A stretch of 64,000 nucleotides of DNA, from positions 83,774,624 through 83,838,623 of the forward strand of contig NC_057718.1 in the NCBI RefSeq assembly GCF_004010195.1, given 5' to 3'. Both the position numbers and the translations under genes were made by a program. Below the pieces are notes generated by a model. That model made no database searches. It was not told the origin of the DNA and saw nothing but the letters and a program-made list of their open reading frames with translations. Of this stretch, positions 1 to 64,000 are shown in pieces (the first letter of the stretch is position 1; every line of letters starts with the position of its first letter). Origin of the DNA: Chiloscyllium plagiosum (Eukaryota).

Positions 1-2570
1 TACCTGTCCAATTGCGTGCACAGGACAGCATGGAACTGAATTAATACCTCCTGATGTCTGGGAAATCAATTCCTTCCCATTGTTGCGGCAACTGCAACTT
101 AGTAAATTTGAGGGGCCGCCCAAGACACCAGACGAAGAAACTAAACCAACCCATACGTTTCCCCAACATTGACCTGGGAAACAACATAGGGAGCATATGC
201 ATAGGATAAAGCAAACGATGGAGGATATTCATCTTAAGGGCTATTTGGCCGAACCACGAAATTGGAAGAGCCTCCCATCTCTGAAGAACTTGCCTAATAT
301 TGTCGAGCAGGTGAGTAAAATTAGGCCAAAATAACCAATCAAAACATGGGGGTAATAATAGCTCGGTATCAGAAACCCGCCAGTGACCACTTAAAGGGGA
401 ACCTCAGGCCACCTTCAACCTCTGGCGCTTCCTTTAGGTCCCCCAAAGGCGTAGCCTCTGACTTTGCAAAGTTGATCTTATCTTGAAGTAGCCCCAAAGA
501 ATTAATACTTTGTATCAGATGGGGTATGGACGTCATGGGGTTCGATTTAAAAACAGAAGAACATCATCTGCATACAGTGTAATCTTGTGTACCCTTGATC
601 CCACTTCTGGAGCGGTTATGTGGACGTTCTGACGAATGGCCTCTGCCAGTGGCTCTACCACCAACATAAACAATAGTGGTGAGGGGGGCCAGTTTTGCCA
701 ACACCCCTACCAATCCTAAAATTCCCAGGTTTCACCCTGTTGGTGATGTCTGCGGCCAGAGGGTGGCAAGATAAAACCTCCACCCACCCAGCAAAGACCC
801 CGCCCGATCCAAACTACTCTAGGACGTAAAAGAGATGGCTATTCCACCCGGTCAGTTGCTTTCTCTGCATCTAAGGAAATCATGAACCTCTGGATCGATC
901 GTTGCTGACATGCTTAGGTCATATTCAGCAACCTTCTAATATTATTAGAAGAACTACAGCTCCTGATAAAACCTGTCTGGTCCTCTTTGACAATATAGGG
1001 CAACAGCTTTTCCGATCTCCGTGCCAAAATCTTAGACAGAATCTTGAATTGTGAATTTAATAGAGAGATGGGGGCACAGTCCTCAGGAACCTTCCCCTTC
1101 TTAAGAATTAAGGAAATATTAGCTTCTCTCAAAGATGGCGGTAGGCATTCAAGCAAACAGGAGTGATTATACATTTCCAGCATCAGCCCTGACAGAATCC
1201 CTGACATAAACTCCTTGTAAAAATCATCTGGGAGACCATCAGGATCAGGCAGTTTCCCACCCTGAAGTTGCCTATCTGCCTCCTGTATTTCCTGAACTGT
1301 CAAGGGGGCATTAAGGAGAGAGACCTATTTCAGGGTTACGTTCGGGAGGTCCAGGCTCTTAAAAAAGGTTTCCATCTTGGCCCTCCTATCCTCTCAACCT
1401 TCAGACCAATACAGTTCAGAGTAAAAACTCTGAAAGCCTCGTTTAATCCTTTTGGCATTGTACGTAGGGACCCTGGCGCTATCTCTAACTCTAGTAATGG
1501 ATTGGGGAGCACGCTTTTTCCTAGTTAAGCTAAATACTTCCCTGGCCTATCCCCATACTCGACCAGCCTTTGTCTAGCAAAAGCAAGTTCTTTCTTTGCG
1601 GATTGTGTAAGTACTGAATTCCAGGCAGCCTGTGATCCACTGTGGCTTGGTCACCAAAGGTCTTGCAAAATGTGCCCCCTTAGTGGCTTCAGCTGCATCT
1701 CAAGTAGACACTGCTGTTCCCCCTTCTTTCGTTTCTGGCTAGCTGAATAGGAAATAGCTGATCCCCGAGCAAAGGCCTTAGCGGTCTCCCATAGTAAAGA
1801 TGGATACTAGCTGTTCCTGAGTTGATAGTCAAGAATTCCTGGTACTCCTTGAAAAGGTATTCCACAAATTTGGAATCTTTTAAGGAGAAAAAGATCCAGA
1901 TGCCAGTGCCGCAAACCTAGCCTCTCGCTCTTGGCCTTAACCTCCAAATATACTGCCATATGATCAGAGATAGCTATGTTTCCAATTTTACAACCCACAA
2001 TCGAATCCAGAAGGGTCAAGGGAACCAAAAAAACTCAATTCTTGTGTGATATTTATGTGGGCTTGAATAAAAGGTGAAGTCCCTGCCGGTAGGGTGAAGA
2101 CCTCCAAATGTCCAGCAGCCCCAACACCTCGCCTAAGTCAACCACCTGCTTGGCCTGTGAAGAAATTGTTGGGGGCCCACTAGGTATCCTGTCTACTGTT
2201 GGATCCAAAAGGCAATTGAAATCCCCTGCGATAATAATGTGCCGTGCTCCAAAAGCACTCAACTTACAAAAAGCACTAATTAAAAATTTGAGGGGATGCG
2301 CCAGAGGACAGTAGACATTTAAAATACTGCGTTCCTCCCATGTTTCAGGGCCTTGAGCATCACAAACCGCCTTTGCTCACCTTTCACCTCCTCTAATAAT
2401 GTGAACGGAAGCTTTTTCTGGATAAGTATCGCCACTCCCCTACTTTTTAGTAGTAAAGGATGAAAAGAATACCCAATCATAACCCCCTGTTGTAACTTCA
2501 GGTGTTCCCCATCCTCCAGATCGGTTTCCTGCCACAGGACAATGTCAACCCTTTCCCTCTTCAGGCTAGA
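1..2570 (-). pseudogene. L1 ORF2p (APE + RT), disrupted
   Basis: ORF-track fragments 2053-2262, 1807-2028 and 914-1303 carry APE/RT motifs in different frames. The YADD region is near 560-580. Confidence 0.88.
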
Positions 2571-3311
2571 AAATGTTTTTTTTTCTTTTCAAGAGGTGAA
2601 TAACGTTCCTTGATGTTCCAGGTGCACCATTTAACAGAGATCCTTGAACACCCGGGTGGAAAACCCTGCTTGCAGTGTGCCAAGCACAAGTAAATGGAGA
2701 CTCAGAGTCGCAAAGTTGTGTATACAAAAACAGCTCTATCATAACTGCAAACAACTATTGCTACCAAAAACTGCAAAGAAAACCAACTGTAAAACCTTGA
2801 ACGGCAGAGTTCTGCCCCCCCCTCCCCCATAGGGCACACTCACCCTACCCATCTCCTTCTGCACAGCTCCTTCAGGCCCAGAACTGCTTTAGGCAAAAAC
2901 AAGTAAATAAACAAGGAAATTATCCTTAAGTCAACAAAGGATGACAGTCAGGATAAGCACTTTGCCCATTCCCAGCTCCATGTCACCTCTACTTCTGACT
3001 AAAAGAGAAAAAGTTTTTAAAAAAAGGGTAAACTACCAAGGGCCCCCACAAAATTTCCCCAAGATAATATTCTATTATAAAAATATTGCAGGAACAACAT
3101 AGGAACTTGCACTTGTTATTTTCTGATCTGGAACTTTCTTGAACTTCAGCAGTTTTGGAAAATGTAATCCAGGACATCAACCATCATATTAGCCACTTCT
3201 TTTAAGACAACGTAGGAAAGAGGGTAAAAAAAGGGAAAACACAGGGAAAGAAGGAAAAGATAATTTTCATTAACCGTATTCTTCAGAACAATCCGTCTAT
3301 TTTTAAAGTGT

Positions 3312-4127
3312 CTACAAAGTTCTTGGCTTTTTCTGCCAAGTCAAACGTACAAACTGAGTCCTCGTGGCTGAAACGGAGCACCACGTGGTCCTCATGGAGT
3401 ACTGGATGCCCAGGTTATTCAGCCTCTTTTTAACTTCATTGAATGACTTCCTCTTTTGAATTAAAGCTGCTGAAAAATCCTGGAAAAACATGATTTTTGA
3501 TCCCTTGTGCAGCAGTGGCTGTGAATCTTCCCTCAGTAATCTGGAGGCTTCTGTCACTCTTTGCTTGTCCCTGTATGTGAGGAAGTGCACGAGGACTGGG
3601 TGGGGGTGCTGTACCGGCCCAGACCTGCGCATGACCACCTGATAAGCCCTTTCAATGTGCAGCCATTCGGATTTGATTTGAAGGCCCAGGAACTGTGGCA
3701 GCCATTGTTCAAAGAAACTGACTGGCTGTCCACCTTCTTCACTCTCCGAGAGCCCAACAATCCGAAGATTCGTCCTTCGACCTGATCTTGCAAAGCCCAC
3801 ACTTCCTGTTCTAGTACCTGGACGAGGACTCGATCGCCGCTTCAGAGGCCATGGCCATGGTGCAACCTTCCACCACCTCCACCTGCTCCCCAAGGCCCTG
3901 GAGCTCCCGTTCATGCTTCCGCAACATGGACGCGATGAACCTGGGCATGGATCTCCTTGATCGCAGCCTCGACCTTTGTGGTAAGTCTCACCATCGCTGC
4001 TGCTAATTCCTGAGAATCTGTCAGGTCCCCTGGGGGTTTGGGAGAGGATGCTGCTGTGGCCTTTGAGGTGCCCAGTGCTACAGGGGAGTCCTCCTTGCTG
4101 CTGTTTTCCTTTTGGTATCCTGCCCAC
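3312..4127 (-). pseudogene. L1 ORF1p (RRM/CTD), frameshifted N-terminal half
   Basis: RRTNLRIVGLSESEEG...HIERAY...VLVHFLTYRDKQRV...KIMFFQDFSAALIQKRKSFNEVKKRL matches the vertebrate L1 ORF1p pattern. Confidence 0.88.
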
Positions 4128-5324
4128 TCCAAATTGTCAACGAATATGTGTTCTTCAAGATTTAAAATGAATAATTCCCCATGTAAGCTGACCAGGGATG
4201 GTACAAACATGAATATGCCTTGGCTGTTAGGCAGAGCTGTCCATGGCAGTTTTACTGAATCACTGCCATCTTGCCAAGTCCCACTCTCAAATCTTATTAG
4301 TGACTGAAGTCCGGCTAACTAGAGTTTGGTTTCTTGTCTTCTGCTTCCCTCCCTCCTTAAACAGGGATGTTACATGACCCTTTTTAGCCAAAAAACATAT
4401 GGCTATACATAAGTGATAAGTCAGAAGATTAGACAGACAGTTTTTTTTTTTAAGAACAAGTAAGCAATGACTTGATATGAGAGAAGAATTGGAGTTCAAG
4501 ACAAAGCTCGTTAGAAATACAAAAAACAAATGGTAAGAGCTTTAAAAGCAATTTGGAAAGAACAAATGAGCATAAGCTTGATAGAATGTGAATCTAACAA
4601 ATTAATGATGGAAAATAAGGGGATGATAGATGAGTTGAACAGGTATTTTGCATCAGTCTTCCCTGTGGAGGATAAATAACATGTCAGAATAACTGTAAAT
4701 AAGAAAATGAAAGGGAGCAAGGAGCTCAAGAAAATTACGATTGCCAGGGAATTTGAACAAAGTATTTGTGCTATGGGCTGACAATACCTGGGGCCTGATG
4801 AACTTAGTCTGAGGATCTTAAAGGAAGTGGCTAATATAATGGTTCATGTCCTGGATTACATTTTCCAAAACTGTTGAGGTTCAAGAAAGGTTCCGTTAGA
4901 TCAGAAAATAACAAGTGCAAGTCCCTTCCTTCAAAAGGGAAGGAGACCGGAGGCATGAAACGATGGGCCAGTTAGCTTAATAGTGGTAATATTGAAGATG
5001 TTAGCAGTTATATTTAAGACGTTGCAGCAGGGCACTTAATGCTTAATTCAAGGCTACCATGTGGAGTCGATTTTTTTTTTGTGAGCAAGGGAAATAATGT
5101 TTTTAATCTGTCTACTGGAATTATTTGAAGAGGTAACATGATGTGAATAATTGGGAACTGGTGGGTGTACATGGATTTCTACAAGGCATTAGAAAGGTGT
5201 CATGGAAAATATTATGCTGGACTATCAAATGGAAGAGAAGGACAACTGGCGAGTGAACAGGAAGGAGTGGTTGGAAATGGGTCATTTTTCAGGTTGGCCA
5301 TGTGTAACAGATGGTGTGACATGC

Positions 5325-7655
5325 TGTTGCAACCATAAAAAGTTGAAGGCACTCAGATCCTGGGTGAAGTTTCCTAATTTATCCCAGACTGGATACCCCA
5401 AATTGTTAATCTTCTGGGTGAGAAGGGGTGAACTAGCTCCCTTGGGTTATTTATTGACTTGCCCCTCTGTTGGCTCTCATGAGGTTAGTTTAATAAGGAT
5501 CATTTCTTCGTGTTTACCTATCTCAGACTGAAATTACCTTGTCTTATAAATGGAACCAAACTTAACCAGGCTTTTTTGATTTAACAAGACAAAACATGAG
5601 AAGTAGTAACAGAATACACAGATGTTAAATAGGGAATAAGTCCAAAAAGATAGAGTTAAAGACGCAGAACAATGTTTGTTTGATGTTTGAAGAACGAGCA
5701 TGAAGACGTTTCAACTATTATTGGATGGCAACAGTAGCTGGACATTGGCAGTTGAGTGGTCAGTCTTGAGATTCTTGGTTTTGCATGTTGGTTAAAATTA
5801 TTATCGAACTGGCTACCTGCACTCAGTGGAAGATAGTGATTGTTTTTTCCTTTTACTCGCTATGAAGTGTTGTCTAAATGCCTGTTCTCAAAGTTGTGAC
5901 CCTTGAAGTTAACAACACACACAGGTTAATGTTGCAGTCAATTTTAAACCTCTTTTATATTCCTGGATGGTAAAACAGATGTGTTGGCAAGAGGCAGTTT
6001 TGTATTCAGGGGGAGGGTTGTCAGCCTCCTTGTTATCACTAAAATAAAAACCAAAGGACTATGGATGCTGGAAATGTGAAACATAAAAGAGAAAGTCCTG
6101 GAGCAGTCCAGGTCTGGCAGCATCTCTGCAGAGAGTAACAGACTACTTGCGTTTCAAGTCCAGTGACCCTTTGTCAGAAAATAGTTTGGAAATCACTCTT
6201 CACTTTGTCCTCTGCCTCGTAATCCCCACAACATGACTATCATAAATTGACCCCTTTCCCAGCTATTTTTAGTGCTGACCAAGGGCCACTGGATTCGCGT
6301 ATTCTTTCTGCAGATCCTTCCAGACATGTTCAGTTTCTCCAGCACTCTTTTTCTCTTCATTATCTCCTCTCTTCTAAGTATTTTCTGTGTTTGAACTTGG
6401 CCTGACACTTAACAAATGTGATATTGCAATGGCTTCACACAGGCCGGACAGTGACTGAATTTATAGCTCTGGAGTGTTTTTTCCTCCTGTTGCAATTCAT
6501 AATTCACGTTCTTTAAAGAACAAACACATGTTGCATTAAAAAAACTTAACAAGTGTTTGTAAGTACTTGGGGGTTCTGATCTGTAATTGTAAGGTTGCTC
6601 CTATGTAATGAACAGTCCCCATTGTCATGCAAAGGCTGGGGGAGAAATAAACATGTTTGAGTACATATTTCTTTCATCTGTCCTTCACTCCGTCCCTCTT
6701 ATTGGGTCTAAGTTCTGGACAGTTTATTGGCAACATTAGTAATTTTAAGTGATATAGTTGAAAAAACAAGTTACATTGGATGTCTTGGATCTTTGTACAA
6801 ACTTTTCCACAAAAGTTTAATGGATTATTACAGACTGCAGTGTCTGTACCCATTTTGGACAAAAACATCTCTTTGTAAGCCAATAATAAACTAAGGATTT
6901 CCTTTATCTGCTGTGGAGTGTAGCTTCAATGTTTGTTTTAATATTTTGGAAAAGTATAGGATACTTGATTGTTATCTCTATTTGGGATTAGTCTTCCTTC
7001 TGAATGGGCTACTTCAAATACCTGGTTATAGTTGGGAGCTGCAAGTACAAGCTTGCTTATGAAAAATGGCCTTCAAGTTTTCAAAAGTTCCCTGGCATTC
7101 CTCAGTCCATACTAGCTGTGTTTTTTTTTTCTGTAGCAGGTCCATCAGTGGCTTTGGTCCAAATTTCAGCACAAACTTTCAAAAGAACTTTACATTCCCA
7201 TCTCTTATTGAGTGCTGCCAGCCGTTTTAAAAGGAATCGAGACAAAGGCATTTTGATCAAACCACAAAAGCAAGAATCTTGACATGAACTGCCAATGTAA
7301 ATGCGACTAGTGCCTTCTAACAATGGCTACAATACCTTCGTACAGGATCTTCATGAACAATTCAGAGACTGAGCGATAGTCTTTTTAAAAAGGTTTTTTG
7401 GAATTGCTTCTTAGTATTTTGTGTGTTTATTTTTGCTTGTGCTTAGCAATTAATAAACCTGCTTTATTGTTCATTTCAAGAAGGTTGACTCCTTTTTGTT
7501 TGAAACCCAAGGAAATGGGTATCCATAAGGAAAGATTTCTTTTTCTTGAATCTTTTTGCTATAATCTGAGGTTGGGGTGAATGACCAAGGGAACCAGTTC
7601 ATCCCTCCTCACCCAAAAAGTTTGATTTGGAGTGTCTTTCTGAAACTGTAGCAAA
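5325..7655. mobile_element. Possibly two related LTR-like elements in opposite orientation
   Basis: 5411-5445 (cttctgggtgagaaggggtgaactagctcccttgg) is an imperfect reverse complement of ~7586-7620. AATAAA lies near 7452. The block interrupts the CR1. No TSD resolved. Confidence 0.3.
6040..6365. mobile_element. Decayed inverted pair of PLE termini
   Basis: gatgctggaaat...ggtctggcagcatct...cgtttcaagtccagtgaccctttgtcag resembles the PLE end at 62935-63065. An inverted partner lies at ~6270-6355. Confidence 0.65.
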
Positions 7656-7681
7656 TGAAAAAACCTCATCTGGGCTTTTTT

Positions 7682-7992
7682 TTAGATTAGATTAGATTAC
7701 TTACAGTGTGGAAACAGGCCCTTCAGCCCAACAAGTCCACACCGCCCCGCCGAAGCGCAACCCACCCATACATTTACCCCTTACCTAACACTACGGGCAA
7801 TTTAGCATGGCCAATTCACCTAACCTGCACATCTTTGGATTGTGGGAGGAAACCGGAGCACCTGGAGGAAACCCACGCAGACACGGGGAGAACGTGCAAA
7901 CTCCACACAGTCAGTCACCTGAGGTGGGAACTGAACCCGGGTCTCTGGCGTTGTGAGGCAGCAGTGCTAACCACTGTGCCACCGTGCTGCCC
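7682..7992 (-). mobile_element. tRNA-derived V-SINE (HE1-like)
   Basis: Minus strand begins gggcagcacggtggcacagtggttagcactgctgcctcac (A box), has B box gggttcagttcc, a central V-domain (tgtggagtttgcacgttctccccgtgtctgcgtgggtttcc) and a (TCTAA)n tail. Confidence 0.92.
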
Positions 7993-9371
7993 ACAAGCTT
8001 GGGGTCTGGGCATAATGCAGTTATATAAATTTAGTTTGACGAAGAGATTGTAAGTATAGTTGCTAATTATATCTTCAAAAGGAAGTTGTGAGGACCCAAA
8101 AAGGCTCCATAGGGTTAGATTAAGTAAGTGGGCAAAAACCTAAAAGATGAGATTATATTGTGGGGAAATATGAAATTGTCATGTGAAATATTTGAAGGAG
8201 GAATTTAAAAACCATTACAAATAATGAGGTTGGAGAGCTCTGAGATGCCGAAGAATCTCATGTGCTATTTCAAAATCACAAAATTCAACAACATGCTGGT
8301 ACAGCATGTAACCAGGAAAGCAAATAGAATATTTGTTTTATTGTGAGGGGAATTTAGTTCCCAAGTAGGAATGTTGAGCTGCAGTTATAAAGGGCATTGA
8401 GCCCACATCTAGAGTGCTGTACACAGTATTTGTTTCCTCTTTTAAAAAAAAAAGTACAAATTCATTGGAAGCAGCTCTGAGAAGATTTACCAGACAAACA
8501 CTTGGAATTGGTGGTTTACGAATAAAGGTAGGACAAGCGAGACTTGCATCCAAATAAGTTTAGAATAGCAAGAGATGACTTGATTGAAATTTACAATATC
8601 ATGGGGAGTCTTGATACAATAGATGTATAATATTCTGTAGTGTGTGTGTATTTAACAGCATCCTCTCTTTTCAATCACCAACCCAAATGCTATCATCTCC
8701 AAGTCCTCTAGACTCTATCCTTGATTGCTGTTTGATTGAAACTACCCGAACCACAGGGTCTGCTTATACATAGATATTAACGTTTTTACACTCTGACCAC
8801 CATTCTTACCTTTTCAGTTGTTTCTGTGTTGTCAAACTGCGTGTTGGTCATGGCTTTGTGCAGCTTATTGAAGCCATTTTCTTCAGCCATTTTCTTCAGT
8901 AGTGTTGAGACTTCTCACTAATTTTACCCTCCTCTGGTCTGCATCTCTCTGTAGATTCTCCCTCAGCCATTGTGTACTTTATGGCCATATGGCTCAATTG
9001 CCCCTGCTTGTTATAAATCTGTCATCCCACTATCAGGCAGTGTCTTTGGAATTTCATCTAAAACCTCTTCAGTACAAAATCCCTTCCCTTTTTGTTTTGG
9101 ACTCTACCCCTTCCTTTTCCTTTGCTTTCAAAACACTTGTGCTGTACAATCCTTTTATCCCTTTCTTGAACCCCACCCTCTCTTCTGTCCTCTTCCCAAA
9201 ATGACATGCAATTTGATTCTGTATTTGGTGATTTTAGGATAGATGGCAACTCTGTGAAGGAGGTAGGTTTTAAGAAACAAATTAACTGCAGACAGTGTTT
9301 TGGAGGGAATTCAGTGTGTAGCACCCCAGCTGACAATGTTGACTGATCTCGGGGAGTTGATAATGAAATGT

Positions 9372-9699
9372 TGAGTTCTTTTTCTCCTGAGATTCCTTAA
9401 ACACTTGATGCAACAGCTACATGCAACTTACATGAACAAGCAAAATTTATTAAGCACAGTTCAGTACAAGCTTTGGAGAAACCCTGAACACCTTTGCCAT
9501 GCTTGCGAGTCGTGTCCAAGGGTTTGACTCTGGAGGAATCTTTTAATACACGCCTCGCAGGGCTTACAGGGTCATGGCAAAAGCTCTCTCTGAACAAAGG
9601 AAACTGTCCTTCCTTTATACCAAATCTTTACATCACAGCTAGTAATCCTCACAAGACAACCCCCAGTCAGTCCCTCACAGTCACATGCTACGTAAGACA
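9372..9699 (-). mobile_element. Solo LTR (328 bp)
   Basis: TG...CA termini and 4-bp TSD ATGT (9368-9371 / 9700-9703). On minus, TATAAA (~9614) lies upstream of AATAAA (~9447). Confidence 0.7.
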
Positions 9700-12600
9700 A
9701 TGTAATGTAACCATAGGGGAGTAGTTAAATTCCAACTGCAATGTTCTTTTATTGATCTGAGTAGGGGATGAAAGTGTAAATGGGCTGTTGAATGGCAAGG
9801 AAATAACCATTTTAAGTTTATGTACATTCTACTTGTAGAACAGAGGCATCCCACTTTGCCCCAGGGGCATTCAGTTTCTTGCAGGTCAGTGGAGCAAATT
9901 AACTCTTTAATATCACTGAGGTGTGAGGCTTTGGGGTTGTTTAAAATGATGAATGAGAGCCATGTTCATAGCAAGTACAAGATGGGAAATTGGCTACAAG
10001 AACATGGTTTCCTTTTAGATTTGCCTCTTCCAAAGGCAGGAATGAGCCGAGGCAAGGATGAAATCAATGAAAGTAGGTTACCTTAGTACTCGAGCAGATA
10101 AATGTTTGGAAACTTCTCTGGAGTTGAAATGTGATACCAAGGTTTTGAATGTTCTAGTTCAGCCTCGATAGGTGCCAGGGAGCACATTAGGATTGGCTTG
10201 GGAATGCAGGTTTTTTTTAAATGAGGCACTGAAAATGAGGGCTTCAGTCTCTGCACCATTTAGTTAGAAGAAATTTAGTTCAGAGCTATATTGGGCAAGT
10301 AGTGGGACAAATTAGAGACACTTGAGGTATGTAGGGATACTGAGAGAGCTTTTACTTCACTCTTTCGTGTGTGTGGAGCCCGATGTGTGTTCAATTGGAT
10401 GTTGACAAGGGGTAGAATATAGATGAGAAATAGGATGGGTGGAGGTAAGGATAAATCTTTTTTGGGGGGCCTCAAGAAGTAATAGTTCTGGACTAGGCAA
10501 CTGGAATATATTGTTTAATGTAATAGAATTGACATTGTGAACTCAGGGTAATATTAAATGAACAATAATGCTTGACTGCTGAGGTGAGGTTCTGACTCTA
10601 CACCCAGGCTATTATCAAGATTGCTTGCTTCCACCTCCTTGCACCTGACTTAGATTCAGCAGCAGATTAGGAAATCAGTCATCTGTGCCTTCCATCCTCC
10701 AGTTTAAGTAACTTTATAAAGACTTTGAGCTCGTTCAAATCTTTGTTCCTTACTGCTCACCAAGTATTGTTCACGCAGTGCTCCTATTTGCATCTTCAGT
10801 TAGTTCAGTCTGGTGTCTCACTTCAAAACATTTTTATCATTGTAGATCCGCCCATAGTCTTGTGTCTCTGTTATCTCAGTAACCTTTTGTAACTGAACAC
10901 TGTTGGATAGTTGCTCTTCTCCAATTCTAGTAGTTGTGTTTACGATTGCCAAGATCCAAAACTTTGAATTTCCTTCCCTACGTCTATATTTAACTGGTTT
11001 CAGTTAAGATGCATATTTAAGAGTTGACTGATCCAGTTACATTTTAACCATGTCTTGTAAGCTTTGTGTTTTGTTTTAACCCCCAACCCTTTTTCCCCCT
11101 TTTCAAAAGTCTGCCTGTTCTGTGTTCTCCAAGTGGATCATTTAATTTTAAATGCCAAATGTTGCACTTGTGTGGAGAATTCAGAGGGTGCTACGTTGAA
11201 TTGAATTGTTAACAGAACAAGGTCATTTGCCTCACTGTCTGTCATTTCTCTGTAATATTACTTGATCACTTAATGCTATTTCTTTGCATTTTCCCTGCAG
11301 CCCTACAATAATATGGGTGGGAGGGAAAGGGGGAATCACGCCAATACACCAATATAATGGCTACAAGAGCAGGTCAGATACTTGGGAATTTTGAGGCGAT
11401 TTAACTTGCCTGATTCATAAAGCTGCTTACTATTTACAAAGCACAGTTAGGAGTGTGACAGAATACTCTTCACTTGCTTGCATAAGTGCACTCCAACAAC
11501 ACTTAAGCTTGACCCCATCAAAGATTGAATTGAATGATTTATTATCCTGTGTATTTTACAGTGAATAACACTGAAATAGTGAAAAGCATTAACTATCACC
11601 ACAATCCGATGGCATTTTGAATAGTTTAAGAATAAAAAGAGTAAGAAGATACAAGTTAACAAGAATCTATCTTCGTTTTGCTGCCTCCACCATGAGTTCT
11701 GAGCAGGCTGACCAGTGACACCTGTGATACTATCCATCCTTCACCTCAGAACCAATGCCTATCAGAACCACCAATGTAGGAGTTGCCACTCTCTTTTGGC
11801 GTTAGCCTTCTGAACATCAACATAAAGTGATCTGTGCAGGAAATCACTCGAATTATGCCTCGGATAAACTTGCATCCTGTATACCCATGTTATTGAAGGG
11901 CCCTTTCGACATTCCATCTTGTGTAATGTTGTAACTCCTCTTTTGTTAGCTCTCTTGGACCATTTTTTTGTATTCTCCTTCCAATTTTCCTCTCCATGTA
12001 CAGGCATGCAAACTTTGTTTTACCCCTTGAACCTATTGAGGTCCTCCTTTTTTAACAATCTCAGGAGCAGTATTCTCAACAACTGTTATTTTGTCATTAT
12101 TTTGTCTTTATTTTTAAACTGAGGACTGACCTCCGTAATCTCCTTCCTGTCTTCCTCATCTGATCCACCAATCACGTTTTTTAGATTCGGTCAACTATAC
12201 ATCAATCATCATGTTCCAGATTGTCAGTTTACTGACTGTCACCCATGTTATTTTAGCTAATTGTGGAATTCAGGCTTCGATTGAGACTTGACTCTTGGAT
12301 AGTGAAACCATGTTCTTTTATTAAAGATTGTCTACCTGGTTTTAGGACCGGCATCTACTGTGCACAATTGGCTGGATATGTGTGTGGCTGTAGTCGTGAC
12401 GTCAAACCATCGGTTTTTGCACCTACTTATCAATTCAGATCATTGCTACATTCTTGTCCTGACACTACTTTTGAAATTCATTTCTTCACCTGTGCACTTC
12501 CTAACCCCCCTATTTGTTTCCAAAATTTCTTGTTTCCTGTTTCGGACTGTGTACTGAAGAACTTATCTCCTTGTTGATTGGAACCTCCATCTTCGTTTCG

Positions 12601-13289
12601 ATTTTCTTGGCATCTCACTTCAGATTTCCCTATTTTCCCCCCTAAGTCTTGCTTTTATCTGGTATCTCTAAACCTGTAGTCCTTTTGAGTGTGCTGTATT
12701 CTGCAGCTTTTTAATCACTGACAAAGCCATCTCCTGAACGCGCTCATCACCAGATCCTCTGCATTTGCTCTTAGGGAGCAGCTTTCCACATGTCGATTAG
12801 AACTGAAATTTTAATCTTTCAACTTTTGACCTTCGCCTTCATTAATTTGCTGAATGACATTCTCGTGTCAACGTATTGAGATCCTTGACTTTATTGAAAC
12901 CATTGCTATCTCCTATTTTGTTCGTTAGCCTTGATATGCTCCCTCGCTGTGGTGCAGCATTAAAAATCCTGAACAACTGTCTCATTTCTCCATCAGCGTT
13001 TCCACTGGACCACATTGTTATGTTGGGCCTTATTTTCTTTCACCTAAAATGGCATTTTATGCCAGAATTATATGCAACATTGAAATATAGCCCTCCAACT
13101 TAATTTCTTCATCGTTAGTTATCATAATAGAACAGTGTCCTTCCTCTTCCTCAAGAACAAATCTGAGAAATCCATCTTCTGCTGCCTGCGCATTTGTGGC
13201 ATCTCACTTTTGTATGCTTGATAACTCAAACCTCCTCTTGATAGCCCTGAATTTATGTCTCTACCTTCTTTGTCAACTTCCTCATCAGA

Positions 13290-13511
13290 GCCAAAAGTGA
13301 GGACTACAAATGCCGGAAACCAGAGTTGTGTGTTGTGCTGGAAAAGCGCAGCAGGTCAAGCAGCATCCGAGGAAGAGGACAATTGATGTTTGGAGCAAGA
13401 GCCCTTCATCAGGAAAGAGCATGCCGATGAAGGGGTCTTGTCCGAATCGTTGATTCTCTTGCTCCTCCGATGCTGTCTGACCTGCTGTGCTTTACCAGCA
13501 CCACACTCTAG
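13290..13511. mobile_element. Palindromic mini-PLE insertion
   Basis: Inverted arms with decayed hammerhead cores at the centre. 14-bp TSD ACTTCCTCATCAGA (13276-13289 / 13512-13525). Confidence 0.85.
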
Positions 13512-15177
13512 ACTTCCTCATCAGAACCACCTGCATGATTCTATTGCCTTGACATGTTCTGGAAAGCAAGGGACAAGATGTTATCCTTGTGTCTTTAACA
13601 CATACCCAACTCGTGCAAATCATTATTTGACTTACTCCGTCTCTTTCTTAAATGTTGCAATGTATTGTTGCCTTCCAAGTTCCTACTTTGCTTTCCCTTT
13701 TTTTGGGCACAGAATTTGAACAATCAGTTTTTTTTTTTCCCTCTTGTTCCTGCAGCAAACAACACGAATCAAAGTTTGGAGTGATATTATGTGATTGAAA
13801 TTGTGGTACTTTGTCTGTTTTTTTGTTCAGTTTTGTGGGACAGCCCTTATGATTTTGTACTTTTTCCTGTCCAATTGTGTTTGGAGTAAATGCACAAGTT
13901 TCTTCCTCTGTATCCACTCACTTGGAATTCTTAATTATCTTTCTTCAATCTCCTCTTCCTCAGTCATGTTCTCCCCATCAGCCAGAGGCAATGTTTTCCA
14001 TGTGACATGTGTTAAGCTAACTGGCCTGTAGTTTCTTCCTTTGCTTTATTCAAAAAAGGAGGTACAATTATGTTGTCTAATTTCTAATCTAAAGAAGCCT
14101 TGCCTGAATCAAATGAGCTTTGGAAAATTAAAACTAAGGCATCAATTATCTCACTAGCCATTTCGTTTAAAACCCTAGAATAAAATGCAACAGGACCTGT
14201 GGACTTGTCAACTTGCAGTTCCACCAATTTACTCAGTACTATGCCCTGGTAACTAATTTTCTTTAAATTTCTCTTTCTTTCCAATTCCTGATGTACAGCT
14301 GTTCTTGGGATATTGTTTGCACCCTCTGTAGTGAAGATCAATGCAAAATATCTGTTGAATTCATCTGCTGCTCTTTATCTTCAACACATGTTTTTCAAAA
14401 CTGTGTTAACTTAGTTTCTTAAGATACTTATAAACAGATGTAAAATGCTTTCTTTTTTATTTTTGGCTAACTTGGTCTTGTATCCTGGTTTTTCATTGCT
14501 TTATTAATCTTGTAGTCTGGACAGAATATTTAAAAAAGCAAACACAATCTTTTGACCTGCCATTTATCTTTGCACAACGATCTGTTTCTTTGAGTTGAAC
14601 ACAACTTTGACTTTTTTAGTGAAACACAGATGGTGGCCCTGTCCCTCAGAACTTTTCTTATTTGTTGAAATGTATCCTGCGCTTTCTACAACTTTCCCTT
14701 GTAAATTTTTGCCACTGCATCTTTATTGACCTTAATTGCTGACTCCCGTTCAGTAACTGTGCTTTTATGCCCTCCATTGTCCTTGTTTAAATTTAAAATT
14801 TAAAATTTGACCCTGCTCTCACTTAAACTGTTACAATGAGGTCAGTAATTTAATTCTGTCTTGGTCAAAACCAGGTTATATAGTGTACTTTGCTGTTGAG
14901 TGGTATAAGATGCTAGTCTAAAAGATTGTCCCAAAAATATTCAATGAGTTTTTTAACTCGATGGTTTTCACACCTGATTTTTAAAAAAAAAATATTTTTT
15001 TTTCCTGTCTGTATGTAGGTTAAAATCCCCCATGGTAATAGCTGTACACTTCAGACAGGCTTCCACTATTTGTTCTTTGATACCCTGTCCTGCTGTATGG
15101 TTACTGTCTAGGGTCCTGTACACAGTTCCTTTAAGTAAACTCTTACCTTTTATTATTGTTTACCTCGATCTTGACTT

Positions 15178-15502
15178 TTAGAACATAGAAAAATACAGCG
15201 CAGTACAGGCCCTTTGGCCCTCGATGTTGCGCTGATCCAAGCCCACCTAACCTACACTAGCCCACTATCCTCCATATGCCTATCCAATGCCCGCTTAAAT
15301 GCCCATAAAGAGGGAGAGTCCACCACTGCTACTGCCAGGGCATTCCATGAACTCACGACTATCCGAGTAAAGAATCTACCACTAACACCTGTCCTATACC
15401 TACCACCCCTTAATGTAAAGCTATGCCCCCTCGTAACAGCTGACTCCATAAGTTCAAAAAGGTTCTCATGGTCAACCCTATCTAAACCCCTAATCATCAT
15501 GT
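15178..15502 (-). mobile_element. Young CR1 3' end
   Basis: MIRGLDRVDHENLF...TRGHSFTLRGGRYRTGVSGRFFTRIVVSSWNAL followed by a 3'UTR ending in (TTCTATG)-type repeats. Confidence 0.9.
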
Positions 15503-17768
15503 GACATACATGTCAAAAATGTTGTAAGGACAGTATCAAACTCATTTTTTTTCAATCGTGGACTATTTCCTCTGGTGGATGTTGATCATCTTCGAATAGT
15601 CACCAACCGGCAGCTCAATCCCATCCTCATCTTCCTGTAGGAGTACAGCTCCAACTCCTATGTCACTAGCATCGATGGCGACTTTAAAAGGTTTTGAACA
15701 GTTTGGTGTTAACTAAAACTGGTTTGGTGGTTAATATTGATTTCAAATGGTCGAATGCCTCCTGGCATGGTTCTGTTCACCGAAACTTTGTCTTCTTCTT
15801 CGGTAAATCGGGTCATGGTCCCACTACATGGCTGGCGTTTAGAACAAACTTCCGAGAGAATCCGCAGAGTCCAAAGAATCGAAGCACCTCTTTCTTCGAG
15901 GTTGGTTGTGTGTGAATTCCTCGCGAGCCTTTGTCTTTGTGTTCTGTGCAGTCAGCGTTCCATGACCAATGTTCTGACCCAAGAACGTCACCTCTCCTTT
16001 CGTGAATTCCATTTTGTTTAAGTTTATCACCAGTTTTGCTTCTCATAGTTGTTGAAAGAGCTCTGCCAACTGTACCATGTGATCTTTCCCGGACTTACTA
16101 AAGATCACTACAACGTCCAAATAGACTACACAGTTTGTTAACCCAGCCATAACTCTGGTCATGGGTCTTTGGAATGTGGCAGGTGTAATCTTCATTCCAA
16201 ACAGCATCACTTTAAACTGATATAGCCCATTTGGGATGACGAACACAGAAATTACTTTCACCGTCTCTGATAAAGCTACCTGCCAGTAAGCACACATTAA
16301 GTCCAACTTTGTCACGTAACTGACTTGTCCAACGTTCTCGATACAGACCTCTAATCTAGGAATTGGATGTGAGTCCGATTTTGTAACAGCGTTGACCTAC
16401 TGATAATCCACGCAGAATCGTTGAGTCCCGTCAGGTTTGGCAACTGAGACAATCAGCTAACTCCGTTTACTCTCTCTTGGTTCGATAATGTCCTTGTCGA
16501 GCATGGCCTCCACTTCCATCTGACCTGGCTGGCTTTGAAAGGTTTAAGCCGATAGGGGTGTTGTTTGATTGGAGCAGTATTCCCCACTGAGCTGAAAATT
16601 TGTTGCTGGAAAAGCGCAGCAGGTCAGGCAGCATCCAGGGAACAGGACAATCGCGTTTCGGGCATAAGCCCTTCTTCAGCCCTTCCTGAAGAAGGACTTA
16701 TGCCCGAAACATCGATTCTCCTGTTCACTGGATGCTGCCTGACCTGGTGTGCTTTTCCAGCAACACATTTTCAGCTCTGATCTCCAGCATCTGCAGACCT
16801 CACTTTCTCCGCAGTATTCCCCACGTCTACTTCATGTATAATATCATTAGTCCTCCCCATCTGATTCTTACATATGTCCTCATACTGGAAAAGCAAACCT
16901 CTCAACTCCATTTCATGTCCTGAGACACATAGCTTACTAACCTATCCCACTCCGCAAAGACTTCTGCATTTTTAAAATCTGCTTTGAGGCACATCAAACT
17001 CCACGACACCTGGATTTGATTCCTCACCCTGTGGAACAGTAACTATTACCTGTTTCTCCAGTTCCCTGTCTCTATAAGGTTTCAACATACTCACATGAGC
17101 TACCCAATACAGGTTTTTTCCATCAGACATCTTTACCAGATGGTTTACCTGACTTAACTTTTTCTCAGTTTGATAGGGACCATGGAACCTAGCTTTGAAG
17201 GGAGCCCCTTCCACTGGTAACAGTACTAACACATCATTCCCACGGGAAAACATCCAAACTTAGGATTTTGTTCTGCTACCTGCTTCATTCTATACTGTGC
17301 CCTCTTCAGGTCCTGTTTAGCTAACTCACCCACTTGCTTTAGTCTCTCCCTCACCTCCGATACATAATCTAAGTGTGACATTTCCAACGTTGGTCCTGTT
17401 AATTTTTCTTTCATTAATGTCAAAGGGCCTCGCACTTCATGCCTGAATATTAACTCAAAGGGAGTGACCCGAGGAGATTTGTTTGTGGTATCTCTAATGG
17501 CAAACAATACAAATGGGATACATTTATCCCAATCATTCGGGTAATCCTGACAGGACACTCCCAACATGGTCTTCAGGGCCTGATGTCTCCTTTCTAAAGC
17601 TCCCTGGGATCCAGGATAATACACACTGGATTTAAAGTGCTGTATACCTAAGCTATCTATAACCTCCTTAAACAGCCTAGCAGTAAAGTTAGACCCTTGG
17701 TCTGACTCGATCTCTCTGGGTAGCCCATACCGTGTGAAGAAAACTACTAACTCCTCTCCCACCAAACA
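15503..17768 (-). mobile_element. Ty3/Gypsy pol fragment with INT-RT-RNaseH order (Gmr1-like), no LTRs
   Basis: In minus reading order: integrase core (SDQGSNF, GALERRHQALKTML, TPFELIFRHEVRGPL), GPY module, RT (PIKQHPYR, RFCVDY, KLDL..YWQV, FGMKITPATFQR, VYLDV), RNase H (FKVAIDASDIGVGAVLLQ). Multiple frameshifts. Confidence 0.9.
16588..16810. mobile_element. Palindromic mini-PLE inserted in the Gypsy pol
   Basis: ~90 bp inverted arms. 14-bp TSD GCAGTATTCCCCAC (16574-16587 / 16811-16824). Confidence 0.92.
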
Positions 17769-18157
17769 CCGACCCATCTAACGAACTCGAGCTATAGTTT
17801 TCCCAGTCAATATCAGGAAAGTTAAAGTCCCCCATAACAACCACCCTATTACTTTCACTCTTCTCCTGAATCATCCTCGCAATCCTTTCTTCTACGTCTC
17901 TCGGACTATTAGGAGGCCTGTAGAAAACTCCTAACAGGGTGACCTCACCTTTCCTATTCCTAACCTCAGCCTCTCCTGCGTGCTTTTACAGGGGGGAAAA
18001 AAAACCTACCCAGGTAAGCTTGTGCTACACCAGCTTCCAGGTCCGCTCTGCGCTTTTTTTAAAAATAAACTTTCAAATTTAAACCGTTAAACAAACGTCA
18101 CCGAGCCTTCAAGCAGCCACTGCCAAACAGTCCTTACCTGCTCCGCGGAGAGAGTGA
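17769..18157 (-). mobile_element. CR1 endonuclease fragment (17769-~17972) plus probable CR1 5'UTR
   Basis: NRVVVMGDFNFPDIDW is a CR1 APE motif. The adjacent CpG-retaining 185 bp is inferred, not proven, to be the 5'UTR. Confidence 0.65.
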
Positions 18158-19134
18158 TAATGGTTTCCTGAATTTAGACCATTTCTCCCTATTGTGCTAA
18201 TATCATCTTTAAATAAAGAGCTATTCTTCCACCATTTTTCTAGCCCCCTGTCATAGCCTTTGATACTCTGATCCCAATCAAGGTCATTCTCCAGCCATGT
18301 CAATTATGGCCAGGAGATCACACTATTTAATCAAATTCTACTACTTGTTCATCTGTTTTGTTTTGCATGCTATATGTATTCAAATACAGTGCGTTAAGTT
18401 GTGCCCTTTTTATTGTTTTTGTAACATCTTGTCTTATTTGCTGATTCTGTCTTAAATCTGAATTCTTTGTCCCTTCCTATTACTGTCTACGGTTTTTCCA
18501 TATTAATTCTTTCCACTGTTTCACTTTCCCCATTGTTTGTTTCACCACAACTTCCCAAATCTGGGCTGTGACCTACATTATTTAGCTTAAAATCTACTCT
18601 ACTTCCCTAGTTATGTACTTGCAAGAACATCAGTCTCAGTATGGATCATCAAGTGGTTCACATCCCACTTTCCCAGCACTGGTTTCGGGCCCCACAAACT
18701 GGAACCCACTTTTCCCACAGGAGTGGTTGAGCCACATGTGGGTTTCTAATTTTGTTTACCCGATGCCAATTTGCCTGTGACTGTGATAATAATTCAGTGA
18801 TTATTACCATTTTGAGGTTCTGCTTAATTTAGAGCTGACCCTGTAGTATTGGCTATGTTGAGCGTCTTTGTTAATTCTACCTACATCATAGGTGTGTCAT
18901 AGAAAATGTCAAGTCCTGAAATCTGGCAATGGGCGCGCAATGTAGCTGTCTGGCCTCTTGATGTTTGCTGTGGAGAATGGCGTCAATCCTCCTGACAGTG
19001 CTGTCCTCTACTACCTTTTGGTTTCCCCTGCTTGGCAGGCTTCCTGTACCATGGTACCATGGTCAGTTAGCTCATCCATTCCACAGGCCCCATTCTCATT
19101 AAAATAATTTGAGAAGCTCAAACCTGTTGGACAG

Positions 19135-21050
19135 TCATTAGAGATGTACAGCATGGAAACAGACCCTTCAGTCCAACTTGTCCATGCCAACCAGATATCC
19201 TAAATTAGCCTCGTCCCATTTGCCAACACTTGGCCCATATCCCCCATCCTTCTCATATACCCATCCAGGTGCCTGTTAAATGTTGTAATTGTACGCACAA
19301 TTCTAACCCTCCTTCTCTTAACTGCTTATTATCTGCCTCCAAATGTGTAATGATATGCTGTTCCAATAAGACACATTAAAATTACATCAACTTAGTTTCA
19401 AAACCACATAGTCTTCTATGTCTGTCTGCTTCCAACTGAAGATCTCCCTGGGTCATCATCTTTCATTTTCCTGCAAGTCTTTTTCATATGAAAAGGTACC
19501 ATTTTAGATAGAGACTGTTTCCTAATTTCTTGGAGAGCCAGAATTTAGTTCTCCCTGCATTTCTGTCTCTATGGCAGTTGCTCTCTGACCAAGTTTCAAA
19601 ACAGCCCCCCCAACATCGATTGTCACATTGGTTCGATGTTGACAAAACAATAAATTCAAACTTGATTGGGTTTTAGTATCCTGGGGCAAATTTTAAACTG
19701 GTTAAATTTGATTTGATTTGTTGTCAAAACAGCGTCACAACCTCAGGTATCCATTTTGCAGCCAAAAGTTACATATTTTCAATTTTCCACTGCTGTCTGG
19801 GACTGCCATTTGTCATTATATTCAGGTGCTTGTAATCTCTCAGTTCAGAACAGCATTCACTCTCTTAAAGTTACAGTATATGCCTTCAACTTCATAACAC
19901 CTCTCATCCTAAACTTCTAGTTCAACACTTTTTTTTTCTTTTCACCCCCCCCACAACCCATACACACACCACACACACACCCCAAAATCATTGTAAGTGG
20001 ACTCAGCGGCACACCACTGGTCACAGGCCTCCAGTCTGAAAAGCAACCATCCTCCATCACCGTCTATATCCAAATGGGTAGTTCTTTCTGTATTCCATAT
20101 GATCTAACCTTGCTACCCAGTCTACCATGGGGAACCTTGTCGAATGCCTTGCTGAGGTCTGTATAAATCATATCCACCATTATGTTCTCATCAATCCTCT
20201 TTGTTACTTCTTCACAAAAACTCAATCAGTTTCGTGATAAGTGATTTCCTGCGCGCAAAGCCATGCTGACTATCCCTGATCAGTCCTTGCCTTTGCAAAT
20301 ACATGTACATCCTGTCCCTCAGGATTCCCTCCAACAACTTGCCCACCACTGACATCAGGCTCACTGGTCTCTGGTTCCCTGGCTTCTCCTTACCACCTTT
20401 TTTAAATAGTGGCACCATGTCAGAGGTCTGGAGGTTGGCTGACAACACACCTGTGACTATCGATAGTACAAATATCTCAGCAAGTCGCTCAGCAATTATT
20501 TCCCTAGCTTCCCACAGAGTTCTAGGGTACACCTGAACAGGTCCTATGTATGTATCCACCTTTGTGCGTTTTGAGACATCTAGCACCACCACCTCTGTAA
20601 TATGGACATTTTTCAAGATGCCACCTTCTAGTTCCCTACATGATGTATCTTCCATGTCCTTCTCTAAGATAAACGCTGATGCAAAATACTAGTTTAGTAT
20701 CTCCCTCATCTTGCAGCTCCACACATCGGCTGCCTTGCTGATGTTTTGAGGAGCCCTATCCCTTGCAGAGACTGATATTACTACACTCCTGCCTTATGAC
20801 CTGCTTCAGCTGTCGTCACACCCTCCCATCCCTGATCACTGACTGTACCTGGTAGAAAGAATCCAGGTGACTTTTTGCCCCCTCGATGCATTAGTGTCTT
20901 AAGTTCAGCCACCAGCTCACAAACAGAGTTGAAGCTGATTGAACTTGAAAGACTTAGACACTTAGTGCAGACATATTTGCCCTGGATTGCAATTGTATTC
21001 TTGATTTCCCACATAATATAGCTTTGACATGCCACCTGCACTGCCATTTT
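19135..21050 (-). mobile_element. CR1 fragments: 3' tail 19135-19275, RT ~19990-20765, ORF1 zinc-finger start 20781-21047
   Basis: VPLFKKGGKEKPGNQRPVSLMSVVGKLLEGILRDR...SQHGF (RT) and MAVQVACQSYIMWE...YVCTKC (CR1 ORF1 N-terminus). Confidence 0.85.
19276..19898. mobile_element. Truncated LTR-like repeat, same family as 57132-57883
   Basis: Collinear similarity to 57300-57883, from ttctcttaactgcttatt to cagaacagcattca..ctcttaaag...gccttcaa.ttcat. Ends in ACA. Confidence 0.65.
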
Positions 21051-24000
21051 TAATGAGATCTTAAAGGAAACAGTTGTTTAGTTGGTATTCACATTTTATC
21101 CTGTGTATAATGTGTTAACTTTACCATATTAACAATGTGAAAACTTGAAATTGGAATAGGCTTCAATCAATTAACAGATGCTCACTCCTGATAAACAGAT
21201 TTTGGTGTCAGGTCTGATATTTGGTTTGACCTCTCTGTCTCACACATTCCCTTTACCAATGAACTTTAGACTTTCTGTGATGTCACCTTTTATTTCCATG
21301 TCAAACTAACTGTCGACCACTCTTCCCGATTATATCAATGTGATGCTGACGACAGACCACGTGGCCCCAGCTGCTTCACTGCAATGCTGACTGCAGGCAA
21401 CTTTGCCCAGCATAATGTTAGCATCTTTCTGTAATTTCCCAGAAGAATTTTGTCTAAATTCTTCCCATTCATTGGTGATCTGTAGACTACACCCAGCAAT
21501 GTAATGGTAACCCCTTTTGTTCTGTCGCTCTAATGACATTGATTCTGTCCTTCAGCCCTCTGAGAGATCCTTTTTCTCCAGTCCTGAAATGCTCTACGTA
21601 ACCAGTGCTGCCAACCCTCCCTTTTTCCACTGCCAGAGTTATTTGGATCATGAAGTTGTATCTCGTCTAGTTTCCCAATCTTTATCTCTTTTGTAAACCT
21701 CAGCTCATCCAAAACTCTCTTTCACTTTGCACCAAGTTACACATGCATGTTGCTGCTTCTTCTCCTTGCTGACTAGCCTGTTGGTCATTTTGTCAGAACT
21801 AAAACTTTTTTCTTCTGTTTTAAAGTCCTGGATAATCCATGTTTTCCCTAACTTTGTAATTTTCTCTTGTCTTGCAAGCCTCTTTGTTTCCCTTCACCTA
21901 CCTATATTTTTGTTCCTTTTGACCTTGGCTTGCTATGCAGCCTCCTCTCCCTAAATGTCTCTTGTGCCACACTCCTTTGTCCCTCTGAAACTAGTTGTAA
22001 AACCCTTCTTTTTGGCCAAGTCTTTGTTTGCCTTTCTGACATCATCATCTTTTGGCTTGCTTTCCATTTATTGTCTGCTTTTAAGAAGCACAGTGGGACA
22101 ATTTTAATGTTAAACATGCTATTGAAATCTTTTTTAATTTGAGGTCTAGTTCTGAATTTTGATCAAAGGTTTTCTTCTGTTTGCAGATTTCTGCTTGACT
22201 ATGCTGATGTGGAAGTGGTCAGGCTTTTTGTAAACTTCACTGTTTCAAATATAGAATCTCCAATTACATTTCACTTAAGCAGTTTTAGATTTGAAAGACT
22301 CAGGATTTGTCTCCTCAGATTCTGCCAAACTTGCATTTCTTCAGCAACTTCTGTTTTTATTTCCTTGCTTTTTGCTGTCTATTGGTGCACATAATTGGAT
22401 ATCTTTTAATAGTTGGATTAACTGTGATATTCACCATGATTACACAATGACAAAACTCTGATGTGAAGAGTGACTACCTGGACAAGTTACTGAATGCAAC
22501 TAGTTTTCATCTATCTGCTTTGCAGAAAGAACCTGCTTTTAAGTTAGAACAAAGGGGAATTTTTTAGGATAGACTGAAGTTCAGGAAGAGAGCAAGTTCA
22601 AAGTTCCTGTCTGATTGATGTCTGAGAAAATCTGAAGATTGCAATCTCTTCCAAGGTAACAGGTCAGCTCCAAAGCTGGACAATGGGTGAAATATTGGAT
22701 TTGTGAAGTCCTTGACTTGAGCATAGTCTCGTTGCCACCTGAAATATTTAGCTTCAAATGGCTGTTGTGAAAATACTTGCTCTCCTATAGTTGCAGATTA
22801 GGAGATGTGAGCTCCATCTAGAAATGGAAAAGCAGTAAATTTGACCTGGTCAGTATTTCTGAAGCATTCCTTCTTTACTAGCTTGGCATCATATGGCAGT
22901 CTTGTGCATATAGGGGGCAATTTTTTTTTTCATATCCAGTGTAAACTTGTAACACATTTCCATCAAATTGCGTGTTGACACCAGTCAAGTGCAAATTTAT
23001 GTTTGCAGCTTAGTAGAATCAGTCAACCTTACTGAAGTTTGTAGATTTTACTGAGGTTCCAGGTAAAGGATCTTATTTTTTTTCAGAGGATAAAAGAGGA
23101 TGAGGTATTTATTCAGAAGGGGAATAAAATATTGCAGGATACGAGACTTTAACCAAATTTGTTTAGTCTCTCAACATGTTGGAATATGACATGGTCTTTT
23201 TGATAACATTCCTGTGAAATACCTCTGTTTCTTCTGTTAAAGGCAGTTATATAAATGGACTTTGCTGATCTAATCATAATTTAAGTCTAACTTTTATCTA
23301 ACTTGTTGCATGACTAGATTTTAATGTGTGGTACTATAATGTGATAAAAATTATACTGTTTATAAATGGAGGACATGAATATTGGCAGAAATTCCACGTA
23401 AAATCTGTCATAAAAATACATGGCTGAGGCATTCTCAAGATTGAAGCTCCACCGCCATTATAATACGCACATAACCAGAAACTTGAGGTTTGAGTCATAT
23501 TTCAGGCTTTGATAGCCGTTGAAGGGGCATTTCTGGCATGGTCAAACACAGGTTGAACATCAATCTGTGAAACCTTGCTTTATATGCCCATATTAGGTGG
23601 TAACAATGAGCTCCTGGTCAACCAGAACTATGTGGTAGCAACAGTGAAACAGCATGCCCATGTTAATAGACTTCATTGACAAGCTACTGTGGCAAGTTCT
23701 TGTTTCAAGTGACTTCCAGAGAGAGAGAAAACATGCCATGAAAATGAAGGGGGAAATCCAGAATCCATAAGAATTTGAACATTTGCTTTCGATTCAGACA
23801 AGCTCAACAGAGAGCCCACTGTGATTTGAGAATTTCTATTTGTTTAACTTGTCACAGGCTGTCCAGTGGTTTTCCAAGTGAATACTAAATATGTAAAATC
23901 TGAAAAATGGATTAGAGAATTGCATTCTGAAGAGGTTCAACTTGTGCTAATATTATTGAAGTTCTTGCACAAGCTGGAACCATCAGGAACATTTAACTTA

Positions 24001-24056
24001 ACAGAGCTTATGATGTAATTAGAGATTCTGTATTTCAATACTGTATTGATTGCTAG

Positions 24057-24522
24057 TTACCCAAATATCAGAAAAGATTTACAAGAATGTTGCCCGGGTT
24101 GGAGGATTTGAGTTATAAGGAGAGGCTGAACAGGCTGGGGCTGTTTTCCCCGGAGCGTCGGACGATGAGGGGTGACCTTATAGAGGTTTACAAAATCATG
24201 AGGGGCATGGATAGGATAAATAGACAAAGTCTTTTCCCTGGGGTGGGGGAGTCCAGAACTAGAGGGCATAGGTTTAAGGTGAGACGGGAAAGATATAAAA
24301 GACACCTAAGGAGCAACTTTTTCACACAGAGGGTGGTACGTGTATGGAGGAAGTGGTGGAGGCTGGTACAATTGCAACATTTAAAAGGCATTTGGATGGG
24401 TATGTGAATAGGAAGGGTTTGGAGGGATATGGGCCGGGTGCTGGCAGGTGGGTCTAGATTGGGTTGGGATAACTGGCCGGCATGGATGGGTTGTTTCTGT
24501 GTTTACATCTCTATGACTCTAT
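24057..24522 (+). mobile_element. CR1 3' end
   Basis: MLPGLEDLSYKERLNRLGLFS...RGDLIEVYK...TRGHRFKV, with tail ctctatgactctat. Confidence 0.93.
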
Positions 24523-24981
24523 AAATACTTAAATTGATAAAGCAATCCATTATATGTGCCTTCAGTACAGATGTTAGAGCTGTCAGTTGCGTAGTTGAAT
24601 GTGGGATTACCAAATGCCTTGTGTGCATTTCATGACCCTCAAATTACTTTGAGCCAGTTACATTCATTACGTTGTATCAAGCACTAATGAAGTGTGAAAT
24701 CTCTCAAACATGGTGCAGAAAACTAAACTGTACTATTTAATGTTTGGTTATTGCATTGCATGCCTTAATGTTGTGACCTAAAATTTTGGAGGATAAAAAG
24801 AATACAGACAAATTGTTGATACGTATTGACAGCTAGCGATCTTGGTGTAGATATTTTTAGATCATGTTGCAATGTGTTTTCTTTAAATCACCCTGGTCAG
24901 GCATGTTATGAAACACCTCTGGAGCAGGCCAGACTTGACACTAGGTGTTCTGGCCCAGAAGTAGAGAAGTTGTCAATATAT

Positions 24982-25233
24982 CTGATAGTGACGCAGTAAT
25001 TGTGATGGGATCAGGGTGATAGTGACGCAATGAGTGTGAGGGATTCAGGGTGATAGTGATGCAGTAAGTGTGATGGGATCAGGGAGATAGTGATGCAGTA
25101 AGTGTGAGGGGATCCAGGAGATAGTGGCGCAGTGAGTGTGAGGGGTCAGGGTGGTAGTGGCGCAGTGAGTGTGAGGGGTCAGGGTGGTAGTGGCGCAGTG
25201 AGTGTGAGGGGTCAGGGTGGTAGTGGCGCAGTA
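24982..25233. repeat. 33-34 bp minisatellite, ~7.5 units
   Basis: Unit gtgagtgtgaggggtcagggtggtagtggcgca. The last three units are identical 33-mers, the earlier ones diverged 34-mers. Confidence 0.95.
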
Positions 25234-25246
25234 AAAGAAAAAAAGT

Positions 25247-25548
25247 GGGCGGCACGGTGGCACAGTGGTTAGCACTGTTGCCTCACAGCGCCAGAGACCT
25301 GGGTTCAGTCTCTGACTCTGTGGAGTTTGCATGTTCTCCCCGTGTCTGCGTGGGTTTCCTCCGGGTGCTCCGGTTTCCTCCCACAGTCCAAAGATGTGCA
25401 GGTCAGGTGAATTGGCCATGCTAAATTGCCCATAGTGTTAGGCATAGGGGTAAATGTAGGGGTATGGGTGGGTTGAGCTTCGGCGGGTCATTGTGGACTT
25501 GTTGGGCCGAAGGGCCTGTTTCCACACTGTAATGTAATCTAGTCTAAA
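25247..25548 (+). mobile_element. tRNA-derived V-SINE (HE1-like) with a small internal deletion
   Basis: gggcggcacggtggcacagtggttagcactg head, V-domain and taatcta tail. Lacks ~20 bp after the B box relative to the 7682 copy. Confidence 0.92.
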
Positions 25549-26981
25549 TCTCAAGACCCTTTGAAGGGACTCTCTGTTAATATGTTATATCACTCCTGGA
25601 GCAGGTTGGATTTAAATCCAGGCCTTCTGTTTGAGGGCGAGGCAGTACCTGTGCCCCACAAGAGCCCTCTGGTGCTTCTAATGCTTTCTAATCAACCTGT
25701 TCAGACATCTTTTCAGATACGTATGGAGCAGTTAGGGCTGGCATGTTGGCCTGTTGGCTTAGAGATATGGATATTACCATCTCGCCACAAGAACCGTCAA
25801 TAGTTTCTAATCACGCTGCTAAGAGATAATATAATACACCTCTCTGGAGCAAGTGGGACTTGAACTTTGGCCTCCTGGCTCAGAACTAGAGACACTACTT
25901 CTACCACAAGCCCGAGGTCTCCAGTGTCTGCTTTGGATTAGCCTGACCGCAATCAACTGAGACCATGCTTGATAGATAGCTGGGTGCAAATTGATGCTTT
26001 TGGTCTCCTTGGATATCCTACCAATTGCTTAATATGGAAGAGTAATGTAGATATTGTGTTGTAATGATTGCAATCTTGAAGCTGAACCAAGACTTTGACA
26101 TTAATTCCTGTCTCGTGTGCATGATTTCTGACAAGGTTAATTGGATTGTATCTCGGAACTTGAACCTCCAAGTTGGTTTTATTATCTTTGCCTCAAGTTG
26201 AGCAATGAACTTAATTACAGAGCTGTTTCTTGTATCACAAAGAACATCTGGACTCTGGTAAATAAGAGAAGTGAAAAAGGCATTTGGTATGCTTTCTTTT
26301 ACTGGTCAGTACATCGAGAATAGGAGTTGGGAGGCCATATTGCGGCTATACAGGACATTGGTTAGGCCACTGTCAGAACATCATGTGCAATTCTGGTCTC
26401 TTCCTATCCGAAGCTTGAAAGGATTCAGAAAAGATCTACAAGGATGTTTCCAAGGTTGGAGGGTTTAAGCTATCGAGGGAGGCTGATGGGTGACCTTCTC
26501 GAGGTTTATAAAATCCTGAGGGGCATTGATAGGGTTAATAGATAAGTCGTTTCTTTGGAGTGCCGAAGTACAGAACTCGAGGCCATAGGTTTATGGTGAG
26601 AGGGACAGGATTTAAAGGGGACTTGAGGGCCAACTTTTTCATGCAGAGGGTGGTGCATGTATGGAATGAGCTGCCAGAGGAAGTGGTGGAGGCTGGTATA
26701 ATTGCAGCATTTTTTAAAAACTATTTTTATTGATAAATAGATTTTTTAAAATTCTACAATAAATATAACACAATACAATTTAAAACAATACAAAGAAAGA
26801 ACACCAAAAAAAAACCACCCTCCTCTACAAATGTATAAATATATATACAAAAACCCAACTACTTAACTAAATAAATAATAACTAACAACAAACAAACAGC
26901 CAAGCAAAATGCTACCTCTCTAATATTGAGAGTATTAATTTTCACTTGTTCATACGTTTGCACTTCTCTGTCTCTGGATAT

Positions 26982-28051
26982 TGTCGTCCCATATTTTCCC
27001 CCCTTCATGTGAAGCAAAATGCTTGGAGACACAGTATAGTTTTACCTCATTCATCATTATTCTGGGCCCTGGAGGGAGACAACTTTTGCCCATGTGCACA
27101 GAGACATGAGTTCATGGTCTTCTCTGGAACAGCAGTTTCTCAATGAACAATGTAGTCATTTTACAGGGAGGAACATCCAGACAAGGCAACATACATATTG
27201 ATCGGGTGACTGTTAAAATTAGTGGGTATCAATAGCAGAGACTGAGCCCTTTTACTTTGTTCTTAACCTTGTTCACTAGATTCAAACAATGGATACTTTC
27301 AACCTTTTTTGTTACTTGACCATGCATACTGAATGCTTCCAAATTTGTTAAATGGCTGTGCAGAGGAACCTCGATTTATCCAAATATCAATTTTCCGAAT
27401 TTCGGGTAATCCGAAGGGGACCTTGGGGTCCTGATAGAAACATGACATCAAAGAGCTGTTTCAACCCTGATCAGGTCTTTTGTTTACAGGCATAATGATT
27501 AAAAATGAACTCTACTCACTGAAATGCTGCTGAGGACAGTCCAGGCACTGTCTCTAAATGACTCACCTTCTGCCCTCTCTCTCCCTCTCTCTCTCCCCCT
27601 GCACTTTCGCTGGAGTTCTACTTAGGGGTGAACCCTAAACACCCCTTCCCCAGATATTCTCTACATTTTTGTCCTGGGGTGTGGGGTGGATGGGGTTGGG
27701 GGCTTGCAAGGGGTGGGAGCAGGGGCTCCCGCAAGGTGTGCTGCTGCCTAGTTTCCTGAATGGGAAGCAGACTTAGCAGAAAACTCCGAGCCCCCAAGGA
27801 AATCAATGAACCAAATAATCAATTATCCAAACGAAATAGTGCCCGCTCACCTCGCTCGGATGATCGAAGTTCCTCTGTACATAATGACTGCTTTTCCACC
27901 TTGTTAACCCATTACCCTTGCCTCCAGCATCTCATTGTTAACTAAGTTCTGATTTGATCAGAGTCATGCTCAACTGAACCTCTTGTTTCACAAAACTCAG
28001 AACTTAATTCTTTTTTTTTCCCTGCTTGCATATACCCTATACACATTCTTA
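26982..28051 (-). mobile_element. Solo LTR, family A (copy 1), interrupted by a MITE
   Basis: Collinear with 34362-34875, 47323-47790 and the reverse complement of 59510-60049. Confidence 0.8.
27361..27877. mobile_element. Tc1/mariner-pogo (Tigger-like) MITE
   Basis: TIRs CAGAGGAACCTCGATTTATCC / GGATGATCGAAGTTCCTCTG, flanked by TG / TA. The uninterrupted copy at ~34735 has TA at this position. No transposase. Confidence 0.85.
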
Positions 28052-28859
28052 ATTGGACTCATAAAGCACAATCATTATAGTTACTGCAAGGCCCTTATTA
28101 GTGTGGCAGACAAATGTGTCCAGGTAGTCCAAAAAGATCTGCCATGTCCTATAGACATTCGCAGTACCATACTTGTGAGAAAATCCAAGGGGATATGCTC
28201 CATAATAATCTTTGGCCAACCCAACAGGCCTGGGGGATTTTCGGATACCCAACGTAACAAGATAACTCTTTGTTTGGCAGAAAGTAAGGATGTTGAATAG
28301 TTTTATTTTCTATACGCATCTACAGGGAACATACTGCAGGCCAAGAAGAAGAGAGAGATCGGGTCCTTCTCCAACCTTACACCCAAAATCCCCTCCATTT
28401 CACCCGCCATAGTGCTCTAGTATGTTTGTCTCCGGTCCAGTGGTAGGCTTCAATGAGTAAGAGTGCCCGTGCCAACTTTACACTGGGGAAATGTCGAAGG
28501 TACCCCCCGGTTTAAATTTTGACAGATGATCTAGAGCCAATTGGAGAATCTTCAACTGTGAAGCCTGTGTCCTATTGCAAATTGATACGTTTCTGGCATT
28601 GTCCCAAATATTTTCCCATTTTCTGAGGAGACCTTAATGCCTAGTTCTCTGTCCCACAATTACAGCATTTAAAAGGTATATGAATAGGAAAGATTTAGAG
28701 GGATGTGGGCCAGGTGCTGGCAAATGGGACTAGATTAGGTAAGTATATCTGGTCGTCCTGGGGGAGCTGGACGGAAGGGTCTGTTTCCATGCTGTATATC
28801 TCAATGACTCCTATGACTGGTGGTAGAACAAACTGTGCTGCTGTGCTTGTTTTGCTAGC

Positions 28860-30020
28860 ACAAATGAAAAATGTGCTAATGCTAGGAAATTGAGATTATA
28901 ACAGAAAATGTTGGAAATATTCATGTCAGGCTGCATCTGTGGAGAGAGAAAGTCCATGTTGATAATCTTGAATTTCTTGCAGTTCTGATGCATTAAATAT
29001 TTAAGTAAATAAAGGATGAAAGAAAAGAATCAAAGGGGGAGTGAGTGAATCTTGAAAAGTGGCTGAGATTAAATGATGAGTTGGTGCAGAATTAAAGGGA
29101 GTGCCAGTGTGGGAAGTGAAGAATCAAAAGGCATATCCAGAGGAGATGTGAGTGCCAGAATATTGAACAGCTATAATTTTAAAAAAACAAAATGGGAGGA
29201 AAATTAGAGTAGACTGTCAATTTACAAAGAAAAGGGAAATAAAATGGGGACAAAGATTATAGTCTGGAATTGTTGAACTTTGTGAGTGCTGAATACTGTC
29301 AAGTATCCAAACAAAAGAAGATCTGCTGTTCAACTTAATTTGAGTTTGATTGGAATTGGTGGAGGCTAAGGACAGAGGAGAATTAAAATGGCAGCTGTGC
29401 AGAAGCTCAAGGTCATGTTTGTGGTGGGTGTTCAATAAGGCGGTTTTCCAGTGCATTAGCCTCCACGTAGAGAAGATCATATTGTGAGTAGTGAAAACAG
29501 TACACAAAATTGCAAGACATACTTGTAAATTATTGTTTCACCTAGAAGGAGCTTACTGGTTGAGAAAAGAGGCAAACTGAATGGTGTTGCATCTCTAATG
29601 CTGGCATGAACTGGTGCTGTGGAATGAGGAATGAACCAGTGTATCATTTGAAGCGTTAGTCTGTTTGTTGTCAATTTTTTATTTTTTGCTTACAAAAGGA
29701 GCTTTTAACAAGATTGTTCTTGCCTCCTCAAGATGTAACTTTTTTTCTCTTGCTCCATTACCATGCCTCTTTGACCTGCACCAACCTCATGTATCATTTA
29801 ACCTTTTCCCCTCTTGAATCCACCATTCACCTTTCCTTTTTTTGGAATTCTACTCTTGCTATTCTTACTTAAATTTAAAATCTTGCAACAGTTTCCATCC
29901 TTTCCCAGTTCAATCGAGGATCGTAAGTTGAAGTGTTAACTTTATTTCTCTCCCTTCAAATCTGCATGATATTCAAGTATTTGCAACCATTCTGCTTGTC
30001 TTTGAATTCGTAGTATTGTG
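28860..30020. mobile_element. Old PLE remnant with inverted termini
   Basis: PLE terminus-like sequence at 28870-28990 (minus) and 29890-30010 (plus), with a decayed GIY-YIG-region tract between. Confidence 0.5.
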
Positions 30021-30619
30021 CATTTAGACATGAAGCATGGCAGTTAACCTTTTTTGTCATGATCTTTTAACTCAATTGTCAATTTAGGTTCAAATTTTAG
30101 ATATTTTTAGATATTCAAATTTTAGTATGTTTTAATCATCATTATTTACTGACTTGGAACCATGTCTATGAAATTCTCTGACAACTCGCATGTAGAATAT
30201 CAACATTATGCGGACAAGCACTGTAAGGGAAATCATGTAAGAATTGGGTTGTTAGAGTGCAGAAGGTGGTCATTCAATCTGTTACATATACACTTGCTCA
30301 GAGAATGAGCAATTGACCTGATGCCTCCCTGCATTCTCCCCACAGCCTTGCACGTTTTTCCTTGCAGATAAATTTAATTCTCTTGAATGTCTTGATTGAA
30401 CCTGCGTCTGATGATACAAAAGGCTTCCTTTTACACACATTTGCTCTGCCAGTTTCAAATATTTGTTTGTGTACACCCAGAACCTTGTGCTTCTGCAACC
30501 CCTTTAAATTTGCACCCTTTTTATTAATCTTTCTTCATATTCTTCCCACCAAAATGAATCACTCCACCTTTCTGTGATGAAGTTCGTCTGTCACTTGTCT
30601 ACTCATTTGACCAGCAGCT

Positions 30620-33600
30620 TGAAATCTTTGGAAAAAACTGAATAAATCTGGTTGCATTTTTGGAGAGAAATCAGAGCTAATGTTTTGGGTCCTTCTTCAG
30701 AACTGATAACCAGGAAAAGAGCTGAAGGTGGTGGTGGAGTAAAGAAGTAAATGATAAGTGGAGATGTAGCCTCGAGGGAGTGTAATTACAGTTAGACAGA
30801 TATTTTTAAACCAGTGAAACAGAAAAACTGGTAATGGGGACTATAAGTAGGTGAGAATGGGTTAGCTATGCTGAGAGCAACCCCATGTGATAACAGGACC
30901 AGGGGTTTGGGGTTGGTAAAGGGCATGGACCAAGGTTTTTAGGTCCTCAAATAGTTGAACTTGGTATTAAGTCCTGACTGCTGTGGGATCCCTGAGTAGC
31001 AAATGGATTCTTTTCTTTTGGCTTGTACTTAGCCAGCAAGCCTGTGACAAGATCTTGACCAGGGATAAGGTGGTGTGTGGAAGTGGCAGTTAACTGGAAG
31101 TTACTCTTTTATTTTGTGGACAAGATCTACATATTCTGCAAAGCAGTCAACCAGTATGAACAGCAAATACAATAGATTAGAATGAGTCAAGTGCAGGTAA
31201 ATTGCTGCTTCACCAGGAAGATGTGTCTGGAGTGGAGAGCGTGGTGCAGCACAGCACAACAGTTCAGGTAGCATCCGAGGAGCAGGAAAGTCGACGTTTC
31301 GGGCAAAAGCCCTTTGAGCCTTGACCAATGAGGAGGGAGGAAATAAATGTGCAGGTGTTGCACCTTCTGGGATTGCAAGAGGTGGTGTTTGACGATGCAA
31401 TGGACCAGACCAGATCCTCTTAAAAAATGTGAAGAAGATAGCCTAGACATTAACTTTTTCTCCCTTACTTTAAAGGGAAATGTTAGGTGCTTTGTTGCAG
31501 ATGATTTTGGATTGGTCTGACTACTGGACATTAAGTGAAACACCGTTTATTCCAGCATTACAGTTAAAATAAAACAAGAATATGAAATAACTTAACCCTA
31601 CTGGAACTTAATGGAATAATAGACTAAGTACCTATTACTAATTAACTGTTCCAATATGGTAACATTACATAAACACCTCTTTTGGCAAAAAAAGGCAAAT
31701 TCAGAAAATTGTCTTGCATGCAGTTCAGCAACCCAGGAAGAGAACCTCAGCTTTTGGCTGTAATTGAGAGAGGGCAAAAAATACCTTTCACTTCAAGATC
31801 CCAATAGCAACTGTGGCTGAAAATTACAAATCCCTGATTCTGTGGGTGGGAGCTTGACCGTGCCCATTCAGGCTGCTTCTACTGTTGCATCTTTTTAGAA
31901 GTCAAAGCACCGAAGGCTTCACAAGACCACGATCTTCCCATAGACTGCTTGGCACCTGTCCTTTGTGCACTCTCTCTCGTGTTCACCTGCCCTCGCTCCC
32001 TCTCTCTCTTCTGCTTGCCCGCTGAAAGAAATCAGGTCATAACGCACCTTTTACAGCTACAGCTTTGTCACTAAGGGGAGGAGGCGTGGACTAAGATGTG
32101 GCAGAAGGACAGCCTCTGCAGAATGTTGATAAGGGAAGAGAGGGGAATGTGTCTAGTAATGGCATCCTGCCGCAGGTAGTGGAAATAGTGGCTTATGAGT
32201 TTTTTGGATGTGACTGCTTTTGGGTTGGAAAGTCAAGACCAGGGGATCTTATCAGTGTTGTTGGGAGCTAAGAGAAAGGGCATGGGCAGAATTGTGGGAA
32301 ATAGGTTGGAATCAGCTGAGGGCCCTTTGAAGCAGGTTGAGGAAGAAGATAGGCATTTTCAACACCCACCATTCCCCCCTCTCAGGGAGGTTCATATCAT
32401 CATCGCAACAGGTATGATGGAGATAGAGAAGCTGGGAGAATGGAATTAAGTCTTCACAGGATGTAGACTCCAGGTAACCAGAGTTGTTTGGTTTCTAGTG
32501 GATATCAGTGGTCAGCCTCTTCCCCAGAAATGGAAACCCAGATGTCGAGGAAGGGAAAAGACCGAGATGAACCAGATGTTGGTGTGAGGAGGGTGGAAAT
32601 TGGAAGTGAGATTGATAAACTTTTTTCAATTCCAGAAAAGCAAGTGAACCAGCACCCATTATGTCATTGATGTACAGGAGAAAGTTGTGGGGCTAAGAGA
32701 AAGGGCATGGGCAGAATTGTGGGAAATAGGTTGGAGCAGTGTTGTAACCAGCAATATTCCATACATCCCCCAAAGAGAAGGCATAACTAGAGCCCATGTG
32801 GGTACCTGTGGCCGCACCCTTGATCTGAAGAAAGTGACAGGCATTAAAGGAGAAGTTGTTTGGAGTGAGCGAGTGCTTGACCAGGTGGAGGAGGGTGATA
32901 GTGATTGAGGGTGGTTTGTGCCTTTTTGATCCAGGAATAAATAGACAACCTTTGAAATCATCCTGATTTGGGATGGATGTGTGAAGGGATCACATGTCCA
33001 TGCTGAAAAGGCAGTGACTGCTACCTGCGAACAAGAAATTCTGAAACTGACGCCAACTGTTGGGGAATTACTGATGAAATGTGTTGGGACTGAAAAAGGG
33101 GAGAAAAATTGAGTACCTAGGTCTTCAATTTCCATTCACCAGCATCGTACAGTGAAAGGATCAGAAGCCACCAGCTCTGCCAGCAGGCATAGATTCTCCT
33201 TTCCTCCCTTGTTTGCATTTTGCAGGACCCTTGCCCTCTTGCATACCCTAGTTAATTCCTCCTCCATTCATAAGACTGATTACAGAAAGGTGAAACACCT
33301 GCCCTTTTTACTTCCTCCTTCCTCACTCTTCCAAGGCTCCTGCCACACCTAACAGGAGAAGCAGCAATTTATCTGCACTTGGCCCAATTCACTTTGCTCA
33401 CAATATGGTCTGTATTTTTGGGACACAAAACGTAGACATCTCAATCACTTTGCAGAACACCTGCATTCTGTCCACAAAAGTGACCTTGATCTTCCAGTTG
33501 TTTGCCACCTGAATGCACCACAGTATTCCCGGCCAACATCTGTCTTGGACCAACTGTAGTGCTCCAGCAAGGCTCAGTGCAAGCTGGAAGAATAGCATCT

Positions 33601-34045
33601 TGTTTTCTGGTTGGGGACCCTGTACCTTTTCAGGACTCAATATTGAGTTCAATAATTTCAGGCCCACCCACATCCCTGGCCTATCCACACTGGCTGCTTT
33701 CAGCATGACCAACCCACTTTGACATGCATATGGTCCTCATTATCATCATTTATCCTTGCCTGGCTTAGCGTCATTCTTCAGTTTTCATCTGCTTAACTGT
33801 CTCGCTGTTGTGCTGTGTCTGTCTGTCTCTGTTGTCCACTGGGCTCTACCTCCACCTTTCACTTAGTCTTTTACCTCTACTCTCTGTCATCAGCGTATAT
33901 ACCACATTTTCCTGGCTGAAGTGTCATTGGACCCAAACCATTAGCACTGCTTTCTTTTCATAAATGCTGTCAGACCTGCTCAGTTCCTCCAGCAATTTGT
34001 GTTTTTGTTTCAGATTTGTGTTAGCTGCACTTCTTTTCTTTTATT
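30620..34045. mobile_element. PLE: minus body (~30620-33140) followed by an inverted plus-strand 3' part (~33140-34045)
   Basis: RT tract on minus near 32750-32900 (fragment QVPTWALVMP of a frameshifted G..MG....P motif). Plus-strand GIY-YIG-region tract 33350-33660 resembles the reverse complement of 63260-63540. Confidence 0.75.
31390..32070 (-). mobile_element. Probable solo LTR inside the PLE
   Basis: Starts TGAC and ends GTCA, interrupts collinear PLE sequence, AATAAA on minus near 31547. No TSD found. Confidence 0.45.
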
Positions 34046-34361
34046 ATCACAAGCCTCCAGGCTTGGACTGATGATTGGCAAGTAACATTGATAGCACACA
34101 AGTGCCAGGGAATTACTATATCTAAAAGAGATAATTTAATAATTGCACCTTGATGTTCAAAGGCATTATTGTCACTGAATTACCCACTATCAAAATGCTG
34201 TAGATTACCATTGATTACAAATTGAATGGGGTCAATATTTAAATAAGGTGGCTGCAAGATTAATATATCTGCAGTTAGAAATTCACTTCTGTATTCCCAA
34301 TGTCTATCCACTATCTACATGGTACAAATAAACAGTGTGATGGAATCCTTTCCATTTATCT

Positions 34362-34875
34362 TGTCGTTCTGTTTTCCTCCTCAGTCGAAGCAAAACGCTC
34401 CGAGACACAATATAGTTTTAGCTCCTTCATCTTTATTCCAGTCCCGAGAGGGAGTGAGAACGATTGCCCATGTGTACAGGGACATGAGTTCTCAGTCTTC
34501 TCTCTTGAACAACAGTTTCTTAATGAATTGTATAGTCAATTTACAAGGAGGAGCATTCAGATAAGACAACATACATATTAATTGGCTGACCGTTAGAATC
34601 AGCGAACAACAACAGTAAAGATTAAGCCATAATCAATGTTCTTAACCTTGTTAACTGGGTTCATACAATGGATACTTTTCACCTTGTTAACTGACGTTCC
34701 ATACTGAATGCTACCTCATCTCGTTAAATGGCTGTATGTAATGAATGTTTTTCCACCTTGTTAACCCATTACCCTTGCCTCCAGAATCCTATTGTTAACT
34801 ATATGTTCTTACCTGATCTGAGTCATGCTCAGCTGAACCTCTTGTTTCTCTAAACTCAGAACCTAACTCTTTATG
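34362..34875 (-). mobile_element. Solo LTR, family A (copy 2), inside an old LINE fragment (~34050-35200)
   Basis: Collinear with the other family A copies. AATAAA on minus at ~34432. Right end apparently truncated. Confidence 0.8.
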
Positions 34876-37800
34876 CCTGATGGGTGAGGCTCCAGCAAAA
34901 CGTATGCTCAACTCTATCCAGGACAAAGTATTCTACTTGATTTGTACTGTATCTACTACCTTCAGTGTTCTACTGTTCACCAGCAGTACACAGTGGCAGC
35001 AGTGTGTACCATCCATAGGATGCACTTCAGTAACTTAGCAAGCTTTCTTTCACAGCACAAACCTGTGACCTCAGCCACCTCAAAACAGTGAATTTATGGG
35101 AACACTACGACTTCAAGCCAGGCATCATGCAGACTTAAAAGTATATTGCTCATCCTTTCCACTTGGGTCAAAATCCTCGACGTACTTGGATAACATCACT
35201 CTTGAACAACCTACAATCCAAAGACTATAAGAGTTCAATCAAACTGTTCACCACTGCCTATCTGCAGTTCATCGTGATACCATGTGCCAATTTTGAAATC
35301 ATGCCATGTCCTTCAAGGTCTTGGTCATCAATCTATAATGGGAAGGGCAAGAGTGTCAACAGCAATCACTCGAGAATTCTCAAAACAAACTTTTCTTCCA
35401 GCTCGAAACATCCATTGACCACCTCTCTGAGTGACAGGAGACAATTTAATATCCATGTTGCTCTGACTCTTTTACTTCCAGACCTGTGACTTTGCTCACA
35501 AGTCTTTTGAGGTGGCACTGTAATAAATGCCTTTGGAAATCCATGTACACAATATCAACAGCATTGGCCTCATCGATCCCTTCTTCCGACTTTTCCATTA
35601 GCTATTGTTGATATCTTCACAATTTTTCTTTTATTTTTCTCATTGGGTTTGGAACTGAGAATTGCTGTTGAGAATGGACTGTTGAATAGCATTTGCTTTT
35701 TTTTAAAAGAAAGGTGCTGGCAAAAGTAACTAGATTAGTTCAGGATATCTGCTCAGAATGGACAAGTTGGACCGATGGGTCTGTTTATGTGCTGTACATC
35801 TCTGACTGTGACTCCGAGATACTGAAGCAATCCATGTTCAAATGCAACAAACTCTGAACAAAATCCAGACTTGAGATGACCAATGGCCATTAACATGCAT
35901 GCCACACTAGTGCCAGGCAATGGCCATCACCATAGAAAGATAATTTCATCATTGCACCTTAATGTTTGAGGGTGTTATCATTATTAAATCCCACACTATC
36001 AGCATTCGTGGGGTTGCCAATGACCAGAAACTCAACTGGCCTCGCCATTCAAGAACAGAGGATACAAGAGCGGGATGGAGGCGATGAATACTGTAATGTG
36101 TCCGACTATGACTGCGACAGGGGAATCTCCCTGCTGTCGACTATTGGAAAAGTCATCGTCGAGGTCCTCCTCAACTATCTTCCTGTGGCTGAGAAATTGC
36201 TTCTGTAATTAGTGTGGCTTTTGACCATGAGGGGGCACAACAAATGCTACCTTCACTGCACAACAGCTGCAGGAGAAGTGTAGAGGAAAGAACCTAACCT
36301 TGCACATGTCCTCATTTGAGCTTATAAAAGCCTTTGACACCATCAATTAGCAAGCATTATGGAGCGTCCTTCTCTGCTTTGGTTGCGCCATGAAGTTTGT
36401 CAGCATCCTTCGCCTGCTTCGTGACAAATGGGTTTGCCACTGACCCATTCCTCTTTTGGACTGGTGACCAGCAGGGCTGTGTCATTGAGAACAGTGTTAA
36501 GGCAATCTACCTCATTGCAATGTTTCACTTTACTGCTGATTATAGTTTCACTCCAGCCGGAAACTTAACTTAACTTACAGAACCAATGGGAAAGTATTCA
36601 AGCTACACCACTTTAAAGCCAAAATCAAAGTCACCCCAAACTATTGTCACAAAACTGCGGTATGCAGATGATACTTGCCTTTGTGCGGCCTCACAGAATG
36701 TATTCCAGACTATCATCAGTACCTTGAAGGAGGCATATGAGAGTATTGGTCTCTCCATGAACTTCTGCAAGATTGAAGTCCTCCATCAACCTGGCCCGGC
36801 ATCAACGTCCACAGGGAGGACTTCGAGAATGTTGACCATTTTCAATACTTCGTCCTGTCAGCAAAGTGGCTATTGATGAAGAGATCTCGCTCCACTTCCA
36901 GTGCACAAATGCAGCATTCGGACATCTGAGGGAAAAGGGTGTTTGAGGATAACAAACCATGAACAACAAGATCATGGTTTACAGAGCTATGGTGGTACCG
37001 CCCTCCTAAGTGGCTGAGAGATATGGTGTGTCTACAGCTGATACCTCAAGGCGCTGGCAGTACCTATTGGGAAGAAAGGTGCATCAAATGAGGCAGACAG
37101 TCATAGAGACATACCACACGGAAACAGACCCTTCAGGCCAACTCGTCCATGCTGACCAGATATCCTAATCTAATCTAGTCCCATTTGCCAGCACTTGGCC
37201 CATATCCCTTCCTATTCGTATACCCATCGAGATGCCTTTTTAAATGCTGCAATTCTCCCAGCCTCCTCCACTTACTCTAGCAGCTCATTCCATATGTGCA
37301 CCATCCTCTTGTGAAAATGTTGTCCCTTCGATCCCTTTTTAAATCTTTCCCTTTTCAACCTAAACCTATGCCCTCTAGTTCTGGACTCCCCAATGCCAGG
37401 GAAAAGACTTTGTATATTTATCCTATCCAAGCCCTTCATGACCTTAAACCTCTATAAGGTCACCCCTCGGCTTCCTATGCTCCAGGGAAAACAGTCCCAG
37501 CCTATTTAACCTCTCCCTATAGCTTAAATCCTCCAACCCTAGTAACATCCTTGTAAATCTTTTCTGAACCCTTTCAAGTTTCACAACATCTTTCTGATAG
37601 AAGGGAGACCAGCATTGCTCACAATATGCCAAACTTGGCCCCACCAATGTCCTGTACAGCCGCCAAATGACCTCCCAACTCAATATCCTGACCAATGAAG
37701 GCAAGCATACCAAACGCCACCTTCACTATTCTATCTATCTGCGACTCCACTTTCAAGGAGCAATGAACCTGCACTCCAAGGTCTCTTTGTTCAGCAACAC

Positions 37801-38371
37801 TCCTCAGGAGCTTACCATGAAGTGTATAAGTCCTGTTCTGATTTGCCTTTCCCAAAATGCAGCATCTTGCGTTTATCTAAATTAAACCCCATCTGCCACC
37901 CCTCAGTCCATTGGCCCATCTGATCAAGATCCTGTTGTACTCTGAGGGTACTTTTTTTTTGCTGTCCACTACATCTCCAATTTTGGTGTCATCTGCAAAC
38001 TTACTAATTATACCTTCTATGTTCACATCCAAATCGTTTCTATAAATGATGAAAAGTAGTGGACCGAGCATTGATCCTTGTGACACTGCATTAGTCACAG
38101 GCCTCCAGTCTGAAAAACAACCCTCCACCACCATCTTCTACCTTCAAGCTTGTTCTGTATCCAAATGGCTAGTTCTCCCTGTATTCCATGAGATCTTGCC
38201 TTGCTAACTCGTCTCCCATGGGAAATCTTGTCGAACACCTTACTGAAGTCCATATAGATCACGTCCACTGCTCTGCCCTCATCAATCCTCTTTGTTACTT
38301 CTTCAAAAAACTCAATCAAGTTTGTTAGACATGATTTCCCATGCACAAAGCCATGTGGACTATCCCTAATC

Positions 38372-39465
38372 CCTCCCTCCCCTTCCTAGACCTCTCCATT
38401 TCTATCTCGGGCGACTGACTCAACATGGACATTCACTATAAACCGACCGACTCCCACAGCCACCTAGATTACACCTTCTCCCACCCTGCCCCATGTAAAA
38501 ATGCCATCCCATATTCCCAATTCCTTCGCCTCCGCCGCACATATTCCCAATTCCTTCGCCTCTGCCGCATCTGCTCCCAGCAGGACCAATTCAAATACCG
38601 AATAATCCAGATGGCCTCCTTCTTCAAAGACCGCAATTTCCCCTCAGACATGGTTGATGATGCTCTCCACCACATCTCCTCCACTTCCCGCTCCTCTGCC
38701 CTTGAACCCCACCCCTCCAATTGCCACCAGGACAGAACCCCACTGGTCCTCACCTACCACACCACCAACCTCCAGATACATCGTATCATCCTTCATAATT
38801 TCCGCCACCTCCAAACAGACCCCACCACCAAGGATATATTTCCCTCNNNNNNNNNNNNNNNNNNNNNNNNNNNNNNNNNNNNNNNNNNNNNNNNNNNNNN
38901 NNNNNNNNNNNNNNNNNNNNNNNNNNNNNNNNNNNNNNNNNNNNNNNNNNNNNNNNNNNNNNNNNNNNNNNNNNNNNNNNNNNNNNNNNNNNNNNNNNNN
39001 NNNNNNNNNNNNNNNNNNNNNNNNNNNNNNNNNNNNNNNNNNNNNNNNNNNNNNNNNNNNNNNNNNNNNNNNNNNNNNNNNNNNNNNNNNNNNNNNNNNN
39101 NNNNNNNNNNNNNNNNNNNNNNNNNNNNNNNNNNNNNNNNNNNNNNNNNNNNNNNNNNNNNNNNNNNNNNNNNNNNNNNNNNNNNNNNNNNNNNNNNNNN
39201 NNNNNNNNNNNNNNNNNNNNNNNNNNNNNNNNNNNNNNNNNNNNNNNNNNNNNNNNNNNNNNNNNNNNNNNNNNNNNNNNTGTACCCGAAAGAATAGAAA
39301 TGGCATTCTAGATCCTCAGAAACTATTCTTTCTTCTTTCCTGAAGAAGAGCTTATGCCTGAAACGTCGATTCTCCTGCTCCTTGGATGCTGCCTGACCTG
39401 CTGCGCTTTTCCAGCAACACATTTTTCAGGTCTGATCTCCAGCATCTGCAGTCCTCCCTTTTCTC
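38372..39465 (+). mobile_element. 5'-truncated Penelope-like element inserted in the CR1 (spans the gap)
   Basis: DIHYKPTDSHSHLDYTFSHPAPCKNAIPYSQFLRLRR is the PLE RT thumb. The element ends in a terminus with a hammerhead motif. 12-bp TSD CTATCCCTAATC (38360-38371 / 39466-39477). Confidence 0.9.
38847..39280. other. Assembly gap (N run)
   Basis: Continuous n characters. Confidence 1.
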
Positions 39466-41779
39466 CTATCCCTAATCATTACTTGACTTTCCAAATACAT
39501 GTACATCCTGTCCCTCAGGATTCCCTCCCAACAATTTGTCCACCTTCAATGTCCAGCTCACTTGTCAGTAGTTCCCTGGCCGGCCCTTGCCTTTCTTAAA
39601 TAGTAGTACCACATTAGCCAGCCTTCGGTCTTCTGGCAACTCACCTCTGCCTCTCGATGATACAAATATCTCAGCAAAGGGCCCAGCAAGCACTTCTCTA
39701 ACTTCCTACAGAGTTCTCAGGACAACCTGATCAGCACCTGGGGATTTATCCACCTTTTTATGCTTTTCAAGGCATCCAGCACTTCCTCCTCTATAATATG
39801 GGCATGTTTCAAGCTGTCACCATCTATTTCCCTACATTCCATATCTTACATGTCCTTCTCCACAGTAAACACTGATGCAAAATATTTGTTTACTATCTTC
39901 CCCCATCTCGTGCTGCTCCACACACAGGCTGCTTTTTTGATCTTTTGAGGGGCAATATTCTCTCCCTAGTTACCGTTTTGTCCTTAAATGTGTTTAGAAA
40001 ATGCCTTTGGATTTTCCTTAACCCTATTTACCAAATATTTCTCATGTCCCCTTTTTGCCCTCCTCATTTCTCTCTTAAGTATACTCCTACTTCCTTTATA
40101 CTCTTCTAAGGATTCACTCGCTCTATCCTGCCTATACCTGACATATGCTTCCTTCTTTTTCTTAACCAAATCTCAATTTCTTTTGTCATCCAGCATTCCC
40201 AACACCTACCAGCCTTTTCTTTTCACCCTATTAGGAATATACTGTCTCTGAACTCTTGTTAATTCATTTGTGAAGGCTTCCCATTTTCCAGCTGCCCCTT
40301 CTACCTGCAAACATCTGCCTCCAATCAGCTTTTGATTGTTTTTGCCTAATACCGTCAAAATTGGCCTTTCTCCAATTTAGAACTTCAACTTTTAGATCTG
40401 GTTTATCCTTTTCCATTATTTAAAACAAATCGAATTATGGTTGCTGGCCCCAAAGTACTCCCCCACTGACACCTCAGTCACCTGCCCTGCCTTAGTTCCC
40501 AAGAGTAGGTCAGGTTTTGCACCTTGTCTAGTAGATACATCCACATGCTGACTCAGAACATTTTCTTGCACATACTTAACAAATTCCTCTCCATTTACAC
40601 TCTTAACATTATGGCAGTCCCAGTTTATGTTTGGAAAGTTAAAATTCTCTACAATAACCACCCTGGTGTTCTTACAGATGACTGAAATCTCCTTATAAAT
40701 TTGTTTCTCAATTTCCCTCTGACTATTCGGAGGTCTAAATACAATCCCAACAAGGTCATCATGCCTTTCTGATTTCTCATTTCAAACCAAATAACTTCCC
40801 TGGATGTATTTCCAGGAATAACCTCCCTAAGTACTGCTGTAACGCTATCCCTTAGCAAAAATGCCACTCCCCCTCCTCTCTTGCCTACCTTTCTGTCCTT
40901 CCTGTAGCATTTGGATCATGAAGCTGGCAATCGTGTCTATCCCTGAGCCATGTTTCTGTAATTGCTGTGATAGCCCAATCCCATGTCCCTAACCATGCCC
41001 TGAGTTCATCTGCCTTCCCTGTTAGGTTTCTTGCATTGGCAAATTAAACTGCATTAATTTCAATCTTGACTCACTACTTTTCTCAAATGTACCAGTCTCC
41101 GATTGTTCGAGGCACTGACCACCCATGATCAGCTATGATGGGCTGGGCACATCATCTGCATGACTAAAATGAAACTTAGCAAGTAGTTGCTCTACTCCCC
41201 ACCCTCAAATCAGCAGGCAATCTCCAGGTGGTCAGAGAAAGCCCTTCAGTGATATCGCCCAAGGCCTCACTGGCCAAGTGCGGCATTGCCGCAGACAACT
41301 GGAAATCACTGGCACAGCAATCAGAAATAGCACTTTGTTCTGTCATCTAAACCTCACAAATACCAAAGCAGGTAGCAGCGTTACGAATTTTCGCCAGTCA
41401 AGGTGCAGTCCAGCACATAAAGACAAAATTATTAAGACTTCATGCTTTTCATTTTTAACAACTGTATTGGATGTATTCTAATATAAGCCAAGCATTTGCA
41501 ATTTTTCTGGTAGTGGTTTGGTGGTTACATTATTTTCCCAGAGTAGGGAGACGTATTACATGATTTTAAAAATTGAGACTCTGACTTGTCTCAAAAACCA
41601 TTCTCTTGTGCTGGAAAATTTCATTGAGCTTGCCACAGATGTCAAAAGATTTTGTGTACAGCAATGAAGGTCAAAATAATTTGGCCTGAGCAGTTGTGAA
41701 ATCTAAAGGCCTGATATTGATTTTCTCGAAATAGATAGCATTTCTCTCAAGACTCTGGGAAAGTGGAAAAGCACAAAGT

Positions 41780-43850
41780 GAGGGAGGTGTCAGAACAATC
41801 GCTAACTGATTACAACTGAACATTGAAAAATTCAAAAGATAAACAAGATTGAGCATGGTTTTGTCAAAGGCACATCCACTGTACTGGAGCTATTGAATGA
41901 GTACTATGCATACTATAAAGTACTATAAAGGGGAGCCTGCAGACAAATTTTACTTGGATTTCCAGAAACTAGCTGATAAACTGTCAGCAAATGTAATTGT
42001 AAAACTTAAAGCTTACACTATATAGGAAGTGGGTAATATATTAGCATGAATAGAAGAATGGTCGACTAGCAAAAACAAAGTATGCATAAATGGTTCTCAA
42101 TCCCACAGCAGTCTGTACTCAGGGCTCAACTTTGTACAATTTACATCAATGACTTAGATGAGCAAAGTGAAACCATTGTATCTAAAGCCACAGAAGACAG
42201 CAAGATTGGCAGCAAAGTATATTGTGAAGACAATGAGTTTGCAGACAAATGTAAATTGAGTGAGTGGACAGATGGAGTACAGGCGCAAGGAAATGAAAAG
42301 TTGTTCACTTTGGTAGGAAGAATCAAAGTACGTAACTGTGGAATTTAAAGATTCAGAAAGATTTCAGTGTTCTGGGGATGAGGCAGAAGAACTGAGCACC
42401 AGGTTTATAATCAAGAAGGCGAATGGGATCTTCTCCCTTTCTACAAGGGTAATTCATTCTAAAACTAAGGTTGTTGTGCTTGAATTATTGAGGAAATTAG
42501 TGAAACCATATCTTAAACACTGTGGAGTTTTGATTTCCTTATTTGAGGAAGTATGTAACTGCATTGGTTGTGGCTCAGGAGCTTTACTCAAATTACATTT
42601 AGAATGAGTGGACTTCTTTTTCATCAGAATTGATTGGACTGGCTGGGTTTGTTTCCACTGGAAGTTTAAAGGTGTGAGGAGTGACTTGATTGGAGTGAAC
42701 AAGATCTCAAATGCTATTGACCAGGTGGATGTGGAAAGAATGTTTCGTCTTGTGAATCAGTCCCAAACCATTTTAAAATGAGGACAGAGGTGAAGAGAAT
42801 TTTTTGCCTCTGTTGCATGTCTTCAGAACTCGGTCACGAAATATATCTGGATAGACATCTTGTTCTGCAAGGGAATTAAAATTTTATGGATGGTGGTGGT
42901 ATTAGGCTGAGGGGAGTGGTGATGAAGTGGCAGTATGAAATAGATCAGCCTTAATCTGTTGAAAGGCAGAGCCAGCTTGAGGGACCAAATAGTCCACTTG
43001 TGCTCTCATTTCATGTACTAATTTGAAATTTGGAAGAGAGAAGGAGCTAGTCATCATCAAATACCTAAAAGACAGGCAGAAGCTGTGCTTAGAGTCTTTT
43101 GCAGCCAGTGAAGAAATATATCTGCACCAAAGTACAGCTTGAGCAACTTGGGCTCTGGGTCACTAAGCTGCAGTCCAAGCTACAGATGTAGTGGGGTAAC
43201 AAACAGGAAGAAAGTTACATGAATACTTGGTCTCCCTCACATTCCCCCAGGTTGAGTTGAATTTGAAAGTTGGTCAATGTTTGTGGATGAGATGGTGTGA
43301 CTCGAGTCATGCAGCAATGGGAATCCAGCTGCTCAGAAGACTCCGTCCTCAACTTTGATCAATAGATACAAAGATAATTGTTATCTGTGTGGATGCGGAC
43401 CTGGACAGGTACTGCAAGGTGGATAAGCCAAGTGACCATGATGTCCAATGCCTTTCAAGTGGGTGCAATGAAAAGAAATGTGGTATTGATTGAGACCGTA
43501 CAGCCAAGGGGGGGATTTGTTGTCTGCACCTAGGAGTTCTGAACTTTATGCTGTGTTCAATGCTGAATAAGATGAAGAATATTTCATCAATGTTAGAGAG
43601 GAAAATGGAGAAGAAAGGGATACACGCAGTTGCAGTGGTCCACGTAGGCACAACTAACACGTCAAACTAGGAACAAGGTTCTGATGAGAGGGTTGAAGTT
43701 AGGTTCCAAAAATGAAATTTTCAATGGCCTTTTCGTCTTTATTGCTACGGGACAGAAGCTTGAAAGTAGTTTGCCAAAGTTTTATGTGAAGCTTTGGTGA
43801 GACCCCATGTGGAGTACTGTGTGCCACTTTGTCTCCATATTTGTTTTTTT
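41780..43850 (+). mobile_element. Old CR1 remnants (RT/3' end ~41780-43010, ORF1 esterase piece ~43050-43700)
   Basis: IYINDLDE and LVKPYLKHC for ORF2. gtggtccacgtaggcacaactaac encodes VVHVGTTN, an SGNH-like CR1 ORF1 motif. Confidence 0.7.
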
Positions 43851-43854
43851 TTGT

Positions 43855-46185
43855 GCAGGCCCTTCGGCCCTCTGTTGCGCCGCCCTGTTATACTAATCTG
43901 AAGCCCATCCCACCTACACTATTTCATCTACGTCCATATGCCCGTTCAATGACGCCTCAAATGCACTTAAACTTGGCGAATCTACTACTGTTGCAGGCAA
44001 AGCATTCCATACCCTTACTATTCTGAGTAAAGAAACTACTTCTGACATCTGTCTTATACCTATCTCCCCTCACTTTAAAGTTGTGTCCTCTCGTGTTTGC
44101 CATTCCCATACTTGGAAAAAGGCTCTCCCTGTTCATCCTATCTAATCCTCTGATTATCTTGTATGTCTCTATTAAGTCACCTCTCAAACTTCTTCTCTCT
44201 AACGAGAACAGCCTGAAGGCCCTCAGCCTTTCCTCGTAAGATGTTCCTTCCATACCAGGCAACATCCTAGTCAATCTCCTCTGCACCCTTTCCAAAGCTT
44301 CCACATCCTCCTTATAATGCGGTGACCAGAACTGTACACAATACTCCAAGTGCGGCCGCACCAGAGGTTTGTATAGCTGCAGCATAACCTCCTGGTTCCT
44401 GAACTCAATCCCTCTATTAATAAAGGCCAAAACACTCTATGCCTTCTTAACAACCCTGTCAATCTGGGTGGGACCTTTTCAGGGATCTGTGTACATGGAC
44501 ACCGAGATCTCTCTGTTCATCTGCACTCCCAAGAATCTTACCATTATCCCAGTACTTTGCATTCTGATTACTCTGTCCAAAGTGTATCATCTCTCACTTG
44601 TTTGCATTAAACTCCATTTGCCACCTCAGCCCAGCTCTGCATCCTATCTGTCTCTCTGCAACCTACTAAATCCTTCGTCACTATCCACAACTCCACCGAC
44701 CTTCGTGTCATCCGCAAATTTACTAACCCACCCTTCTAAGCCCTCATCCAGGTCATTTATAAAAATGACGAACAGCAGTGGACCCAACACCGACCCTTGC
44801 GGTACGCGGCTAGTAACTGAACACCAAGATGAACATGTTCCATCAACTACAGCCCTCTGTTTTCTTTCAACAAGCCAATTACTGATCTAAACTGCTATGT
44901 CTCCCACAATCCCATTCTTCTGCATTTTGTATAATCGCCTACTCTGGGGAACCTTATTGAACGCCTTGCTGAAATCCATATATACCACATCAACTGGTTT
45001 ACTCTCATCTACCTGTTGGTCACTTAGTCAAAAAAGTCAATAAGAATCATTAGGCACGACCTACCCTTCACAAAACCATGCTGACTGTCGCTGATCAGAT
45101 TGTTCTTTACTAGATAGGATTTATAACCATCTCTTATAACCTTTTCCAACACTTTACCAACAACTGAAGTGAGACTCACTGGTTTGTAATTACCAGGGTT
45201 GTCTCTACTACCCTTTTTGAACAAGGGAACCACATTTGCTATCCTCCAGTCATCAGGCACTATTCCTGTAGACAATGATGATTTGAAGATCAATGCCAAA
45301 GGCTTGGCAATCTCTTCCCTTGCTTCCCAGAGGATCCGAGGATAGATCCCATCTGTCGCAGGGGACTTGTCTATTTTCACACTCCGCAATATTTCCGATA
45401 CCTCTTCCTTGTGAACCTCAATCTCTTCTAGTTTAGATGCAAGTATCTCTGTATCTTCCTCGCCAACATTTTCATTTTCTATAGTGAACACTGTCGAAAA
45501 ATATTTATTTAGTGCTTCCTCTATCTCCTCTGACTCCACACACACAACTTCCCACTATTATCTTTGATTGGCCCTAATTTAACTCTCATCATTCTTTTAT
45601 TCCTGACATACCTATGGAAAGCCTGAGGGTTAACCCTGATCCTATTCTCCAACAACTTCTCATGTCTCCTCCTGGCTCTTCTGAGCTCTCTTTTTAGGTC
45701 TTTCCTGACTTCCTTGTAACCCTCAAGCGCCCTAACTGAGTTTTCACATTTTGTCCTAACATAAGCCACCTTCTTCTTCTTCTTCACCAGGGATTCCACT
45801 TCCTTAGTAAACCACGGCTCACGTGTTCTATATCTTCCTCCCTGCCCGATAGGTACGTACTTATCTAGGACACACAGAAGCTTTTCCTTGAATAAGTTCC
45901 ACATTTTTAATGTGCTCATTCCCTGCAGTTTCCTTCCCCATTCTACGCTTCCTAAATCTTTCCTAATTGCATCGTAATTTCCTTTCCCCCAGCTGTAACT
46001 CTTGATCGGTGGAGTACACCTATCCCTTTCCATCACTAAAGTCAACCTGACAGAATTGTGATCGCTGTCTCCAAAGTGCTCACCTACTTCCAAATCTAAC
46101 ACCTAGCCAAGCTAAATCTAAAGTGGCTTTGCCCCTTGTAGGCCTATCTACATACTATATCAGGAAGCCCTCCTGCACACACTGG
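43855..46185 (-). mobile_element. Relatively young 5'-truncated CR1
   Basis: GEHFGDSDHN, IVPDDWRIANVVPLFKKGSRDNPGNYKPVSLTSVVGK and LVRPHLEYCVQFWSP in order. Confidence 0.95.
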
Positions 46186-47322
46186 GTACAGGAAGGGTAT
46201 ACTTAGTTGAGTGTGTGTAATGATGAGTAAACTGGGCCTATACTGTAAAATTGAGGATAAGAGGTGATTTCATGAAATCTACAAGAATCTAAAAACAAGT
46301 TTGAGAGAGCAGATATTTGAAAAGTCGTTTATGCTGGCTTAGTTAAAAAGAAAACAAATTTCACTAATTAAAATATCTAATGGCTAAATGGAATAGCTCA
46401 AATACTGTCACTCACTCACAGATCATGACATTGATAACCTGGTCAAAAGGTCAAATGAACATTCATGTAAGGCACAACTTGTAAAATCTCATGGCACTGT
46501 ATTTTTGCGAGCCAATGATTTACCTGCTAATTTACAGCCACTTGGAGTAATTATAATGACAGCAAACAGAGATGACATATGAAAATACAGGTCAAAATTA
46601 ATAGAAGCAGCATTTCAACATATTTTCTTGGATCAAATTTTACAAAACTAAAATCATCTTGTGTATATCATGTTTGTTTCCTTCATAAATAATATTTGGA
46701 ATTGGATTTCTATTTTTACCTGTTGATTACAGATGTACTGAAATGTTATAGCCTGGGACTACAACTGAATTCCCAGTTAATCCATGAAATAGACCCTAAT
46801 TTTACTACTAATTTAGTTTGAGGAATAAGACAGTAGCTAATTTTCCACTCTCCAACCAAGGACATCCGCCAAATGTTGCTGCCTAACCAGTGTTCTAGCT
46901 AGGATCACCTAACTGCATACAAACTTGGCCTAAGACTGAGATTTAGAAATCATTTTTAATGCAGTCAGAAGTGTTTCTTAATGCTTTTTAATGTAATATT
47001 ACACTTCCATTCATCATTTTTTCTGTAGCAGAGCACCCAGCTTTTCTGGGAATTTCTAATTAATCCATGTTAAACTTCCTGAGAAGCTGAGTAGTTGGGT
47101 AACATTTTAATCACATTTTCAGTTCCACCAACCAATGTATGGATAGGAGATAATGAGAACTGCAGATGCTGGGCAGTAAAAATTGATAAAGACCTTGAGC
47201 TGGAAAAAGCAAAGCAGGTCAAGCTGTATCAAGAAAAAGGTAATTCGACGTTTCGGGTCAGAACCTTTCATCAGGATTGTGGGAGGGGATAGGAGCTGCA
47301 AAATAAGTAGAGGGAGGGGTGG

Positions 47323-47790
47323 TGTCATCCTATTTCCGCCTCAGTTGAAGCAAAACGCTCAGACGGTGTAGTTTTACTTCCTTCACCTTTTACTCTGGGC
47401 CCTGGAGGGAGAGAAAACGGTTGCCCATGTGCAAATGGATGAGAGTTCATGGTCTTCTCTGGAAAGCAGTTTCTCAATGCACTTTTTAGTCTTTTTACAG
47501 GGAGGAGCACCCAGATAAGGCAACATACATATTGATTGGGTGACTGTTACAGTCAGCGAGTGACAATAGTAAAGATTAAGTTATCTGCTGTTACACAATG
47601 CATGTTCTTAACTTTGTTAAATGGCTTTACAAAATGAATGCTTTTCCATCTTGTTAACCCACTACCCTTGCCTCCAGCACCTCGTTTACTGCAAGTTCTT
47701 ATCTTGTCCAAGTCAAGGTAGCTGAGCCTTTGTTACACAACCCAAAACTTAACTCTTTCCCTACCTGGCCACACCTAATACACTTTCTCA
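47323..47790 (-). mobile_element. Solo LTR, family A (copy 3)
   Basis: TG...CA termini and a perfect 4-bp TSD GTGG (47319-47322 / 47791-47794). Confidence 0.85.
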
Positions 47791-47914
47791 GTGGGGCTGG
47801 GCAAATGGTAGGTGGGATGGTGAAAGACCGATGCAGATAAAAGGTGGCTGTGATTCTTCAGTGAGAAGAGTGGAGCGGATCGGTGGGAAGGAAGACTGAC
47901 TGACTGACTGACTG

Positions 47915-48043
47915 GGAGAAAGTGAGGACTGCAGATGCTGGAGATCAGAGCTGAAAAATGTGTTGCTGGAAAAGCGCAGCAGGTCAGGCAGCATCCAAGG
48001 AGCAGGAGAATCGACGTTTCGGGCATAAGCCCTTTTCCGGAAT
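47915..48043 (-). mobile_element. Single PLE terminus inserted in an older PLE
   Basis: Near-identical to 50767-50882. Flanked by CTGACTGACTG (47904-47914 / 48044-48054) within an (ACTG)n run. Confidence 0.85.
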
Positions 48044-50158
48044 CTGACTGACTGTCAGGTGGAGATAGAAGGCTGGGCCTGGAATGAGGTTGACGGGATG
48101 GTGGAGAAGAGTTGGAAGCTGGTGAATTCTATATTAAAGCTGAATGGTTGTATGCTCTGAGACAGAAGATGAGGTGTTCTTCCTCTAGTTTGCGTGTGGC
48201 CTTCTGTTGGAGGATGTACATGTTGGGGGAGTGAGAGGGGCAGTTGAAATGGATGGCAGCTGGAAGGTGGAGTTGATGGGAGTGTGCAGATCATAAATGT
48301 TCTCTGAACCGGTTCTTGAGTTTGCGCTCACTTACTCTCTCAATATAGAAGTGACCACATCGGGAGCGACAGATGTAATAAATAGATTTGAGCTGCTCCA
48401 TTTAGCCGTTGGGTATTTTAGTTATTGAAGTTTGTTTTCTTTTTAACCCATCAACGTAAACAACCTTTCAGCCTCTGCTCTTTTAAACCTCTTTCGATTC
48501 TTGTAGATTTCGTGAAATCATATCTTATCCTCAAATTCAGAATATGAACCCAGTTTACTCGTCATTACACAAGCTCGCATCTATAATGTTTGAGCAGTGT
48601 CCAAGGTTAGCTCATCCTGATTTCCTGCATCCGTTGCTACCGATATGGTCTCCTCTACATTGGAGAGACCAAGCGCAGACTCTGGAACCAATTCAGGGAA
48701 CACTTACAGTCCATATGCTGTAAATCAACCCCACCTTCCAGTTATCATCCATTTCAACTCTGGCAATGACATGTCTATCCTGGGTTGCCTCCACTATCAA
48801 TACAAGGCAACTTGTAAACTGGAGAACGAACACCTCATCTTCGGTCTCAGATGGCCTCATCCAAAAATTCATCAGGGCCTCATCCAGCAGATTGTTGAGG
48901 CATCTAAGGAAGAAGCTGTGAGCTCTCGGGCCAACCTGGAGGGGAATGGAGGGAGAGGGGTATTGGATCTCCATGGTGAATAGGGGGAGGGAACTGGAAA
49001 TTATCAATAGGATGGAGGACACAGGAATCATGGATGTAGGTGGGCCGGGTCTGGACAAGTGGAGAGGAGTCATGTTGGGAGGGAATGAGCTCAGTGGGGC
49101 TGGAAGATGCTGATATGATGGGTCTATTGAGACAGTCTGATTTATGAATTTTGGAAAAGAGGTAGAAACAGGCTGTCTAGGGTGTTGGGAGACGACTGGA
49201 TTGGAGGTGGAGGTATTTCTGGAAGTACTGCGGTCGATGACTATCCTGGCAACAGGAGCTTGATGTTCACATCTGGGATCATGGTCCAGGTGGCAATGGA
49301 AAGAAGTGTCTGAAAATTGGTGATGAGTCTTTGAAAGGGACTGATCACTGCGCCTGACTACAGTAACACTACATTTGTCAGCCAGCTTGAAAACAAAGTT
49401 AGGGTTGGACCTATGTCAGTGAAGTACAGCTATTTCAGAAGCGGCCAGGTGAGTATCGGAGAGAGGGGCAAAGAAGTTTGAGATGGCTGATGTCATGTCA
49501 GCAGTTTTCAATGAAGAGATTGAGGGCAGGCTACAGGCCAGATGGAGAGGTCCAAGTGGAGGGTGAACCATGAATGTGGGTGAAGGGATCAGTGGAACGT
49601 GGAGAATTTTTTCTCGACCAATACCCTACACCCACCATCACTATTCCTGCCAACTAGAGCACAAATGTTGTACCTCCACACTTCAGTTCTGAAGAAGTCA
49701 TTTAAATGTTAGCTTGCTATCTCTCCATGATGCTGCCTGACCCTTTGTGATCTCCAGCATTTGTTTTCAGAACAGATTCCAGTGTCTTCAGTAATTTGTT
49801 CCTATCACTTAAGGATGCAGGATAGGCCATTAAGAACGAAGTTGAGAAATTTCTTCACCTTAAGAAGTTAGGTCCAATGTAGGTTTTCAGGCTAAAGGGT
49901 ACACAAAGCAGAAACTGTGTACAATCACTATTGGATAATCACCCATGAATATGCGGAATGGCAGAGCAAGCTTGGAGGGTTGAATAGCCTGCTCCTATTA
50001 TCTATGCTTCTAACTGAATTAGATGTTTCGTGTTCACTGCTAATGTGTCAATAATATTTTGCATAAATATAAAAGGTACCAGTTTTCTCCAAAGGAAAAA
50101 TACCTCAAATTAAGCAACAACAGAGCATTGGCATTCAGCATTTTTTTTTCTCCTGTAG

Positions 50159-50197
50159 CCTGTGAAGAAGAAAGCACTAAATGACTGGGTTTGGTGA
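50159..50197 (+). CDS. Candidate terminal coding exon of an unidentified plus-strand gene (PVKKKALNDWVW* or xCEEESTK*)
   Basis: Strong acceptor ttttttttctcctgtag in non-repetitive sequence. ATTAAA at 50290-50295. No homology recognised. Confidence 0.3.
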   Translation, partial: PVKKKALNDWVW

Positions 50198-50763
50198 AGC
50201 TAACAATTAATGGTACCATTTAGTTGTATTCCAGATTTTGAGTACTAGCCTTTTTATGAATGATGAATTATAAGTTCATCTGCACAATTATTAAACAAGA
50301 TGGCGGGCAGGTTGTTGGAGGGAATCCTGAGGGACAAGATTCACATGTATTTGGAAAGGCAAGGACTGATTACGGATGGTCAGCATGGCTTCGCATGTGG
50401 GAAATCATGTCTCATAAACTTGATTGAGTTTTCTGAAGAGGTAACGAAGAGGATTGATGAGGGCAGAGCGGTGGACGTGATCTAATGGACTTCAGTAAGG
50501 CATTTGACAAGGTTCCTCATGGTAGACTGGTTATCAAGGTTAGATCTCATGGAATACAGGGAAAACTAGCTATTTGGATACAGAACTGTCTCAAAGGTAG
50601 AAGACAGAGGGTGGTGGTGGAGGGTGCTTTTCAGATTGGAGGCCTGTGACCAGTTGTGATGGATCCACTGCTTTTTGTCATTTATGTAAATGATTTGGAT
50701 GTGAACATAGGAAATATAGTTAGTAAGTTTGTCGATGACACCAAAAATTGGAGGTGTAATCGA

Positions 50764-50980
50764 CCAGAGAAAGTGAGGGCTGCAGATGCTGGAGATCAGA
50801 GCTGAAAATGTGTTGCTGGAAAAGCGCAGCAGGTCAGGCAGCATCCAAGGAACAGGAGAATCGACGTTTCGGGCATAAGCCCGAAGAAGCCTGAAGAAGG
50901 GCTTATGCCCGAAACGTCGATTCTCCTGTTCCTTGGATGCTGCCTGACCTGCTGCGCTTTTCCAACAACACATTTTCAGC
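50764..50980. mobile_element. Palindromic mini-PLE
   Basis: Near-perfect ~85 bp inverted arms. 12-bp TSD AGGTGTAATCGA (50752-50763 / 50981-50992). Confidence 0.93.
50891..50918 (+). ncRNA. Minimal type-I hammerhead ribozyme core
   Basis: CUGAAGA-A-GGGC-UUAU-GCCC-GAAAC-GUC, with predicted cleavage after C50918. Helix I is weak in this copy. Confidence 0.7.
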
Positions 50981-51046
50981 AGGTGTAATCGAGAGCCAAG
51001 AATGTTATCTCTGATCAAGATCCCGTTGTAATCGATGGGTGAATGG

Positions 51047-51573
51047 TTCTGGATTAGTGGTGCTAGAAGAGCACAGCAGTTCAGGAAGCATCCAAGGAGC
51101 TTCAAAATCGACGTTTCGGGCAAAAGCCCTTCAGGAATAAAGGCAGTGAGCCTGAAGCGTGGAGAGATAAGCTAGAGGAGGGTGGGGTTGGGGAGAAACT
51201 AGCATAGAGTACAGTGGGTGAGTGGGGGAGGGGATGAAGGTGATAGGTCAGGTCAGGGAGGAGAGGGTGGAGTGGATAGGTGGAAAATAGTCTCCTTTTC
51301 CACCTATCCACTCCACCCTCTCCTCCCTGACCTATCACCTTCATCCCCTCCCCCACTCACCCATTGGACTCTATGCTACTTTCTTCCCACCCCCACCCTC
51401 CTCTAGTTTATCTCTCCACGCTTCAGGCTCACTGCCTTTATTCCTGATGAAGGGCTTTTGCCCGAAACGTCGATTTCGAAGCTCCTTGGATGCTGCCTGA
51501 ACTGCTGTGCTCTTCCAGCACCACTAATCCAGAATCTGGTTTCCAGCATCTACAGTCATTGTTTTTACCTCAA
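51047..51573. mobile_element. Palindromic PLE insertion with ~240 bp arms (second subfamily)
   Basis: 51047-~51288 is the reverse complement of ~51297-51535. 10-bp TSD GGGTGAATGG (51037-51046 / 51574-51583). Confidence 0.92.
51444..51471 (+). ncRNA. Minimal type-I hammerhead ribozyme core
   Basis: CUGAUGA-A-GGGC-UUUU-GCCC-GAAAC-GUC. Both catalytic boxes are canonical and stem II is 4 bp. Confidence 0.75.
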
Positions 51574-52231
51574 GGGTGAATGGGCTGAGGCATGGTAGAT
51601 GGAGTTTAATTTAGATTAATGCGAGGTGCTGCATTTTGGAATAACAAATCAGAGCAGGACTTAATGGTAAGGTCCAATGGAGTATTGCTGAACAAAGAGA
51701 CCTTGGAGTGCAGGTTCATATTTCCTTGAAAGTGGAGTCGCAGGTAGATCGGATAGTAAAAAAGGCATTTGGTATGCTTTCCTTTATTGATCAGCGCGTT
51801 GAATACAGGAGTTGGGAGCTGTACAGGACATTGGTTTGGTCACCTTTGGAATATTGCGTGCAATTCTGGTTTCCTCCCTATTTGAAAAGATGTTGTGATA
51901 CTTAAAAGGGTTCTGTAAAGATTTAGAATATGGCCAGGGTTGGAGGTTTTGAGTTATAGGGAGGGGCTGAGTAGGTTGGGGGTGTTTTCCTCGGAGTGGA
52001 GGCTGAAGGGTGACCTTAAAGAGGTTTACAAAATTTATGAGGGGCATGGATAGAATAAATAGACAAAGACTTTTCCCTGGGATCTGGGAGTCCAGAACTA
52101 GAGGGCGTAGGTTTAAGGTGAGACAGGAAAGATATAAAAAGGACCTAAAGGGTGACTTTTTCACACTGTGGGTGGTGCATGAATGGAATGAGCTGCCAGA
52201 GGATGTCGTGGAGGCTGGTACACTTACAACA

Positions 52232-52549
52232 CGGCACGGTGGCTCAGTAGTTCACACTGCTGCCTCACAGCACCAGGGTCCCGGGTTCAATTCCAGCATC
52301 GGGCGACTGTCTGTGTGGAGTTTGCACATTTTCTCCGTGTCTGTGTGGGTTTCCTCTGGGTGCTCTGGTTTCCTCCCTCAGTCCAAAGATGTGCAGATCA
52401 GGTGAATTGGCCATTCTAAATTGCCTGTAAAATTATGTGCATTAGTTAGAGGAATAGGTCTGGGTGGGTTACTCTTCAGAGGGTTAGTGTGGACTGGCTG
52501 GGGCGAAGGGTCTGTTTCCATACTGTAGGGAACCTAATCTCATCTAATC
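52232..52549 (+). mobile_element. tRNA-derived V-SINE (HE1-like)
   Basis: A box tggctcagtag, B box ggttcaattcc and V-domain. TACAACA direct repeats at 52225-52231 / 52550-52556. Confidence 0.9.
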
Positions 52550-52904
52550 TACAACATTTAAAAGGCATCTGGATGGGTATATGAACAGGAAGTGTTTCGA
52601 GGGAGATGGGCCAAATGTTTGCAAGTGGGACTATATTAGGTTTGGGTATTGGTCGGCATGGATGAGTTGGACTGAAGGGTCTGTTTTCATGCTGTACGTC
52701 TCTATGACTCTTAGAACTTTAATTAATCTAGTGGGTACACTAACTGTCATTTCGGTGCCATTAATGCTGAGCAATATACCAATACGTGCAAAGCTGTTCA
52801 GGTGAATTAACTCTTAAAAGGTGGGAAAATTGTTGCTCCTGTGATGTACCTTGGAAAATGTTAAGGAAATAATTCTTTTTTAAGTCAAAAACAATCACAT
52901 AACA

Positions 52905-55407
52905 CTGAGGTATCGTTCAACAAGTTTATTAAAACCTCATCTAAAAAAGAAAAACTCATGCTCCTGAAAATATTCCATTATGTCAGTAACACAACAAGAA
53001 AAGACAACTTCCATTTTGTCATGATCTAGACTTGCAGAACGAAAACAGCGAGTTCCTTCATGCAATGATAAAATTAATCATTGCTGTTCCTCAATTCACT
53101 GGAGGTCCAGTTTCAAATTTTACCTGTAGTTTACAAACTGATGCCACTTATGTTTAAATGGCTTTTGGGGTTAAGCATTCAGTCAGGACATACTGACAAG
53201 GCTTGTATTCTCTCAAATGTAAATTATTAAGAAGAGATCCAAGTGTTTAATAACACAGAAGCAGGTTTATCAGATAGGTGGAAATTAATTTCTGTGGTCA
53301 GAGAGATCAGAGCAAAACAGGTATTTTTTAAAATTAGATGTAAGCTGTTCTGAGCTGGTATCAGAAAGCACTCCTCATACAAAGTATTGGACATCTGAAA
53401 GTACTTCCTCCAAAATGGTGTTGAGCCTTGATCAACTGAAGATTCACAAACTGAGGTTTGGTAGCATCCTTGCCTAACAAAATCAAAGGGCTGCAAAAAC
53501 AAAAGGTGGTTTGACAGAATTAAAATGCTGATCAGCAAAGATACAGATCCAAGGCTGCAAAAATTTACATGTATCCCTATATTTAACAAGCGAACTGCCA
53601 ACATCTCAACGCAAATCTTGACTCCAGCTGGAAAGATGGCTCGGTGAGCACATGATTAAGCCTGGTTGTTGTGACCAACATAGACAAGCAGGTTTCTGAT
53701 AATCTCAACAGAAGCTTGTGGAGAAGTACTGAATGACTGAAAACACTGCAAAAGGAGGAATGATTCTAGACTTGGGTGGGTGGGGGGGGGGGGGGAAACC
53801 TGAATATAATAAATAAAGCAATTCTTCCACAGATCCTATTTAACCTGACAAAAGAAGATAGATGACCGTTGTGCCCTGGGCTCCCTCCAACAGTTTTTTT
53901 TCATAGCAAATCTTGAGTAAAATGTTGATAGCATGCAGTGAACAGCATGTTTGGAGCATTATCACTGTTTGACTGGCCTGTTTCTGTGTTATTACACAAC
54001 TATTTAAATAAAACTGAGTTCAGCCTCATGTGACCAGCTTCCAGCTTCCATGAAGTCAAATGCCAACAACAGATCTTACTTGTAGGCCAACCTTCCTGCT
54101 TGCTGATTTTCGAAAATTAGCAGTGATCTTTTTCCTCAATCAAAGCTCCCCAAATCTTGTGATCTGCTATGCCAGAAAATAACATTTTAGAAATGAGTAA
54201 TTTGATCTGTTGAATGTGCCCATCAAATCCAAAAATCACCCTTTTCTAATAACTAAAAGGTAAAAGTAAAATACCAATCAATAAACAATCTTGATACAGA
54301 ATACAAGTGTAAAAAAGGCACAAATGAGGACAAAACACCACACTTCCTGACTCTCTTGAGACACATTCATATGCTTCAGCTTTCCATCTTGTTCCATCCA
54401 GACTTTGCATTTTCTTTTAAAAATGTTCAGCATTGCCCCTGTAAATTCAAAACCTGAGGAAGTTACATGATTTTAAATGCTAAAATATACATTGTTTACG
54501 AAAAAGATTTGGCACTTCAGCTTCAAAACTACACCAAGTGAGTATACATGGTTTAGCAGCTGCAGTTTGTGACCATACACAAATGCAAAACAAAGTGACA
54601 TCACAGGGAGGTGATGGGTTGATTGGATCATGATATTGAGAATACATTCTTGGAAGAAGGGGTTGATTGAGAAACAAGAAAAAGTACAAGACCAGTAAAT
54701 AAGCAAGAAAAGAATGGTAAAGGGAAATTAAGTTTCACACTAATGAAGATTAAGCATGGTGACACAGGTCACTCAATTGGAATGCTTTGTCTGGACTGTG
54801 TGGGAAGTCATGGACCCTACCAGGTTTTAAATGATTACATGCACAGTGTTTCCAGCTTCAGAAACCTAGATTTCATTTTAGAATTATTTTATTCTTCTAG
54901 TAGTTCTGAACAGCAAGATGCTATAGTAGCTAGATATTGGATGCTTGTTTTGTGGAATAAAAACTCCGAGTCACTGATAGGTGCAACTGACCAATCAGAA
55001 AGCTGATACTGAGTTGAGCTCTCCTGAAACCACAACACATGGTATCATTTTGTCTGGACTCTGTCTTTTTTTAAAAAAAGACCTGTTATTTGCATCATGT
55101 TTCATTTTATAATAAAGGTTTAAAAACAGCAAAGCTATGTCCATTTTTCTCATTTTCAATTCATAGTGTAAAGTGAAAAGATGTAGACTTTGCAACACTT
55201 CAGAAAGTGACATGCACAGTACGTGTTTCAACTCAACAGAATAGGTAACAGCCTTTTTCGATTCATTTCACTACAAAGCCCTGTCTAGACTTGCCTGGTC
55301 TAAAATCAAAGCCTGGGCGTTAACAGTCAATCATGAACTGGTTTCTGCTTGATGACAGCACCTTGTACAAGGGTGAGTTTACCAATCAAATTAACAAAAT
55401 TTGCTTT
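52905..55407 (-). other. Probable 3'UTR of a minus-strand gene
   Basis: About 2.5 kb with no recognisable TE, AT-rich, directly downstream of a stop-containing exon. AATAAA on minus at 52925-52930. Confidence 0.5.
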
Positions 55408-55449
55408 TCAAACTGGCTTTCCATCTTCTCTCTGTTCTTGACCATTGTT
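55408..55449 (-). CDS. Probable terminal coding exon (NNGQEQREDGKPV*, or an alternative frame ending at 55386)
   Basis: Acceptor tttgccttgtgcttatcag on minus (AG at 55451-55450). In phase with exon 60631-60690 in two possible frames. Confidence 0.5.
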   Translation of the reverse strand, partial: NNGQEQREDGKPV

Positions 55450-55964
55450 CTGATAAGCACAAGGCAAACCGCTTCAAAGAAACCAATAAATTTCAAAACC
55501 CCAAAAGTTTGACTCCCAAATTTAAATTCTGCTCCAGTCATTTGAATAACGCTTAACAAATTCTTCGGTTCCACCAATAAGAAATCGCATTCATCATGAA
55601 GATGGCAGAAATATTACCTTTATGCTATCGTGCATGAGAAATCAGCTGTTATTTGTACCAGACCAATCTTCAACAAAACAGGTAACTGAATACCAATACC
55701 AGAAGCATCATCAAGCAGGAAGAATGTTGAATTTTCAGTCTTCTGGATAATATAATTTTCCCGTGCTCTCAAGAACACTGCTTGGAAGTATAACCTGCAG
55801 AATTACAGCCTTAACATCAAGCAGTCTACACTCCCAGAACATATTGCTGAAAAAGAGCAAAAAATATTTTTCTGCTTACTTTCACAGCCACATGAAAATT
55901 CATTCTATTTTGTCTAATTCCATTTCAAAACTGTGAGCTGTTACGCATATTTTATCCTCCTGTC

Positions 55965-56772
55965 TCAATTGCAATTTATAAGTTTGCCGATGACACCACC
56001 ACAGTCGGTCGAATCTCAGATGGCGACGAAACAGACTACAGATGGGAGGTGGAAGACCTGAAAAAAATGATGCAGTGAGAACAACCTAGCGCTCAATGTC
56101 GGCAAAACCAAGGAACTCATTATTGACTTTTGGCAGGACATCACTCATGCTCTCTACACATTTAACCGCACAGAGGTGGAACGAGTGGAGATTGTCAAGC
56201 TCCTGGGAGTGGTCATCAACAACAAGCTTTCTTGGACTCCTCATGTGGATGCAGTGGTTAGAAAGGCCCAACAATGTCGCTTCTCCTCAGGCAGCTGAGA
56301 AAGTTTGGCATGATAGTGAATACCCTAGGCACCTTTTTATAGGTGTGTCATCGAGAGCATTCTGTCTGGATATATCACTACCTGATATGGTAACTATCAT
56401 TCAAGATCTGAGACTGTTACAGAGAGTGGTGAACTCGACCTGGACAATCACCAAGGCCAACCTCCAGTCTATAGAATCCATCTACCAGGCCCGCTGTCGA
56501 GGAAAGGCTGCCAGCATTCTCAAAGATCCATCTCACCCTGGCAATGTTTTTCTACAGCCTCTACCATCAGGGATAAGGTACAGAAGCCTGAACACCAGCA
56601 CCAACCGATTTTGCAATGGTTTCTACCCTATGTTGTTAGAATACTGAATGGACTCTCAAACTCTTAATATTTGCCTGGACCTGTTTTTGTTTTTGCCACT
56701 GTTTACCTATTATTTACTTAATTATGTGATCTGCCTGTATTGCCTGCAAGACAAAGCTTTTCACTGTGCCTC
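55965..56772 (+). mobile_element. Rex1/Babar-clade LINE 3' fragment
   Basis: Nucleotides read FADDTTTVGRISDGDETDYRWEVEDL...NNLALNVGKTKELIIDF, then LQRVVNS...ILKDPSHPG...LPSGIRYRSL. Confidence 0.85.
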
Positions 56773-57131
56773 TTCAGTAGAAATCCACTATGGTAGGAAG
56801 CTCTTGCTGTTATTCCTCTGAATAAACTTTAAATAATAAACATTGAGGATAAATTGTGCTTGCCACAAAAACATGACAATAAGAAGGACTTTTGCTTCTA
56901 GTTCTGTACCAACACTGTTCCATGGCTTACTTTCGTTGTCTACTCTGTGAAAGCTACTTTCATTTTGCATCTGCCAGACTCTTATGGAGTCATCCACTTG
57001 CATTGTTCGAAAGTTCTTTCTCCAGTTTACAATTATTTTCTAAAGCAAGTCACCTGCAGATTCTCTCAATATGTGTACTGCACTTAACTATTTTCCACGG
57101 CATCTAATTTGGTGAGAAGTTTGTCAGCTAT

Positions 57132-57883
57132 TGTTAGAACATAGCAGTGAATCCTCAAGTTAATTAAACCAAACACCCAGAAGAGCTCACCTCTCCTCGT
57201 AATCTGTTGAAATATGACTGACTGAACTCCCAAATTCCACTATTTAAAGAAAATAGTATCCATTTATTCTTTAATTCTAAAAGTGAACATTAAACAGCAA
57301 CTCTAAGCCCACCTTTCTCTTAACTGCTTATTACCTGCCTCCAAATCTGTAACAATATGCTGTTCCAATAAAGCACTTATTAAATCACATCAACTTAATT
57401 TCAAAACCACACAGCCACTGTCATCTCCAGTGTCTGTCTTCCGGATGAAGACCTCCCTGGGTTGTCTTTTTTTTTAACTGTGATTATGTTTCATATGAAA
57501 AAGATACCTTGGATGGAGAGTGTTTCCTAATTTCTTGGATCTGTGTTGTTGGCAGTTGCTCTGCCTGATTTTCAAATTGTCTGCCTTTTTTATATCCCCA
57601 ACATCGATCGTCTCATTGGTTTGATCTTGGCAAAACAATAAATTTAAACTCGATTGGGTTTTAGTATCCTGGAGGATAATGTAAACTGATTAGTTCAATT
57701 TCAATTGTTGTCACAACAGTAACCAACTCAGGTATCCATTTCAGCCAAGTGTTAGGTATTTTCAATTTTCCAGTACACTCTGGGACTGCCATATCATCAT
57801 TTACACAGGTGCTTGTAAGCTCTCAGTGCAGAACAGCATTCATTCTCTCTTAAAGACACAGTCCATGCCTTCAATTTCATGCA
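57132..57883 (-). mobile_element. Probable solo LTR, family B (~750 bp)
   Basis: TG...CA termini, AATAAA on minus near 57263, second copy at 19276-19898. No TSD confirmed. Confidence 0.6.
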
Positions 57884-58859
57884 TTTTAAATATTAGTTTT
57901 TCAAATGTTATGTGTAGCTTTTTCTCCATGTGCCACATTGTTGTCATTTTTATTCATTAAATCCTTCTGGAATATTTGCCAGCTCAGTACGCATGTTATA
58001 CAATTGGCCTATGAACTTGATAGTTCTGTGCTGAATGTCATTGTCTTAATTTTGCCACCAACTAGTCCTGTTCCTCGGGACCATCATCAATAAATGTCAG
58101 CTGGTAAGAGTCTGAGGTTTTTTTAAAAATTCCAAGTGATTGTAAGTGAATCTTATTACGCTGCTATTTTTGATTGGTACTGTAATTACTCAATCAAAAT
58201 CTATTAGCTCATATCAAATCAGGCTCAAATGGTCAGTATTCCATGAATTTTCTGAGTCCATGTCTTGTATAAAAGCCTATCATTCTGCATACAAGGCACT
58301 CAAATGTGCAGGAGGGAAAGAAAAAGTAATTGCAGTGTTGCAGGAGGACGATCGCACTGGATGCAAAACAAGTTTGGATTCCAGCCATAGGCTAACTAGA
58401 AAGGATATCTCTCCAACGGGAAAAGGTTCCTGGCATGCACTACCTATGCCAGGTGTTTGCTAATTCGGTCTGGTTATTCAGGTTATAATCAACACACCAT
58501 TTAAAAATCTATCTCCACATGGTTACTTTCATAAAAAGTGCTACCAAAAAGGATGTTCATGAGTACGAGATTCAGGTTCTAACTACCACTGATTTTTGTC
58601 ATAAGCAAAATTTATCTCCATTATCTGTCAATTCCCATAGAACTCGTACCCATAGAACACTCCTTGTCCATTTCTCCGCAATTTTGTTGATGAAATTCTC
58701 TTCTGTTCACATGATGTATCCGTGTTGAAATACTAAATCTGTTTACCAAGTCAATAAAATATTCAAATTTTATTTGAATAAAATAAAAGTGGGGGGCAGA
58801 ACCAGATGGTGAGTAGCTTGGAGAGGAACTTGCAGGTTATGCGCTCCCATTTGTCTGTT

Positions 58860-59200
58860 TCAAGCTGGGAGTCGTCATTGATTATGAAGATGCTGTCTTA
58901 GGATCTTCAGTCAATTTCTGCACTGCAGCTTGTGGATAATATACACTGCTGCTACTAAGCATCAGTAGTAGAGGGAATGGAAGCTTGTAAATGTGAAATG
59001 AATTAAATGGGCTCCTTTGTCCTGGATGGTGTTCAAGCTTCTTGAGTGTTCTTGGAGCTTCTCCCATCCAGACAAGTGTGGAGTTTTCCATTACACTCCT
59101 GACTTGTCAATGATGGGCAGAGTTTGGGGAACCAGGAGGTGATTTAGTCAATGCAGTATTCCTGGCCTCTGACCTGCTCTTATAGCTACTGCATTTACAT
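58860..59200 (-). mobile_element. Old LINE 3' fragment (CR1/L2 group)
   Basis: Reverse complement matches the family seen at ~11360-11520 and 34050-35200 (gctataagagcaggtcagagg...gctccaagaacactcaagaagcttga). Confidence 0.6.
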
Positions 59201-59274
59201 GACACCACCAATTTTTCAAGGGTAACTAGGACAGGCAATAAATGCTACACCCACATATCACAAATGAATAAAAC

Positions 59275-60478
59275 AAAAGTTCCATGGAACAAAGGGACCT
59301 TGGGCATTATTGTCCATAGATCTCAAGGCAGAAGGCCACATCAATAGGTTAGTGAAAAAGATAAATTGGGCACTTACCTTTATCAACTGAGGCACAGATT
59401 ACAAACGCAGGGAAGTCATGATGGAGTTGTATCAAAGTTTAGATCACAGCTAGAGTACAGTGTGCGGTTCTGGTTGCCATATTACAGGTAGGATGTAATC
59501 GCACTAGAGTGAGAATGTGAATAGGGGTATGGGCAGGCAGGGAAAGAGTTATGTTCTGAGTTTTGTGAAACAAGAGGTTCATGACCCCGATCAGATAATA
59601 ATGGGATGCTGGTGGCAAGGGTAATGGGTTAACAAGGTGGAAAAGCATTCATTATGTCGAGCCATTTCACAATATTGGAAACATTTAATATGTACGGTCA
59701 ATTTAACAAGGTGAAAAGTATTCATTATGTGAAGCCAGTTAAGGTTAAGAACATTCATTGTGTAACAACAGATGGCTTAATCTCTATTATTGACACTTGC
59801 TGATTGTAATGGTCACCTAATCAATATCCACAAGCTGCCTTATCTGGATGCTCTTCCCAGTAAGTGACTATATAATTCCTTAAGAAACTGCTGTTCCAGA
59901 GAAGACAGTGCACTCACATCCATGTGCACATGGGTGAACGTTCTCTCTCCCTGCAGGGCCTGGAATAAAGATGGAGGTAAAACTACACTGTTTCTAAGCA
60001 TTTTGCTTCAATTAAGGTGGGGGGGGGGTGGGCGGAAGATGTGATGACTGGAGAACATGCAGAGTAGATTAACCACCATACTGCCTGGGGTGGAAAATTT
60101 AAGTTGTGAGGAAAGGTTGGATAGGTTGGGTTTTATTTTTGGAGCAGAAAAGAGTAAGGGATGATCTGATACATAATAGGACATCATGAGGAGCACGGAC
60201 AGAGTGGATAAGGAGCAGCAGCTTCCTTTATTTGAAGGTTTCGTCACAAAGAGGCATGGGGTCAAGGGAATGGGCAAGAATTTTTTTTAAGGGGGTGTGG
60301 GAGGGAGGACAAACCTTTTCACCCACAAGATGGTGACTGTCTGCGATGTGCTGCCTGGGAGGGCGGTAGAGTTGCATCATGTAGTTTAAATGGGATTAGA
60401 TTGATGGTCAACTGTTTCCCACATCAGTGCAGACTCGATGGGCCAAAGGGCCTCTTCTGCACTCTACGATTCTATAAT
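59275..60478 (+). mobile_element. CR1 3' end split by a solo LTR
   Basis: gagtacagtgtgcggttctggttgcca...gcactagag resumes after 60049. Tail ctctacgattctat. Confidence 0.8.
59510..60049 (+). mobile_element. Solo LTR, family A (copy 4)
   Basis: Reverse complement of the other three copies. TATATAA at ~59869 and AATAAA at ~59964. Flanks AGAG / GGAG (4-bp TSD with one mismatch). Confidence 0.8.
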
Positions 60479-60630
60479 CGAACACGAGGAAACGTTCCAA
60501 CATGGCAAATTGCAGATTAGCTGATTTTTCCAAAAGTAGTTGCCCCCGTGTGCTTCGTGAAGTTTCATTTATGTCAAGAAGAAGTTGACTCAACAGTATA
60601 AGTGTCTGTCTAAAAATGGACTATACTTAC

Positions 60631-60690
60631 TTGAGTATCTTGCATGCATTTACAACTGTCTTTGGTAGCTTCTGTATTATCAATACAAAC
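60631..60690 (-). CDS. Probable internal 60-nt coding exon (VCIDNTEATKDSCKCMQDTQ, or FVLIIQKLPKTVVNACKIL in phase 2)
   Basis: On minus: acceptor gtactgctttag and consensus donor GTAAGT. Length is a multiple of 3, frame open, context non-repetitive. Confidence 0.55.
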
Positions 60691-61799
60691 CTAAAGCAGT
60701 ACTTTTAAAAGGCTAATCTTGTGTAGATCCTCACCCTAGTTCACCAAGTAACATTTTAACCAATCTGTCTCACATATTGTTGGAAACACAGCCCTATCCA
60801 ACAAAGCACAATTGAAGGAATATCTGCCAAAATGTTCACTTTAGTACTCAACTCCTCTTCACTAAGGAATATTACAGTACTACAGAAAGTTCATGGGATG
60901 CAAAACATTATGGGCTGCTGCCACAGCTTCCAAATTTCTTCAGCACTTTGTAATTTTTTTAAGGATTATCAACCTGAAATATTAACGTTTTTCCTCCCCA
61001 GATGCTGCTGTAATAGCCAGATCCAAAGGTATTTTCCTTGTTTTACTATTAATTTTATCCTCCTGTTATAATGACACCTACATCCAATACCTGAACTATT
61101 TCCATTGAGCCTTTTTATACTTTGTGACAGGACAGTTCATTTCACTAGCTAAAAGTAAACACTTCTGGCATTTATTTTAAGGCAATAGATATCTGATCCA
61201 ATAACATTGCCTTCTCAGAAAACAAAGCACCAATTAGCTCCAGTTTGCTGTTCATATCACTCTAGCACAATTCAGCTATCGAAATACTGACACAGCTCTA
61301 GTATCCCAAAATTGAATTTTGACATCTTTTAATAAAAATTTATTAAGGTCCATGACATATTTTTCCATGGAATCTCAAATTTTGATCATGCGTCATAGGC
61401 ATTTAACAGGAAGTTTTTCTTTTATGTTCAATCCAGGAAACCAAAGAGCAAATGCAAACTTTGATCACTAATCATTTGGAAAGCAGCCATCTCAACACAT
61501 ACTTTACTTCTGATTTTGCTTTGAGTAGGAAGCAACAACTACAATGCCTTGACTTTTCTTTGGTATAATATTAACCAAATCTTCATTTATTCTACTGATC
61601 ATGTGGTTCACATTCCAAGAACATGAGACTACAAACTAAAAACTTGCCTTTACCATTTTCCACAATTGTCACGCAAAATTTAATTTAATGACTGGATTTA
61701 AAAAGAAAACTAACGGCATCCTTCAGCATCCTTCCATTTTTATTTGGTCATAGGATGTGTGAAGGCCAGTACAAAACCAGCATTTAATCCCTTTCCAAA

Positions 61800-62605
61800 G
61801 GATGTCGTGGGTTACAGAGGGACATGGATAAGCTGCAGAGCTGAGCTGAGAGGTGACAAATGGAGATTAATGTGGAAGCGTGTGAGGTGATTCACTTTGG
61901 AAGGCCGAACAGGAATACAGAGTACTGGGCTAATGGTCTGATTCTTGGTTGTGTGGATGAGCAGAAAGATATCTGTGTCCATGTACGTAAATCCCTGAAA
62001 ATTGCCACCCAGGTTGAGAAGGTTGTTAAGAAGGCATGGGCGTTGTTAGCTTTTACTTGTAGAGGGATTGACTTTCAGAGCCACGAGGTCATTCTGCAGC
62101 TGTACAAAACTCTGGTGCGACCGCACTTGGAGTATTGCATACAATTCTGGACACTGTGTTATAGAAAGGATGTGGAAGGTTCGAAAAGGGTGCAGTGGAG
62201 ATTTACCAGGATGTTATGGAGGGCAGCTCTTATGAGGAAAGACTGAGGGATTTAAGGCTGTTTTTGTTAGAGAGAAGGTTGAGGGGTGACTTAATTGAGA
62301 CATGTACAATAATCAGAGGGTTGGATATGGTGTACAGCGAGAGCCTTTTTCCTCGAATGGTGATGGCTAGCGCAAGGGGACAAAGCTTTAAATTGAGGGA
62401 TGATAGATATAGGACAAATGTCAGAGGTAGGTTCTTTATTCAGAGTATTAAGGGTGTGGAACGGCCTGCCTGCAAGAGGAGTAGACTCTCCAACTTTAAG
62501 GGCATTTAAATGGTCATTGGATAAACATAGGATGAAAATGGAATAGGCTTCAGATTGGTTTCACAGGTCGACGCAACATCGAGGGTCCAAGGGCCTGTAC
62601 TGCAC
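61800..62605 (+). mobile_element. CR1 3' portion
   Basis: CEVIHFGR...LYKTLVRPHLEYCIQFW...RGDLIET, with tail ttctatgttctat. Confidence 0.93.
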
Positions 62606-63030
62606 GGTAATGTTCTATGTTCTATCCCTAACTATCCATGACAAGCCATCTTCTACTCCTCCTGAGAAGCTGGTACATTCAGAGTATTCAGAGTGGGGAG
62701 TTGCAGGATATCCAGTTGCAGTAACAAATGGTGATATTGTTCCAAGTGAGAAAGACCCACAAGACCAGAAGAAATAGTAACAGCCGTAGCTATCCAACTC
62801 CTTGAGCCTCCTCTGCCTTTCATAGGATCATTGCTGATCTGACATTTATCACATCAATTTTTCTTGCCTTACCCTGGTGACTCTCTCTTCCCCTACTGAT
62901 TAAGAACTTAACTCAACCTTAAATACACACTGGATAAAAGCAAATTACTGCGAATACTGGAATCTGAAACCAAAAGAGAAAATGCTGGAAAATCTCAGCA
63001 GGTCTGGCAGCATCTGTAAGGAGAGAAAAG

Positions 63031-63069
63031 AGCTGACGTTTCAAGTCAAACTGACCCTTTGTCAAAGCT
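63031..63069 (-). ncRNA. Hammerhead ribozyme variant (U3-A8)
   Basis: Minus strand reads AGCU-UUGACAA-A-GGGUC-AGUUU-GACUU-GAAAC-GUC-AGCU: 4-bp helix I and 5-bp stem II with two G-U pairs. Confidence 0.65.
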
Positions 63070-63190
63070 AAAAAAAGGGAGAAATAGAGAGGTATTTATA
63101 CTAGGCTGAGAGAAGGTGAGTCATGGCTCCAGAAGTAAAGGTAGCAATAAAGAGGTGATAATGACAGTGCATAGAGAGATTATGGGGGGA

Positions 63191-63949
63191 TTAGGAGCTA
63201 TGAATGACCAAGGCTGAAGCCAGTGCTATGTGACAAAATATGTGGGGCTGTAACATGCCTAGTCTGAAGATGAGATGCTGTTCTTCCAGTTTGCGTTGAG
63301 CTTCACTGGAACATTGCAGCAGGCCAAGGACAGACATGTGGGCATGGGAGCAGGATTGTGTGTTGAAGTGGCAAGCCACAGGAAGGTCTGGGACCTGATT
63401 GCATACAGACCAAAGGTGCTCAGCAAAGCGATCACCCAGTCGGCATTTTGTTTCTCTGATATAGAGGAGACCACATCGGGAGCAGCGAATGCAATAGACC
63501 AAATTGAAAGAGGTACAAGTGAAACGCTGCTTAATCTGAAATGAGTGTTTGGGGCCTTGGATGGTGAGCGTGGAAGAGGTAAAGGGGCAGATGTTACACC
63601 TGCGATTGCATGGGAAAGTGCCGTGTGTGTTGGGAGAGTTGTTAGGTGTGATGGAGGAGTGGACGAGGTTGTCCCGGAGGGAATGATCTCTGCGGAGTGC
63701 AGGCAGGGGGAGGGAAGGGAAGATGTGTTTCGTGGTGGCATCGTGTTGGAATTGGCGAAACTGGCGGAGGATTATTCTTTGCATGTGAAGGTTGGTGGGG
63801 TGAAAGGTGAGAACAAGAGGGACCCTATCCTTATTCTGGGAGGGGAGGGAGGGGGTGAGGGTCGTGGCGAGGGAGATGGACCGCACGCTGTTGAGAGCCT
63901 TGTCAACAACTGAAGGTGGGAAGCCACGGTTGGAGAAGAAGGAGCACAT
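63191..63949 (-). pseudogene. PLE ORF C-terminus: RT thumb/linker + GIY-YIG endonuclease
   Basis: FSNRGFP...RVPLVLTFHP...FPCNRRCNICP...NLVYCIRCSRCGLLYIRETKCRLGDRFAEH...VACHFN...RKLEEQHLIFRLG. The YIG glycine is changed to R. Confidence 0.9.
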
Positions 63950-64000
63950 ATTAAGAGCACCACTTTAAGGACTCTGCACTCTCAGCTCTGTGTGGCAAGT

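Follow-up and report, generated by a model that had tools for sequence, protein, structure and literature searches.

Hammerhead ribozymes have been known in the ends of Penelope elements since 2014, and several described systems, compared here as far as the available parts of each source allow, resemble the shark sequences analyzed below. The minimal hammerheads (min-HHR) that metazoan Penelope pLTRs carry (Cervera & de la Pena 2014, PMC4209133) have the same core with an extra nucleotide after A9, the G10.1-C11.1 pair, palindromic positions 15.2-16.2, a short helix I, a location within the terminal repeat, numerous families in a single genome, opposite-strand pairs and a U3-A8 variant, there in Schistosoma. 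However, helix II has only 4-5 bp here, helix I of groups A1 and B contains a U-U mismatch, and intact cores number about 180,000, compared with about 4,000 in coelacanth and 9,000 in Xenopus with the descriptor of that paper; as to cartilaginous fish, the part of its supplement that was searched gave no match for shark or Callorhinchus. PAc, a Poseidon element of Anolis carolinensis (Frangieh et al. 2024, PMC11167929), has two reverse transcriptase start sites bounding the tail downstream of its hammerhead, as the elements here appear to have, and its protein nicks and extends both strands using unprocessed, uncut RNA, with no reads ending at the cut; the shark elements differ in a Neptune-like linker, in the genomic nature of the evidence and in 5' ends piled at the ribozyme 5' edge. 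EN+ Penelope insertions (Arkhipova 2013, PMC3846280; Craig 2021, PMC8557442) carry an inverted pLTR and a one-sided tail of 30-40 bp, the junction being explained there by self-priming and the tail by endonuclease resolution. They share with our copies the head-to-head arms, the tail at one end, the target duplication and the TATA and initiator-like motifs of the pLTR, but here the arms are mostly about 100-130 nt, lack a coding part and occur in hundreds of thousands of copies. The non-LTR retrozymes of animals, reported also from one cartilaginous fish, are likewise non-coding, hammerhead-bearing derivatives of Penelope pLTRs, yet they form tandem arrays with a hammerhead per unit, whereas the copies here are dispersed solos or inverted pairs (bioRxiv 10.64898/2026.07.22.740005). 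A literature search for Penelope hammerheads in shark genomes found none, with most subscription journals and Repbase outside its reach, and these families may already be described in print. The copies contribute a very large natural record on the role of a weak ribozyme and on the origin of inverted one-tailed insertions; it would read as templates mostly uncut, begun at the ribozyme 5' edge and copied from two start sites, one per arm.

We analyzed a window of 64,000 nt of the Chiloscyllium plagiosum genome, together with a 1.72 Mb sample of the same genome taken as stretches at round coordinates on the 44 largest contigs. Nine hammerhead motifs proposed for the window in a first-pass annotation were all present where it had placed them and on the same strands (Table 1), and a profile search extended the nine to 20 Penelope-type ends. 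Only the motifs at 50891 and 51444 retain an intact core. U16.1 is lost at 6150 and 16654, G12 is changed at 13385, helix II is mismatched at 16686, 39340 and 47247, and G10.1 faces T at 63035; at least four ends (22304, 28949, 31314 and 50882), cut short on their 5' side, lack the CUGA box and further ends have deletions inside it. The intact core is lost in 18 of the 20 ends, and the annotation's statement that nearly every terminus carries the motif is true of remnants only, because the CUGA box is missing or deleted in several ends. The Rfam scan of the window returned no hammerhead family at E<=5, as expected because the motif has no helix III, and our own descriptor accepted the two intact copies. 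Rfam microRNA matches at 51100-51450, 50840-50942 and 16614-16751 were rejected as palindromes, all under the gathering score.

Table 1. Penelope-derived features of the 64,000-nt window
Position	Strand	Feature	Details
6042..6179	-	C/D-type Penelope end, long tail	decayed hammerhead 6150-6177 (C3 opposite A8, U16.1 lost)
6271..6348	+	strongly decayed C-type end	profile, 23 bits; faces away from 6042-6179, possibly its short partner arm
13294..13514	.	B-type head-to-head pair	- arm tailed (decayed hammerhead 13385-13412), + arm tail-less; target duplication about 15-18 nt long
16589..16810	.	A1 head-to-head pair	- arm (16654-16679) tail-less, + arm (16686-16713) tailed; target duplication of 14 nt
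30631..30708	-	C-type end	helix II deletion
31226..31314	-	B-type end	5' side cut short, no CUGA box
33191..34046	+	old GIY-YIG remnant, then decayed C-type end	33191-33622 and 33918-34046
38338..39466	+	5'-truncated A1 element	in order: reverse transcriptase end 38338-38847 (62% to P0001), gap in the assembly, hammerhead 39340-39367 with mismatched helix II, long tail
47146..47276	-	older divergent A-type end	hammerhead 47247-47274, A opposite C at first helix II pair
47910..48048	-	young A1 end, long tail	mutated CUGA box; inserted in (CAGT)n run
50767..50980	.	A1 head-to-head pair	- arm 50767-50882 tailed; + arm 50890-50980 tail-less, its core 50891-50918 intact; junction replaces 5' strand of helix I; target duplication of 12 nt (50752-50763, 50981-50992)
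51047..51568	.	B1 long head-to-head pair	- arm tail-less; + arm tailed, its hammerhead 51444-51471 intact; equal-length arms, 175/180 inner nt align; target duplication of 10 nt (51037-51046, 51574-51583)
62934..63069	-	family D end	hammerhead 63035-63065, U3-A8 core, helix I AGCU/AGCU, then two 3' end sites (long tail)
63093..63100	-	TATA-like box	hammerhead core 35 nt downstream; putative promoter role
63245..63964	-	family D coding remnant	RT thumb, CxxxCxxC linker, GIY-YIG endonuclease; one named ray protein and one named shark protein match at 55-57%

The strict descriptor of a minimal hammerhead matched 89 times in the 1,720,015 non-N bases of the sample and not once in three shuffles, so the motifs are real and far above chance. 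The sample holds 563 Penelope-type ends, which extrapolate to about 1.1 million ends and about 180,000 intact cores genome-wide. By their sequence, they are almost certainly minimal type-I hammerheads in the terminal repeat of Neptune-like Penelope elements, and the minimum of three or four subfamilies first proposed becomes a minimum of four families (A, which has several subfamilies, C, D and F). The full minimal core was found (C3 U4 G5 A6 N7 G8 A9, G12 A13 A14 A15.1 and U16.1 H17, with positions 3 and 8 paired), and the majority sequences of all seven groups keep it, with U3-A8 as the variant of family D, together with the extra A and a palindromic remnant of helix III, ACGU in A, C and D and AGCU in F. 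The nucleotide after A9 is A in 86 and T in 3 of the 89 intact copies. G10.1-C11.1 opens helix II in six of the seven group majorities, with G-T after CpG decay in C; the descriptor imposes this pair on the 89 intact copies. Within helix II, genuine two-sided changes distinguish families (GGGC/GCCC, GGGUC/GACCC or GACUC, GGAGC/GCUCC). Two stems of the annotation were misread: by the family majority letters, the "GGU/ACC" reported at 47247 represents GGGU/ACCC in which an A has replaced one G, and the "GGGUC/GACUU" reported at 63035 represents GGGUC/GACUC altered by CpG decay. The annotation also overlooked the U3-A8 core that marks the family at 63035, as well as the pairing of helix I. Helix I differs among families with pairing kept (AUUC/GAAU, AGUU/AACU, AGCU/AGCU, CAC/GUG); its pairs 1 and 2, left free by the descriptor, are present in 78 and 81 of the 89 intact copies, pair 3 in 38 (U-U in A1/B) and pair 4 in 63, and paired changes were seen across helices I-III of the sampled ends. 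When nine window copies were aligned, 83% of the cells paired and 4 of 8 pairs showed changes in both members, helix I accounting for three, a comparison with a shuffle control that related sequences can beat. Non-CpG mismatches to the family majority amount to 62/1841 in the core, compared with 227/3949 downstream. Unconstrained co-folding of two monomers gave no clean hammerhead dimer, an outcome that says little because energy models omit the core.

The link to coding elements was found in every group: in 7 of 7, same-strand homology to GIY-YIG or reverse transcriptase begins no more than 900 nt upstream, and the U3-A8 motif follows the protein in 14 of the 15 loci that were fetched with the 63281-63600 protein and all scanned. 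A reverse transcriptase with a C-terminal GIY-YIG domain precedes the terminal repeat, the fragments at 63245-63964 and 38338-38847 matching protein P0001 at 57% and 62%; P0001 itself matches Pfam GIY-YIG at E 8e-4, under the curated cut-off, and the window coding fragment gave no match to Pfam. The inverted 5'-truncated arm, the tail at one end and the target duplication of EN+ Penelope-like elements are all present. MITEs have symmetric terminal inverted repeats and fixed ends, with no 5' truncation series; they were rejected here, as the arms are unequal by about 35 nt, the centre is variable and the copies are continuous with RT/EN remnants. A CX2-5CxxC linker between reverse transcriptase and endonuclease, a feature of the Neptune clade (PMC8557442), occurs as CNRRCNIC in the 63191-63964 frame, in family D only. 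The assignment to that clade is read from the linker motif rather than from a tree, and family F, with matches of only 34%, may belong to another.

The 5' ends of the copies mark where their templates may have begun. Leaving aside 50 copies whose 5' end coincides with an edge, a gap or the start of the reference, as well as those below 85% identity, 146 of 372 sampled 5' ends fall within 11 nt at the hammerhead 5' edge (-10 to 0: 89/227 in A, 24/60 in C/D, 33/85 in F), and 8 fall at -21 to -11. TATA-like boxes lie 35-40 nt upstream in C, D and F, A-type promoters having a weak TATA only, and matches to the initiator consensus YYANWYY, with A at -4, occur in A and C. RNA reads lose similarity mostly before -4 and -3 (107 and 43 reads), and one single-cell poly(A) RNA run showed no pile of molecule starts or ends that would mark start, cap or cleavage. 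A1 copies have an excess of additional G at -5 (1956 G, 522 T, 694 A), as a copied cap would be expected to leave, but about 60 of the first 100 such cases had element-derived letters upstream when inspected by eye, and A2 has no G excess (9 G, 16 A, 4 T and 71 C in the first 100), so the cap-derived G is a weak signal; a search for literature on untemplated G or caps in Penelope reverse transcription found none. From these positions, the 5' pile is quite probably a transcription start, and the ribozyme would therefore be the first fold of the RNA. It is unlikely that the pile represents a 3' splice site, as known in Drosophila virilis Penelope (PMC4209133), or a stall of reverse transcriptase at the hammerhead fold. 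Family D does have a pyrimidine run and AG ending inside helix I at the same place, which together with the weak A-type TATA counts against a start site, C has two AG candidates nearby, and the cap signal is inconsistent between A1 and A2. Nevertheless, splicing predicts a shared upstream exon, and when the upstream flanks were clustered, nothing but the genomic upstream sequence or inverted arms emerged; A2 has no AG at the pile, and a structure should halt the enzyme at its 3' side (+28 to +33), not after read-through.

Templates made by efficient self-cleavage, as cut monomers or circles in the manner of the 2014 model and of retrozymes, are very improbable. The core and its pairing are conserved across families, and one full U6 copy is joined to the element exactly at the predicted cut site, which suggests occasional cleavage and cut 5'-OH ends in the germ line; nothing was found in a literature search on Penelope-like elements, U6 snRNA and hammerheads. 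But starts no more than 1 nt from the cut site are limited to 10 of 372 copies, and tandem arrays are rare. A pile of 5' ends at the cut site was found neither in the sample nor in genome-wide pattern counts, which were 412, 468, 103 and 574 at +27, +28 (the cut), +29 and +30, with no isolated peak at +28 after a rough correction for flank letters, and no reads of the RNA run end there. The RNA templates of these copies were thus usually uncut, as judged from the copy ends.

The 3' ends fall into two modes, which lie near +62 and +97 in A and near +57 and +92 in F, counted from the cut site; they are two fixed ends about 35 nt apart that resemble the two start sites bounding the anole tail (PMC11167929). 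Among 513 good copies, 246 sit in 123 head-to-head pairs, 73 of which have a target duplication, as against 1 in 300 mismatched flanks. Of 102 classifiable pairs, 95 join one tailed (long) and one tail-less (short) arm (p 4e-21) and 4 join two short arms. Among solo copies, long and short ends are similarly frequent (69/65, 27/35 and 20/19). Either arm may reach further 5', the long arm being the shorter in 52 pairs and the short arm in 37 (in young pairs 9 against 10, with 16 within 5 nt), a test blurred because palindrome centres can be deleted later.

Self-priming, in which one cDNA or antisense template folds back near the hammerhead stems and the second arm is ended at the proximal site by the endonuclease, has been proposed for rotifer Penelopes (PMC3846280), with an endonuclease-made tail (PMC8557442). 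It would account for the equal arms of far-reaching pairs: when one arm extends far upstream the other stops within 5 nt in 4 of 8 pairs (one of the four limited by reference length), as also at 51047-51568. Inverted stubs of 8-12 nt at 5' junctions, the 13 pairs that join a long arm to an early-stopping one versus 3 for short arms, and the many junction overlaps of 2-3 nt agree with it. However, fold-back predicts that the tailed arm always reaches further 5', and it is the shorter in 52 of 89 untied pairs; solo copies, some with clean duplications, are as likely to stop at the proximal site as at the distal, therefore the proximal site primes by itself, yet pairs of two short arms are few. 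Self-priming thus seems rather unlikely, and we lean towards two-ended priming as the origin of the mirror arms, though equal-length long arms fit fold-back as easily and the start site used by PAc in vitro does not differ between strands (PMC11167929), which counts against one site per strand. A search for literature on Penelope twin priming found nothing relevant.

Taken together, it is fairly likely that most copies are short dead insertions, reverse-transcribed from uncut RNA that starts a few bases before the ribozyme, by copying from two sites. An internal promoter of the element would start the RNA at the 5' pile and the endonuclease would nick both target strands about 12-16 nt apart. 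One target 3' end would then prime at the distal and the other at the proximal site of the same RNA, and both cDNAs would run to the RNA 5' end and be joined head to head, loss of either arm leaving a solo copy. The ribozyme would be kept by selection on active master elements, inserted copies then decaying, and would cut weakly or with protein help, cut RNA being a minor template. A more tentative extension, of doubtful standing, makes two-ended priming obligate: a protein dimer would hold one capped RNA with the hammerhead as its first fold and present a different start site to each nicked strand, the approximately one million stubs would be run-off copies of the leader, and the ribozyme would act as a protein-triggered switch that decaps a minority of RNAs, leaving 5'-OH ends ligatable to U6.

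The proposal that dispersed copies place cleavage sites in the introns of host pre-mRNAs was not sustained and is hardly credible, even with the extrapolated 180,000 intact cores and with motif-holding reads in both orientations in the RNA run. In the non-repeat parts of the window, no Pfam match was obtained for 142 open frames at E<=0.01 and 13 at E<=1, a scan that covered all but the 85 lower-ranked of 235 listed frames and, among frames under 45 aa, five splice-bounded candidates; the one candidate host exon had no PDB match. Both intact window copies lie inside long palindromes, and that of 50767-50980 is predicted to trap its motif (-171 kcal/mol). Single minimal motifs showed no cutting in vitro (PMC4209133) and the anole motif needed its protein (PMC11167929). 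The long hairpins, some hundreds of thousands in number, are likelier to be a load on host transcripts than working ribozymes. Only 3 same-strand neighbour pairs lie within 600 bp among 300 motif-spanning copies, so a dimer partner is nearly always missing; on this count tandem dimers as the rule, and non-LTR retrozymes, were also rejected. A single head-to-tail dimer was observed, in locus L012.

All nine hammerhead motifs that the first-pass annotation had named in the window were found where it had placed them, and a profile search, with a profile made from sampled copies, located 20 Penelope-type ends there, that is, terminal parts of Penelope-like elements (PLEs) of the kind that carries a minimal type-I hammerhead. 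Only two of the named motifs, those at 50891 and 51444, satisfied a strict descriptor, which required a core with 3 and 8 paired, a helix II that begins with G-C and has 4 bp or more, GAAA, a 15.2-16.2 pair and U-H; in the seven others U16.1 was deleted, G12 was changed or helix II was mismatched. At E<=5, none of the hammerhead families in Rfam matched the window. The genome (3.56 Gb) was sampled on its 44 largest contigs with 178 stretches, each 10 kb long and placed at round coordinates (1,720,015 non-N bases). This sample contained 563 ends, a density of 327 per Mb, and the core was intact in 89 cases (52 per Mb), against zero intact cores in three shuffles. If the sample is typical, the genome would carry about 1.1 million ends and about 180,000 intact cores. 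The copies are very abundant and offer a clue, open to testing, as to how the elements integrate.

Four families, A, C, D and F, were present in the sample. The stem covariation proposed earlier was partly decay, since in the copy at 47247 one G of a GGGU/ACCC stem has become A and that at 63035 is GGGUC/GACUC after CpG loss; between families, helix I showed two-sided changes (AUUC/GAAU, AGUU/AACU, AGCU/AGCU and CAC/GUG). Helix I was not demanded by the descriptor, and its pairs 1 and 2 hold in 78 and 81 of the 89 intact copies; a U-U mismatch is retained at the third pair in A1 and B. When the nine window copies were aligned, 83% of the cells were paired and 4 of 8 pairs had two-sided change, versus 15-48% pairing in slid structures, the structure being derived from the same sequences. 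Conservation was also higher in the core than downstream of it: 62 of 1841 core cells differed from the family majority, compared with 227 of 3949 downstream (non-CpG cells, the downstream figure being inflated by subfamily lumping), which is consistent with selection on master elements. Nested stems UGCUG/CAGCA within GAUGCUG/CAGCAUC are predicted 3' of the hammerhead in A1, A2, B1, B2 and D (window 51480-51552 (+) and family majority sequences), with the proximal 3' end in the loop that separates the two; at this place the sequence of family F is unrelated and includes a stem of 9 bp.

The 3' ends of the copies fell at two sites, with about 35 nt between them: a distal, tailed one (long arms) and a proximal, tail-less one (short arms). 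These match the borders of the tail of the anole element, which is bordered by two RT start sites (PMC11167929). In all families the 5' ends were piled at -10 to 0 before core nucleotide C3 (A 89/227, C/D 24/60, F 33/85), after exclusion of copies below 85% identity and of 50 copies ending at a gap, an edge or the reference start; among the 372 copies, 8 ended in the next 11 nt upstream, 54 in the first 11 core nt and 10 no more than 1 nt from the predicted cut site at +28. Genome-wide pattern counts were 412, 468, 103 and 574 at +27, +28, +29 and +30, giving no isolated peak at the cut site in this range, although these patterns admit differing flank-letter shares (estimated at about 0.56, 0.36, 0.25 and 0.36) and junction microhomologies also distort the counts. 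Copies starting at -4 numbered 3172 for a single loop variant, point mutants counted in. Since the 5' ends pile before the core and few lie at the cut site, the reverse-transcribed RNA would usually have begun with the complete ribozyme, still uncut. Family F, missing from the window, accounted for 122 of the 576 profile matches in the sample (e.g. L059, L134 and L149) and resembled the other families in its 5' pile and its long+short pairs.

Head-to-head pairs, 123 in number, comprised 246 of the 513 good copies. Target duplications, mostly of 10-17 nt, were found in 73 of the 123, versus 1 in 300 for mismatched flanks. Outside the window, both ends fell at one of the two sites in 102 of 121 pairs, as 95 long+short, 4 short+short and 3 long+long (p 4e-21); in the others an arm ending elsewhere was joined to a long arm in 13 and to a short arm in 3, and an edge was touched in 3. 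Among solo copies long and short ends were about equally frequent. The four clear window pairs (13294-13514, 16589-16810, 50767-50980 and 51047-51568) were all long+short, with duplications. The simplest reading is that both nicked target strands would prime on one RNA, one strand per start site. Fold-back self-priming, described in PMC3846280, would also produce mirror arms and accounts for those of equal length and for tiny inverted stubs, but it leaves unexplained both the scarcity of short+short pairs and the fact that the arm reaching further 5' can be of either kind (52 vs 37 pairs; 9 vs 10 among young pairs), an arm-length test that might be blurred by deletions arising later in the middle of palindromes. 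Two-strand priming on one RNA is the reading we prefer. The 16589-16810 pair is inserted in broken LTR-retrotransposon-like frames. The interval 50767-51568 lies in a CR1-like LINE remnant and holds two palindromic insertions, 66 nt from each other, which are independent and belong to different subfamilies; as two long hairpins they gave many spurious microRNA matches.

In C, D and F a TATA-like box precedes the core by 35-40 nt, and A and C have an A at -4 within an initiator-like sequence; together these signals suggest a transcription start at the 5' pile. In A1, G at -5 was in excess (1956, vs 522 T and 694 A), many of these copies being junctions with the other arm, and A2 showed no such excess (9/100), so that a copied-cap trace is an uncertain reading. 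An A1 end was covered by 1425 RNA reads in both orientations (one single-cell poly(A) run), with similarity lost mostly before -4 and -3; no position where many molecules begin or end appeared in this library, of a type that cannot reveal 5' ends. A precedent for a PLE terminal repeat holding TATA plus initiator is found in PMC3846280.

Concerning cleavage, PMC4209133 found no activity of minimal motifs singly and weak activity as dimers; the anole motif required its protein for cutting, and in vitro insertion could do without the motif (PMC11167929). Close same-strand neighbour pairs numbered 3 among 300 copies; in dispersed copies the dimer partner is missing or a predicted hairpin traps the motif. 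One full U6 snRNA copy was fused to an element whose initial base is the one following the predicted cut site, in a pattern search of that position only, with no position control; its terminal U run passes directly into a B-type end. This joint suggests that some RNA may be cut in the germ line. The proposal of cleavage sites within host introns is unsupported, because no host exon was found among 155 open frames screened from non-repeat parts of the window.

RT or endonuclease homology was detected upstream of the ends in 7 of 7 groups, most weakly in F. The open frame at 63191-63964 has two longer relatives (55-57%), one named from a ray and the other from a shark, and one of the two matches Pfam GIY-YIG below cut-off. 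Judged by these relatives, the DNA is likely that of a cartilaginous fish. Its linker is a Neptune/Nematis mark (PMC8557442), and a Neptune/Nematis-like assignment would rest on this motif. The relative P0002, named from Stegostoma tigrinum, is a predicted protein that continues beyond the endonuclease and ends ...SLMKGLRPKRQL..., resembling a translated hammerhead end; a related motif thus probably occurs in that species. An ATG 18-25 nt past the cut site opens an MLPDLL... frame common to A, C and D (window 50936-50980 (+) and 63013-62950 (-)), which is probably where the element's protein begins, in which case it would explain part of the downstream conservation.

Features of the window and sample, with the distinguishing marks of the families
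Feature	Position	Strand	Details
RT thumb, CNRRCNIC linker and GIY-YIG-type domain	63191-63964	-	open frame
Old Penelope coding remnant	32115-33622		RT part 32204-33001 (-), endonuclease part 33191-33622 (+)
LTR-retrotransposon-like RT and integrase frames	16043-17777	-	broken; Pfam rve, E 9e-6, below cut-off
Unnamed dispersed repeat	27054-27944, 34432-34801, 47389-47694, 59600-59827		four copies, 75-90% alike
Tandem array	24983-25232		unit 33-34 nt
U6-Penelope chimera	L226:1511-1621 and next 130 nt	-	U6 90 bits, model 1-105
Family A (A1, A2, B1, B2)			helix II GGGC/GCCC
Family C			helix II GGGUC/GACCC; cut triplet GUU
Family D			U3-A8 core; GGGUC/GACUC
Family F			helix II GGAGC/GCUCC; helix III AGCU; triplet CUA (GAAAG-CUA)

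Published work (PMC4209133, PMC3846280, PMC8557442 and PMC11167929) already covers the motif class, the U3-A8 variant, arms in inverted orientation and the tail on one side. A 2026 preprint (bioRxiv 10.64898/2026.07.22.740005) reports retrozymes from a cartilaginous fish; unlike these, the Penelope copies here are not tandem arrays. A literature search, with subscription journals and Repbase outside its range, found no paper dealing with hammerheads of shark Penelope elements, with two-ended priming, with traces of a cap or with joints to U6. In the remnant at 32115-33622 the inverted junction falls within the coding region. A young A1 copy at 47910-48048 lies within a (CAGT)n run, itself inside an older Penelope remnant with endonuclease matches at 48165-48398 (-) and 48617-48848 (+).
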